From a virus (Duplodnaviria > Caudoviricetes): a stretch of DNA of 53,239 bases. The DNA is taken from positions 1 to 53,239 of IMG/VR virus record IMGVR_UViG_3300045006_000427, one strand, 5' to 3'. Both the position numbers and the translations under genes were made by a program. Of this stretch, positions 1-53,239 are shown piece after piece; within the stretch, counting starts at the first letter, position 1, and each line of letters begins with the position of its first letter. The notes beneath the pieces were generated by a model that was not told the origin of the DNA, searched no databases, and saw nothing but the letters and a program-made list of their open reading frames with translations.

Positions 1-267
1 ACAGCCTTAAGCACAGAAACAGCCAAGATCAAAGAAATAGGGGAACCTATTTTTATTGCAGATTTATATACGGTACTTAAGAAAGTGGATGGAATTTTGG
101 ATGTAACTAAGATTCGTATAGTGCCGAAAGCAGGTGGTGTATATAGTGACTATACCTTTAATTTTATTTCCAGCACTTCTTCTGATGGTAGAATGATTTC
201 CTGTCCTCAGAATGTTATTTTTGAGATGAAATATCCCAAACTTGATATCATTGGAGCGATTAAATAA
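1..267 (+). CDS. C-terminal fragment of baseplate wedge protein (T4 gp6-like), 5' truncated
   Basis: Frame is open from position 1. Ends ...VDGILDV...IFEMKYPKLDIIGAIK, resembling gp6-like wedge C-termini; followed by baseplate-type genes. Confidence 0.6.
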   Translation, partial: TALSTETAKIKEIGEPIFIADLYTVLKKVDGILDVTKIRIVPKAGGVYSDYTFNFISSTSSDGRMISCPQNVIFEMKYPKLDIIGAIK

Positions 268-1667
268 TGATTAAGCGCTTTATAGCCACAAAGGACAATA
301 CGATTACCAACGCCTTCGAAGCCAATCTTGTTGATCGCGGCAAAGAAGCAAATATGGGTCTTTCAGATATTTTAGAAACTTTTTCTATCTATGCTCAGGC
401 TTCAACTTCTTCTATGGAGGCGTCTCGCATTCTTTTACAGTTTCCGGTGGATGAAATAATAGAAGACAGAGTGCTCGGTCTTCTGCCTGCTTCTGGTAGT
501 GTTTCTTTTTATCTGCGTTTGTTTAATGCTCCTCATGCACAAACATTACCTAGAAATTTCGTATTAGCTATAAAGCCGGTTTCTTCTTCGTGGGATGAGG
601 GAACTGGTTTGGATATGGAAACATATTTGGATACAGGCGTGTCGAACTGGCTTAGTAGCAGTACGGGAATTGGCTGGACTTCGGAAGGGGGTGATTATCT
701 GGCGGCTCCAGCATATCAGTATTCACAATCTTTTGATCTTGGTAATGAAAATATTAATGTTGATATTACGAACTTGGTTGAAGATTGGATGGCTGGTACT
801 ATAGATAACTATGGTATCGGCGTCATGATGAGTGGAGCATATGAAGATGGTTCTTTATCTGCTTCTTTTTATACCAAGCGCTTTTTTGCCAGGGGAACAG
901 AATTTTTCTTTATGCGTCCTGTGATCGAAGCTCAATGGAATTCAGCAATCTGTGATGATAGAGCTACTTTCTATGCTAGTAGTTCTTTGGCTCCGGTGGC
1001 GGATAATACCAACGTTATTTATCTCTATAATGTGGTGCGTGGACAGATGGTTAACATTCCTTCGGTGTCTACAGGATCGATTTATGTAGATCTTTATGCA
1101 GAATTAGGAGGTTCTCCGCTTAATGTTTCTCCGATTACTGGAGGCTGGGTTTCGGAGGGAATATATTCTGCTTCTGTGGTGTTAAACACTACTGCCAGTT
1201 TGATTTATGACGTATGGTACAAAAATGAACAATATTATACTGGTTCGATAGAAGTAAATTCCTTTGCCGGGAGCGCATACAGTCCCAATCCTCAGTATGT
1301 TGTCAATGTGACCAACTTGAAGTCTAAATATTCTCGTAAGGAACCCAACGCTCGATTTAGGTTGTATGTGCGTCAAAAATCTTGGAGTCCTACAATCTAT
1401 ACAGTGAGTTCTACTGATATTGAGACTTCGATAATAGAAAAAGTATATTATAATGTTGTTCGCACTAAAGATGATTATGAAGCAGTTTCTTATGGAACAG
1501 GCAGCATTGAATATACCAAGCTTTCATATGATACGAAAGGTAATTATTTTGATCTTGATATATCACTTCTAGAAGCTGGATATTCGTATGCTGTTAACTT
1601 ATTATATAATATTGCCGGTTACTATTATGAACTTTCAGAGGTTTGTCGTTTTAGGGTCGAAGAATGA
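267..1667 (+). CDS. Virion structural protein (baseplate/tail-associated; N-terminal beta-sandwich resembling DNRLRE-type domains)
   Basis: 466 aa; motifs 'KDNTI', 'SRILLQF', 'WDEGTG', 'W...GGD', 'VDITNLVEDW...NYGI', 'RP.IEAQW'; overlaps neighbouring ORFs. Confidence 0.55.
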   Translation: MIKRFIATKDNTITNAFEANLVDRGKEANMGLSDILETFSIYAQASTSSMEASRILLQFPVDEIIEDRVLGLLPASGSVSFYLRLFNAPHAQTLPRNFVLAIKPVSSSWDEGTGLDMETYLDTGVSNWLSSSTGIGWTSEGGDYLAAPAYQYSQSFDLGNENINVDITNLVEDWMAGTIDNYGIGVMMSGAYEDGSLSASFYTKRFFARGTEFFFMRPVIEAQWNSAICDDRATFYASSSLAPVADNTNVIYLYNVVRGQMVNIPSVSTGSIYVDLYAELGGSPLNVSPITGGWVSEGIYSASVVLNTTASLIYDVWYKNEQYYTGSIEVNSFAGSAYSPNPQYVVNVTNLKSKYSRKEPNARFRLYVRQKSWSPTIYTVSSTDIETSIIEKVYYNVVRTKDDYEAVSYGTGSIEYTKLSYDTKGNYFDLDISLLEAGYSYAVNLLYNIAGYYYELSEVCRFRVEE

Positions 1668-4600
1668 GCGTTAAAAAGCTTTTTGCTGTGTCTAAAAAAG
1701 TATTGCCTGCTACCAGTATTGACAACGTAGCGGAAACTATTGAATCTGTAGAGCAGATTCAAGCGGTTGCAACTGAGCAGGCTAGATATGTACCTCGTAT
1801 TGATTTTTCTAATTTAAGCAACTTTGTTCATTATGGCTCGGCAGAAAAATATTATCAGGATGCTTTTGCTTATATTGCCAGAACCTATCCTTATGATGGT
1901 TCTCTAGCAGAACGGCAACAATGGCATAATTCTGCTTCATACTTTGACAACTATGTTTATGACAATTTATACCCCAAAGCTGTAGGTTGTGCTGTTTTCT
2001 CTCCTCAAGGATATGGCGTGCTTTTGGGCAGTTCTTCTTTGGGTATTTGGGAGCCACAAGATCAAGAATATATCTCTGTTCAAGGTGGTCCTCATGCAGA
2101 TGAGGAAGCGGCTAGTATTTCTAAGGCATTTCCGGAACCTTATGCCGGTAAGGCCAATTATTTAGATACGGCATCGGGTCGAAGTTCCAATCTAAGCTGG
2201 AATGGTGACGATGGTGCCACAGTAGAATTTTGGCTTAAGCGTCATACTTCTGGGTCTTCTTGCGGAGTAGAAACTGTTATAGATCTTTGGAATGGATTTG
2301 CATCAGGTAGTGTAAGCTATGGACGCTTGTTGGTTGCTTATCTGGATCGTGGTCTTCCGGGGCAACAGTATGTTTATCCCATAGTTTGTTCTGGTAGTTT
2401 TGTTGGTGGCGTTCCCACTACTGGCTATGCAACATTTTTTAGCGGCGTGACTTCATTGGCTAGTGATGTTTGGCATCATTATGCTGTGGTTTTTCAGAAC
2501 AACGGTACTGATTTTGACTGTACTTTGTATGTAGACGGAACACTGATTGCCACACAAACTAATGTTGGTGCGGGCGGCATGGCAACGGTGCTGGGGAATC
2601 AAGGTCTTTCTGCCAATGTGGGCGCGCTGCGTACCGCCTGGCCTGAAGATGATAGTGATACAGGCTGGGGAAAGGTTTCTGGTTCTTTGGATGAAGTTCG
2701 ATTCTGGAAGACAGCCCGCTCTTCTGCCGATATTGGTAGACACTGGTTTGAACATGTAGGTGGTGGAAGTAATACGGACGATGCTAATGTAGCACTTGGC
2801 TTATATTATAAATTTAATGAAGGCATTTTCACTTCCGCTAGTACTGTTGATGCTCACGACGAGACGGTTCTTGATTATTCTGGACGTATTTCTAACGGTA
2901 CTTGGCGTGGTTATGTTTCTGGTTCTAGAAGCCCCCTTTCAGCTATTAATGAAAGTGGCTTCTTTGATGTTGACGAAGAACAAGATCCGATAATTTACAC
3001 TGTTCATTCAGAATATATTGATACTTTAGATCTATATGCTACTTCTGGTTCTGCTTACGATACCATAAACAATGCAGCACTATGGAAGCTAGTACCTGCT
3101 TGGATCACTGAAGAAGATGAAGCAACAAATGGAATATTGCAAAATCTAGTACAAATTATGGCGTCTTATCTAGATCAGCTTCATCAAATGATTCATGATA
3201 TTCCAAGCATACAAGACACCACCTATGTTCAGGAAGGCTATAAACCTAATTTCTTTGCACGTCGGCTGCTGGAAGGCGCTGGTCTTCGCACACCAGAGCT
3301 TTTTAGTGAAGCTTCGATATTAGAATCCGTTGCCAAACAAAGCGATATTCAACGCTTTAGTACAAAACTAATAGATGTTAAAAATCTCATTTATCAGAAT
3401 TTATATAATAACCTGACTTATCTCTATAAAGCCAAAGGAACAGAGAAAGCACTACGCAACGCTCTTCGATGCTTTGGTATTGACGAAGATTTAGTAAAAG
3501 TCAACTTATATGCGCATAATGCGACCTATAAGCTTCAAGATCGTACTGTTTCGGTTGCGCGTAAGAAAAAATACTTAAGCACCGCTGCCGAGAATCGCCT
3601 AGGAGGTTCCGTATTTCAATCTTCTGGTTCTGCAATTTTAGCGGCAGATGAGAGTACCTTCTTGCCAGCGGTCTCCGGATCTGGTTGGTATGAAAACGGA
3701 GTAGCAACACTAGAAGTGAATGTGCAGTTTCCTGTAAAGCCGGAAACTGAATCAATATTTTATTATGATACACCGTTTGTTAGTGCTTCTATTGTTGGCT
3801 TTCATGCTGCTCTTTCATCTAGTCAAAGTGATTATACTTGGGCTTCGCCCGATCCGGCGGTAGTTCTTTATGTTGTACGTCCAAGTGCCGAATCTACAGA
3901 TGCATTCTTTGCTCTTTCTTCTTCTGCTGGCGAAATTACTTCTAGTCTTTATCCGGGAGTTTATGATGGACAAAGATGGCAATTCGCAATTCGTTATGCA
4001 CCAATAAACTATGAAAATTATATCAATCGAATTACTGGCTCTACTGTTGTTCGCCAATGGGAGCTTTACGGTGTTTATACTACACTAGATTTGACTGAGC
4101 AGGAATTTACCATTTCTGGTAGCGCGGGAGTTCAAAATCTCTTTGCCACACCAATACGTGTTTTTGCTGGAGCACATAGACAAAACTTTACAGGTTCTAT
4201 CATAGACTATAGTGATTCTAATATTACAAATGTTAGATTTTGGTATGATTATCTACAAAATGAAGAAATAAAGTTTCATTCTCAAGACGTTTACTCTCTG
4301 GGCAGAAAACATCCTAATAGCAATGCCTATTTTGCTGTTCCACAACTAGATGGCATTTCTATTCCGGCAGAAGAAAGTTTAGCACTAAATTGGTCTTTTG
4401 ATCTCGTTACTGGCTCTAATGCTGATGGTAGATTTGCCGTACTAGATCTTTCTTCGGGTTCTTTGGAGCAGATAGATGCTGCTCGTTATCGTTTTTTGAG
4501 CGGTGCTCTTGGCAACAAGCATCCCGGTCAAGGTTGGGGTTTTGCAGCTAACGATGATCAGGTGGTAGATTTGCTTTATGTGCCTAGTGCTAAATTGCAG

Positions 4601-7600
4601 CTTCCTGGTGCTGCGTGTAGTTCTGATATGGTAGCTATTCTCGAAGAAGATGATGAAATATTTACGAGGGCTTCTGCGCCAATCAATTATTTCTTTGCTG
4701 CGGAAAAAAGTATGTCTCAATGTGTTTCAGAAGACATGCTTAAGCTTTTTGCTACTATTGCAGATTTTAACAATCTTATTGGAGAGCCTGTTCATCGTTA
4801 TCGTCTAACATATAAATCTCTTGAAAAACTACGACAGCTATATTTTAATCATATTACAAACATAAGCAGCTTTGAGAGATTTGTAGATTTTTATAAATGG
4901 ATTGATTCAGCTATTTCTGATGTGCTTTATCAGCTAGTTCCTGCTTCAGCAGATGTTTCAGATAGTTTGAGAACAATGGTAGAGAGCCATATTCTTGAAC
5001 GTAATAAGATTCGTACTCAATTTCCAACACTGGAAATGAAAGAGAAGCCACTAGTAGGGCGACTTCGGGGTGTCAACGAGATGCTTTATAGCTGGCTCTC
5101 GGGACATGCTCCAGTATCTTCGGCTGAGGCAACATCACGTTGTATATGGTGGCAGGAACGAGCAGAGAGAGACTTAACTAGTGCAATCGCTTCTTCTGAT
5201 CCCTTGGTAGACGCACAGCGAGAGAACATTCGTTTAGTTTGCGAACAGCTACCGGATCTTTCTGATGCGCCAGAACAATACGATCCCGTGACGCCACAGC
5301 GTTATGAACAAAATACCTATGCGAATCGGCAGCTAGCTAATGTTGCTAGGCTATCAGTTACTAGAGGTAGTGTAACGGTTTTGGCTAAGGAGCCAGAAGG
5401 ATTTAATAAAAATCTAGATTTTATTTATGATACTCTTCCTCGTGATCACGGTATAGGTTCTGAAGCACTTAGGGTAGTGCCCGTTCTTAGTGACTTAACA
5501 GGCGGTGTTAACGCTTCGGAAGCTAGACGACACTTGATTTGTTTGCGTGAACGCGATGCTAGTAGGGGTTATGGTTCTGTAGATGATGTTGGCTCGCGGA
5601 TTTATAAAACCAAGCTTCGCGGATGGTATTTGCAGCATAGCGGTAGTGCAGAAATGTATCGTGGCAACATTGTTGCTCCGTTTTCTATGTTTTATCATTA
5701 CAACACTAGCGATAATCCTGATGCTCGTTTGGCTGGCTATGTGCTGTTGCTTACAAATCAACATGTAGATTCTTATGGTTCTTGGATAGACGCTCCAGTG
5801 CAAGGTCCGTTTACAGAGGCCCACGTGGGCGGTAGAGCGCACAGACACACGAGTTTGAACGAAGGTGCGGATACTATAAATGAACGTCTGGAGGGCTACA
5901 GAATTGCAGCAGAAGGTGCTTATTTTGTGTTACGCCCTCCTGTGCGCGGCATGTCTTATGCCAGGGAAGGCTTGACTAAACGACCTATTAACATAGCTAA
6001 TATTTCAAGCTCGCTAGATTCTAAGATTTTGGGGAACTATCGTTTTCCATGGGAAGTATTGCATACTGTCGGTCGCAGACACAACAATGGTTGGTTAGTG
6101 GATCTGACAGGTTCCTTGCCGCCATTTAACTTATTTCCGCTTTATGGCAATCCAGATTTTTCGCTTCCGGAGCGTGGACGACACGCTTGTATATTTGCTG
6201 AGCGTTTTTCTGCTCCGGGAGACAAAGAAACGATGTCCAGAGGTTATCTGGATAGAGCAAGTGAAGAATATTCTCCTTATAACGCAATGCCGTGGAGAAA
6301 CCGGGTTGTTCGACAAGCACTGAATGATTGGTCTTCGATTTATTGTTTGCAGGGAGGCTATAATAGTGTTCTTGGTGCTTCTTATGCTAACTGGCATAAA
6401 GTAAATCGCAATCCGCAATATCGTTATGAGAATATTAGTGGTTCATACGTATGTATGCCGAGCTACGACAACTTGTTCGTTCAGCACGCATTGCCGCAGA
6501 GAGATCTTCAATACTCTTGGATTACAGCTTCATATTTGGATTATCCGTGTATGATTAGCATTCCCAGAGATGGCTATATTTCTGGTTCTTCGGGTTATGT
6601 TCCTGCTATTACATTTGCGTCATCTAGCGAGTATTACGATGCCAATGGGCGTTTTAACTTTGTAGGAGCTAAACTGGGTGCCAGCATAGGGCTCATTGAT
6701 TCTGTTGATATTGATACTAATACTGTCAGTGGTACAATTGCTGCTGCATCTACAGTGCCCCAGGCAGCAAAGCTTTATGGGTTCAATTTGCTGCGTAACG
6801 GTCCTTATGAACATCCGACTTGGAAACAGATTCGCGCTGGAGAACATGCAGTTAGCAGGAAGCACAAAGAGAACAATATTATTTCTGTGGAAGATGAAGC
6901 AAGCACTACAAAATATTCTGGCTATTTCTACAATCCGGATGTTGTTGCTACCGGGCTTTATAAGCAGGTCGTCTTTAAGGACATGCGCGGTGACGGGCAT
7001 ACGAATTTTATTGAACCTTGTGTGGCTTGGGGTCGTCCTGTGTCGTTTGTTCTTAATGACGGTACGGATACAAAAAATCAGTATCTCTATGCGTCGCTAG
7101 AGAACGACGTAGCGTTTTTTGCTAACATAGAGCTAAACAATAAGCTAGATTTGTTTCAGTCCGAGGGCGGTGCCTATGAAGAGGTATCTGCGCTTTATCT
7201 TGATGCTGCATCCACACATCAGTTTAAAGGATTGGTTTATTGCGAGGGAGTATTTCCCAAGGCGGTCAACGTTGGTCTTGCAAGGACGAGAACGCGGATA
7301 AATTACGATGAAGAAGCAGGCATTGGTGTTGGAGAGTTTGATCAAGATGTTTTGCACAGACGAAAGATTTGGGATAGCTCCTGTGCCAAGAGAGCACGTA
7401 GCTACGTTTATAGCGATGCAGCAAATAGTGGTCGTAACTGTTTAGGACAGCATGATAGAAGAAATAGTGTCTGGCCTCTAGATGATTTTTCGGGTAGTAT
7501 TTCTGGTACTATGCTTGTTGGTTGTGGTATTGGCGGGGAGCTTCACAATCTTATTACTACTGCTATGACGAGTAGTATTTCTAAATTTGGTGAATTTAGT

Positions 7601-10600
7601 TATCTGGACATGGTGCAACTTAATCAAAGCTATCCTGCTACCGCTTCTGTGCTCTTTTGTAATCCAGAAAGAATTGCCATTTCGGGAGCCTTGGAATATG
7701 GTATGCGCCCCTGGACAGCAGAATCAGAAAGCAACTTGACTCCTTGGTATTACAATTACAATGCCTTTACAGCAGATATTAGACCCCAATCTCAGAAAAT
7801 GTCTATTGTTCCAGAATTTCGTATTTCGGAACACATGGAACGCTATGTGATTGATCAGGGGGGCAATTTTAGAGGAGCGAGCAATCCGGCTATTCTTTCT
7901 GTTGATGGTGGCGATCCTTCTAGTAGCGCCGTAGGGAATGCTGTACCTGATGAAGATTTTTATGCGCATTATGCTCATAGTGATGTTGCTGAACAGTTTA
8001 CTAGGATCTTTGAGGATCATAAAGATCTTGCAGTAGGTGAAGAGATTGTTTTGAAGTGTAACGTGCTTAAGAAGCTGCTACCTTATAATGGTTTTTATCC
8101 GGTTCACAGAACGTTGCAACTAGCAAATTTGTTTTCGCAGTCGTATGCTGATAATATTGTAAGTGACACACCGGGTAGCGATCCGATGCCTCGCAGACTT
8201 CAGGCGTTAATGCAGCCATTTTTTGCTCCGGGGATTATGTATAACACCATAAAGTCTGGTATAGCTGTAGATTGGGCAGCGCAAACTGGAAGCGCTGCTG
8301 CATCTGCTGGTGCTGTTGGTGATTCGCTTGCATATGCATGCTGTTTTACTAATGATGCCGCTTCAGGCAATGATGATTTCTTAACTATTTCCAGCGGTTC
8401 ATGGAATTTTAATTATGCGAACGCTGACTTTTCTGCTTGTGCGTGGGTGCGTACTACCGATACGAATGGTGTGATTTGGTCACACGGAATGCTGGATAAT
8501 TGGACTTGTTTTGCCTGGGCTATATTTCTTTTTGAAGGTCAACCCTTAATTTGGTTAGGGGGTAATACTCCTGCGGTTGAAGCAAAATGCATTTATCTTA
8601 AAGATATGATGATCAACGACAACACCTGGCATTTGGTAGGATTTACCTGGCGAGATGGTGCAGTAGATGGAATACTTAAAATTTTTGTGGATGGCAATGT
8701 TTATACCGCCGCTAGTCGTCCATGGACAATTTTCGTAAATAATAGTTTGGCGCATATCAACAATCCTGCGCATGCAAGGGTTTGTTTTGCGACTGTCGAT
8801 CTTTCTGTGGCTGGACCAGCAGATACATCAACATTTGCTTTTGATGGCTTAATAGGCGATAGTGCTTTTTACAACGCTGCACTTTCCAACGCTGATATAG
8901 CAACCATATATGGTTATGGTCATTTAAAACCACCACTTAATCAGCCGGGAGCACCAGCGGGGCTAACACACTGGTACCGTATGGGTGAAGAACCAGGGGA
9001 TGATTTAACCACCATTTACGATGCTGTGGCGGCTGCTGATGCCACGGTATCGGGCGATACTAAAATTGTTGCTGTAGGTGCTCTGACCGCTTCTTGTGGT
9101 TTTTTGACAGAGGAGCCTAATTTCCGAATTCCCTTTGAAGCTCTGATAGATCCGGAATCCTATGTGCCGATATCGTCTTCACAGCACAATAACAGCATTT
9201 ATTTATTGGCTCCTTCTTGGCAATTAATAGATGATGGTGCTAGCTATGTTCCTAGTTTTACATGGAACGGCATGCACTCCAATGTGCTTTATGGTATGGC
9301 GGCGCATAACTTTTTTGGTGAATTGCCGAAGTTCTTCTTAAGAGATGGAACGCTTAATGTTTTTTCATCTGCTAAACAAGCTGAATTTAAAGCTTTGGTT
9401 TCTGGTACGACGTATTATATGGACATTGCTCTCTATAAGACTCCAGAATATTTTATGGTTCGAAGCCCTTATGGTTCGGCATCATATGCTGCTGGATATC
9501 CTGCTGCCACGGGTAGTTTCTATACGAGCGCAAGCTTAGGCTGGATAACTTCTTCATACGAATTAGAATATCATGGTAGATATTTTGGTCCAGCAATATT
9601 GCCTGTTAGTGCAGCTTTTTGTCATGGAGCGTTGCTTTCTGGTTCTTTGACTTCTTCTGGGGGCGCGTCTTATTCTCCAGAACAATTGGTTGCCGATCCT
9701 GCGTATGCTGCTTATACACCACCTTATTATTATGGTAAAGCCATTGCAAGATGTTCGTTCTTTGCTAATGAAAGTCGTAAGTTTTCTCTTGACGAAATTC
9801 ATGGTGGTATGCAAATTGAAGATCTTAATGAACAATTGGCAGATGCTATTGAACGTATAGATGAAGTCCGTCCTAGTGCTTCTTCTGGTAACATCCTTTG
9901 GGATAGTGCAATGCATCTAGATGCTTCTGTACAGCTTAAAGGAAAACAACGTCAGTTTAAAGCTGCTTGGACTGCTCAGCAAATGGCATTAGCGAGCTTG
10001 CCATGGGCCAAAGATCAAGATCTTGCACCACAAACAGTTTCGGACGAATCATCGGATGAAATGGATGCTTGGGTTATTTATCCTCGTTGCGAGTGTCCGA
10101 CATTACATTTTGCGGATGTTACTCTTGATGATCCTCATCGTGGTCCTTATGGTATGTGGTCTAATTATGGAACACCACTTCAAGGATCGGAAGGGATTTA
10201 TCTGGCTCTTGAAGAAAGCTTTAAAGAACGTACTAGTGCCAACCAGCCGGTTTATCCCAATACGGGTTCCTTGCTGGATGTTTGTGGTTTTAAAAAAGGA
10301 GTAAAGCGTATAGGAGAAGTAGCTGCTTCTAAAGTAATTGAAGAAGCCGTTATTGCAATTCCGTTCCGAGACAACCCCTCTCCAGACGGATTTGCTTCCA
10401 CGTTTCAGCTTGGCACAAGACACGTTTTTGCTCTTGATGCGGGAGAATTAACTGATCAGAAAAAGAAGATGTATGCTGTTGGTGCTTCTGTGTCAGACAT
10501 ACATTATACCTCTATTATGCACATGTTGGCTGCAATGCCAAAATATTATTTGCCGCCTGAATTTGACTTTTTGACATACACAGAAGATAAGCCTTTTGTA

Positions 10601-11338
10601 ATGTATATTTTTGAGTTTGCACATACGCTAGATTGTGCAGATCTATGTCGTATTTGGCAGGGCTTAATGCCAAAACTAGCTTATACTACTTATAAAGACG
10701 CGACAGAGATTCGTCACGGCATGGGTGTTCATGAGTTTTTTGGAGGCTTGCCTATACCTAACGATGTACGTTGGTTGATTTTCAAGGTAAAGCGTAAGGC
10801 GGAAAAGAGCTATTATAGTAGTACTGCTGATTCTAGAGATGATGAAAAATTTAAGTTTAGTTTTAAAGGTAGCAAAAAAGCTCCCGAGTACAGTTATAAC
10901 TGGCCTTATGACTATTTTTCTATGCTTGAATATGCATCTTTTGATGTTGGATTGGAATATGCTGCTTCAATTGTCAAAGACAAAAAGGTGCCCAATGTTC
11001 AATTGATTGAACAATTGTTGGTTTCACCGGAGGCCACCAAGACCGTTGTGGAAGCTTCTACGGTTGATATTGGTAATATTTCAGGTTGGCTAGCAATGAA
11101 TGGCGGAAAAAGACAAGGTGCTTTTACAGGCGTTACAGGCGTAGAAACCAATCTTGTGACCAATGCTTTGTTGTCTCCTGTTAAGGTGTCGCCGCAAAAC
11201 TCAATCATGGTACCTGCCTTCTTGCCGGTAAATTATAATCCAGGAAGCAAAATGACTTCAATGACCTGGGGGATGTTTAAAAATAAAAATGCTGATGGTA
11301 ATACCAGTAACAAACTAAAACAAGGAAAGATGTTTTAA
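1664..11338 (+). CDS. Giant baseplate/tail protein with two LamG/ConA-like domains and a gp7/P2 gpI-like wedge segment
   Basis: 3224 aa. LamG 1 at about 2200-2910 (TVEFW..WHHYAVV..LYVDG..GSLDEVRFW..YYKFNEG). 'LYKAKGTEKALRNALRCFG' at about 3420-3480. LamG 2 at about 8340-9075 (FSACAWVRT..WHLVGFTW..IFVDG..FDGLIGDSAFYNAALS..WYRMGE). Confidence 0.7.
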   Translation: MSVKKLFAVSKKVLPATSIDNVAETIESVEQIQAVATEQARYVPRIDFSNLSNFVHYGSAEKYYQDAFAYIARTYPYDGSLAERQQWHNSASYFDNYVYDNLYPKAVGCAVFSPQGYGVLLGSSSLGIWEPQDQEYISVQGGPHADEEAASISKAFPEPYAGKANYLDTASGRSSNLSWNGDDGATVEFWLKRHTSGSSCGVETVIDLWNGFASGSVSYGRLLVAYLDRGLPGQQYVYPIVCSGSFVGGVPTTGYATFFSGVTSLASDVWHHYAVVFQNNGTDFDCTLYVDGTLIATQTNVGAGGMATVLGNQGLSANVGALRTAWPEDDSDTGWGKVSGSLDEVRFWKTARSSADIGRHWFEHVGGGSNTDDANVALGLYYKFNEGIFTSASTVDAHDETVLDYSGRISNGTWRGYVSGSRSPLSAINESGFFDVDEEQDPIIYTVHSEYIDTLDLYATSGSAYDTINNAALWKLVPAWITEEDEATNGILQNLVQIMASYLDQLHQMIHDIPSIQDTTYVQEGYKPNFFARRLLEGAGLRTPELFSEASILESVAKQSDIQRFSTKLIDVKNLIYQNLYNNLTYLYKAKGTEKALRNALRCFGIDEDLVKVNLYAHNATYKLQDRTVSVARKKKYLSTAAENRLGGSVFQSSGSAILAADESTFLPAVSGSGWYENGVATLEVNVQFPVKPETESIFYYDTPFVSASIVGFHAALSSSQSDYTWASPDPAVVLYVVRPSAESTDAFFALSSSAGEITSSLYPGVYDGQRWQFAIRYAPINYENYINRITGSTVVRQWELYGVYTTLDLTEQEFTISGSAGVQNLFATPIRVFAGAHRQNFTGSIIDYSDSNITNVRFWYDYLQNEEIKFHSQDVYSLGRKHPNSNAYFAVPQLDGISIPAEESLALNWSFDLVTGSNADGRFAVLDLSSGSLEQIDAARYRFLSGALGNKHPGQGWGFAANDDQVVDLLYVPSAKLQLPGAACSSDMVAILEEDDEIFTRASAPINYFFAAEKSMSQCVSEDMLKLFATIADFNNLIGEPVHRYRLTYKSLEKLRQLYFNHITNISSFERFVDFYKWIDSAISDVLYQLVPASADVSDSLRTMVESHILERNKIRTQFPTLEMKEKPLVGRLRGVNEMLYSWLSGHAPVSSAEATSRCIWWQERAERDLTSAIASSDPLVDAQRENIRLVCEQLPDLSDAPEQYDPVTPQRYEQNTYANRQLANVARLSVTRGSVTVLAKEPEGFNKNLDFIYDTLPRDHGIGSEALRVVPVLSDLTGGVNASEARRHLICLRERDASRGYGSVDDVGSRIYKTKLRGWYLQHSGSAEMYRGNIVAPFSMFYHYNTSDNPDARLAGYVLLLTNQHVDSYGSWIDAPVQGPFTEAHVGGRAHRHTSLNEGADTINERLEGYRIAAEGAYFVLRPPVRGMSYAREGLTKRPINIANISSSLDSKILGNYRFPWEVLHTVGRRHNNGWLVDLTGSLPPFNLFPLYGNPDFSLPERGRHACIFAERFSAPGDKETMSRGYLDRASEEYSPYNAMPWRNRVVRQALNDWSSIYCLQGGYNSVLGASYANWHKVNRNPQYRYENISGSYVCMPSYDNLFVQHALPQRDLQYSWITASYLDYPCMISIPRDGYISGSSGYVPAITFASSSEYYDANGRFNFVGAKLGASIGLIDSVDIDTNTVSGTIAAASTVPQAAKLYGFNLLRNGPYEHPTWKQIRAGEHAVSRKHKENNIISVEDEASTTKYSGYFYNPDVVATGLYKQVVFKDMRGDGHTNFIEPCVAWGRPVSFVLNDGTDTKNQYLYASLENDVAFFANIELNNKLDLFQSEGGAYEEVSALYLDAASTHQFKGLVYCEGVFPKAVNVGLARTRTRINYDEEAGIGVGEFDQDVLHRRKIWDSSCAKRARSYVYSDAANSGRNCLGQHDRRNSVWPLDDFSGSISGTMLVGCGIGGELHNLITTAMTSSISKFGEFSYLDMVQLNQSYPATASVLFCNPERIAISGALEYGMRPWTAESESNLTPWYYNYNAFTADIRPQSQKMSIVPEFRISEHMERYVIDQGGNFRGASNPAILSVDGGDPSSSAVGNAVPDEDFYAHYAHSDVAEQFTRIFEDHKDLAVGEEIVLKCNVLKKLLPYNGFYPVHRTLQLANLFSQSYADNIVSDTPGSDPMPRRLQALMQPFFAPGIMYNTIKSGIAVDWAAQTGSAAASAGAVGDSLAYACCFTNDAASGNDDFLTISSGSWNFNYANADFSACAWVRTTDTNGVIWSHGMLDNWTCFAWAIFLFEGQPLIWLGGNTPAVEAKCIYLKDMMINDNTWHLVGFTWRDGAVDGILKIFVDGNVYTAASRPWTIFVNNSLAHINNPAHARVCFATVDLSVAGPADTSTFAFDGLIGDSAFYNAALSNADIATIYGYGHLKPPLNQPGAPAGLTHWYRMGEEPGDDLTTIYDAVAAADATVSGDTKIVAVGALTASCGFLTEEPNFRIPFEALIDPESYVPISSSQHNNSIYLLAPSWQLIDDGASYVPSFTWNGMHSNVLYGMAAHNFFGELPKFFLRDGTLNVFSSAKQAEFKALVSGTTYYMDIALYKTPEYFMVRSPYGSASYAAGYPAATGSFYTSASLGWITSSYELEYHGRYFGPAILPVSAAFCHGALLSGSLTSSGGASYSPEQLVADPAYAAYTPPYYYGKAIARCSFFANESRKFSLDEIHGGMQIEDLNEQLADAIERIDEVRPSASSGNILWDSAMHLDASVQLKGKQRQFKAAWTAQQMALASLPWAKDQDLAPQTVSDESSDEMDAWVIYPRCECPTLHFADVTLDDPHRGPYGMWSNYGTPLQGSEGIYLALEESFKERTSANQPVYPNTGSLLDVCGFKKGVKRIGEVAASKVIEEAVIAIPFRDNPSPDGFASTFQLGTRHVFALDAGELTDQKKKMYAVGASVSDIHYTSIMHMLAAMPKYYLPPEFDFLTYTEDKPFVMYIFEFAHTLDCADLCRIWQGLMPKLAYTTYKDATEIRHGMGVHEFFGGLPIPNDVRWLIFKVKRKAEKSYYSSTADSRDDEKFKFSFKGSKKAPEYSYNWPYDYFSMLEYASFDVGLEYAASIVKDKKVPNVQLIEQLLVSPEATKTVVEASTVDIGNISGWLAMNGGKRQGAFTGVTGVETNLVTNALLSPVKVSPQNSIMVPAFLPVNYNPGSKMTSMTWGMFKNKNADGNTSNKLKQGKMF

Positions 11339-11363
11339 AAACTAGATATATAAGGGATATATA

Positions 11364-12356
11364 TTGTTTTTTAATGCTGCCGAAGATGTTATTCAGATAG
11401 AATTAACGCCATATGGACGTGAGCGACTTTCTTCTGGTGAATTTAATCCTGTATATTATTCTTTTCATGACGATGACATTCTCTATGATGGTACATATGC
11501 GGGTGTTTCCGACGAGGAACAAAATGATATAGAGAGTCGAATTTTGACTACCGCAAGATTAAAACATGTTAATCCCGTACAGCCTTCATTTCCTCTGGGA
11601 ACTGCAATCTTGGGTTCTGAAAATTCGACGGGATGGAATTTTAGTGTGTTACATGGATGTATAGACGTTGTTAAACAAATTGTGACAGGTTCGCAGAATG
11701 CTAATCTTTTTGTTCCAGAGATAACATTATGCGATTTGGAATATGATGTACAAGAGAAAACGGATGGCTCTCTGGAAGTTCAAGATGATTATATTCTTAT
11801 AGAGATGTCGGAAAACGAAACGGGGTATGGGAACGAGAATTTATCTATAAGCCTATCTTTAGTATCTGAAGAGTCAGGTTCTAGTAAGACAGGAGGCTCT
11901 TTAGAAACTGTAGATAAAGAAACGTTCCTGGGCTTTATTCAGAAAGCGCCTGAGATTGTTAATGGTCTTTTGGTACGCGAGCCGTTGGGTGCTGGTGGAT
12001 TTGATTATTCGACCGATTTAGCAGCAAAATTTGAACATGGTCTTTTGGATTCTGGTATGCTGGATTATTATTTGGATGTTGCAGTTGATGATGAAATTGA
12101 AGAAAGCGTTCTTTGTGCAGCCAAGAAGAAGGCAACACACGACGGCAGCATATACAAAGGTCCGGATTTGACATGCCCGGAACTAGAGCCTGTGGGCGAA
12201 CAAGTTCCTTCTGTGGAAGCTCCTTCTGATCCTGCGTCTTTGGCCTGTCCAGAAGCGGCAATGGAACAGCCTACTGTTTCTATGGGCGGCTCGGTCGAAG
12301 CGCAGGCTCAGGCAGCTTTGCAAGAGGCTCAGAAGAAGGCGGGACAAATGACATGA
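11364..12356 (+). CDS. Putative baseplate/tail structural protein (N-terminus paralogous to 18456..19391)
   Basis: N-terminal 'LTPYGRERLSSGEF...DDDILY' matches 'LTDEGRRRLSQG..F...DDEINY' of 18456; TTG start. Confidence 0.5.
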   Translation: MFFNAAEDVIQIELTPYGRERLSSGEFNPVYYSFHDDDILYDGTYAGVSDEEQNDIESRILTTARLKHVNPVQPSFPLGTAILGSENSTGWNFSVLHGCIDVVKQIVTGSQNANLFVPEITLCDLEYDVQEKTDGSLEVQDDYILIEMSENETGYGNENLSISLSLVSEESGSSKTGGSLETVDKETFLGFIQKAPEIVNGLLVREPLGAGGFDYSTDLAAKFEHGLLDSGMLDYYLDVAVDDEIEESVLCAAKKKATHDGSIYKGPDLTCPELEPVGEQVPSVEAPSDPASLACPEAAMEQPTVSMGGSVEAQAQAALQEAQKKAGQMT

Positions 12357-15300
12357 TGAGTTCACAAGAAATGCTTGCTGCCGTGTTGCCTACGGCTGAT
12401 ATTGCTCGAATTACTCTAGAATCGTGTCACGGTGGTCTTAAAACTACTGTTGATTTAAATGTCAAAGTTTTTTCTGCTGTGTCGGCTGGGCAAGCTCCAT
12501 TTTTAATGACACAGATTACATCGTTATATAATTATTTTAAGTTTGTTGTTATTGTATCATATGATGCACAGCTTACTGATGATATTATACAGCAAAAAGT
12601 CGATATTCTTAAAAACGTGAACCAACTTACGGGCAACGAGCAGCAAAAACTGATAGTACAACAAGTTCAACTTGATTGGCAGGATATAGCCAAGTTGGTA
12701 AAGCCACTTGAAACCGATGAGACCTGTTACGAAGCGGCGTGTACCGTGGCTGTACAACACGTTAATATCTCTCCTGAGCACGTGACGTGCTTTATATTTG
12801 GGTGTCTTGATTGGAAATCGGCAACGGAAGCGCTAATGTCCTCTGGTGATCTTTTGAGCGATGCAGACTGGATGCTTTGGAATTATGTTGCTGAAGCGGT
12901 TATTGTTGGTGGACAAATAGTCTCTACAGCATATGTTATGGCTGCCAACGGCGGTACAGAGGCTTGGCTGGGGCCAATGTGGCTAGATAAAACAGGGAAA
13001 GTCCCTGTTTGGAAAGGGGCGGACGGTACAGAATTAATCCCGGTACCAGTTATTAACAATAAAGTTGTTGACTTTAGACAGATGGCTGAGATAGAAAAAC
13101 TAACTATAGATTTAACTACATATACGAATTTGTTATTTGCGCCCGATCATCAATCGTGGATTAGCAAAGACAATATGGAAGTGCCAAGGACCGTTGCTTA
13201 CTTTTCTGATTCGTTTATTTCAATAAAGCCAGATAATAGTAGAAATCTCTTTTTTGTTGTTGATTTTCGTAAATTGCTTTATGAGTGCTCGCCATATGGC
13301 AAACTTTTAGGCAACATGAACAACGCTCTGGTATCGGAAATACTGAAAAATAGCAAAATTGTTTCCTTGCGGGTGCTTCGGGACCGCAGACAGATTATCG
13401 ATGGGGCTGTTAATCGTCTAGGTGGCATCGGCGAAGCATCTACACGCTTTCTGGAGGCGGAAGAGCCTTCAGAGGTGGTTGCTTTTTCGCGGGATCAACA
13501 AACTTCTGAAGAGTTCATCAATGTTCAGCAGACAACAGGGGATTCTCTTCAGGAACTTGATCTTTCTCTGGGGTTAGGTTTGCGTGCTTTTGAATGCCAT
13601 GATGCTAGTATACAAAACATTACTACGGGTGTTTATGGATATTGTATAGAATTGATAGTAGAAGATGGTTCTTTTCTTTATCTGCTTCAGAAGCTTGCTG
13701 CTCTTTTGCCATTGCGGGCAGAAATAGAACAATATTGGCAAGATGGGATGTGCTATAAGAACTATAATTATGACAAAGACATGTTTATAGATTCTTTTGT
13801 CAAAAAATGGCAACAGGGTGAAGAATCTCTTTGGTTTAGAGCAACATCGGCATATTTGGAGACCTTATTGTTTTTTTGGTCTTTAGGTGCCAGTTCTTCT
13901 CAGATTGCACAAAAAGCATTGTATAATTTTGTTCTTAGTTTGCTTGACCCAGCTATTGCTAATCCTACAAGTGTAAGCAAGTTTCTTGATCTTTTGGACA
14001 GACTGATCAATGTGTTAAACAAACTTCTTGATCTTTCTGAGATTGATCAATGTGCGTTCAATACAACTGGATGTTCTGTAAATTTTTATGGTACTGGTAC
14101 GCTCAAAGGCAACAAAGGTGCTGCCGTGCGGACTCACATTGCCTTGTCTTATCTATCCAACGTGACGACCGATACTGATGTGCTTATGCAACAGGGAGGT
14201 TACGAGTATCTGGGGAATACTAGCCTGGAAGGCAAAATGACATATGTAGATTTTTTGGTGCGCATTAAAGAAGAGACGTTAAAATATTTTAGTAGTGAAG
14301 CGTCTGACATAAGTTTACGTGCGGGTGACAAAATAATTACTGCACAAGACGATGCTCGTCACATGGCAAGTTCTTATCTGGCTCCTAGAGCAGCGATAAT
14401 TAATGGTCAGCGTATTTCTTTTGGTGTTGATGCCGCAACTGTAGATCACGAAAGGAATACGCAGGTAGCTTTGTTTGCTTTAGGTGGACAGAATGCTAAG
14501 AATAGTCCAGGTACACCATCGATCATGCCGTCTGGCAGGAAAGGCTCTACGCAATCACAAGCTCTAGAGCAAATAGGTGATAGTTTTATTGCTTTTAGCG
14601 ATATTGTAGCTACTTTGGGTGTGGGTGTCGGTTCTGGTGCGCGTCCGGGGGGGCAGAATATTCAAACACAAACGCAAGAAGATCTTTTAGCATCGCGTAT
14701 TTCAAGTCAACAAGGTGGCGAAGGAATCATAGATCCTTTACCAGCAACTAAAGCAACAGGACGAAATAGCGTGGTACATGCGGCTGTAATAGCCAGTACT
14801 GGCGAGGCAGCTAATCCAAACAGTGCTTTATATGGTATTGTTGGTAAATATATTAACGATATTGTTTTACCAAGAGATGCCAAAGGAACAGAGACTATTT
14901 CGGGTGGTAGAAACCTGGGAACATTTACACATAGCAAGCAAATTCCACAGGTATGTTATGACGTTAACGCACCTAGGGGCCTAATAGCTACTTTACGTCA
15001 AACGGGCAAAGAAGACAAAGAAATATCTCGGATTGTTCGTACATTGCCTAATCAGATTAAATCTTTATTGCTTGCAAGCGTACATTCAAAAGCTGTTCGC
15101 TCCCCACTGGGGGTAGATGGCGTGCCCGTGATTGCGCCCACGACGGCTGCTACATATAAATTCTGGTTTGGAGCTTTGCAGAAATTAGAAATCTTAACAA
15201 CATTTGAAGGTGCTAGTAAATATTTTCCAGGATATCAAATTAAACTGCCGATATGGAACTTAGTGACTACTAGTATGTTAGAGGAATTAGCTGCGGGCAC

Positions 15301-15559
15301 ATATTTATGTCGCTTAAAAGATTATGATTCCAAAACGGCAGGTACAGTTGGTCTCGGTAATGTTGCCATGCCGATCTACGATCAGTTTTTTCTTCTAATT
15401 AAAGGAACTGTAGCCGAACCAAAAACAGCAAAAGTCAAGACTCAGATGGATGTCTTTAAAACATGGGCTCAGCAGAAAAGCAAGCAGCAAGGGCTTTTGG
15501 GCAACACCACGCTTAAACTGTTTACGACTCTGCCAGTGTTGCAAGAAGGAAAATTATGA
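12353..15559 (+). CDS. Large hypothetical protein, probably virion-associated
   Basis: 1068-aa ORF, translationally coupled (ATGA overlaps) within the tail/baseplate block; no family recognised. Confidence 0.45.
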   Translation: MMSSQEMLAAVLPTADIARITLESCHGGLKTTVDLNVKVFSAVSAGQAPFLMTQITSLYNYFKFVVIVSYDAQLTDDIIQQKVDILKNVNQLTGNEQQKLIVQQVQLDWQDIAKLVKPLETDETCYEAACTVAVQHVNISPEHVTCFIFGCLDWKSATEALMSSGDLLSDADWMLWNYVAEAVIVGGQIVSTAYVMAANGGTEAWLGPMWLDKTGKVPVWKGADGTELIPVPVINNKVVDFRQMAEIEKLTIDLTTYTNLLFAPDHQSWISKDNMEVPRTVAYFSDSFISIKPDNSRNLFFVVDFRKLLYECSPYGKLLGNMNNALVSEILKNSKIVSLRVLRDRRQIIDGAVNRLGGIGEASTRFLEAEEPSEVVAFSRDQQTSEEFINVQQTTGDSLQELDLSLGLGLRAFECHDASIQNITTGVYGYCIELIVEDGSFLYLLQKLAALLPLRAEIEQYWQDGMCYKNYNYDKDMFIDSFVKKWQQGEESLWFRATSAYLETLLFFWSLGASSSQIAQKALYNFVLSLLDPAIANPTSVSKFLDLLDRLINVLNKLLDLSEIDQCAFNTTGCSVNFYGTGTLKGNKGAAVRTHIALSYLSNVTTDTDVLMQQGGYEYLGNTSLEGKMTYVDFLVRIKEETLKYFSSEASDISLRAGDKIITAQDDARHMASSYLAPRAAIINGQRISFGVDAATVDHERNTQVALFALGGQNAKNSPGTPSIMPSGRKGSTQSQALEQIGDSFIAFSDIVATLGVGVGSGARPGGQNIQTQTQEDLLASRISSQQGGEGIIDPLPATKATGRNSVVHAAVIASTGEAANPNSALYGIVGKYINDIVLPRDAKGTETISGGRNLGTFTHSKQIPQVCYDVNAPRGLIATLRQTGKEDKEISRIVRTLPNQIKSLLLASVHSKAVRSPLGVDGVPVIAPTTAATYKFWFGALQKLEILTTFEGASKYFPGYQIKLPIWNLVTTSMLEELAAGTYLCRLKDYDSKTAGTVGLGNVAMPIYDQFFLLIKGTVAEPKTAKVKTQMDVFKTWAQQKSKQQGLLGNTTLKLFTTLPVLQEGKL

Positions 15560-18384
15560 AGGTTTTTCTTGGAGTTGATGTAGTGGATGCTCTGGCACAA
15601 ACACCAGCGAGCTACGAAGAAACATCTACAGAGAAGCCTTCATTTGGCGGACCAGATAATAGTGGTTATTTGGATGTGTCTGGGGGTAAAGCACCTTCGG
15701 TTCAAGATCAGGCTGTTCAGCAGCAACAAATAAAGGATCAGGTTGTGGTAGATTCGGTTCTTTCAAAAGAAGCACTGAATATCGAGGTTGCTGGTGTCTC
15801 GGCAGGAATTGAAGGGCTTAAAAGCTTTATTGAAGGTGAGATAGCCAAATTGCCACCGCTTCAAATAGCATTTAAAGATCTTAATGCTTCTTATGGTTTT
15901 GCTGGACAGCGATTTTATGTAGATACTTCTGTTACAGCAGAAGCATTAAGTAAATGGTCTGTCGGTGGTGTAGGAGCGTTAGCTTTTCATAAATGGAATG
16001 TTTCAGGGCTAACAGCCTTGACAGATCGCGTACGAGAACGTTGTGCTCTGTTGTGGACCTTAGATGACAGCGACGCACAAAAGATGTCTTGGTTTTATAT
16101 AGCGGGAGGTAAATCATTAAATTCCTTATCAGCTTTTTCTTGGATTTATGATTATGAGCCATTACGATATATAGGTGCGCTTAAACTAGATTCCATCAAT
16201 GCTGTACTTCCTGAATACATGAAGGCGTTTTATCAAGAATTTGGTAAACAAATTTCTTCCTACGAGACTGTTGTATTGCAGGTGAATAAGACACAATTTC
16301 TTGTTTTATCAGGCAAAAGTGCCTATGTTTTTGATGACAAGATATCACATAATGCATATTATAATTATATCATGAACCCTGATGGTCCTTCGACTGTGTA
16401 TACTATTCCTGCTAGTTTAGGTGGAATTGGTGCTGTTGGTTCAAAGGTTCTAGATATTCCCAATACCGTTTTGCTGAATACGTGGTTTCGTGATCACGCT
16501 TTCGTGGCTCCTGCTCCGCAAAATAAAAAAGAACTTGACAAAACAGGATTTCTCGGTACTTATGCTAAGATTACGCCTGTTTATAATTTTGCTATAACAC
16601 CATACGAACAAGTAATTGCTGACAAGAAGATCGCTGAAGGTTTGTTGCCCAATGTCTATGTGTCTGTTTGTGCCGATAACGCCAAAAAAGATCAGGGACA
16701 GGCGCTCAATATGAAATATTCTTGTTTTACGACTCTCAATGGCGCTCTACAAGATACGTTGCTACATAATGAATCACAGTTTTTTGAAGCTTGGACAGAA
16801 ACACTTCCCAGAGCCGTCGCTTCGGGTAAAACCAACGATCTTGTAAATTATAGAAATTTGATTCTTTCATCTCAGGATGTTGCGCTTTTGCAGGATGTTC
16901 AACAGCGTATAGCTATGTTCCCCATGTATGTACATGTAGAATTTACTACGGAACCATTAACAGAGTTTATGACTTCTGTGGTTGCGATGCCGGGTTTATG
17001 CAATCAGCTAATGACCGACTACGCTAATCTTTTTTTGGGGCCTGCGGATTCTGTTGCGATGACGGAAGTGGCTATACAGAATGAAAAGCTAACTGTGCAG
17101 GAACGCAACTTAAGAGTTAAAGATTGGCAAGAAGATCTGGATTCTTTGACATCTAAGGTGCCAAAATCTTGTGTTCTCATTGGAGAGAACGCAGACAAGA
17201 ATGTAACAGATATTAATGATCCTAAGCATAAGCTTCATAGCTTTATACTTAAACAACTATATTCTCTTAAATACGGGGCTTTGAAAAAGAAACATGCCCG
17301 GACTCTTCATAGAGTTTTTAGCGGGGAGACTGCATATTCTGAGACGCTCTTCTATCGTGTTACAAAGTATGATATGCAGTATCCTACACAGGCATTGACA
17401 AACTTCTTTATTCCCAATACACCAGATCTGGTAACGGCGCACATTTTTGATACACAGGTCAAATATGGTAAGAAATATCTTTATAAGATTTATGCCTATA
17501 AAATAGTGCTTGGTACCAAGTATCAGTATGAAAATCTTCTTTATAGCAAGGACTGGGACAATGCTGCATTGTTTGCGAACGTACAGGATTCAACGAAAAT
17601 ATTTGAAGTTCCATATTACGAAATAGAAAATGTATCTGTAATAGATTGTCCTCCTGTTCCGCCAGAAATAGAGATAATTCCGTTTAAGAATGTAGATAGT
17701 GCTATTAAAATTTGGTTCAATGCCGGTACAGGTACACAAGAGGCGGAACCAACAAGCTTTTCAGCGGAAGAAGCGAAACAGATAGAACAAATACGACTTA
17801 ATCAAGACAGATCTACGGGACCGATTAGATTTAATAGTGATGATGCTCCGCTCTTTTTTGAAGTTTATCGAAGCAAAAAACATCCTAAGACTTATAAAGA
17901 TTTGGAAAAAGTTCAACTAGCAACTTCTTCCGGTAATGTTCATGTTGTAGGTTCAGGTGGCGATGTGTTACTATCTCAGGTGCCCAATACAAAATATTGG
18001 TACATCTTTAGAGCAATTGATCAGCACGGACATATTTCTAATCCGACAGCAATTTATCAGGTGGAGCTAGTTAATGATGGAGGATTGATTTATCCATTGA
18101 TCAAAACAGTAGAGTTTGCTAAAAAAGATGTATCTCCATTAGAGCGCAAAATGAAGAGATTTATAAGAATCAGACCTTCAGCACAACAAGCAATGATAAG
18201 TGTGTCTCCGGAAGGCAAGGTAAAAATGGGTAAGGCAGATGTTGATGCCTGGAATAGGACATTTAAACTTAAAGTAAGATCTGAACATACAGGAAAAGAA
18301 GCAATATTTAAATTTAGGCTTACATACAATGTATTAGCTAACAATCTTAAGATGCAGAAGACGGAAGAGGCGGTAAAGCTATAA
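15556..18384 (+). CDS. Large putative virion protein with C-terminal FN3-like beta-sandwich domains
   Basis: 942 aa; 'DTQVKYGKKYLYKIYAY' and 'PNTKYWYIFRAIDQHGHISNP' resemble FN3 tyrosine-corner strands. Confidence 0.5.
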   Translation: MKVFLGVDVVDALAQTPASYEETSTEKPSFGGPDNSGYLDVSGGKAPSVQDQAVQQQQIKDQVVVDSVLSKEALNIEVAGVSAGIEGLKSFIEGEIAKLPPLQIAFKDLNASYGFAGQRFYVDTSVTAEALSKWSVGGVGALAFHKWNVSGLTALTDRVRERCALLWTLDDSDAQKMSWFYIAGGKSLNSLSAFSWIYDYEPLRYIGALKLDSINAVLPEYMKAFYQEFGKQISSYETVVLQVNKTQFLVLSGKSAYVFDDKISHNAYYNYIMNPDGPSTVYTIPASLGGIGAVGSKVLDIPNTVLLNTWFRDHAFVAPAPQNKKELDKTGFLGTYAKITPVYNFAITPYEQVIADKKIAEGLLPNVYVSVCADNAKKDQGQALNMKYSCFTTLNGALQDTLLHNESQFFEAWTETLPRAVASGKTNDLVNYRNLILSSQDVALLQDVQQRIAMFPMYVHVEFTTEPLTEFMTSVVAMPGLCNQLMTDYANLFLGPADSVAMTEVAIQNEKLTVQERNLRVKDWQEDLDSLTSKVPKSCVLIGENADKNVTDINDPKHKLHSFILKQLYSLKYGALKKKHARTLHRVFSGETAYSETLFYRVTKYDMQYPTQALTNFFIPNTPDLVTAHIFDTQVKYGKKYLYKIYAYKIVLGTKYQYENLLYSKDWDNAALFANVQDSTKIFEVPYYEIENVSVIDCPPVPPEIEIIPFKNVDSAIKIWFNAGTGTQEAEPTSFSAEEAKQIEQIRLNQDRSTGPIRFNSDDAPLFFEVYRSKKHPKTYKDLEKVQLATSSGNVHVVGSGGDVLLSQVPNTKYWYIFRAIDQHGHISNPTAIYQVELVNDGGLIYPLIKTVEFAKKDVSPLERKMKRFIRIRPSAQQAMISVSPEGKVKMGKADVDAWNRTFKLKVRSEHTGKEAIFKFRLTYNVLANNLKMQKTEEAVKL

Positions 18385-18455
18385 AGGAACTAATTATTTG
18401 TGTCGATTGAAACAAAAAAGCAGGAAGTAGCTATATAGTATAAAGGAGCAACACA

Positions 18456-19391
18456 ATGGCTTACTTAGACAGTTCAGGTGATATAATATTAGATTGTGTA
18501 TTGACCGATGAAGGCAGGCGTCGCCTAAGTCAGGGTTTTGGTGCCTTTAAGGTTGTAAAATGGGGCCTGAGCGATGATGAAATAAACTATGCTCTTTACG
18601 ATGCTGATCATGCTTCCGGCTCAGCTTATTACGATCTTGCTGTTTTGCAATTGCCGATCTTGGAAGCTTTCACAAACAATGCCGCCTCCATGAAGTGCAG
18701 GCTTATGAGCATTCCCAGGACAAATATTCTTTATTTGCCTATTTTTGTTCTTAATGATGTGCAGAATTCTAGACAGCGTTATAGTGGTGGTGGCATTTCG
18801 GAAATCTATCTTGTTGCTGTTGATGAAGATTCACAAGAGGCGCTAATTAGCACCACCGGCGTTCTTGCTGGTTATGATCCGCGCAAAGGCACGAGCTATA
18901 TCCGCGTGGATCAAGGATTAATGACACAAGAGCCCACTTACAAAAAGGATCTAGATTCTGATTTAGTAGAAACACAATTTATTGTGGAAATGGATCATAG
19001 ACTGGGTTATGTTTATCCTGCTGCGACAGAAAACATGCTTGGTACAGCCGCCGGAGCAGCCAAACCTTCTTATGTAGATGATGATAATATAGCCAGCTAT
19101 TATCTTTCCCGAGGAACAGATATGGCTTATATAGCTGATATCAATGACAAAGTTAACGCGACCAGCGGAAACGTAATAACAGGGCCTAGAGGTACTAAAA
19201 TTCTATTCAAAATTCAATCTTCTTTGAGCCTTCAGAGTGATAGTGTTTATTGGTTCACGAGATTGGGTGGCGGCAATACAATGACGATTTCTGCTACCAA
19301 TTATTATTATATTGATAGCGTTATTCGTGTTACTGGTGCAACTACAGGAGCCAGTGTTGATATTCCAGTGCGATATGTGAAACAGGTATAA
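18456..19391 (+). CDS. Putative baseplate/tail structural protein
   Basis: 311 aa; AAGGAG SD; 'IILDCVLTDEGRRRL...LSDDEINY...LPILEAF'. Confidence 0.55.
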   Translation: MAYLDSSGDIILDCVLTDEGRRRLSQGFGAFKVVKWGLSDDEINYALYDADHASGSAYYDLAVLQLPILEAFTNNAASMKCRLMSIPRTNILYLPIFVLNDVQNSRQRYSGGGISEIYLVAVDEDSQEALISTTGVLAGYDPRKGTSYIRVDQGLMTQEPTYKKDLDSDLVETQFIVEMDHRLGYVYPAATENMLGTAAGAAKPSYVDDDNIASYYLSRGTDMAYIADINDKVNATSGNVITGPRGTKILFKIQSSLSLQSDSVYWFTRLGGGNTMTISATNYYYIDSVIRVTGATTGASVDIPVRYVKQV

Positions 19392-19403
19392 TAGGAGATA
19401 ATT

Positions 19404-20552
19404 ATGGCTAGTATCTATAAGACCTTTTTAGCAGATGACATTACCACCATAAAGACGCCGCTTCACGAAGCAATTCCAATTACAGGAAGCATTATTTCTG
19501 GTACTTATGCAGAACCGGGAAATGCGGGAACCAATATTAAGGTTTATGGTCTTGAGCTTTATGAGAGCATATATGATTATCCCTATTTATCTTCTTCTGC
19601 GAATCATATTATGGATTTGACTGTTGGCTTACATGTGGATTCTGCGTTATCAAGTTCCACAGATGCAGCATTTGCCCATAAGAATGCCTTATATAACCAA
19701 ATGGCACAAGTATTGGTTGGCTATGATGTTTCCGGGAACATATTAAAATTTGATCAAGATGGAGATTTTGCTGCCGGTGGCACCAAAATGGATTCTGCTT
19801 TCTTTATTCCATTTTCTAGATTGCTTACAAAAGATGAGATAAAGAAAGGTTCGTTCTTAATAAGCATCGGCATGGGCAACTGGAGCAGCAGTGTTGATAA
19901 GCCGTGCGATGCACCATGGCTCTTGACCATTGCAGATACAGGAGCCGAAACGGATTATAGGGTGAACTCCCCCAGCGGGGAATATGGTATTCTTTCTGCT
20001 TCCGGTCCGGCATTGGCAGCAGGAGCCGATGGGCTTGTGGGCTTGCTCTATTACCAAGCGGGCATTGCTGTGCTAACGGCTTCGATATTCCAGAAATATC
20101 ATGCTGTTAGTGCGCCATATGGCAAGCTTGATTCCGGTATGCCTGGTTTTGCAGGTCTTGCGGTGGATCAGTGGATTATATCACGCGCAGATCTGCCAAG
20201 CTCCAGCAGCTTTGAAGCAGATTTATCAGGTTCAAATATTACTGCTAGTTGCGATGGATTCAGACATAGGATATGTGAGATTGATTTTAATAATACCACA
20301 GAACTGAACAGTACAATTTATTTCTGTAGAGTGAATCACAATGATTTTAACTACAGCAGCAATCCTACATATCTTACTGGCAGCGAGATTCGCGTGAAAG
20401 GCGGCAGTAGTGAGAATCCGCCAATAACATATCCTTGTGCCATTGGACTATATTCTAGCGATAACGCACTGCTTGGTGTAGCTAAGCTCTCGGAGCCGCT
20501 CAGAAAATCTATAGATACGGAACTTCTTTTGCGCGTTCGTACAGATTTCTAG
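19404..20552 (+). CDS. Putative baseplate/tail structural protein (C-terminus paralogous to 22508..23704)
   Basis: 382 aa; AGGAG SD; C-terminal 'FNYSSNPTY...IGLYSSDNALLGVAKLSEPLRK...RVRTDF'. Confidence 0.55.
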   Translation: MASIYKTFLADDITTIKTPLHEAIPITGSIISGTYAEPGNAGTNIKVYGLELYESIYDYPYLSSSANHIMDLTVGLHVDSALSSSTDAAFAHKNALYNQMAQVLVGYDVSGNILKFDQDGDFAAGGTKMDSAFFIPFSRLLTKDEIKKGSFLISIGMGNWSSSVDKPCDAPWLLTIADTGAETDYRVNSPSGEYGILSASGPALAAGADGLVGLLYYQAGIAVLTASIFQKYHAVSAPYGKLDSGMPGFAGLAVDQWIISRADLPSSSSFEADLSGSNITASCDGFRHRICEIDFNNTTELNSTIYFCRVNHNDFNYSSNPTYLTGSEIRVKGGSSENPPITYPCAIGLYSSDNALLGVAKLSEPLRKSIDTELLLRVRTDF

Positions 20553-20615
20553 ATTAAAACAGTTCTCAATATCATATCTGTTTCTAATTATTAATAGATC
20601 AAGTGGAGAGTCATC

Positions 20616-21137
20616 ATGAATCTTCGTAAGATTATACGTCGAGAATTAAAAAACTTACGCCTTCAGGATAGCTATAGCGAACTCTATAAACAAGTAAATC
20701 AACAAATAAGTGGATTTAGTTTCGATGTGACATCTCTTCAAAACAATCTTAGTCAATACATAAATCACTGGAATGAAATTGATTGTGATGTAGCATTTCT
20801 TTATGACTATCTTAATCAGCGTATAGGCAAAATAAGCAAATTAATTCAAGATATTTCGGCTGTTTCCGGAAGCGTGAGTAATGTAGAAGCGCAATATCTA
20901 ATTTTGTTGCAGGAGATTCTATTGATTGAAGTGTTGCAGAAACAAAGAAGCGAACAGATAGACAATATTGATGCAAGATTAGCTATAGTAGAAGAAGAAA
21001 TGACATTGTTATCTGGTTCATTTTCGCTATCTCTAGAGCAAATTAATATTTTTGGTGAGCAAATTAGCGATCTTAATACCAGATTAGTAGTGATGGAAGA
21101 AGAAGTTTTCAAACATCAAAAAAAAGAAGGAAACTAA
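20616..21137 (+). CDS. Coiled-coil protein with N-terminal 'LRKIIRREL' motif
   Basis: 173 aa, heptad-rich; GGAG SD; immediately upstream of the Gly-rich fibre-like gene. Confidence 0.5.
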   Translation: MNLRKIIRRELKNLRLQDSYSELYKQVNQQISGFSFDVTSLQNNLSQYINHWNEIDCDVAFLYDYLNQRIGKISKLIQDISAVSGSVSNVEAQYLILLQEILLIEVLQKQRSEQIDNIDARLAIVEEEMTLLSGSFSLSLEQINIFGEQISDLNTRLVVMEEEVFKHQKKEGN

Positions 21138-22472
21138 ATGAGCTTTCAGGGATTTTTTTCGCAACTTAAGAACAAGCCCGAGTGGCTTTCACAGATGGCC
21201 TTGCACCATTCGACTAGTTTGTTTTTGCGTCAAGATGGGACTTGGGCTTCGGCTGGTGCTGGCGGGCCTCATGCAGCATCGCATGAAAACGGTGGTGCTG
21301 ATGAAATTTCTGTTGCTGGTCTTTCTGGCTTGCTAGCTGATGCACAAACACCTACAAGCCACCAAGCATCGCATGAAAACGGTGGTGCTGATGAAATTTC
21401 TGTTGCTGGTCTTTCTGGCTTGCTAGCTGATGCACAAACACCTACAAGCCACCAAGCATCGCATGTTTCTGGCGGTGATCAAATTCCAACATTTGGAGCG
21501 ACAAGAGGGCTCGTTCCCGTATCCGGCTCAGCAGGTACCTATCTAAATTCAGCTAGTGGTTGGTCTATTCCTCCAATTAAGGGATTTTTTGGAAATGGTG
21601 CCGATGGCGATGTGACCATTGCAATAGACACTGTTCTTTCTGGGGAGGCTAGTTATAACAGCTTAATTGTTAACGCAGGGGTGACTTTAAATCCTGCTGG
21701 ATATAGAATATTTGTTGCAACTACTGCAACGATTAATGGCACAGTTGGTCGTCGCGGAAACAATGGTGGCAATGGCGGTACTGGTGTTGCGGGAACGGCT
21801 GGTGGGGCACTAGCTTCTGCTTATTTTGGCGGTTCGCAGAGTGGTGGTGCCGGAGGAGGGGCTAGTGCTGCTGGTGGTAGCCCCGGTGGCTATACAAATT
21901 CGGCAGGTGCATGGGCTGGTGGTGCTGCTTCCGATGGTGGCAACGGCGGCAATGGTGGCGGCGGCGGTGCTGGCGGTACGGGCGGCAACGCTATTGCTCC
22001 TGCTGCAATTCGCGGACGCTGGACCGATGCTGTGAGCGTCATCAATGGCTCGTGTGTTGGTGCTGGTTCGATATTGATGCCAGTTGGCGGCGGGGGAGGC
22101 GCAGGCGGCGGCGGTGGTACTGCTGGTGGTGGTACCTATGGTGGTGGCGGTGCTGGTGGTACTGGGGGCGGGGTTGTCCTATTTGTTGCTCGGGATATTG
22201 TAGTTAGCGCAACCGGCGTGATTCAGGTAGATGGTGGCGATGGAGGCAACGGCGGCAACGGCGGTCCGGTTGGAAATCCTGGTGGTGGCGGCGGCGGGGG
22301 CGGGGGCGGTGGTGGTGCTTTAATTGTAGTGTATCAGACGCTCTCTAATAGTGGTGCAATTCGTGCCGCTGGAGGAAATGGCGGTACTGGTGGTGCTGGT
22401 ACTGGTACTGGTCCTTCTGGCAGTCCCGGTTCGGCTGGTCAATCTGGACTTGTAGCTTTAATACAAACTTAA
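21138..22472 (+). CDS. Glycine-rich tail fibre/spike-like protein
   Basis: 444 aa; N-terminal 'HxxSH..GG.D' fibre repeats, 'FFGNGADGD', and a long Gly-rich C-terminal domain (GGGGGGG, GGxGG). Confidence 0.65.
   Translation: MSFQGFFSQLKNKPEWLSQMALHHSTSLFLRQDGTWASAGAGGPHAASHENGGADEISVAGLSGLLADAQTPTSHQASHENGGADEISVAGLSGLLADAQTPTSHQASHVSGGDQIPTFGATRGLVPVSGSAGTYLNSASGWSIPPIKGFFGNGADGDVTIAIDTVLSGEASYNSLIVNAGVTLNPAGYRIFVATTATINGTVGRRGNNGGNGGTGVAGTAGGALASAYFGGSQSGGAGGGASAAGGSPGGYTNSAGAWAGGAASDGGNGGNGGGGGAGGTGGNAIAPAAIRGRWTDAVSVINGSCVGAGSILMPVGGGGGAGGGGGTAGGGTYGGGGAGGTGGGVVLFVARDIVVSATGVIQVDGGDGGNGGNGGPVGNPGGGGGGGGGGGGALIVVYQTLSNSGAIRAAGGNGGTGGAGTGTGPSGSPGSAGQSGLVALIQT
21275..21465 (+). repeat. Perfect 90-bp in-frame tandem duplication (about 2.1 copies)
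   Basis: AGCATCGCATG recurs at 21275, 21365 and 21455; encodes ASHENGGADEISVAGLSGLLADAQTPTSHQ twice. Confidence 0.95.
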
Positions 22473-22507
22473 GAAGATGTACGAGATAACAAATATTGGG
22501 AGCCTAT

Positions 22508-23704
22508 ATGTTATACAAATTTAATCAAAATGATCTTTTTTATAATCGAATAGAAGCTCATCCTTATTGTGAATTTTTTATTTACCAAGGACATGTCTAT
22601 TATAACAGTCAGACAGCTATTTCTGGGGCACATACAGCTACCACTACACATGTTCCAACAGGCTATTTATCTCTTTATGAAGAAAATATTGATCGCACGA
22701 CAGATTCTTTGATTTATCCTTTTGTTGTCAAAAATGGCAGTAAATTTGCTTTTAAAACTGTAGACACAGATGACTATAACGATCTTTATGTCTTGGGCGA
22801 TATTATAACAGGCAGCTATCCTTTATCTGCTAGTATATCCATTGAGCATATGCCTCCTGTGGGCTCACTACAGGAAGATGATTGTAGAGATATAGCTGGA
22901 CATCTTGTGGCCTTGCAGAATACCTTAAACTATTATGGTTTTCTATCCCCGCATTATTATTATTCATCTTCATATGGTGATAAATCACAACAGCGATTAG
23001 CTTTTATACATGTTCCTTCTATTTTTTACGGTTCTTCGATAGAAAAAGGTTCTGTTTCTTTAAAATGGTATTTGACTGGCTCTTTGCTTGCTGAACTTAA
23101 CGATAATCGAGAAAACGGGGAGCTTATACAAACAGGTCCATCGGGCAGCCTGGGCTCTGGTAGTATCGCCGGAGTGGTCTTATACAACGAAGGTCTTATT
23201 CTGCTGACAGGCTCTTGGGCTTTGCATAGTAGCTATACTGATAACTTTGGTTATTGTCCTAATGTGCCGGGAGCAGGCAATCCCTATTCCGCTTCTTGGG
23301 TTTGGTGGGGAGCTTCAATATCGCCTTTGGCTGATGTCCCTTCTTCAAGCTTTTTATTGAGTTTCGATGGAACGAATTATATTCCTTCTCTTACTATGTT
23401 GTGTCATGCGCCCAAGCAAGAACTTAATGATAGCAACAATCCTACGTTTGTGGAATGGGTTTCTGCTTCTCAACGACTAGCAGTAACAGGTTCTTCGGAT
23501 TATATTGATCGTAAATTAGCTATTAAAAATACTGTAGCTTCTGTGTATCCTGATCCTGAAGCGGCGTTTAAACGGCAAACATTTATTAGCCGCGTGGCAA
23601 TATATGATGAAAACAAGAAAGTAATAGTGTGGGCAAAATTAGCTGTTCCGATCAAAAAAACAGAGGAACGGGAATTTACAATTAAGGCGGTATTAGATTT
23701 ATGA
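22508..23704 (+). CDS. Putative baseplate/tail structural protein
   Basis: Start moved to ATG 22508 (GGGAG SD). C-terminal 'NDSNNPTF...VAIYDENKKVIVWAKLAVPIKK...KAVLDL' is paralogous to 19404. Confidence 0.55.
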   Translation: MLYKFNQNDLFYNRIEAHPYCEFFIYQGHVYYNSQTAISGAHTATTTHVPTGYLSLYEENIDRTTDSLIYPFVVKNGSKFAFKTVDTDDYNDLYVLGDIITGSYPLSASISIEHMPPVGSLQEDDCRDIAGHLVALQNTLNYYGFLSPHYYYSSSYGDKSQQRLAFIHVPSIFYGSSIEKGSVSLKWYLTGSLLAELNDNRENGELIQTGPSGSLGSGSIAGVVLYNEGLILLTGSWALHSSYTDNFGYCPNVPGAGNPYSASWVWWGASISPLADVPSSSFLLSFDGTNYIPSLTMLCHAPKQELNDSNNPTFVEWVSASQRLAVTGSSDYIDRKLAIKNTVASVYPDPEAAFKRQTFISRVAIYDENKKVIVWAKLAVPIKKTEEREFTIKAVLDL

Positions 23705-24234
23705 TTTGGGGACTGGATGTTAGTACGACTCACCTAGGTATCGGAATTGTAACTAAAGATAAAAGGTTAGTATATTCCGATGCGATTTTTTTAGATTCTA
23801 AATTATCGCTTGAAGAACGTGCCATGACTATCATGGGACACTTAGCTGTGTTGTTTGATCGTTATCCGCCTAGTCAAATAATAATAGAAGAATCAGCCAT
23901 GATGTTTCGTAAAGGCAAGTCTACTGCGGAAACTATAGCAAAGCTCAATAAATTTAATGGCATGGTAAGTCTAATAGTTTTTTATCTCACCAAGCTCCTT
24001 CCGGAAATGATTGCTGCCAGGTCTGCCAGGAGTAAAATAGGCATTCATCCTCCCAAGTTTTCTAAAGATAGCAAAGGACAGCGAGAGCTTAAACAATTTA
24101 TTATCGATGAAATAGTGAAGCGCGTTCCGGAGTTTTCTTACACTCAGACCAAACAGGGTAATTTTCAGCCGGGTACCGCAGATCGTGCCGATGCTTTGGT
24201 GCTAGCTTTGGGAGCAGAAACTTCGTTAATTTGA
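23701..24234 (+). CDS. RuvC-like Holliday junction resolvase
   Basis: RNase H-fold acidic motifs 'IWGLDVSTTHLG', 'IIIEE', 'DRADALVLA'. Confidence 0.8.
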   Translation: MIWGLDVSTTHLGIGIVTKDKRLVYSDAIFLDSKLSLEERAMTIMGHLAVLFDRYPPSQIIIEESAMMFRKGKSTAETIAKLNKFNGMVSLIVFYLTKLLPEMIAARSARSKIGIHPPKFSKDSKGQRELKQFIIDEIVKRVPEFSYTQTKQGNFQPGTADRADALVLALGAETSLI

Positions 24235-24294
24235 GTCTTCCTCTGTGCTAGGGTAAATATAGGATGCTGGCACAAGGAGCATATCATAGATAAT

Positions 24295-25233
24295 TTGTCT
24301 GAACGTCTGATGATTCTAGAGAGTCTTTTTGGTTCTTCGTGCCAGCAGGGCAAGGAATATCTCTTTTTTTGTCCAGCTTGCAAGCATCATAAGCCGAAGC
24401 TTTCTGTAAATCTCATTAAAGATCATTATAAGTGTTGGACTTGTGATATTCGCGGTAAGTCTGTTCGTAGATTAATCTATCGCTATGGTGATATGATTAA
24501 CAGGCAGAGATGGGATCAGCTTGTTGGCAAGCAGGTTCTTGATATTTCTGAAGAGCTTTTTGCTTCAGGGAATAGAGAAGAAACACCTGAACAGTCTTTA
24601 CGATTTCCTTCTGAATACGTTTCTTTGATTCAGCCAGCCAAATCATTTGTTGCTAGATCGGCAAAGAACTATCTTTTTCATCGGGGCGTTTTTATGACGG
24701 AAATTGTTCGCAGGAAAATAGGATACTGTGCAGAGGGAGAATATTCTGGAAGAATAATCATTCCATCTTTTGACAAACATGGTAAGCTGAATTATTTCGT
24801 AGCTAGAGATTATACAAATTCGTGTCAACAAAAATATAAGAATCCAACTTTGGCTAAAGAACCCATTATATTTAATGAGCTTGGTATTTCTTGGACCGAG
24901 GATGTAATATTGGTGGAGGGTGCTTTTGATGCTATTAAGGCGGGCAATGCCATTCCTATTTTAGGGTCTTCGCTAAATGATGCTTCATATTTGTTTTCTC
25001 AGATCGTGCTGCATGATACACCGATTTATATTGCCCTTGATCCTGATGCTAATGCCAAAGCTATGAAGATTATCAAAAAGCTCATGGAACATGACGTGGA
25101 GCTTTTCAAAATAGATATACGTGATTATCGAGACGTGGGAGCCATGAATCATGAAGAGTTTCAAAAAAGGAAACAGGAAGCTGTTCGCATGACCAGTGAT
25201 AGCTATCTTTATAGGATGTTGCAGGAAGCTTAA
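24295..25233 (+). CDS. DNA primase (Zn finger + TOPRIM)
   Basis: 'CPACKHHKPKL...YKCWTC' Zn-binding domain; 'GRIIIP', 'KYKNP', 'LVEGAFDAI', 'IALDPDA' TOPRIM motifs. Confidence 0.85.
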   Translation: MSERLMILESLFGSSCQQGKEYLFFCPACKHHKPKLSVNLIKDHYKCWTCDIRGKSVRRLIYRYGDMINRQRWDQLVGKQVLDISEELFASGNREETPEQSLRFPSEYVSLIQPAKSFVARSAKNYLFHRGVFMTEIVRRKIGYCAEGEYSGRIIIPSFDKHGKLNYFVARDYTNSCQQKYKNPTLAKEPIIFNELGISWTEDVILVEGAFDAIKAGNAIPILGSSLNDASYLFSQIVLHDTPIYIALDPDANAKAMKIIKKLMEHDVELFKIDIRDYRDVGAMNHEEFQKRKQEAVRMTSDSYLYRMLQEA

Positions 25234-28200
25234 TGAGATTTGTTCATGTTTCTGATATACACTGTCGTATATTAAAATATCATAAAGAATATCGTACTGT
25301 TTTTCAGCAGCTATATGAACAATTAAAATGTCTAGAGCCGGATATTATTGTGGTTACTGGAGATATAGGTCATTCTAAGCTTCAGCTTTCTCCTGAGAGC
25401 GTGCAGCTTGTGAGTGAATTTTTGACGAATCTGGCATCTTGTACAGAAACGCACATAATTCTTGGTAATCATGATCTTTCTGTACGAAGTGTGGAGCGCC
25501 TAGATGCAATAACGCCCATTGTAGAGCGACTAACCAATCCCAAGCCGTTATTGCACAAATTCTCTGGAGAAGTGCTTTTAAACGAGAATTTTGCTTTTAA
25601 TGTTTATTCTATTTTAGATGTTGACAAATGGCAGCAACCAACAGATCCGAAGAGGGTCAATATTGCTCTCTATCATGGCGGCGTGAAGGGCTGTAAGACT
25701 GATCTTGGCTGGACTTTAGAAAGAGGCGCAGAACTAGCTGCTTTTGTTGGTTGTGATTATGGATTTTTGGGAGATTTACATACCTGTAATCAATTTGCCG
25801 ATGAACAAGGAAGGTTTCGCTATGCCGGATCCATGATTCAACAATCATTTGCCGAAGATGTTACTAAAGGCTTTCTTGTTTGGGATATCTTAGATAAAGA
25901 GAGATTTGGTGTTCGTTTTGTTGCTCTAGAAAATCCTAGACCTTTTGTTACTGTTATGTTAGCTTCCTCTGGAGCCTTGCCGGAGAGTCTTTCTGTACCA
26001 GAAGATTGTCATTTGCGACTTATTAGTGAACATCATGTAGCTACCAACGTTCTTAGAGAAACGATTAATATTGCTCGTGCAAAATGGAAACCAGAGAGTG
26101 TTATCTTTTTAAATCGTGCTGCCGGTATCAGAAGCGAACTGCAATTACAAGACGATAGTTTAAATTTACGTGATGTTGCTATACAGGAACGACTAATTCG
26201 TGAATATTTGGTTGAATCTTGCCCTCCCGAAGCAGTCTTGGAAGCGACATTGGAGCTTAATAGAAAGTACAACGCTACAGTTCTAGTTTCGGAAGACGAG
26301 ATTCAACGCGGAGTACACTGGAAGCTTAAACGCCTGGAGTGGGGCTATTTGTTCAATTACGGTGAATATAATTGCATTGATTTTACTAATTTACATGATA
26401 TTGTTGGTATTTTAGGTGCCAACCGTTCAGGAAAGACTTCCGCAGGTGTTGATTGTCTTTTATATACGCTGTTTAATGCTACTTCCAAGGGCAATCGTAA
26501 AAATCTACATGTCATTAATCAACATGCTGATCAAGGCTGGGGCAGGGTTATTATTGAAGCTGACGGTAAGGAATATACAATTTATCGTGTTAGTACGAAA
26601 TATACTAAAAAGCTTTATGGCGTGGAAACCTTAGAGGCAAAAACGGATGTAGATTTTTTCTATATTGATGCTGTAACTGGCGAGAAGTTTTCTCTTAACG
26701 GACAGGAGCGCAACGAAACAGATAAGAATATTCGTAAGTATTTTGGAACTGTTGAAGATTTTCTGTTAACCAATCTGTCTGCTCAGCATGGAGCGCTTAT
26801 TTATTTGTTGGAGGGATCTACACGACGTAAAGAAATCTTGGCAAAGTTCCTAGATTTGGAGCTTTTTGACAAGAAGTTTAAATTAGCGAAGGAAGATGCG
26901 GCAGAAATCAAGGGGGTGCTTAAAAAACTCGAAGGTACAGATTATGCAGCTTTACTGCGAGACGTTGTTAGGCGTCTAGCTTATAATGAACAGCAGATTG
27001 CGTTGCAAAAGCAAACATGTTCTACGATTCAAAATACTTTAGAACAGACGGCAGAACAACTTGATTCTCTTCAAAAATCTTTGCTTCAGATTCCTGCGGA
27101 AATTGTTGATATCAAAAAAGCACAAGAGCAGCTTACGGCTGCTTGTGAGCAGCGCAGTAGAGAACGGGAGCAACAAGAGCTTTTGCAAATACAACAACAT
27201 GCTCTAGAAGAGTACGTCATCAAGAGCGAACATTTTCTTGCCATGTTGGATCTAAGCAAACTACAAACAGATAATAAATCCGTTAATGAACTAGAGCAAC
27301 AATTGCAAGTTGCGGAACATAATCTGGTGCTTCAGGAGACGGCTATTGTTACTGCGGAGCAAAAGGCATCTTTGTTACGCTCTGTTCCCTGTGGACCTAA
27401 GCTGTGGCATTGTAAATTTGTTTGTGATGCTAGACAAGCAAAAACATTTTTGCAGACACAGAAACAAGAGCAACAAAGGGCGCAAGAAAAGCGAGATTTG
27501 ATATGTCAGCAATTAAATGCTCTAGAACCTATAAAGATTAAAAGTTACTTAGATAAATATGAGACCATTATTCAGAAAAAACAATCTACTGATACTAAGC
27601 TTTCTGTTTTAAAATTGGACATTCAGAAACTAGAGACTAGCAAAGCTAAACTAGATGCTGCTATAGCAGATTTAGAACGACAGGTGGCAGAATATGCAGC
27701 TAAGCGTAACATTATTGAAGGTCTAGATGAATTGTTACAGAAGCAGCGGATTTATAAGGAACAACAAGTTGCTCAAAAAGAGGAAGCAGAGCTAGCAAAT
27801 CAAAGGTTATTAGAGATAATCAAAGCTCATGGGGCTTTGGAACAGGAACATCATGCGGCAGAAATAGCCAGAAGCGAATATCTTGCTTTGAGCGATAAGT
27901 ATGCTGCTTATGATTTATTGCAACGTTGTATGCACTCTAATGGCATTAGTTATGATATTATACGTCAAAAGCTGCCCGTTGTTAATCAAGAAATAGCTCA
28001 AGTATTAGCTGGTGTAGTTAACTTTGAAGTGTTTTTTGAGGACGATGGAAACAAGCTGGATATTTTTATTCGGCATCCCAAGCACGAGGCCAGACCTATT
28101 GAAATGGGTAGTGGAAGCGAGAAAGCCATAGCTGCCATGGCAATTAGACTAGGGTTGACAAAAATTAGTACTCTTCCTTCTTATGATCTTTTTATCTTAG

Positions 28201-28379
28201 ATGAACCTGCGACAGAACTAGATGCCGAGACCATGGAAGGATTTACTAGAATGTTAGAGATGATTCGCAGCAGATTTAAACTTGTGTTTTTGATCAGTCA
28301 TATCGATTCTCTTAAGGATGTTGTAGATGATACAATAGACATTATGAAAAAGAAAGGATATGCGCACGTTTCTGTGTAG
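25233..28379 (+). CDS. Fused SbcD-SbcC (Mre11-Rad50; T4 gp47-gp46-like) nuclease/ATPase
   Basis: Metallophosphoesterase motifs DIH, GD, GNHD, H, GDLH; then Walker A GANRSGKT, long coiled coil with CGPKLWHC, signature GSGSE, Walker B LFILDEP and H-loop LISH. Confidence 0.9.
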   Translation: MRFVHVSDIHCRILKYHKEYRTVFQQLYEQLKCLEPDIIVVTGDIGHSKLQLSPESVQLVSEFLTNLASCTETHIILGNHDLSVRSVERLDAITPIVERLTNPKPLLHKFSGEVLLNENFAFNVYSILDVDKWQQPTDPKRVNIALYHGGVKGCKTDLGWTLERGAELAAFVGCDYGFLGDLHTCNQFADEQGRFRYAGSMIQQSFAEDVTKGFLVWDILDKERFGVRFVALENPRPFVTVMLASSGALPESLSVPEDCHLRLISEHHVATNVLRETINIARAKWKPESVIFLNRAAGIRSELQLQDDSLNLRDVAIQERLIREYLVESCPPEAVLEATLELNRKYNATVLVSEDEIQRGVHWKLKRLEWGYLFNYGEYNCIDFTNLHDIVGILGANRSGKTSAGVDCLLYTLFNATSKGNRKNLHVINQHADQGWGRVIIEADGKEYTIYRVSTKYTKKLYGVETLEAKTDVDFFYIDAVTGEKFSLNGQERNETDKNIRKYFGTVEDFLLTNLSAQHGALIYLLEGSTRRKEILAKFLDLELFDKKFKLAKEDAAEIKGVLKKLEGTDYAALLRDVVRRLAYNEQQIALQKQTCSTIQNTLEQTAEQLDSLQKSLLQIPAEIVDIKKAQEQLTAACEQRSREREQQELLQIQQHALEEYVIKSEHFLAMLDLSKLQTDNKSVNELEQQLQVAEHNLVLQETAIVTAEQKASLLRSVPCGPKLWHCKFVCDARQAKTFLQTQKQEQQRAQEKRDLICQQLNALEPIKIKSYLDKYETIIQKKQSTDTKLSVLKLDIQKLETSKAKLDAAIADLERQVAEYAAKRNIIEGLDELLQKQRIYKEQQVAQKEEAELANQRLLEIIKAHGALEQEHHAAEIARSEYLALSDKYAAYDLLQRCMHSNGISYDIIRQKLPVVNQEIAQVLAGVVNFEVFFEDDGNKLDIFIRHPKHEARPIEMGSGSEKAIAAMAIRLGLTKISTLPSYDLFILDEPATELDAETMEGFTRMLEMIRSRFKLVFLISHIDSLKDVVDDTIDIMKKKGYAHVSV

Positions 28380-28425
28380 TTTTCTCTTTTAGTAATCTAT
28401 TTAGATGACAGAGGAGAGAAGAAGC

Positions 28426-28668
28426 ATGGAAACCGAAAACACATCATCTTCCAGTGCTGGTACCAAAGAGGCCCCCGATCAGCCAGGTATCTTAGATAAA
28501 ATTCAGCAAAATTTAGTAAGTCGTAAGTTGCTTGTGTTTGTAGTGGGTACAGTAGCCTTCTTTCAGAAAACGCTTTCTGGGGACGAATGGCTTACTTTGG
28601 CCCTTGTCTACGTGGGCTCTCTTGCTCTTGTTGATTTGGCGGTAGCCTGGAAAAAAGCAGGGAGATAA
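28426..28668 (+). CDS. Putative holin-like small membrane protein
   Basis: Two hydrophobic segments after 'SRKLLV' and a basic C-terminus; GAGGAG SD favours ATG 28426 (28405 is an alternative start). Confidence 0.5.
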   Translation: METENTSSSSAGTKEAPDQPGILDKIQQNLVSRKLLVFVVGTVAFFQKTLSGDEWLTLALVYVGSLALVDLAVAWKKAGR

Positions 28669-28670
28669 TT

Positions 28671-29099
28671 ATGTCTTGGATACTTTTTAAATCTCAAATA
28701 GCCAAAGTTTGGGTTTGGTGTAAAGCATATTGGTATATTCCGATAATGTTGATTTATGCCGCTGTTCTCTATTATGTGTATCACAGGAAGATCACCAATT
28801 TGTCTCAAATATTGACGACTAGCAAAGATAGCTATTCTGCTCAGATAGCTGCTATTAATAAATCCTTAGAAGAGGAAAAAAGCAAGAGGCAAAAGATTGA
28901 AGAAGAATATCTGAAGGTTATTGATCAGCTTACCAAAAAATATTCAGAAGATAAATTGGAACTCATTAAAGAAGAACACGAGAAAATAAAAGAATATGTT
29001 TCTGATTATTATGAGAATCCTGAGAGATTGAAACAGATATTAAAAGAGCGTTATGGATTGAAGTATGTTTCTGCGGTTGCGGGAGAACCAACATCATGA
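28671..29099 (+). CDS. Putative i-spanin-like protein (N-terminal TM + coiled coil)
   Basis: Hydrophobic 'WYIPIMLIYAAVLYYVY' followed by a charged coiled coil; directly after the holin-like gene. Confidence 0.45.
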   Translation: MSWILFKSQIAKVWVWCKAYWYIPIMLIYAAVLYYVYHRKITNLSQILTTSKDSYSAQIAAINKSLEEEKSKRQKIEEEYLKVIDQLTKKYSEDKLELIKEEHEKIKEYVSDYYENPERLKQILKERYGLKYVSAVAGEPTS

Positions 29100-29584
29100 G
29101 TGTATTTGCCAAGCTTATTGTAATGATCTTTGTCATATTGCATCCAGTTCTTGTTTTTGCGGAATTGAATATTGAAATTCCCGATTTCTCAGAAGTTGGA
29201 TTGGTAACAACCCTAGAAGAAGGAAAATTTACGCTCCTTGACAAAGACGTGCGTGCTCCTTTTGAGGGTGTGCTTCTTTCGCCGACAGCGATGGCAGCAA
29301 TGTTGTCACAGAATGAGTTTGCAGTAAAACATCTGGCTCTGGATTATCAATATAAACTAGCTCTTCTGGAGGCGAAGTACAAATCCGAATCGCAGCAGCT
29401 ACAGGTAAGTTTATCTTCTCAAAAGGCGCTTTGCGAAGAGCGCCTGGGCATTCAACAAAAAGAGATTGATCGTTTACAGACTATTGCAATCGATGCGCCT
29501 TCTAGTGGTGGTTGGTTTTGGTGGGGACTAGGAGGTTTTGCAACGGGAATAACGACTGCTGCCGTTTTGGTGCTTTTGCTATGA
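29096..29584 (+). CDS. Exported coiled-coil protein with C-terminal membrane anchor (possible spanin partner)
   Basis: Signal-peptide-like N-terminus (..VFA|E), coiled coil, C-terminal 'WFWWGLGGFATGITTAAVLVLLL'; no lipobox Cys. Confidence 0.4.
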   Translation: MSVFAKLIVMIFVILHPVLVFAELNIEIPDFSEVGLVTTLEEGKFTLLDKDVRAPFEGVLLSPTAMAAMLSQNEFAVKHLALDYQYKLALLEAKYKSESQQLQVSLSSQKALCEERLGIQQKEIDRLQTIAIDAPSSGGWFWWGLGGFATGITTAAVLVLLL

Positions 29585-29940
29585 ACGTATTAGAAACAGA
29601 TTGGACAATGATTGCAGCACTTGAAAGTGCCATAAAGCGTAGATATGGTGATAAAGCAATTCAAAATCCAATTAGAGGCTGGTCGGAAGAAAAAGAACAA
29701 ACTTTTAAACAACAGCTAGCTAATCGAGTACAAAAAGACAGAGAATATCTGAAGAGTCAAAATCGAGAACAGACTGCAATAGGAGAGGGCGTTTTAATAG
29801 CAAATAAACTACTTACAAGAGAGAGCAATCAGCCGTGTGATGTGTGTGGCAGATATGTGCTGGATGCTCGTGATGTTTTATATTATTATAAGCACAATAT
29901 GTGTTTTCGATGTTATGTAAAACACAAAGCAGATAGATAA
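29581..29940 (+). CDS. Hypothetical protein with C-terminal Zn finger
   Basis: ATG 29581 overlaps the upstream stop (ATGA); CDVC...CFRC. Confidence 0.55.
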   Translation: MNVLETDWTMIAALESAIKRRYGDKAIQNPIRGWSEEKEQTFKQQLANRVQKDREYLKSQNREQTAIGEGVLIANKLLTRESNQPCDVCGRYVLDARDVLYYYKHNMCFRCYVKHKADR

Positions 29941-29953
29941 CGGAGATAGAGTC

Positions 29954-30226
29954 ATGAAGCTTAAAATGACCAAGGGTGAGATAAGAAGAATCGTCGCAGA
30001 AGAGGTCCACGAACATTATATACGTAAGACTCAGGATAGACTTGACGAGGCTGCACAAGGACACCGATGGGATATCCGCATCCGTCCCAGTTCAGAGGGC
30101 TTAAGCGTAGGGCTTATGAAAGATGGACAGTTTATTGACGTTCGTGTGGCAAAAGATGCAACAGAAGTCTCTGCAACCGTTTCTGAAATGCTTAAAACAA
30201 TGCAAAAGGAGATGACCGCTCTTTAG
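29954..30226 (+). CDS. Small protein with N-terminal 'IRRIVAEEV...LDE' motif (putative head cargo)
   Basis: 90 aa; GGAG SD; motif shared with other small genes in the head module. Confidence 0.5.
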   Translation: MKLKMTKGEIRRIVAEEVHEHYIRKTQDRLDEAAQGHRWDIRIRPSSEGLSVGLMKDGQFIDVRVAKDATEVSATVSEMLKTMQKEMTAL

Positions 30227-30237
30227 GAGAAGATGTA

Positions 30238-30900
30238 ATGGCTGACGTTTTATCAATTATACAAGGAATTTCACAAGCACTAGCTAATAAGCATGACGGG
30301 GCAATAGATAAAGAAGGTAAGCGTGTAAACATTGGATTGGCTAGAGATGAAGAAGTGCCCATTACGGATACGCGCATCATTGACGGATTTAATTGTAAGA
30401 TTACAGGAAAGCAGCTAATTGTAACATATAATAGCGAACTTCTGCTTCGGGATTTGCACAGAAAAGATTTTGAGACAGATATTAAAGGGTATTTACGCAA
30501 GGCTGTCAGCTTTATTAAAAGTGAATATAAAGATGTTACCGGGGAAACTCTTACGCTGACCGATGCTGGCGAACCAGATATTTTTGTTGAACCGATATCG
30601 CGGCTACGTTCACTTGTACGAGCTACACAAACTTTTACTATTGGTGGTCTAAATACTGTAGAGAATGTTGGTGAAGAGTCTAAAGATAGATTAGATAAGG
30701 CATTTAGAACTTTTTTGATGCTGGGCAAAGATAAGGCTACAGAAAATAAGCCAGACAATGTACAGCGTGCCAAAAACGCCAATGAAAAACCGAAAAAGGA
30801 CAAAGTTCTAAAAGAAGATGTTTTCTCTAGCATAGATGCTGAACTGGGTCTTGTGGAAATTCAACACCCTTCAAAAAGTCAAAAAAAAAAGATAAAGTAA
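30238..30900 (+). CDS. Hypothetical phage protein upstream of terminase
   Basis: 220 aa; AGGAG SD; no family recognised. Confidence 0.5.
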   Translation: MADVLSIIQGISQALANKHDGAIDKEGKRVNIGLARDEEVPITDTRIIDGFNCKITGKQLIVTYNSELLLRDLHRKDFETDIKGYLRKAVSFIKSEYKDVTGETLTLTDAGEPDIFVEPISRLRSLVRATQTFTIGGLNTVENVGEESKDRLDKAFRTFLMLGKDKATENKPDNVQRAKNANEKPKKDKVLKEDVFSSIDAELGLVEIQHPSKSQKKKIK

Positions 30901-30938
30901 GCTCTCTTTATTCCTCAAACAGCGTGACGGTGATGTAG

Positions 30939-32549
30939 ATGTCTAGAGGTCTAACCGTCACCCGAGATGAGGCAGCCCGCGAGATATTGCAGTGTGGTCG
31001 AGATCCTAATTATTTTACTTATAATTATGCTAAAATATCACATCCTATTCGTGGACTGATTCCGTTTCATACTTATCCATTCCAAGCCGGATTGCTTCAA
31101 GATTATAATAATTATCGTTTTAATGTGGTGTTGAAAGCCAGGCAACTTGGAGTTACTTGGACAACGGCGGCTTATGCAGCTTGGCTTATTCAGTATTATA
31201 AAGAAAAATCTGTGTTGGCAGTGGCTACCAAACTGGAGGTTGCTGCTGGTTTTGTTCGTAAAGTTAAGACCATTATTAAGCATTTGCCTTCCTGGGTTCG
31301 TATAGCACGTATTACTGTTGATAACCGGACCTCTTTTGAGCTTTCTAATGGCTCGTTAATCAAGGCTGTTGCGACATCCGGAGATACTGGACGATCTGAA
31401 GCTCTGTCGCTTTTGGTAGTTGATGAGGCTGCCTTTGTGGAGGGTCTAGAGGAACTATGGTCAGGTTTGTATAGTACGTTATCAACAGGTGGTAGATGTA
31501 TTATGATTTCTACGCCTAGTGGTGTTGGAACATTTTATCACAAAACCTATACAAACGCAGAAGCAGGACAAAACGATTTTCATCCCATTAAGTTGCTCTG
31601 GGATATTCATCCAGAACGAGATCAAGCTTGGTTTAATCAAGAAACCAAGAATATGTCGCCGAGACAAGTTGCACAGGAGCTTATGTGTAGCTTTAGTATG
31701 TCCGGAGAGACTGTTATTGATCCTGTTGACATTTTGCGAATGAGAGAAGGTACCAAAGATCCTAAATTTCGTATTGGATTTGATAGGAATTTATGGATCT
31801 GGGAAGAGCCTATAATAGGGGAAAAATATCTTTTTTGTGCCGACGTGGCAAGGGGCGATGGTAAGGATTACACAGCGGGTCACATGGCAAAGCTCAAAGA
31901 TATGACTATTGTTGCAGAATATCAAGGAAAACCCGATCTTGATGTTTTTGCTGAATTTATTAACACTCTTGGCAAAGAATATAACAATGCAATGCTGGCT
32001 CTAGAGATCAATAACATGGGCTATCATGTAGCAAAAAAATTATTAGAATTTAAATATCCCGTTCTTTTTTATGCTGCCAAAGGTTCTACTTTGAAATATA
32101 TAGATCCGCTTATGGTAGAATATCAAGAAGACTGGCTTCCTGGGTTTACAACCTCTGTGAAGACCAGACCGCTAATTATAGCTAAACTTGAAGAAATGAT
32201 TAGACATCGGACTGTGACTAGTTATTCAAAGAGGTTGGTATCGGAGTTGGATACATTTGTGTGGAACAATGGAAGACCAGAGAGCTTGGCTCATTATAAT
32301 GATGATCTTGTCATGTCTCTTGCTGTTCTTTGCTGGATTAGAGACGAAGTGATCGTAGAGGCTTCCAGAGTGGCAGAATACAACAAGGCATTTATAAATG
32401 CGATAATAAAGAGTACCAATGTTCTAGATACGAGGGTGTCGGGCATGCTAGGTCACAAGCAAGATAAAGCTTATTGGCAGAATCATTTTCAGGAAAGAAT
32501 TGAAAATGAACTAGGTTCGACACTGCCAGTTTGGGGATACAGAAAGTAG
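30939..32549 (+). CDS. terL: Terminase large subunit (T4 gp17-like)
   Basis: 'YPFQ' Q-motif, Walker A 'KARQLGVT', Walker B 'LLVVDEAAF', motif C 'ISTPSG', nuclease 'ADVARGDGKDY' and 'DDLVMSLA'. Confidence 0.95.
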   Translation: MSRGLTVTRDEAAREILQCGRDPNYFTYNYAKISHPIRGLIPFHTYPFQAGLLQDYNNYRFNVVLKARQLGVTWTTAAYAAWLIQYYKEKSVLAVATKLEVAAGFVRKVKTIIKHLPSWVRIARITVDNRTSFELSNGSLIKAVATSGDTGRSEALSLLVVDEAAFVEGLEELWSGLYSTLSTGGRCIMISTPSGVGTFYHKTYTNAEAGQNDFHPIKLLWDIHPERDQAWFNQETKNMSPRQVAQELMCSFSMSGETVIDPVDILRMREGTKDPKFRIGFDRNLWIWEEPIIGEKYLFCADVARGDGKDYTAGHMAKLKDMTIVAEYQGKPDLDVFAEFINTLGKEYNNAMLALEINNMGYHVAKKLLEFKYPVLFYAAKGSTLKYIDPLMVEYQEDWLPGFTTSVKTRPLIIAKLEEMIRHRTVTSYSKRLVSELDTFVWNNGRPESLAHYNDDLVMSLAVLCWIRDEVIVEASRVAEYNKAFINAIIKSTNVLDTRVSGMLGHKQDKAYWQNHFQERIENELGSTLPVWGYRK

Positions 32550-32564
32550 AGGTAAATAAAGAGC

Positions 32565-34508
32565 ATGGCTTCACCAATTAGAAATCCAAAAAATCCAGAA
32601 TCTACACTCTTTGGAGCATTGACAAGATTATTTTCTGGTCCCCTGGCAGATTATCGAAGACAAACATATCAGCAACTTAAGCGAAGACAATTAGATAAAT
32701 ATAAATTTACTTCTGCTTCTGGTAAGGCATTTAAGCGTTCGGATTATTCACCGTTAGAACACCTTCAGAGCCACTATCTTGCTAATCAAAACAGAGCGCA
32801 AAGATATGTTGATTTTGAACAAATGGAATATGAGGTTTATCTTTCTGCCGCACTAGATCTGGTGGCGGATGAAGTAACAACGTGCAACAGTCTTCAGCCC
32901 TTGCTTAATATTAAATGTGTGAACGAAGAAATAAAGACGGTGCTTAGAACACTTTTTTATGATCTTCTTAATATTGAAGCCAATCTGTTTGGTTGGACCA
33001 GGAACCTATTAAAATTTGGTGATATGTTTCTTTATTTAGATGTGGATGAAAAACGCGGTATACAGAGTGTTATTGGTCTTCCTTCGCAAGAGGTAGAAAG
33101 GCTGGAGGGTGAAGATAGAACGAATCCTAATTATGTTCAGTTCCAGTGGAATACTGGCGGAATCACGTTTGAGAACTGGCAAATAGCACATTTTAGATTG
33201 CTGGGACAGGATCGCTATGCTCCCTATGGACAAAGCTTTTTAGATCCGGCGCGAAGAATCTGGAGACAGCTTTCTTTAATGGAAGATGCGATGATTGCGT
33301 ATCGTCTTGTGCGCGCTCCAGAACGAAGAGTTTTTTATATCGATGTTGGTGGTATTAATCCTAATGATGTAGAAGAATATATGCAGCGTGTTATGACCAC
33401 CATGAAACGTACTTCCATTGTTGATCCAGATACAGGACGTATTGATTTGAGATATTCGCCTCACAGCATTGAAGAAGATTATTTTCTTCCTGTGCGCGGT
33501 GGTGCTAGTGCCAGCAAAATTGATACTTTGAGCGGCGGCAAATATGTAGAAGCTACAGAAGATGTAAAATATCTGCGCGATAAGATGGTTACAGCTATTA
33601 AGATTCCTCCTGCCTATCTTGTTCGTTCTGAAGGAGGCGGCGAGGAGGATAAGACCACTCTGGCTCAGAAGGATATTTTTCATGCTCGAACGGTTCAGCG
33701 TATTCAACGAGCAGTGGTTGCGGAGCTAACAAAAATAGCTATTGTTCATTTATATACTTTGGGTTTTAAGAAGACTGATCTTCTTAGTTTCGAGCTTCTT
33801 CTTAATAATCCTAGTAAGCTGGCTGAACTTCAGGAATTAGAGTACTGGCGTACTAAGTTTTCAGTAGCTACTAGTATTCCCGAAGGCATGTTTAGCAAAC
33901 GCTGGTTAGCTGTTAATCTTTTTGGCATGAGCGAAGAAGATTTTCAGAGAAATCAGCGGGAGATTTTTGTGGATAAGAAGCTGGAAGCTGAATGGGAAGT
34001 TATTGCTGGTACGGCTGAAGCTAGGGCTGAAGCCATGGTTACTGCTGCTGGTCGTGGAGGCATTACGGACGAGATGAGCGGGCTTGCTGGTGAAACAGAA
34101 GAAGAAGCTGCACCAGAAGCGGGTGAATCTGCGTCCGAACCAGAAGAGGGTGAATCTGCTCTTCTTGCTGCTCCTGCCAAACGCAAGGACGGCTATGTAA
34201 CGCCGGGCGCAAAAGGAAAAGTTTATGTTCCTGTTTCTTCAGATCGGCGTCCTATGGGTGCGCGTTTGCGGCATTATAAGGGACAGTGGGCTAGTGAGGT
34301 AGGTAGTTCTACTGCACGCAATGTTGTCAAAGGTCGTGAAGAATTATCTACTTTGGCAAGAGGTATAGCCGAAGAAGAAGAAAAGATACTGAATGTATCC
34401 CGAGAAACTTCTAGACTTTTAGAAAGCCTAGACAGGGGCCTAAGAGAGGAAATTCCTACGGTTCCACCGGAAAACCAGCAGGAGGAGAGCAAAAAGGATG
34501 AAAACTAA
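32565..34508 (+). CDS. Portal protein (T4 gp20-like)
   Basis: 'MEDAMIAYRLVRAPERRVFYIDVG', 'EEDYFLPVRG', 'IDTLSGG' are gp20 hallmarks. Confidence 0.95.
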   Translation: MASPIRNPKNPESTLFGALTRLFSGPLADYRRQTYQQLKRRQLDKYKFTSASGKAFKRSDYSPLEHLQSHYLANQNRAQRYVDFEQMEYEVYLSAALDLVADEVTTCNSLQPLLNIKCVNEEIKTVLRTLFYDLLNIEANLFGWTRNLLKFGDMFLYLDVDEKRGIQSVIGLPSQEVERLEGEDRTNPNYVQFQWNTGGITFENWQIAHFRLLGQDRYAPYGQSFLDPARRIWRQLSLMEDAMIAYRLVRAPERRVFYIDVGGINPNDVEEYMQRVMTTMKRTSIVDPDTGRIDLRYSPHSIEEDYFLPVRGGASASKIDTLSGGKYVEATEDVKYLRDKMVTAIKIPPAYLVRSEGGGEEDKTTLAQKDIFHARTVQRIQRAVVAELTKIAIVHLYTLGFKKTDLLSFELLLNNPSKLAELQELEYWRTKFSVATSIPEGMFSKRWLAVNLFGMSEEDFQRNQREIFVDKKLEAEWEVIAGTAEARAEAMVTAAGRGGITDEMSGLAGETEEEAAPEAGESASEPEEGESALLAAPAKRKDGYVTPGAKGKVYVPVSSDRRPMGARLRHYKGQWASEVGSSTARNVVKGREELSTLARGIAEEEEKILNVSRETSRLLESLDRGLREEIPTVPPENQQEESKKDEN

Positions 34509-35334
34509 ATTTATTCACAACAAGAAAAGAAATACAGGATTTTTGTTTGAAGTACTTGTGCGGGGAATAACACAGGCATCGCTGGATAAAAATGGAGATC
34601 TTGTTGCTGCGCTCAAAGATACGGTTCAAGAAAGCTTTGCTTTTGGTACGGAGCTTGGTAAAGAGCTTAAGCTTTATCGTGCCTTGCTTAGACAGAAAGA
34701 CCTATCATCAAGGTTTGCCGAAAGATTACTTAAGGAAACGCTCGCTATGCGTAAAAATATTAATGAAAGGAAGCTCTTTGGTGAACAAAGTCAGCTTGTT
34801 AATAGGTTATCTTCATTATTGGGAAGAAGAGCTTTCTTTGTGTATGTACCTGAATATAAATCTTTAGCGACTATAGCACAACTGTTTCATGAGAAAACCG
34901 ATCCAGAACAGAGAATTGTTTTGGAAGAAGTTATACTTAGCAGCATGAAAAAGAAGCTTCAAGAGACGAAGCAAAAACATGAAAGATCTTTAGACGGCCT
35001 AGAATATAAGCTTTTCGTGGAAAGATTCAACGAGGCATATGATAAATCGTTAATGCCGGAACAGAAAAAACTGTTAAACGAATTTATTCTTTCTTCTGAA
35101 ATGAACGGAGCGGGACTAAAGCTTTTTTTGAATGAAGAGCTTGGAAGACTCAAAACTGAGCTTGTTAAAGCCACGATGCGACAAGATATAAAAAACAATG
35201 CCGTTGTCTCTGAAAACCTGAAAAAAGTTCAGGAACTTTTGGCATCTTATGTTAAAATGCCCATATCCGAGAACATGATCAAGCAAGTGCTTCAGGTTCA
35301 AGAGCTTGTTCGGGAGATAGAAAAAAATGATTAA
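34498..35334 (+). CDS. Hypothetical helical protein downstream of portal (possible prohead core component)
   Basis: 278 aa; 'HNKKRNTGFLFE' N-terminus; position between portal and protease. Confidence 0.5.
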   Translation: MKTKFIHNKKRNTGFLFEVLVRGITQASLDKNGDLVAALKDTVQESFAFGTELGKELKLYRALLRQKDLSSRFAERLLKETLAMRKNINERKLFGEQSQLVNRLSSLLGRRAFFVYVPEYKSLATIAQLFHEKTDPEQRIVLEEVILSSMKKKLQETKQKHERSLDGLEYKLFVERFNEAYDKSLMPEQKKLLNEFILSSEMNGAGLKLFLNEELGRLKTELVKATMRQDIKNNAVVSENLKKVQELLASYVKMPISENMIKQVLQVQELVREIEKND

Positions 35335-35887
35335 AGTTAAAATAGGGGATGCTGTCAAAAAATCAGTACTGGCTTCTGACGAGCCTAAGCTGACTATGAA
35401 GCTCAATGCCAGGACCATGATAGATGGTAGCATATTTATTCATGATCATCCGGAAATAGATATTGTGCTTAAACCTTCCGAGATGAAGGTGATTACGTGG
35501 CCTAAGAGCGAGTTTGGCGATCATATATATGATGCGCAAAACAGACTTTTTGCATATTTTATTAAGAAAGGGCTTATCTATCCAGAAATGGTCAAGGGTG
35601 GCAACGTGCATGCAGTCTTAGAGACGGTTTATCCAGAATCTCAAATAGGTGGAAAAGCTAGCGATATTATGCTTTTTGCTATAGCGAAGTTCTTAGAAGA
35701 GGAAAAGCCGGTGTTTGAGTATATGCAGGCCATAGAGGACCAAGAAGAAGAGCGATTATTGGAACCAGATCAAGAGCATTCGACAGAACTAGGGGAAGTA
35801 CCACAAGCGGAGGTCAAAGGGACGCTGCCAACGGGTAAATTGCGTCGTTATCCGATTGGTTCTGTTGCGGGAAGTAATTGGGGATAA
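35327..35887 (+). CDS. Hypothetical protein
   Basis: 186 aa; GGGAG SD; overlaps the upstream stop; acidic C-terminal part. Confidence 0.5.
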   Translation: MIKVKIGDAVKKSVLASDEPKLTMKLNARTMIDGSIFIHDHPEIDIVLKPSEMKVITWPKSEFGDHIYDAQNRLFAYFIKKGLIYPEMVKGGNVHAVLETVYPESQIGGKASDIMLFAIAKFLEEEKPVFEYMQAIEDQEEERLLEPDQEHSTELGEVPQAEVKGTLPTGKLRRYPIGSVAGSNWG

Positions 35888-35891
35888 AGCA

Positions 35892-37217
35892 GTGCAAAAA
35901 TTAAGTCAACATCTTTGGGAGGCTTTCCTTTTGCAGGAATCAGCAAAAGGTTTGGCTGATATTCTAGACTGGGAAAAAAGAAATCCAGGGCAAGAAGTAA
36001 CGATTCATCTTTGGGCGACAACAGGACAAGGAGGGCATCTGACGGGCTACATAATAGAGTATTATATTAATGATAAAGGCACTGGTTACAGACTACCAGA
36101 TAATTATCGTGCAAAAATACCAAAACGCCTGAAAGATGACCCGGTGGGCGTAGTGAACATAGAGAGTTCAAGTCGCGGAACAGGGCCTTGCCTAGGCGCT
36201 ATGGAGGTGGTCTTTGCTCAGGCTAATCATGGTTGGGGGCCTTTGCTTTATGATGTGGCTCTAGAATTTGCTACTAAGTATGCTGGTGGATTAATGTCGG
36301 ACAGAACCAGCGTTACGAAGTATGCAAAGAAAATATGGAATTATTATGCCGATAACAGATCGGATGTTAAAAAGCAACAGCTTGATACGTTGTATACCCC
36401 GCCAGAAAAACTGACACCCAAAAATCCAAAGGATGATTGTCGTATAGATATTGCCATGAAGGATGTTGGACAGAAAGATCCTAAATCTGATGCCTGGGTG
36501 CAGAGTAACTTATCTAAGGTGTTTAAATCTAATGGAACGCCTACTATTAATGCTCTAAAAAAAGCTGGTAAATATTTTGTTCGCGGCCTGCTACAAAAAA
36601 TACAGGAAGAACTAAAAAAAGGAGCTAAAGAGATAACAAGAGAAGAAATCATCGCTGCTGTCCGTGCTGGCAAGAGCTTGGCAGGAGCAGATCTCCAGGA
36701 AGCAGACTTTCGGAAGGCATATCTTCAAGAAGCGAATTTCCAAAAAGCGAATCTTCAGAGGGCTAACTTCTGGAGTGCAGCGCTTCAGCGGGTAAATTTT
36801 CGGGAAGCAAATCTTCAGGAAACAGACTTTCGGAGGGCACAACTTTTAAAAGCAGATCTCCACGAAGCTGATCTTCGAAAAGCGGACCTTCGAAAAGCGA
36901 GTCTTGTGAAAGCGAATCTCCACGAAGCCGATCTTCGAGGAGCGAATATATTTTATATGGATGCTAAGGGTGCTAAAACCACAGGCATCAAGCTTTCCTG
37001 GGTTCCTAAGAAAGGAGATTCGATTAAGACGTATGCAAAATTAGACGGAATGGTTCTCGGCATTCTCCTGGAAGATCCAGATCCAGATCGTATGTTTGAT
37101 CCTGTCTCTGTTCGGCTGCGTGACAAGGAAATTAAGATCAGCATCACCGACATGAAGCCAGCCAGCAGGCTAGAAGAGATCATCCAGGAAGAGCTAAAAA
37201 AGGAACTAGGGAGGTAG
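35892..37217 (+). CDS. GNAT-like domain fused to pentapeptide-repeat/SH3-like cassette (copy 1, 19 repeats)
   Basis: GTG 35892 aligns with the start of paralogue 48365 (VQKL..W..FLLQESAK). 'GWGPLLYDVALE' resembles GNAT motif A. Cassette begins at about 36633 (ITREEIIAAVRAGKSL). Confidence 0.7.
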   Translation: MQKLSQHLWEAFLLQESAKGLADILDWEKRNPGQEVTIHLWATTGQGGHLTGYIIEYYINDKGTGYRLPDNYRAKIPKRLKDDPVGVVNIESSSRGTGPCLGAMEVVFAQANHGWGPLLYDVALEFATKYAGGLMSDRTSVTKYAKKIWNYYADNRSDVKKQQLDTLYTPPEKLTPKNPKDDCRIDIAMKDVGQKDPKSDAWVQSNLSKVFKSNGTPTINALKKAGKYFVRGLLQKIQEELKKGAKEITREEIIAAVRAGKSLAGADLQEADFRKAYLQEANFQKANLQRANFWSAALQRVNFREANLQETDFRRAQLLKADLHEADLRKADLRKASLVKANLHEADLRGANIFYMDAKGAKTTGIKLSWVPKKGDSIKTYAKLDGMVLGILLEDPDPDRMFDPVSVRLRDKEIKISITDMKPASRLEEIIQEELKKELGR

Positions 37218-37218
37218 T

Positions 37219-37599
37219 ATGTTTGCCTTTGTTCTTTTTGTTCTTGCGTGTTACGGCATAACACAAATATTAGTTTATGGTAAGATCTTTGAGGGATTGA
37301 GAACTTCTGTTCCCAAAAAGTTAAGTTTCGGAAGATACAGAGAAAAAATACATAAAGTATTAAAATATTATGTTCACTGTACCATGTGTATAGGCTTCTT
37401 GGTTGGTATCTTTGTTTTTTGTTCAATGCAGGGTACGAAACTATTTACTGTAGAGCTATCGTTAGCTAATGTTTTTATGTTTGCCGCGATAAGCTCAGGA
37501 ACTTCTTATTTTCTTTGTCAACTTGTGGATGATAAAGGGATAAGATTTAGTTGTTCTTCCGAGAGGAAGACGAGCGAGGTAAGGAATGAGGAAGACTAA
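37219..37599 (+). CDS. Small membrane protein (DUF1360-like)
   Basis: Three hydrophobic segments; 'CTMCIGFLVG' CxxCxGF motif; GGAGG SD. Confidence 0.55.
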   Translation: MFAFVLFVLACYGITQILVYGKIFEGLRTSVPKKLSFGRYREKIHKVLKYYVHCTMCIGFLVGIFVFCSMQGTKLFTVELSLANVFMFAAISSGTSYFLCQLVDDKGIRFSCSSERKTSEVRNEED

Positions 37600-37678
37600 C
37601 TTTCTGTATGTATCTGGGCGCTGGATGCTACGTCCCGTTGCTCGTTGTTGTAAAGGAAGCGAGCGCGCGCGTGGGTGA
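37586..37678 (+). CDS. 30-aa basic peptide with CC motif (not in ORF track)
   Basis: MRKTNFLYVSGRWMLRPVARCCKGSERARG*; preceded by GAGGT/AAGG; fills the gap before cassette 2. Confidence 0.4.
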   Translation: MRKTNFLYVSGRWMLRPVARCCKGSERARG

Positions 37679-37697
37679 GCCACGCAGGAGAAACGTC

Positions 37698-38111
37698 ATG
37701 ACAAGAAAAGAAATCATCGCTGCTGTTCATGCTGGCAAGAGCCTGGTGCAAGCAGATCTCCGAGGAGCAAACCTCCAAGATATAGATTTTCAGAATGCAG
37801 ATCTTAGTATGGCTAGTCTTCAGAGAGTAGATCTTCGAGGAGCAAATACATTTATTATGCGCGCCTCTGGCGCTAGGACTACTGATATCGAGCTTTCCTG
37901 GATTCCAAAAAAAGGAGATCTGGTCAAGTTGTATGCGATAGATGATATTGGCGGCATCCTCCTAGAGGATCCAGATCTAGATTATATATTTGATCCTGTC
38001 TCTGTGCAAACGTGTGATAAAATAAAAAAATTCAGCATTACTTATATGAAACCAGCTAGCTGGTTGAGCTTGGCTGAACAGAAAAAGCTAAGAAAAGAGC
38101 TAAAGAGATGA
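37698..38111 (+). CDS. Pentapeptide-repeat/SH3-like cassette copy 2 (8 repeats, most diverged)
   Basis: AGGAG SD then MTRKEIIAAVHAGKSL; A(D/N)Lxx repeats; WIPKKGDLV..GILLEDPD..MKPAS. Confidence 0.85.
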   Translation: MTRKEIIAAVHAGKSLVQADLRGANLQDIDFQNADLSMASLQRVDLRGANTFIMRASGARTTDIELSWIPKKGDLVKLYAIDDIGGILLEDPDLDYIFDPVSVQTCDKIKKFSITYMKPASWLSLAEQKKLRKELKR

Positions 38112-38641
38112 CAAGAGAAGAAATTATCGCTGCTGTCCAGGTTGGCAAGAGCCTGGCGAGAGCAGATCTTCGAGGAGCAAACCTTCAGGGAGCAAACCTC
38201 CTGGAAGCAAACCTCCAAGAAGCAAATCTCCAGGGAGCGAGCCTCTGGGAAGCAGATCTCTATGGAGCAAACCTCCGGAGAGCAAGCCTCCAGAGAGCAA
38301 ACCTTCAGAGAGCAGATCTCCAGGGAGCAGATCTTCGGAGAGCCAACTTTCAGGAAGCAGATCTGTTTCTTATGTCTGCCTATAAAGCCAAGACCACAGG
38401 CATCAAGCTCTCTTGGGTTCCCAAGAAGGGAGATCTGGTCAGGGTGTATCCAGATTATCCAAGGTCGAGGTCGAGTGTTCTCGGCATCCTTCTAGAAGAT
38501 CCAGATCCAGATTATATATTTGATCCTGTCTCTGTTCGGATCCGCGATGAAGAAACTAAGCTCAGCATCACCCATATGAAGCCAGCCAGCAGGCTAGAAG
38601 AAGTTATTCAAGAGGAACTAAAAAGGGAGCTAAAGAGATGA
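38108..38641 (+). CDS. Pentapeptide-repeat/SH3-like cassette copy 3 (15 repeats)
   Basis: Same architecture; ATGA-coupled to copies 2 and 4. Confidence 0.9.
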   Translation: MTREEIIAAVQVGKSLARADLRGANLQGANLLEANLQEANLQGASLWEADLYGANLRRASLQRANLQRADLQGADLRRANFQEADLFLMSAYKAKTTGIKLSWVPKKGDLVRVYPDYPRSRSSVLGILLEDPDPDYIFDPVSVRIRDEETKLSITHMKPASRLEEVIQEELKRELKR

Positions 38642-39144
38642 CAAGAGAAGAAATTATTGCCGCTATCCGGGCTGGCAAGAGCTTTCTGAAGGTAAATCTT
38701 CAGAGAATTAATCTTCAAGGAGCCGACCTTCGGGGAATAAACTTTCGGGCAGCCAATCTTCAAGGAGCCGATCTTCAGGGAGCAAACCTGCAAGAGGCGA
38801 ATCTTCTAGGAACGAATCTTCGAGAAGCAGATCTTCGGGGAGCAGACCTTCGGGGAGCTAATTTGCTTTTTATGTATGCTGAAGGTGCTAAGACCGCAGG
38901 TATTAGGCTTTCCTGGATTCCCAAAAAAGGAGATCTGGTTAAAATACAGTTCACTGTTGGAGGCGGCATAACAAAAGATGTTCCTGGCGTTCTTTTGGGC
39001 GATCCAAATCCAGATTACATATTTGATTCTATTCCCGTTCAAATACAGGGCAGAACAATACGTTATGGTATTGGTCGTATGAAGCCAGCCAGCAGGCTAG
39101 ATAAGATCATTCAAGAAGAGCTAAAAAAGGAGCTAAAGAGATGA
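38638..39144 (+). CDS. Pentapeptide-repeat/SH3-like cassette copy 4 (13 repeats)
   Basis: Same architecture with divergent SH3-like loops. Confidence 0.9.
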   Translation: MTREEIIAAIRAGKSFLKVNLQRINLQGADLRGINFRAANLQGADLQGANLQEANLLGTNLREADLRGADLRGANLLFMYAEGAKTAGIRLSWIPKKGDLVKIQFTVGGGITKDVPGVLLGDPNPDYIFDSIPVQIQGRTIRYGIGRMKPASRLDKIIQEELKKELKR

Positions 39145-39644
39145 CAAGAGAAGAAATTATCGCTGCTGTTCGTGTTGGCAAGAGTCTAGTGGGGGCAGAT
39201 CTTCGGAGAGCAGATCTCCGTGGAGCGAACTTTCAAGAAGTAGATCTCTATAGAGCAAACCTTGAAGGAGCAAGCCTCCAGGGAGCAGATCTCCGGAGAG
39301 CAAACCTCTCGGGAGCAAACCTTCAGGGAGCAGATTTTCAGGAAGCAGATCTGTTTTTTGTGTCTGCTCAGAAAGCTAAGACCACTGGTATCAAGCTTTC
39401 TTGGTTTCCCAAAAAGGGAGATCTGGTCAAGGCATATTCAGATTATCCAAGAGCAAGGAAGAATACCCTTGGCATCCTCCTAGAAGATCCAAACCCAGAT
39501 CATATATTTGATCCTGTTTCTGTTCGGATCCGCGATGAACAAATCAAGCTCAGCATCACTTGTATGAAGCCAGCCAGCAGGCTAGAAGAGATCATTCAAG
39601 AAGAGCTAAAAAGAGAGCTAAAAACACGAGGAATCAAAAAATGA
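39141..39644 (+). CDS. Pentapeptide-repeat/SH3-like cassette copy 5 (12 repeats)
   Basis: Same architecture; ATGA-coupled to the MNLKQLIQEE gene. Confidence 0.9.
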   Translation: MTREEIIAAVRVGKSLVGADLRRADLRGANFQEVDLYRANLEGASLQGADLRRANLSGANLQGADFQEADLFFVSAQKAKTTGIKLSWFPKKGDLVKAYSDYPRARKNTLGILLEDPNPDHIFDPVSVRIRDEQIKLSITCMKPASRLEEIIQEELKRELKTRGIKK

Positions 39645-39979
39645 ACCTAAAGCAGCTAATTCAGGAAGAAACAGAAGCAGTCTTTGCAGAGGCGGAAAAA
39701 GAGAGCAAAGGGAAAGAAGAGACCGAAACAGAGAAGAAAGCCAAAGAGCATCAAAAGCTTCGTATCTTCTACAATTATCTTAATATTTTGGAAAAAGGCA
39801 TTGAGCGAGCCAAAGAAGAGCGCATGAGCAAAGAAGCAAAACTAAGACTTGTTCGTGATATGAAAGCTGCACATGAATGGATAGGGGATAACTATCCTGA
39901 GTATGTGCCACACAAGGAGTGTATTAAATATCGTATGCGCTTGGGGAAAAAAGGAGGCAGACCTACAGAGGATGTTTAA
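39641..39979 (+). CDS. Small helical protein with N-terminal MNLKQLIQEE motif
   Basis: Start reassigned to ATG 39641 (GAGG SD, ATGA overlap, motif shared with 41956 and 43179). Confidence 0.65.
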   Translation: MNLKQLIQEETEAVFAEAEKESKGKEETETEKKAKEHQKLRIFYNYLNILEKGIERAKEERMSKEAKLRLVRDMKAAHEWIGDNYPEYVPHKECIKYRMRLGKKGGRPTEDV

Positions 39980-40262
39980 TATCAGAAACACAAAATTTTT
40001 AAGAGCTATTGAAGATCTAAAAGATGCCCGGCAACAGAGGGCTTCTTCTGAACAAACGCGAATCATGCTAAACAAGATGCACAGCAGGCTTCGTTCTTTT
40101 ATTGGCAGAAAGATTCTATGGCAAGCAACTAATGGTAAATGGTTGCCTTCTGTAATTGCTAATGTATTGCCGATCATAGAAAAAGGAAAAATAAGACTGG
40201 CTATTCAGTTAAAATCTCAATGGAATGGTATTTGGATATCGGAGGATAGGATAGAGCTATGA
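39972..40262 (+). CDS. Small basic protein with possible C-terminal SH3-like barrel
   Basis: AAGGAGG upstream of ATG 39972; 'IGRKILWQATNGKWLPSVI...IWISEDRIEL'. Confidence 0.45.
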   Translation: MFNIRNTKFLRAIEDLKDARQQRASSEQTRIMLNKMHSRLRSFIGRKILWQATNGKWLPSVIANVLPIIEKGKIRLAIQLKSQWNGIWISEDRIEL

Positions 40263-40885
40263 ATGCTGTGAACAAATTTCTGCTTCGTGAGTATTTTGCT
40301 TTGTGTCCAGGGGGAGTCTGCAAAGATCTGCTTACAGAAGAGGAAAAACGCGATATAGGTCACGGAGCTTATTATCTTACTGGAATTCTACAAGCTGCGG
40401 ATATAGAAAATGGCAATCACAGAGTCTATCCTTATAAGACCCTGAAGCGCGAAATAGATGCTTATGAGAAGTTGGTACGGGAACACAGGGCAGTAGGTGC
40501 TTTGGATCATCCGGATTCTGAAGTTGTAGAGCTTAAGGAAGCTTCTCATGTGGTTACACGTCTCTGGTGGGATGGAAAGAACGTGATGGGAACATTAAAG
40601 ATTCTTTCTACGCCCAATGGCAAGACCTTACGTGCTCTTTGTGAAGATAAAATCCAGCTAGGCATCTCTTCAAGATCCCTTGGAACTCTAAAAGAGGAAG
40701 GTGGCGTTTCTATGGTAGAAGAAAGTCTAGAGCTTATTTGTTTTGATGTTGTTCACGAGCCTAGCACTCCAGGAGCCTTTCTTAAGCCTCAAATGGTTAC
40801 AGAGAGCATGATTAGAAATATTCGCGGGAATTTCACCAAATCAGATAGACTTAATAGGTTAATGTTAAAGATTTTGGAGGGATAA
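40259..40885 (+). CDS. Prohead maturation protease (T4 gp21-like)
   Basis: 'GILQAAD.ENGNHRVYP', 'GALDHP', 'SH', 'STPNG', 'LGISSRSLG', 'FDVVHEPSTPGAF'. Confidence 0.95.
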   Translation: MNAVNKFLLREYFALCPGGVCKDLLTEEEKRDIGHGAYYLTGILQAADIENGNHRVYPYKTLKREIDAYEKLVREHRAVGALDHPDSEVVELKEASHVVTRLWWDGKNVMGTLKILSTPNGKTLRALCEDKIQLGISSRSLGTLKEEGGVSMVEESLELICFDVVHEPSTPGAFLKPQMVTESMIRNIRGNFTKSDRLNRLMLKILEG

Positions 40886-40890
40886 CAATC

Positions 40891-41175
40891 ATGGTCAAAT
40901 CAACAAAGCCCACATGGAAGAAACTAATTCAAGAAGAAGTGCATAAGATTTTTGAGAATTATTTTGGTGCGGATCGCAGGGAGCCAACCTACAGGCAAAC
41001 GGTGGAAATGCACAATAAAGCTCTGGAAATGGTCCAGCAGCTTCAACAAGAAGGCTATTATGATAGTCAAGTGCTTAAAATAGCTTACATGATGGAGAAT
41101 TCTGTGCGTAACGCCATGATTAAAAACAATAAGGTAATACCCGATATGCCAATGGCGCATGCTGATGATGATTGA
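40891..41175 (+). CDS. Small protein with 'KKLIQEEVHKIFE' motif
   Basis: 94 aa; GGAGG SD. Confidence 0.55.
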   Translation: MVKSTKPTWKKLIQEEVHKIFENYFGADRREPTYRQTVEMHNKALEMVQQLQQEGYYDSQVLKIAYMMENSVRNAMIKNNKVIPDMPMAHADDD

Positions 41176-41189
41176 TAAAGGAGATTGGA

Positions 41190-41717
41190 ATGAAAGAGGT
41201 GTCTAAAATTATCCAGGAAGAACTGGAAAAGGCTCTAACAGAAGCAGACCTCCCCAGGGTTGCCAAGGCTGCCATTAAGGTTCTTCCTCCTGGTACCAAG
41301 GTTAATATTAATAGGATAGTTGGTAGTGGCAAGATTGATAGATACGTGCCAGTTAATCAATATTATGTTCTTCTTGATGGCGGACAGGGTAGAATATTTG
41401 TAAATCGGGATGCTATTGAGCCTATTGAATCAACTGCGGTAGCAGATCAAACTTCGGAAACTGCAAAAACCACTTTAAAGCCTCGTGCGGCGACTCCGAC
41501 GAGGCGGCTGCGGGCAGATCAAACTTCGGAAACTGCAAAAACCACTTTAAACGAACTTGAAATCACCAAGGCGGATTGGCTAAAATCTTATCTTGGAATG
41601 TTTCGTAACGCTACGGCGGCAGAGCTTCTTTCCTTTTTGGTGAAACAGGGGTGGCTTGATCGGGAAGATGTCTATGGTATCGCCGGGGCCTGGCGAACTT
41701 TGATGGCGGGAGATTGA
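41190..41717 (+). CDS. Protein with N-terminal 'SKIIQEELEKALTE' motif, SH3/KOW-like domain and internal duplication
   Basis: AAGGAG SD before ATG 41190; 'LPPGTKVNI...GKI...YYVLLDG...FVNRDAIEPI'; ADQTSETAKTTL occurs twice. Confidence 0.6.
   Translation: MKEVSKIIQEELEKALTEADLPRVAKAAIKVLPPGTKVNINRIVGSGKIDRYVPVNQYYVLLDGGQGRIFVNRDAIEPIESTAVADQTSETAKTTLKPRAATPTRRLRADQTSETAKTTLNELEITKADWLKSYLGMFRNATAAELLSFLVKQGWLDREDVYGIAGAWRTLMAGD
41442..41551 (+). repeat. 38-bp direct repeats flanking a 34-bp GC-rich hairpin
   Basis: GCAGATCAAACTTCGGAAACTGCAAAAACCACTTTAAA at 41442-41479 and 41514-41551; stem GCCTCGT/ACGAGGC between them. Confidence 0.9.
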
Positions 41718-41718
41718 A

Positions 41719-41937
41719 ATGAGCATAAATATTAGAATTGAACAAAGATATAGAGATGAAGATTCAGATAGCATCATGCGTAGATTTAGGCGACAAATGA
41801 GAAAAGAAAACATTTTTGAAGAACTGGAAGAGCGTAGGTTCTACCAGAAACCTTCAGAAGTAAGACACAAGGCACATATGCGCAGGAAGAGAATGTTTCA
41901 AAAACAGAAATTAGAACAACGGGCACAGGAGAGATAA
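41719..41937 (+). CDS. rpsU: Phage-encoded 30S ribosomal protein bS21
   Basis: 72 aa, basic; 'EDSDSIMRRFRRQMRKENIFEELEERRFYQKPSEVRH' matches the bS21 pattern (lRRFKr..gi..e...R.fYeKPS..R). Confidence 0.88.
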   Translation: MSINIRIEQRYRDEDSDSIMRRFRRQMRKENIFEELEERRFYQKPSEVRHKAHMRRKRMFQKQKLEQRAQER

Positions 41938-41955
41938 AAAAAGGGAGCTAAAGGG

Positions 41956-42195
41956 ATGAACTTAAGGCAATTAATTCAGGAAGAAACAACAAAAGTATTT
42001 GAAAACGATCAGAAGTCGATTTTGCCAAGTGAAATCTTGTCTGCTGTTTCTGATATTCACGAACGAGCAGACATGGTGTTAGTTCATTGTGAAAAAGGCG
42101 ATAAGAAATCTACAGCTAAAGCTCTAGAACAGCTTTCAGAAGCATGCAGGCAATTTCAGAAACTAGAGCAAGATGTATTTTTGAGATTAAAATGA
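41956..42195 (+). CDS. Small helical protein with N-terminal MNLRQLIQEE motif
   Basis: 79 aa; GGGAG SD inside a cassette-junction-like sequence. Confidence 0.6.
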   Translation: MNLRQLIQEETTKVFENDQKSILPSEILSAVSDIHERADMVLVHCEKGDKKSTAKALEQLSEACRQFQKLEQDVFLRLK

Positions 42196-42617
42196 AACGT
42201 TCAGAATTTAAAACATATTTAAGACCATTAATTGAAGAAGTTCTTAGAGACGCCCTTCTAGAAGGCGGTTTTCTTCAAAAGATTATAACGGAGACCGCAA
42301 GGAGCATGCATCAGGGCTTTGTTTTATCTGAACAAAAACGAGAAATATTGATTCCTTCAAAAGAGGAGGAACAGGAAACTACACCTATGCCTAAGCCTAG
42401 GCTCACGGAAGCAAAAAAAAGATTAATAGATAAGATAGGCAATGAAGCATATGCGGGTGTCTTCGAGGGTGTAGCGCCTGTATCTAGTGCCGATAGTCAG
42501 CCTTCTTATAGTGCATTGCGCGATACAGATCCTTTGGATCCCGGAATTCCCATTGATGGAATTATGAAGATTGCTGGTGGCAAACAAAAATGGCAAGCGC
42601 ATATGGGAAAAAAATAA
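42192..42617 (+). CDS. Hypothetical head-module protein (MKRSEFKTYLRPLIEEVLRDALLE...)
   Basis: ATGA overlap at 42192; several LxE sites (LLE, LSE, LTE). Confidence 0.55.
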   Translation: MKRSEFKTYLRPLIEEVLRDALLEGGFLQKIITETARSMHQGFVLSEQKREILIPSKEEEQETTPMPKPRLTEAKKRLIDKIGNEAYAGVFEGVAPVSSADSQPSYSALRDTDPLDPGIPIDGIMKIAGGKQKWQAHMGKK

Positions 42618-42618
42618 C

Positions 42619-43182
42619 ATGACAAGAGAAGAAATCATCGCTGCTGTTCGTGCTGGCAAGAGCTTGGCAGAAGCGAGCCTCCGGGGAGCAAACCTCCGGG
42701 GGGCAAATCTCCGAGAAGCAAACCTTCGGGAAGCAGATCTCCAAAAGGCGAGCTTCTATGGAGCAAACCTTCAGGGAGCGAGCCTCCAGGGGGCAGATCT
42801 CTATCAAGCAGATCTCTCAGAAGCAAACCTCCGGGAAGCAGATCTCCAGGGAGTATATATGCCGGAAGCGAGCCTTCGGGGAGCAGATCTCCAGGAAGCA
42901 GATCTGCTTTTTATGCTTGCCTCTGATGCCAAGACCACAGGTATCAAGCTTTCCTGGGTACCCAAAAAAGGAGATCTGGTCAAGATACGTCCAGAATATG
43001 CAAATTTCAACAAGAGTACCATTGGCACTCTCCTAGAAGATCCAGATCCAAATCATATATTTAATCCTGTCTCCGTTCGGCTGCACGACAGAGAGATCGA
43101 AGTCAGCATCACCGACATGAAGCCAGCCAGCAAGCTAGAAAAGATCATTCAAGAAGAGCTAAAAAGAGAGCTAAAAAGGTGA
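42619..43182 (+). CDS. Pentapeptide-repeat/SH3-like cassette copy 6 (17 repeats)
   Basis: Start reassigned to MTREEIIAAV at 42619; ends LEKIIQEELKRELKR. Confidence 0.9.
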   Translation: MTREEIIAAVRAGKSLAEASLRGANLRGANLREANLREADLQKASFYGANLQGASLQGADLYQADLSEANLREADLQGVYMPEASLRGADLQEADLLFMLASDAKTTGIKLSWVPKKGDLVKIRPEYANFNKSTIGTLLEDPDPNHIFNPVSVRLHDREIEVSITDMKPASKLEKIIQEELKRELKR

Positions 43183-43454
43183 ATTTAAAGCAATTAATTC
43201 AGGAAGAGATAGCTGTTGCCAGCCTGGAAGAAATTCGAGATCAGATTTCCATTCTAAAAGAAGATTATCCGACGATACAGAAAACGGAAGTTTCATATGA
43301 TCCAGAAAACCAGCTTATCAACGTATGGCTCTATTTGTATAGACCCACGCATTATCATTTTCAAGAACATTGGCGAAATATTGAGGAACGAATATATACT
43401 ATTATAAGGATAATTGCAGGACGTGAAATTCGTCCATATATTCACATAAGATAA
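43179..43454 (+). CDS. Small protein with N-terminal MNLKQLIQEE motif
   Basis: GTGA overlap with cassette 6; 91 aa. Confidence 0.6.
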   Translation: MNLKQLIQEEIAVASLEEIRDQISILKEDYPTIQKTEVSYDPENQLINVWLYLYRPTHYHFQEHWRNIEERIYTIIRIIAGREIRPYIHIR

Positions 43455-43466
43455 GGAGAGTGACTT

Positions 43467-43871
43467 ATGACACCTAATCATTTTTATCAAGCAGGACTAG
43501 GCCACGTAGGCAGTTATCAAGTTGCTGGTTTTCCCTATTTAACAGGATCCTGGCAATGGATTCATAGTGGCTCAGAGGATCATATTGCTTTTCCTGCGGT
43601 GACAAAATCCGTTACGGTCATTAGCAGAGCCAATCCTGATCTTAGAATCCATTTTGAAAGTGCGCAAAGCAATCCTAATGTTTATAGTCATCATCATTAT
43701 GTAACTTTAGCGACCAACGGTGCTTCAGCGACGTTTAATGTTAAATGTACAGATCTTTATATCTCCAACGTAGATGCGAATAGCGGAAGCTACGAGGTTA
43801 TGGCAGAATTAACCGGCATTGCCAGAGAGAACATGTGCATATTGACAGGTTCCGCAGGCATTGGAGATTAA
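43467..43871 (+). CDS. Small beta-rich putative virion (decoration-like) protein
   Basis: 134 aa; AAGGAG SD; 'GLGHVGSYQVAGFPYLTGS', beta-strand pattern, carries TGS/SGS motifs like the tail proteins. Confidence 0.45.
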   Translation: MTPNHFYQAGLGHVGSYQVAGFPYLTGSWQWIHSGSEDHIAFPAVTKSVTVISRANPDLRIHFESAQSNPNVYSHHHYVTLATNGASATFNVKCTDLYISNVDANSGSYEVMAELTGIARENMCILTGSAGIGD

Positions 43872-43880
43872 AAGATAAAT

Positions 43881-43911
43881 TTGGAATTTTAGAAAACATT
43901 AAACTACTTAT
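43881..43911 (+). promoter_or_regulatory. Putative late promoter of scaffold gene (TTGGAATTTTAGAAAA-N7-CTACTTAT)
   Basis: 16-bp element identical to the one upstream of the MCP gene, followed by the recurrent CTA(H)TTA motif. Confidence 0.55.
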
Positions 43912-43936
43912 CTATTGAGATATAGGAGTATTTTAC

Positions 43937-45244
43937 ATGTCAGATATGTTGCAACAAGCAGTAGTCGATGCGGCTGCTTTACGCGAGGCGGCACTACAGA
44001 AGGCACAGACTCTCGTGCTGGAGAAGTATGCCAACAATATTCGTGAAGCGGTAGAACAGATTCTAGAGCGGGTACCCGAAGAGCAGCCAATGCCGATGGG
44101 TGCAAATGCTAGTCTTGCAGGCGGTACCGCTGAAGAACAAAACGGCAGTGAAGAATTAAGCAAACCCGAGGTAACTCCTGGTGTTTTCGATGGTGAGCGA
44201 CTTTGTGATTGTCCTGATAATAATGAAGTAATCGAGCTTGATTTCGCCGATCTTCAAGCAGAAATTGCAAAGGGTGCAGAACCAGGTCCGGGTAGCGAAG
44301 AGCCTCATACCGAAGCTGCTGAAGATATCATGGGATTAAAAGAGAATGTCATGGCTTCGGGTGCCGTGGAAGGTGCGGCTGAATCAACAAAGCCAATAGA
44401 AGAGCTTATGCGTCCTGCGGCTATGGAAGAGAAGTGTGATGAATGTGAAAGCCCGAAACTAGAAGAGTGTGCTTGCTCTGAAAGAGAGCCGATTTCACCA
44501 GCCCCTCAGCCTGCTTCTCCAGTAGCTATTCAGGGAGAATCTGAAGAGATGCTGACTGAAGAAGATATTGCGCTCCTGGAGGGCTATTATGATGCCTTTT
44601 ATGGTGATGATAGTGCAGAATCGCCCGAATCTGAAGAGCTTAAGACCACAGAGGAAACACCTATTCAAGAGACTGTTGTTGTTGATCATCAGCCTGTTCC
44701 TTCTGGTAAATCAGCCTTTCATTCCGGGACAGAAGCAGAACTAGCAGAGGAAGCTGAAAAGAATTTAGCGGCGCTTCAGCACGATACCGAAATGAAAGAA
44801 GAACTTGCGGAACTAAAAAAGGAAGTATCTTCTCTCCAGGAAACAAGAAAATATCTTATTAGCAAAGAGCAGCAATATTTAAAAACTATTAAGGATATTA
44901 GTGGTCAGCTTTCTGAAAGTAATATCAGAAACGCTAGACTGCTTTATTGTAACAAAGCTTTGGTAGATTCCTCGCTAAATGAGCGGCAAAAGCAAAAGCT
45001 CGCGGAGGCAATCTGTAAAGCAAAGACCGTCGAGGAAACAAAAACGCTATATGAGGCGCTTCGAGAGACGCTTCGTGCAATCACAGAGCCTAACAGGGAG
45101 ATGGCAACGAGGAATAAGCCCCTGCGAGAGGCTTTGGTAAGGGATCGCACATCAATGGTGTCCAGAGAAAGCAAAGAAGCAGATCCGTTCTGGGTAGCGC
45201 AAAAACGCCTGGCGGGAATCAAAAAAGAAGAAAAAGAAAACTAA
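43937..45244 (+). CDS. Prohead core/scaffold protein (T4 gp22-like)
   Basis: 435 aa, very acidic, coiled-coil C-terminal half, many LxE sites, ends 'QKRLAGIKK'; directly upstream of MCP. Confidence 0.75.
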   Translation: MSDMLQQAVVDAAALREAALQKAQTLVLEKYANNIREAVEQILERVPEEQPMPMGANASLAGGTAEEQNGSEELSKPEVTPGVFDGERLCDCPDNNEVIELDFADLQAEIAKGAEPGPGSEEPHTEAAEDIMGLKENVMASGAVEGAAESTKPIEELMRPAAMEEKCDECESPKLEECACSEREPISPAPQPASPVAIQGESEEMLTEEDIALLEGYYDAFYGDDSAESPESEELKTTEETPIQETVVVDHQPVPSGKSAFHSGTEAELAEEAEKNLAALQHDTEMKEELAELKKEVSSLQETRKYLISKEQQYLKTIKDISGQLSESNIRNARLLYCNKALVDSSLNERQKQKLAEAICKAKTVEETKTLYEALRETLRAITEPNREMATRNKPLREALVRDRTSMVSRESKEADPFWVAQKRLAGIKKEEKEN

Positions 45245-45246
45245 AA

Positions 45247-45276
45247 TTGGAATTTTAGAAAAAGGATACTATTTAT
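45247..45276 (+). promoter_or_regulatory. Putative late promoter of major capsid gene (TTGGAATTTTAGAAAA-N6-CTATTTAT)
   Basis: Duplicate of the element at 43881; GGAGG SD follows. Confidence 0.55.
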
Positions 45277-45301
45277 ATCTGAATGAGCGGAGGATAATAT
45301 C

Positions 45302-47074
45302 ATGAGTTCACGTATTCTAACTAAACTAACAGAAGGTATCGTCGAGCGTTCCGTCCAACGAGAAGGTTCTGCTCTTCTTGAAAAATGGGAAAAGACGGGA
45401 CTTCTGGAAGGTCTACGATCTGATAATGAAAAAGCCAGTATGGCACGGCTATTGGAGAACCAAGCCAAAGAGCTTTTGAGGGAAGCTACCACAATGGCAG
45501 CCGGGGACGTGGAAGGTTTTGCTTCTGTTGCGTTCCCGATTGTTCGCAGGGTCTTTGCGGGCCTAATTGCAAATGATCTTGTGTCTGTGCAGCCTATGAG
45601 CCTTCCATCAGGGCTTATCTTCTTCCTAGATTTTACCTATACACACGGCAAGACCCATGCTGGTGCAGTAGCAGGGGAATCTCTGTACGGTGGAGGTAAG
45701 GTTGCCAAGGGGATCTCTGAGGGTGTATCCCTGACCGACACCAGCGCCGAAAAGGGCTTCTATAACCTGAACAACGGCTATGCCTCTCCGTCTGGTACTT
45801 TCAATGTGACTGGTGCTGCTGCTCTTGGAGCGGACGACACGTTGGTATCTCGTTCGTGGGGTAGTGCTGTTGATTATAATGCTAAGTTAGGAAACGCCAT
45901 TACTTCGTCATTTGATCAATCACTAGTGCAGTACGATCCAGATATCCTTGCAGATAGTGCAGCTTATTACAAGCTTTATGCTATCGAGCTTTCCGCTGCA
46001 CACTGGGGAGAGCTAAATCTGGATGATATTATAGCAATCGACTTTGGTACCACACATATGAGCGGTGCTACAGTTGTGCGCAGACTGTCAACCGTTCGTT
46101 CACGTACTGCATATCAGCTAAATATGGTCCTTCGAAATACTGTGGATACATGGCCTGATTTGGATGCGGCTACTACTCATGCCTTGCAGTTTGCTCACAA
46201 GGATCAGTTTACCGCTGGTGGGGCGCTTGGTTCTGTGGCGGGTACTCACGAATGGTATCTAGAGGCGCTATCCGGCACTGATCAGGATATCCCGGAAATT
46301 GATCTTAAGGTAGATTCGATTTCGGTTACGGCTGTAACGAAAAAGCTTAAGGCTTCCTGGACGCCTGAACTTGGACAAGATCTAGATGCGTATCATAACC
46401 TGGATGCAGAAGTAGAGCTAACAGGTATTCTCTCTGAGCAGATTGCTCTAGAGATTGACAGGGAAATCATTGTAGACCTGATCAAGGGTGCGACTGCGGG
46501 TACCTATTACTGGTCCCGGCAGCCAGGTAAATTCCTAGAGAGAACTACGGGTACGCCGATTGATAGGAGCCCGACCAGTCTTTCAACGTATCCTGATTTC
46601 ACTGGCAATGTTAGCGAATGGTATGAGACCTTGATTGAAACCATCAATGACGTGTCAGCACAGATCCACCGCAAAGTATTGCGCGGTGGGGCAAACTTCC
46701 TAGTTTGCGGACCAGAAGTGGGTAACATTTTGGAATTCACCAGCGGTTTCCGTGCTAATGTGACTCACGATAAGGAAAAAGGCAACGTAGGTGTTACCAA
46801 CACGGGCAGCCTATCAAAGAAATGGGATGTGTGGGTTGATCCTTATTTCCCACGGAATCTCATTTTGGTAGGTAGAAAAGGTGCAGGATTCCTAGAGAGC
46901 GGCTATGTCTACGCACCTTATGTGCCACTACAGGTCACGCCGACTATCTTTGGGCCTGACGACTTTACTCCCCGCAAGGGCGTAATGACGCGCTATGGCA
47001 AGAAAATGGTTAGACCCGATATGTATGGTCTTGTAATTGTAGAAGACCTACTAGGGGGTGTGTCCTACGCCTAG
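45302..47074 (+). CDS. Major capsid protein (T4 gp23-like)
   Basis: 'LLENQ', 'PIVRRVF', 'VSVQPMSLPSGLIF', 'KKLKASWTPELGQDL', 'EIDREI', 'YAPYVPL', 'FTPRKGVMTRYG'. Confidence 0.97.
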   Translation: MSSRILTKLTEGIVERSVQREGSALLEKWEKTGLLEGLRSDNEKASMARLLENQAKELLREATTMAAGDVEGFASVAFPIVRRVFAGLIANDLVSVQPMSLPSGLIFFLDFTYTHGKTHAGAVAGESLYGGGKVAKGISEGVSLTDTSAEKGFYNLNNGYASPSGTFNVTGAAALGADDTLVSRSWGSAVDYNAKLGNAITSSFDQSLVQYDPDILADSAAYYKLYAIELSAAHWGELNLDDIIAIDFGTTHMSGATVVRRLSTVRSRTAYQLNMVLRNTVDTWPDLDAATTHALQFAHKDQFTAGGALGSVAGTHEWYLEALSGTDQDIPEIDLKVDSISVTAVTKKLKASWTPELGQDLDAYHNLDAEVELTGILSEQIALEIDREIIVDLIKGATAGTYYWSRQPGKFLERTTGTPIDRSPTSLSTYPDFTGNVSEWYETLIETINDVSAQIHRKVLRGGANFLVCGPEVGNILEFTSGFRANVTHDKEKGNVGVTNTGSLSKKWDVWVDPYFPRNLILVGRKGAGFLESGYVYAPYVPLQVTPTIFGPDDFTPRKGVMTRYGKKMVRPDMYGLVIVEDLLGGVSYA

Positions 47075-47107
47075 CCTGAGCTAGTTCCTGATTCTGTTCT
47101 TTTCTTT

Positions 47108-47134
47108 GAAAGCCTGCCCCTCCGGCGGGCTTTC
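47108..47134 (+). terminator. Putative intrinsic terminator / stem-loop after MCP
   Basis: GAAAGCCTGCC-CCTCC-GGCGGGCTTTC, an 11-bp stem with one G-U pair; the U-tract is imperfect. Confidence 0.65.
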
Positions 47135-47218
47135 GTCTTAACAAATCATTTTTTTGTGACATGATGGTATCGGAGAAGACTATTTATGTTAGATGACATA
47201 CAACGAAATTAAGATAAT

Positions 47219-47695
47219 ATGACAAGAAGAGAAATTATCGCTGCTGTTCGTGCTAGCAAGAGCTTGGCAGGAGCAAATCTCCAGGAAACAGATCTCCAGA
47301 GAGCCAGCCTTAAGGAGGCGAACTTCCATGGAGCAAACCTCCGGGGGGCAAATCTCCGAGAAGCAAACCTTCGGGAAGCAGATCTTCAGGGAGCAAACCT
47401 TCAAGAAGCAGATCTGTTTTTTATGTACGCCCATGGTGCCAAGACCACAGGCATCAAGCTCTCTTGGGTTCCTAAGAAAGGAGATCTAGTCAGGGCATAT
47501 CCAGATTATTCAAATCCAAACAAGAGCACCCTCGGCATCCTCCTAGAAGATCCAGATCCAGATTATATATTTAATCGTATCTCCATTCGGCTGCATGATG
47601 AAGAGGTCAAGATCAGCATCGCCCACATGAAGCCAGCCAGCAGGCTAGAAGAGATCATTCAAGAAGAACTAAAAAGAGAGCTAAAAAGATGTTAA
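47219..47695 (+). CDS. Pentapeptide-repeat/SH3-like cassette copy 7 (11 repeats)
   Basis: Same architecture; CTATTTAT motif at 47180. Confidence 0.9.
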   Translation: MTRREIIAAVRASKSLAGANLQETDLQRASLKEANFHGANLRGANLREANLREADLQGANLQEADLFFMYAHGAKTTGIKLSWVPKKGDLVRAYPDYSNPNKSTLGILLEDPDPDYIFNRISIRLHDEEVKISIAHMKPASRLEEIIQEELKRELKRC

Positions 47696-48330
47696 GAAGA
47701 GAAATCATCGCTGCTGTTCGTGCTGGCAAGAGCTTGGCAGGAGCAGATCTCCAGAAGGCCAGCCTCCAGGGAGCATATCTTCATGGGGCGAGCTTCCAAA
47801 GAGCAGATCTTCGGGAGGCAGACCTCCGGAGAGCAAGCCTTCAGGAAGCAGATCTTCAAAGAGCGAACCTCCAGGAAGCAACCCTTCAGGAAGCGAACCT
47901 CCAGAAAGTGAATCTTCAGGAAGCAAACCTCCAGGAAGCAGATTTCTATAGAGCAAGCCTCCAAAAAGCAAACCTCCAGGGAGCAGACCTCCAGGAAGCA
48001 GACCTCCGGGGAGCAGATCTTCAAGAAGCAAACCTCCAGGGAGCAAATCTGCTTTTTATGTTCGCCTCTGAAGCCAAGACCACAGGTATCAAGCTTTCCT
48101 GGGTACCCAAAAAAGGAGATCTGGTCAGGGCATATTCAGATTATTCAAATGCAGACCAGAGCGCTCTCGGCATCCTTCTAGAAGATCCAGATCCAGATCA
48201 TCTATTTAATCCTATCTCCATTCGGCTGCATGATAAGGTAGTTAGGCGCAGCATCATCGACATGAAGCCAGCCAGCATGCTAGAAGAGATCATCCAGGAA
48301 GAACTAGCAACTATTTGTCGAAAGCAATAG
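47689..48330 (+). CDS. Pentapeptide-repeat/SH3-like cassette copy 8 (22 repeats)
   Basis: Same architecture; homology ends right after IIQEEL. Confidence 0.9.
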   Translation: MLRREIIAAVRAGKSLAGADLQKASLQGAYLHGASFQRADLREADLRRASLQEADLQRANLQEATLQEANLQKVNLQEANLQEADFYRASLQKANLQGADLQEADLRGADLQEANLQGANLLFMFASEAKTTGIKLSWVPKKGDLVRAYSDYSNADQSALGILLEDPDPDHLFNPISIRLHDKVVRRSIIDMKPASMLEEIIQEELATICRKQ

Positions 48331-48364
48331 CTTCTTTTTCTGCTTTTTCTTTCTATTTATCTAT

Positions 48365-49063
48365 ATGCAAAAGCTTTTAAAAACCTGGAAACAATTTCTT
48401 CTAGAAGAGAAGCAAATTCTTCAAGAATCAGCAAAAACAGTCAATGATCTTCTTGCTGCGGAAAAGAAGCACCCGGAATTTAAATTATGTGTCACGGTTG
48501 CTTCCTATGGAGATCGTATGATTGCAATACGTTATACATGTTATGTAAAAAATACGGGAAAAGCTTATTACAAAAATGTAATTCCTGGTTTTCCTAGAGG
48601 AGAAATTGAAATAGGACGACCACCGCGTATTCTTGGTGCATGCCTTGCGGGCTGGGCTGTTTATTATGCTGACGCCGATTCGGGCTGGGGGCCTCTGCTC
48701 TACGATGTGGCTATGGAATATGCAACGGAACATGGCGGTGGCTTAATGGCTGATAGAGGAAGCGTCTCTTCTGATGCAAAAGCTGTTTGGGATTATTACG
48801 ATCAACGGAGAAGAGATGTGCGCAAGGATCAGCTAGATAATCTTTCTCCCCCTCCAGAACAGCTAACACCTAATGATATTTCAGACGATTGCGGACAGGA
48901 ATCCGCAATTGAGTGGGCAGAAAAAGACTATGGAACGGATAAGAAGTGGAATAAGGAAAGTTTATCCAGGCTTTTTAGATCCAAAGGAACACCTACCATC
49001 GATGCTTTAAAAAAGATTGGCAGATATAAAGATCTTGTTGGAGACAGATTCGAAGACATATAG
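48365..49063 (+). CDS. GNAT-like protein, paralogue of the N-terminal domain of 35892..37217
   Basis: Shared 'G.CL....V..A.A..GWGPLLYDVA.E.AT...GGLM.DR.SV...AK..W.YY...R.DV.K.QLD.L..PPE.LTP....DDC' and 'GTPTI.ALKK.G.Y'. Confidence 0.65.
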   Translation: MQKLLKTWKQFLLEEKQILQESAKTVNDLLAAEKKHPEFKLCVTVASYGDRMIAIRYTCYVKNTGKAYYKNVIPGFPRGEIEIGRPPRILGACLAGWAVYYADADSGWGPLLYDVAMEYATEHGGGLMADRGSVSSDAKAVWDYYDQRRRDVRKDQLDNLSPPPEQLTPNDISDDCGQESAIEWAEKDYGTDKKWNKESLSRLFRSKGTPTIDALKKIGRYKDLVGDRFEDI

Positions 49064-49071
49064 ATATGCTC

Positions 49072-49719
49072 ATGACAAGAAAAGAAATCATCGCTGCTAT
49101 CCGCGCTGGCAAGAGCCTAGCAGGGGTAGATCTTCAGAAAGCCAGCTTCCAGGAAGCAAACCTCCAAGGAGCAGATCTTCGGAGAGCAAACTTCCAGGAA
49201 GCAGATCTTCAAGGAGCAGATCTTCAGAGGGCTAGTCTCCAGGAAGCAAATTTCCAAGAAGCAGACCTCCAGGGAGCATATCTTTATGAAGCAATGCTTC
49301 AGAGAGCGAATCTCCAGGGAGCAAATCTCCAGAGGGCTAGTTTCTATAGAGCAAACTTCCAGGGGGCAAGTCTTCAGAGAGCAAATCTCCAAGGAGCAGA
49401 CCTTCAGGAAGCAGATCTTCGGAGAGTAAACCTTCAGGAAGCAGATCTGCTTTTTATGTATGCCTATGGTGTCAAGACCGCAGGCATCAAGCTCTCCTGG
49501 ATTCCTAAGAAAGGAGATCTAGTCAGGGCATATCTGGAATATTTAAACAAGAGCGCCCTTGGCATCCTCCTAGAAGATCCAGATCCAGATTATATATTTG
49601 AGCCTGTCTCTGTTCGGCTGCATGATGAAGAAGTCAAGCTTAGCATCACCGACATGAAGCCAGCCAGCAGGCTAGAAGAGATCATTCAAGAAGAGCTAAA
49701 AAGAGAGCTAAAAAAGTGA
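49072..49719 (+). CDS. Pentapeptide-repeat/SH3-like cassette copy 9 (23 repeats)
   Basis: MTRKEIIAAIRAGKSL at 49072 (ATG 49066 is an alternative start). Confidence 0.9.
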   Translation: MTRKEIIAAIRAGKSLAGVDLQKASFQEANLQGADLRRANFQEADLQGADLQRASLQEANFQEADLQGAYLYEAMLQRANLQGANLQRASFYRANFQGASLQRANLQGADLQEADLRRVNLQEADLLFMYAYGVKTAGIKLSWIPKKGDLVRAYLEYLNKSALGILLEDPDPDYIFEPVSVRLHDEEVKLSITDMKPASRLEEIIQEELKRELKK

Positions 49720-51068
49720 CAAGAGAAGAAATCATCGCTGCTGTACAGGCTGACAAGAGCCTGGCAGGAGCAAACCTTCAGAAAGCAAGCCTCTATAAAG
49801 CAGACCTCCGAGGAGCAGATTTCCAAGGAGCAAATCTTCAGAAAGCAAGCCTCCAGGGAGCAGATCTTCGAGAAGCAAACTTTCAGAAAGCAAACCTCTA
49901 TGAAGCAGATTTCTATAGAGCAAGCCTCCAAAAAGCAAACCTCCAGGGAGCAGACCTCCAGGAAGCAGACCTCCGGGGAGCAGATCTTCGAGAAGCAAAC
50001 TTTCAGAAAGCAAACCTCTATGAAGCAAACCTCCGGAGAGCAAACCTCCGGAGAGCAAACCTCCGGGAAGCAAGCCTCCAGGGAGCAGATCTTCGAGAAG
50101 CAAACTTTCAGAAAGCAAACCTCTATGAAGCAGATCTGTTTTTTATGTACGCCTATGATGCCAAGACCGCTGGCATCAAGCTCTCTTGGATTCCTAAGAA
50201 AGGAGATCTGGTCAGGGTATATCCAGGTTATTCAAATCCAGACGAGAGCGTTCTTGGCGTCCTCCTGGAAGATCCAGATCCAGATCATCTATTTAATCCC
50301 GTCTCTGTTCGGCTGCGCGATAAGGTAGCTAGATCTAGCATTACCTATATGAAGCCAGCCAGCAGATTAGAAGAGATCGTCCAAGAAGAAGTTTCTCTGC
50401 TTTTTGAAGGTAAGCTAGAGCGAGAGACTACTATCCTTGCCAGGGTGCTTCTTCAAGCTATTAAACAATTCTATCAGAAGGAGCCTGGAAAAAGCTTTTT
50501 TAGAATTATGTGGCTTCCAGAGGAACTTCGTGCTCTTGGTATTGATCTTCCAAAAATGGGCGTTTTTAACTTTGCTTTTTTTGTTGAAGAAAAGAGCGAT
50601 CTTGAGGTCAAGGGCATGTATCGTCCTCAAGCTGGCGGTGTGACAGTTCTTGTGAATGTTCCGAGAGCCTGGAGGTATATCAATGCTCATTTAAATGATA
50701 TATTGGTTAAGCTTAAAGAAGTAATTCGACACGAACTAGAACACACTACTCAGTCTCCTAAAATGTTATATGCCGCCTCTAACATTAGTAAAACCAAAGG
50801 ACTATTGCCGTATCTTTCATCCTCAGCAGAATTGCGTGCTTGGACATCTGGCTTGTATAAGCGAGCTAAAGTGCAAAGAAGGCCATTAAAAGATGTTTTT
50901 GATGAATTTTTTCATCATGTTTATATAGGATTTGTAAATAGAATGAGCGCAATGCGCGATGATCTTTCTTTTGTAGAGATCGATAAGATAGCTATGCGCG
51001 ACGTGCGCAAGTTGCGCAGGAGATGGGAGAAATACGTGAGAGGTCGTTATCCAGGAGCGCAGCTATGA
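49716..51068 (+). CDS. Pentapeptide-repeat/SH3-like cassette copy 10 (26 repeats) fused to an HExxH metallopeptidase-like domain
   Basis: Cassette runs to about 50390 (RLEEIVQEE), then an unrelated domain with 'VIRHELEHTTQ' (50730) and 'YLSSSAELRAW'. Confidence 0.8.
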   Translation: MTREEIIAAVQADKSLAGANLQKASLYKADLRGADFQGANLQKASLQGADLREANFQKANLYEADFYRASLQKANLQGADLQEADLRGADLREANFQKANLYEANLRRANLRRANLREASLQGADLREANFQKANLYEADLFFMYAYDAKTAGIKLSWIPKKGDLVRVYPGYSNPDESVLGVLLEDPDPDHLFNPVSVRLRDKVARSSITYMKPASRLEEIVQEEVSLLFEGKLERETTILARVLLQAIKQFYQKEPGKSFFRIMWLPEELRALGIDLPKMGVFNFAFFVEEKSDLEVKGMYRPQAGGVTVLVNVPRAWRYINAHLNDILVKLKEVIRHELEHTTQSPKMLYAASNISKTKGLLPYLSSSAELRAWTSGLYKRAKVQRRPLKDVFDEFFHHVYIGFVNRMSAMRDDLSFVEIDKIAMRDVRKLRRRWEKYVRGRYPGAQL

Positions 51069-51724
51069 AACTTCATCTTCAGGAAGGCGTGCGTGATCCT
51101 GCAATTTTTAAAGCTATTTTCTTAGCTGGTGGAAGCGGAGCAGGCAAGAGCTTTGTTGCTCATCGAACTACCGAAGGTCATGGTTTTAAAGTGGTTAACT
51201 CAGATATTATCTTGCAGCTATTGCTTAATAAGCTTTCTATGCACATGGACTTTGCTGTTTATTCTAGTAGGGATGCTTTATTGAAAGATGAAGTACGCAA
51301 CAAAGCGCGCATGTTGGCACAAAAACAAATAGAGCAATATCAACAAGGCAAGCTGGGTGTTGTTCTAGACGGAACTGGCAAAGACTATAGCAAGATAGCT
51401 TTGCAGCGGGATAAGTTCTTGGAGCTTGGCTATGACACTTATATCATTTTTGTCAATACTAGCTTGGAAGTGGCTCTAGAGCGAAATCGAAGACGAGAAC
51501 GAAGGCTGTCTGATCCCATGGTAACAAAGATTTGGCATCAGGTGCAAGAGAACATTGGAAAATTTCAGATTCTTTTTGGAAGAGATAACTTTTATATTGT
51601 CGATAATGATCATATCTCGGATGACGTGCTTAATATGCTTTGGATAGAAGTAAGCAAGATAGCTAAACAGCCTCCAAAGAATCCAGTAGCTTTGCAGTGG
51701 ATAAGACAACAGGGCGGTAGATAA
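51065..51724 (+). CDS. P-loop kinase, zeta-toxin/AAA_33-like
   Basis: ATGA overlap at 51065; 'AIFLAGGSGAGKS', 'VNSD', 'VVLDGTG', 'FVNTSLEVALERNRRRERR'; N-terminal 'LQE|G'. Confidence 0.75.
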   Translation: MKLHLQEGVRDPAIFKAIFLAGGSGAGKSFVAHRTTEGHGFKVVNSDIILQLLLNKLSMHMDFAVYSSRDALLKDEVRNKARMLAQKQIEQYQQGKLGVVLDGTGKDYSKIALQRDKFLELGYDTYIIFVNTSLEVALERNRRRERRLSDPMVTKIWHQVQENIGKFQILFGRDNFYIVDNDHISDDVLNMLWIEVSKIAKQPPKNPVALQWIRQQGGR

Positions 51725-51791
51725 TTTCCTTCTTTTCTTTTTTCAAGAAACTAATTACCTAAGAGATTCTTAGCTTTGTGGAGATAAATCT

Positions 51792-53039
51792 GTGGCATAT
51801 CCAAATCTTTCACCACCTACTAGTACATCAGCTATTGTGCTTCCTGTAACAGGAAGCAGCGCTAGTGTGGCTGCAACATTAGCTTTTGGCATATATTCTA
51901 GTAACAATGATTTTCTAAATGGTGCTGCCGAGCAGGTAGCTTACACCTATAAGCGTCTTGGAGGCGATATTCTAGATATAGAACTAACAGCCGGGCAGGT
52001 ATATAATGCTTATGAGGAGGCGGTACTAGAATATTCTTATCTTGTTAATATTCATCAAGCCAAGAATATTCTTGGCGGTGTGCTTGGCAGTACTACGGCT
52101 TCTTTTGATGATCACGGAGAGGTCTCTGGTAGCGGTAGTAGTGTCTCTTTGCTATTTCCACATATTACATTTGGTTATGCCAAACAAATAGCAGATGGAT
52201 TTTCTGTCGAGGCTCAGGTTGGTGGTACCGTTACAGAATATTCAGCTAGTGTTCCAGTAGTAGATGGACAACAAGATTATGATCTTCAGGCAATATTAAA
52301 ATCTCAGTCTGATGCTGGTGGGGTGGATTACGCAAATTTGATAACAAATAAAAAAGTGCTTATTCGCAGAGTCTTTTATAAGACCGCCAGAGCAACGTGG
52401 AGGTTCTATGGATACTATGGAGGCTTGAATGTCGTAGGAAATCTTACTACCTACGGTCAATTCGCAGACGATAGTACATTTGAAATTATTCCAACCTGGC
52501 AGAACAAGCTTCAAGCTTTAGCTTATCAAGATAGCCTGTATACAAGATTGTCACATTACTCATATGAAATAAGAAACAACAAGCTTCGCTTATATCCTAT
52601 TCCGTTTGTATCCAATATAGAAAATTTCTGGGTAAGATTCATTATCCCGAAAGATCCTTTTGAAGATACAGCAGATAGACAAACAGGACTGCAAGGCATT
52701 AATAATATGAATACCTTGCCAATAGCTAATGTTCCATATGAAAACATAAATGCTATTGGCAAACAGTGGATTAGAAGATTTGCTTTGGCTCTCAGCAAAG
52801 AAATTTTAGGCCATACACGAGGAAAGTTTACGAGCATCCCTATTCCAGGAAATGATCTGACATTGAATGCGGAAAGTTTGCTTGCGCAGGCTAAAGATGA
52901 GCAAGAGAAGCTACGCGAAGAGCTTAAAACTGTGCTTGACGAGCTTACATATACCAAATTAGCAGAGACCGATGCTCAAAGAGCAGAATATGTACAGAAT
53001 ACACTGAGTCGAATGCCTCTGCCAATTTATAAAGGATAG
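51792..53039 (+). CDS. Neck/head-completion protein (T4 gp13-like)
   Basis: 'KRLGGDILDIELT...YEEAVLEY' and C-terminal 'WIRRFALALSKEILGHTRGKF..IPG...TLNAESL..QAKDEQEKL'. Confidence 0.8.
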   Translation: MAYPNLSPPTSTSAIVLPVTGSSASVAATLAFGIYSSNNDFLNGAAEQVAYTYKRLGGDILDIELTAGQVYNAYEEAVLEYSYLVNIHQAKNILGGVLGSTTASFDDHGEVSGSGSSVSLLFPHITFGYAKQIADGFSVEAQVGGTVTEYSASVPVVDGQQDYDLQAILKSQSDAGGVDYANLITNKKVLIRRVFYKTARATWRFYGYYGGLNVVGNLTTYGQFADDSTFEIIPTWQNKLQALAYQDSLYTRLSHYSYEIRNNKLRLYPIPFVSNIENFWVRFIIPKDPFEDTADRQTGLQGINNMNTLPIANVPYENINAIGKQWIRRFALALSKEILGHTRGKFTSIPIPGNDLTLNAESLLAQAKDEQEKLREELKTVLDELTYTKLAETDAQRAEYVQNTLSRMPLPIYKG

Positions 53040-53044
53040 AAAGA

Positions 53045-53239
53045 GTGGCAAATGAATTTACCATGCCCACTATTGGGCCTCCTCCGCTGTATACTGGAGA
53101 TAAAGAAAAAGCTTTGGTCAAAGCTGTTAATACTGAGATTAACGAAAGGGTCCGGGGGCAGCTAGTTATTTATTATCCTGTAGATCTTGAACATACCAAA
53201 TTCCATTCAGTCTATGGTGAAGCCATTGTAAAGACGTTT
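53045..53239 (+). CDS. Putative neck/head-closure protein (gp14-like), 3' truncated
   Basis: GTG start; MANEFTMPTIGPPPLY...GQLVIYYPVD...VYGEAIVKTF, open to the window end; follows the gp13-like gene. Confidence 0.55.
   Translation, partial: MANEFTMPTIGPPPLYTGDKEKALVKAVNTEINERVRGQLVIYYPVDLEHTKFHSVYGEAIVKTF

Follow-up and report, generated by a model that had tools for sequence, protein, structure and literature searches.

The 53,239-nt stretch of T4-like phage DNA analysed here (the window) carries ten genes for pentapeptide-repeat proteins (PRPs), and from 36.6 to 50.4 kb a conserved sequence recurs where many of the genes meet, which raises the question of what this junction sequence does. 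The first-pass annotation had described an approximately 33-bp element holding a Shine-Dalgarno (SD) sequence, a stop codon and the next start codon, and had read it as an integron-like crossover site. The element is best read as a composite of two functional units, which frequently, though not invariably, lie side by side. Three more PRP paralogs (La, Lb and Lc) on a contig that apparently continues the window bring the family to 13 members; the features are collected in Table 1.

Table 1. Coordinates of the PRP genes, junction units and neighbouring head-module features in the window.
Feature	Coordinates	Strand	Description
PRP copy 1 (c1)	36633..37217	+	in-frame fusion to domain X1 (ORF 35856-37217); tail EEIIQEELKKELGR, then stop
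PRP copy 2 (c2)	37698..38111	+	shortest, most diverged
PRP copy 3 (c3)	38108..38641	+	tail EEVIQEELKRELKR, then stop; ATGA overlap with copy 4
PRP copy 4 (c4)	38638..39144	+	C-domain 60-67% identical to others
PRP copy 5 (c5)	39141..39644	+	homology stops after ELKRELK, then TRGIKK and stop; followed by leader gene g39641
PRP copy 6 (c6)	42619..43182	+	isolated; without upstream element; GTGA overlap with leader gene g43179
PRP copy 7 (c7)	47219..47695	+	first gene past major capsid gene
PRP copy 8 (c8)	47689..48330	+	homology stops after IIQEEL, then ATICRKQ and stop, then intergenic space
PRP copy 9 (c9)	49072..49719	+	domain X2 upstream, no element between; GTGA overlap with copy 10
PRP copy 10 (c10)	49716..50390	+	past IVQEE continues in frame into HExxH domain (50391-51068)
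Part A (example)	38576..38617	+	42 nt encoding MKPASRLEEVIQEE
Part B (example)	38618..38640	+	23-nt cassette: SD-like GGGAG, 8-nt spacer, ATG
Part B without part A	41936..41958	+	after S21-like gene stop, before g41956; 20/23
Element at X1/c1 junction	36603..36635	+	extra A in A-run, ATG replaced by ATA
Leader gene g39641	39641..39979	+	begins MNLKQLIQEE; remainder unrelated to other leader genes
Leader gene g40891	40891..41175	+	directly 3' of protease gene; KKLIQEE at residues 10-16
Leader gene	41190..41717	+	begins MKEVSKIIQEE
Leader gene g41956	41956..42195	+	begins MNLRQLIQEE
Leader gene	42192..42617	+	variant core PLIEEV
Leader gene g43179	43179..43454	+	begins (GTG) NLKQLIQEE
Domain X1	35856..36632	+	N-terminal FLLQES, C-terminal LLQKIQEELKK tag; 41% aa identical to X2
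Domain X2	48365..49063	+	N-terminal QILQES; without C-terminal tag; viral hypothetical family
Prohead protease	40259..40885	+	Peptidase_S77 (T4 gp21 family), PF03420 E 6.1e-29; phrog_207 1.2e-48
Acidic 435-aa protein	43937..45244	+	scaffold by position only; no family match
Major capsid protein	45302..47074	+	Gp23 family, E 1.1e-71

A 29-nt consensus, allowing up to three mismatches, matched the window six times, always on the plus strand (38609, 39112, 39597, 43150, 47660 and 49687), while none of 100 shuffled sequences gave any match. At six junctions (c2/c3, c3/c4, c4/c5, c6/g43179, c7/c8 and c9/c10) the stop overlaps the next start as ATGA or GTGA. The proposed placement at cassette boundaries, with SD, stop and next start inside, is borne out. 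Four-base overlaps of start and stop are also common elsewhere in the phage (1664/1667, 12353/12356, 15556/15559, 23701/23704). As proposed, the element flanks copy 1, in the form of diverged copies at 36603-36635 and 37185-37214. It is real, but the conserved DNA extends beyond 33 bp: each junction holds a high-identity island of ~120 bp, running from the 45 nt that begin with MKPAS (median pairwise identity 91%) to the first 60 nt of the next gene (median 82%). The 45-nt tag segment of copy 4 is 87-96% identical to that of 10 of the 12 other paralogs (80% for c10, 67% for c2).

The first unit, part A, recurs at 37152, 39079, 39564, 43117, 47627, 48262, 49654 and 50349 with scores of 34-38 out of 42, against a background maximum of 24. 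The second, part B, starts at 36613, 37194, 38088, 38618, 39121, 39606, 41936, 43159, 47669 and 49696; these ten sites score 17-23 out of 23 (background maximum 15). The two are separable. At 41936 the stop of the S21-like gene falls at the first bases of a part B, and the coding end of that gene does not resemble part A significantly (19/42, with 459 positions scoring as high). Part B (CTAAAAAGRGAGCTAAARRG-ATG) comprises the Shine-Dalgarno sequence, spacer and start codon of the gene that follows, and the upstream ORF reads through it as LKRELKR up to the overlapping stop. It is kept in all copies whose stop overlaps the next start (c2, c3, c4, c6, c7, c9 and Lb) and missing in 4 of the 13, which have other neighbours (c8, c10, La and Lc). 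A PRP, a domain X or the S21-like gene stands upstream of the element, and a PRP, a "leader" gene or g37219 downstream; that one stretch serves as protein label and ribosome site with overlapping stop and start, between differing partners, thus agrees with the first-pass annotation.

Ten PRP paralogs carry the tag end MKPASRLEEIIQEE. The homology breaks noted earlier within the element were all recovered (IIQEEL/ATICRKQ in copy 8, ELK/TRGIKK in copy 5, IVQEE/VSLLFEG in copy 10), and in all 13 PRPs every break lies downstream of QEE: IIQEE is retained in 12 of the 13, and LKRELKR is replaced in five (partly in c5; also in c8, c10, La and Lc). Copy 2 has MKPAS and the ribosome-binding half (KELKR) and lacks IIQEE. 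At the X1/c1 junction the cassette is translated in a different frame as X1 continues into copy 1 (LKKGAKEI versus LKKELKR and stop), which shows descent of the DNA and not protein convergence; a contig of run X1 agrees with the window over 35500-36692. The fusion that ends copy 10 is likewise real, while the "peptidase-like" label given to its extension comes from the HExxH motif alone: the domain had no match in Pfam, and a protein atlas returned viral hypothetical clusters only. On the continuation contig it is a separate gene (L002 277-1023, 30% amino acid identity).

The PRPs belong to PF00805 (Pfam E 2.1e-23 to 1.4e-43), the family whose tandem A(D/N)LXX repeats make up a right-handed beta-helix. 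An AlphaFold2 model of copy 7 (pLDDT 86.4) contains an N-terminal helix, a beta-helix (pLDDT >90 across residues 1-80), a small beta domain and a C-terminal helix (residues 141-157) formed by the tail, which lies outside the folded domains and has pLDDT 60-71 in its last two 10-residue blocks. The beta-helix has PDB counterparts in PRPs of Nostoc and Cyanothece, in MfpA and in QnrB1. The phage proteins thus share the repeat family and beta-helix with known PF00805 proteins (cyanobacterial Rfr proteins, MfpA, Qnr), but add the small beta domain and the tag helix; this C-terminal combination was found nowhere outside the window and its continuation contig among 5.8 billion clusters, all nine matches being their own.

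The distribution of the peptide core points to the head module. The pattern [LIVM][LIVM]QE[ES] occurs 16 times, always in plus-strand frames between 35928 and 50376, and nowhere else in the six frames of the window. A looser core lies within the first 30 residues of 6 of 51 non-overlapping plus-strand ORFs, all at 35.8-49.1 kb, and g39641 becomes a seventh if begun at its own ATG. The core also stands at the N-terminus of both domain X copies and, in 12 of the 13 PRPs, at the C-terminus. When the six leader proteins are aligned, the two fixed residues of I-x-E are the sole invariant positions and the remainder is unalignable. An assignment of domain X2 as a GNAT is a lead only (15% of one cluster).

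The reading that we favour, with modest confidence, is that the element joins the end of a capsid and protease tag to the ribosome-binding site of the next gene, in a set of T4-like, C-terminally tagged and translationally coupled internal proteins. Part A would encode the closing stretch of a short, helical tag peptide (MKPASRLEE-I-I-Q-E-E) whose I-x-E core is of the type recognised by prohead proteases of the T4 gp21 family, and the same core, as hydrophobic-I-Q/E-E, opens at least six otherwise unrelated small head-module proteins as well as both copies of domain X. T4 gp21 cleaves after L/I-X-E, the diverse T-even internal proteins share only a 10-residue capsid targeting sequence (CTS), and Alt is processed at its C-terminus too, as described in PMC9026906, PMC3012670 and PMC12373910. 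The tag probably marks proteins for the capsid and the capsid's protease: by analogy with the T4 CTS it would carry them into the prohead core and would be cleaved after IQE, and at least ten PRPs, with the enzyme-like domains fused to them, would be C-terminally tagged internal (injected) head proteins. Residues past IQE would then be removed and free to vary, which would account for the breaks found there and for the tolerated fusions (X1-c1 and c10-HExxH). The tandem arrays would have arisen by ordinary unequal homologous recombination among paralogs, with the ~120-bp junction island as one good substrate among several. The phage is known from metagenome contigs. Their sequence establishes the anatomy of the junctions, the separability of parts A and B, the protease family and where the motif occurs, whereas packaging, cleavage, injection and any anti-defence role are inferred, packaging and processing by analogy with T4.

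Several observations fit this tag reading less well. The residue following the proposed cut is E or S, and the candidate cleavage sites at the N-terminus of the capsid protein (LLE and LRE) contain no Q. The leader ORFs and X1/X2 carry the core at the N-terminus, the PRPs at the C-terminus. Conservation in three of the leader proteins extends slightly beyond the proposed cut (xxK[V/I]FEN), which suits an extended binding helix no less than a cleaved propeptide. Microcystis phage Mel-JY01, the closest isolated phage (37% capsid identity), has a single weak counterpart, KIVQEV, 3' of its protease gene. The small ORFs matched no known head-core family. Finally, synonymous conservation of MKPASRLEEI is high (264/264 in MKPAS, 238/267 in RLEEI) and unexplained by a tag; gene conversion or a constraint on the nucleic acid itself could lie behind it.

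The crossover reading holds instead that the element DNA is a preferred site at which short-homology recombination, needing no integrase, can duplicate, insert, delete or fuse cassettes and still keep them coupled. We regard it as unlikely; recombination at the junction is plausible given T4 precedents, and a special role for it possible. T4-type phages amplify segments by recombination at 6-10-bp microhomologies, according to PMC9391042, and, as PMC2839356 describes, reassort ORFs where conserved promoter/SD cassettes occur, the crossovers mapping between the SD/ATG and the -10 box. In the present phage, 5 of the 13 copies lose homology within 24 nt past IIQEE, three unrelated genes share the ribosome-binding cassette plus leader, and cassette DNA stands behind two non-PRP genes, X1 and the S21-like gene; at X1 its shifted frame indicates that it arrived there as DNA. 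Positions 25233-28379 encode a fusion of an Mre11-like with an SMC/Rad50-like domain. A contig of runs X1 and X3 tracks the window as far as the ATG that follows the tail of copy 7, at 47689, and then diverges into sequence absent from both records of this phage, G000 and G001, though this loose end may be a further paralog in the ~54% of the genome not in hand.

Saturation of synonymous sites, expected if protein constraint alone kept the DNA similar, was not seen gene-wide (0.74 versus 0.41 expected), but the IQEE codons fall below the gene-wide level: synonymous codons are shared in 160/253 comparisons there (0.63, with 0.52 expected from codon usage) against 2025/2754 (0.74) in the remaining C-terminal region, where the EDPDPD block is the best conserved of all 14-codon windows. 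The tail thus shows no special preservation as a DNA site. Six of the seven array starts (c2, c6, c7, c9, La and Lb) have no upstream element, so the outer boundaries do not show insertion by crossover at a resident element. Mosaic paralogs such as La and Lc (97% identical over the first 60 nt, 80% in the C-domain) point to intragenic exchange, the repeat region offers far more homology, and breaks at gene ends are expected from selection for intact genes under any mechanism. No integrase was found in the ~85 kb of G000 and G001 (zero matches to PF00589, PF00239 and PF00154), which by CheckV represent ~29% and ~17% of the genome. Assembled contigs of three runs, which are blind to rare variants, contained no variant joints, and a search for an independent relative genome for breakpoint mapping found none. 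No hairpin was predicted at the junctions: for four junction strands z ranged from +0.29 to +1.02, and 118-175 of 200 shuffled sequences folded just as well. Taken together, these results leave the integron-like crossover site of the first-pass annotation unsupported.

It is quite unlikely, in our view, that the tail helix is a structural, oligomerisation or DNA- or partner-binding feature of the PRPs unconnected with the prohead protease, the resemblance of the leaders being chance composition or small-paralog ancestry and the DNA similarity recent duplication only. Synonymous sites are unsaturated throughout the gene, so recent duplication does account for the greater part of the similarity in DNA; the tail helix is modelled with lower confidence, and the g39641, g41956 and g40891 leaders share residues past IQEE, as diverged paralogs would. 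However, the core occurs on proteins otherwise without detectable similarity (X1/X2, six leader ORFs and the PRPs), is restricted to the head module, and has as its invariant residues exactly the I and E of the recognition type described for the protease family in PMC9026906, while 5 of 13 copies do without the part of the helix past QEE. An assembly artefact, in which the assembler would have collapsed repeats or joined them into chimeras to give the arrays and junctions, is highly improbable: contigs of run X1 do break within most PRP genes, as repeats would, but others span 37154-38126 (c1 tail to c3 start), 38628-39158 (the whole of c4 with both junctions) and 48183-49531 (c8 end to c9) with no differences, the copies differ from one another by 15-40%, and all reading frames are open.

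Among known systems, integron attC/attI sites likewise bound a one-directional, promoterless row of cassettes with a recurring sequence, but the phage element comes with no tyrosine recombinase in G000 and G001, no folded imperfect palindrome and six of seven array starts without it. T4 dmd-tifA amplification and the poxvirus K3L "accordion" are, in the account of PMC9391042, similarly recombinase-free head-to-tail arrays of accessory genes; those arrays are recent, near-identical and unstable, whereas the PRP copies, 60-86% identical in the C-domain and differing in repeat number, are old, diversified paralogs. The idea of a recombination cassette already has a close precedent in T4-type phages, the promoter-early stem-loop (PeSL) cassettes of RB49 and phi1, which PMC2839356 proposes as a homologous-recombination substrate and likens to integrase-less integrons. 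These too are conserved junction cassettes that end in SD and ATG and flank accessory genes. As described there, PeSLs are intergenic, ~100 bp long and contain both a promoter of sigma-70 type and a terminator stem-loop, while half of the phage element is coding and has no stem-loop; no excess of promoters or terminators was found (32 promoter-like sequences versus 28.3 in shuffles, 13 terminator-like versus 15.7). Mini-circles and crossovers are demonstrated for PeSLs in the same source, whereas the phage element is known from assembled contigs.

The T4 CTS and internal proteins (IPI-III, Alt) resemble the present system in the gp21-family protease of the phage's module and in a terminal I-x-E peptide of about 10 residues as the sole feature common to otherwise unrelated non-core proteins. 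They also form a variable multi-gene repertoire, in which Alt offers a precedent for C-terminal processing according to PMC9026906, PMC3012670 and PMC12373910. The PRP tag differs from the T4 CTS in its position at the C-terminus, and maturation would leave most of it on the protein. Unlike the T4 internal proteins, the cargo is a 13-member PRP family with enzyme-like domains, some of them in-frame fusions, and the genes, known here from sequence alone, lie within the head and neck modules.

The 33-bp element at the cassette boundaries is real and well above chance: its consensus matches six sites where none is expected by chance, diverged copies of it flank copy 1 of the pentapeptide-repeat protein (PRP) genes on both sides, and the homology breaks that the first-pass annotation had noticed in copies 5, 8 and 10 are present. 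In that annotation, the element was proposed to be at once a protein label, a ribosome-binding site and the crossover site of an integrase-free, integron-like gene accordion. Our best reading is that an I-x-E head-protein tag, C-terminal in the PRPs and N-terminal in other genes, abuts a translational-coupling cassette.

The window covers 53 kb of a T4-like phage, and all long ORFs in it lie on the plus strand; the genome record behind it is the same single contig. Among isolated phages, Microcystis phage Mel-JY01 comes closest (37% identity of the capsid proteins), and the gene order is the same in both, including a ribosomal protein S21 homologue (PF01165, E 1.8e-10) that lies within the head module of the window and has a Mel-JY01 counterpart at the same position. 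The T4 late-promoter octamer occurs once in the window, on the minus strand, versus 3.4 occurrences expected; generic promoter and terminator scans found no excess, and a PHROGs search with ten small ORFs returned nothing informative. The features discussed here are collected in the table.

Features of the window and of the tag-bearing genes
Feature	Coordinates	Strand	Remarks
3224-aa ORF	1664-11338		at the window start, structural genes around
Glycine-rich protein, 444 aa	21138-22472		near-exact internal duplication (HQASHENGGADEISVAGLSGLLADAQTPTS x2); long G-rich tracts; neighbours are tail or baseplate genes
RuvC-like ORF	23701-24234		weak
Primase-like ORF	24295-25233		
Mre11-like phosphoesterase + SMC/Rad50-like ATPase	25233-28379		one 1048-aa ORF; T4 gp47 and gp46 functions in one chain
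Terminase	30939-32549	+	
Portal	32565-34508	+	
Prohead protease, Peptidase_S77 (gp21-type)	40259-40885	+	E 6.1e-29
Ribosomal protein S21 homologue	41719-41937		
Acidic protein, scaffold position	43937-45244	+	placed by position
Capsid protein, Gp23 family	45302-47074	+	E 1.1e-71
P-loop kinase-like ORF	51023-51724		AAA_33 E 2e-14; Zeta_toxin model scores too; 46-nt overlap with the end of the ORF fusing PRP copy 10 to an HExxH domain
g39641, g41956, g43179			N-terminal M/V-N-L-K/R-Q-L-I-Q-E-E
g40891, g41190			core marks N-termini
g42192			variant core L-I-E-E
Domain X, both copies			LLQES, ILQES; first copy also C-terminal LLQKIQEELKK

Ten PRP genes are present in the window, at 36.6-39.6, 42.6-43.2 and 47.2-50.4 kb. 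Each product begins with a conserved MTREEIIAAV and ends in the tail MKPASRLEEIIQEELKRELKR; in between lie repeats in variable number, with 115-210 residues separating the two anchors, and a C-terminal domain that is small and conserved. In the AlphaFold2 model of copy 7 (pLDDT 86.4), a helix at the N-terminus is followed by a beta-helix and a small beta domain, and the chain closes with a helix (residues 141-157) that corresponds to the tail. Structure comparison matched this beta-helix to cyanobacterial PRPs, MfpA and QnrB1; known proteins with the pentapeptide-repeat fold include MfpA and Qnr, which bind gyrase. Among the literature matches listed, none was relevant to a virion or DNA-mimic role of phage pentapeptide proteins. 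Long open frames are seen on the minus strand and in alternative frames at 36612-36842, 38608-38793, 47692-48046 and 49686-50118. Such opposite-strand and shifted frames are a feature of every PRP gene and appear to be by-products of the periodic repeat composition rather than genes.

Only one other record contains this PRP family, a 31.6-kb IMG/VR contig (G001) that was retrieved both by a profile scan of IMG/VR, as one locus, and by an exact 23-mer scan. Its three PRPs, La, Lb and Lc, lie among neck and tail genes, Lb and Lc as a tandem pair upstream of the sheath gene. In La (1020-2231 of the locus), an in-frame fusion adds an inorganic-pyrophosphatase domain (PF18823, E 8.9e-37), which is the third kind of enzyme-like domain joined to PRPs, after the first copy of domain X and the HExxH domain. 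In alignments with one Mel-JY01 protein of 174 residues, the last, open ORF of the window (53045-53239) covers residues 2-52 and the first, open ORF of G001 (1-287 of the locus) covers residues 55-155; the two ORFs are halves of one gene, and their frames agree if ca. 4 nt are missing. Metagenomic run X1 holds both contigs, and the flanks specific to G001 are seen there as loose ends. G001 is thus very probably the continuation of the window, the two being adjacent pieces of one phage genome, and the blastn and tblastx comparison that treated it as a related phage was therefore dropped. One phage thus carries 13 PRPs over about 85 kb, and no independent relative remains; none was found in metagenome contigs or GTDB genomes, and a search of 5.8 billion protein clusters returned nine matches, all from the window and G001.

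We scored the window with the junction between copies 3 and 4, split in two. Nine PRP ends score 34-42/42 for part A, 42 nt encoding MKPAS...IIQEE, and no other position exceeds 24. For part B, 23 nt composed of CTAAAAAGGGAGCTAAAGAG and ATG, ten sites score 17-23/23, against a maximum of 15 elsewhere. Each part is also found without the other. Part A stands without part B in copies 8 and 10, La and Lc: copy 8 borders on an intergenic gap, copy 10 runs into an in-frame domain, La precedes a different gene that has a GGAG of its own, and Lc ends the array. Wherever the stop of a copy overlaps the following start (copies 2, 3, 4, 6, 7 and 9, and Lb), part B is kept, even in copy 2, where IIQEE is lost. 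A lone part B lies at 41936-41958, between the stop of the S21-like gene and g41956. The S21-like gene shares just this 23-nt cassette: its C-terminal end, which by eye could pass for a decayed tag, scores 19/42, and 459 positions are as good.

Part B carries GGAG or GAGAG eight bases upstream of the ATG, lacks secondary structure and repeats a 12-nt unit in tandem, which translates as ELKR-ELKR. Overlaps of four bases between stop and start are common all along this phage. In our reading, part B is a cassette for initiating translation of the downstream gene; an upstream ORF running through it would yield LKRELKR.

Part A resembles a protein tag. The pattern [LIVM][LIVM]QE[ES] occurs 16 times between 35928 and 50376, always in plus-strand frames; in the other 38 kb of the window and on the minus strand it is absent. 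It marks nine PRP tails and the N-termini of small ORFs between the portal and capsid genes. In an alignment of six such leader proteins only the I and E of I-x-E are invariant, and the proteins are alignable nowhere else. As described in excerpts of PMC9026906, PMC3012670 and PMC12373910, T4 gp21, the type member of this prohead protease family, cleaves after L/I-X-E; the T4 capsid targeting sequence of about 10 residues is the sole feature common to diverse internal proteins, and Alt is cut at both ends. Should the prohead protease cut after IQE, everything downstream would be discarded. This would explain why PRP homology breaks always lie downstream of QEE, why LKRELKR is dispensable in 5 of the 13 PRP copies, and why in-frame fusions are tolerated exactly at the tag end. 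These fusions are of the first domain X copy to PRP copy 1, through a single additional A and a change of ATG to ATA, and of copy 10 to the HExxH domain. By analogy, we infer that the tagged proteins would be packaged, cleaved and injected.

That the junction DNA is also a recombination site is plausible as a secondary property, with published precedents, but unproven. The homology breaks cluster, and cassette DNA is found behind two non-PRP genes, once frame-shifted, so it came there by DNA descent. The combination of RBS cassette and leader is common to three unrelated genes, the Mre11-like/SMC-like fusion protein is encoded in the window, and T4-type phages recombine at microhomologies and at conserved SD and promoter cassettes, according to excerpts of PMC9391042 and PMC2839356. 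Against a special role of this DNA, six of the seven array starts lack the element, folding found no hairpin in part B or the junction, and the paralogs are mosaics with exchange points inside genes (La and Lc are 97% identical at the start and 80% in the C-terminal domain). The first-pass annotation had also suggested a search for a recombinase; no integrase, resolvase or RecA family member turned up in the 85 kb, less than half of a genome.

Synonymous sites were analyzed in 12 PRP copies, with copy 2 dropped. Over the C-terminal region, identical residues share codons at 0.74 versus 0.41 expected from phage codon usage; thus, the whole gene is unsaturated. For the IQEE codons, sharing is just 0.63, with 0.52 expected; among 14-codon windows, the EDPDPD block ranks highest, at 0.90. 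MKPASRLEEI is highly conserved, yet it lies upstream of the element as first drawn. Synonymous identity of these ten codons (37152-37181 and equivalents) is near-total in the 12 copies (264/264 for MKPAS and 238/267 for RLEEI). It exceeds what a tag needs and is explained just in part; gene conversion or a constraint at the RNA or DNA level is possible. Junction and conserved gene start together form an island of about 120 bp with about 90% identity. Unequal crossing-over must be able to use this island, and nothing singles out the 33 bp within it.

Read-level data were Logan assembled contigs of three public lake-water runs, X1, X2 and X3, which hold 0.96, 0.19 and 0.09 of the window words; run X1 is probably the source of the window, and neither uncovered parts nor the small shares of runs X2 and X3 were counted as evidence. 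The junction variants that a gene accordion would leave did not appear: relative to the window, the contigs show no joints and no indels, rare variants being invisible in contigs. Among ten loose ends, those at 47679 and 49717 correspond to the La copy. In favour of recombination, a contig in runs X1 and X3 departs from the window exactly at the ATG at 47689, into other sequence; a 16-mer taken from that sequence is absent from the window and the loci, and its four IMG/VR matches are unrelated and due to chance. Run contigs diverge at 47689 and 48976 (X1, X3), 48351 and 45239 (X2), and 44335 and 45221 (X1), two of these points being ends of PRP or domain-X genes. The diverging contigs may represent strain variants or additional paralogs from that part of the genome which is not sequenced.

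The tag and the homology patch can be combined in a joint reading that we consider rather unlikely. The capsid would be loaded, through a single I-Q-E tag functional at either terminus, with at least 13 PRPs, a length-variable battery of possible DNA mimics, and with enzyme-like cargo (the GNAT-like X domain, the HExxH domain and the inorganic-pyrophosphatase domain). The prohead protease would split gene fusions made at the tag point back into separate proteins, and the tag-plus-RBS junction would serve as a homology patch by which the repertoire expands, contracts and swaps partners with expression kept. If so, the three-in-one idea of the first-pass annotation would be right in substance.

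The tag reading, if true, extends capsid targeting in three directions: C-terminal tagging, a large family of pentapeptide-repeat proteins, and fusion proteins resolved by the protease. A terminal I-Q-E near a gp21-type protease gene would then be a simple sequence rule for finding packaged effectors in uncultured phages. According to an excerpt of PMC12373910, injected internal proteins of T-even phages were recently found to inhibit host restriction systems specifically. Where a cleavable tail overlaps the ribosome site of the next gene, coding and regulatory constraints are stacked at the cassette boundary, and such a boundary can therefore look like a recombination site without being one. 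The PRP repertoire of this phage is unusually large. Capsid-targeted internal proteins and cassette-mediated shuffling in T4-type phages are both known kinds, to which the present finding belongs.
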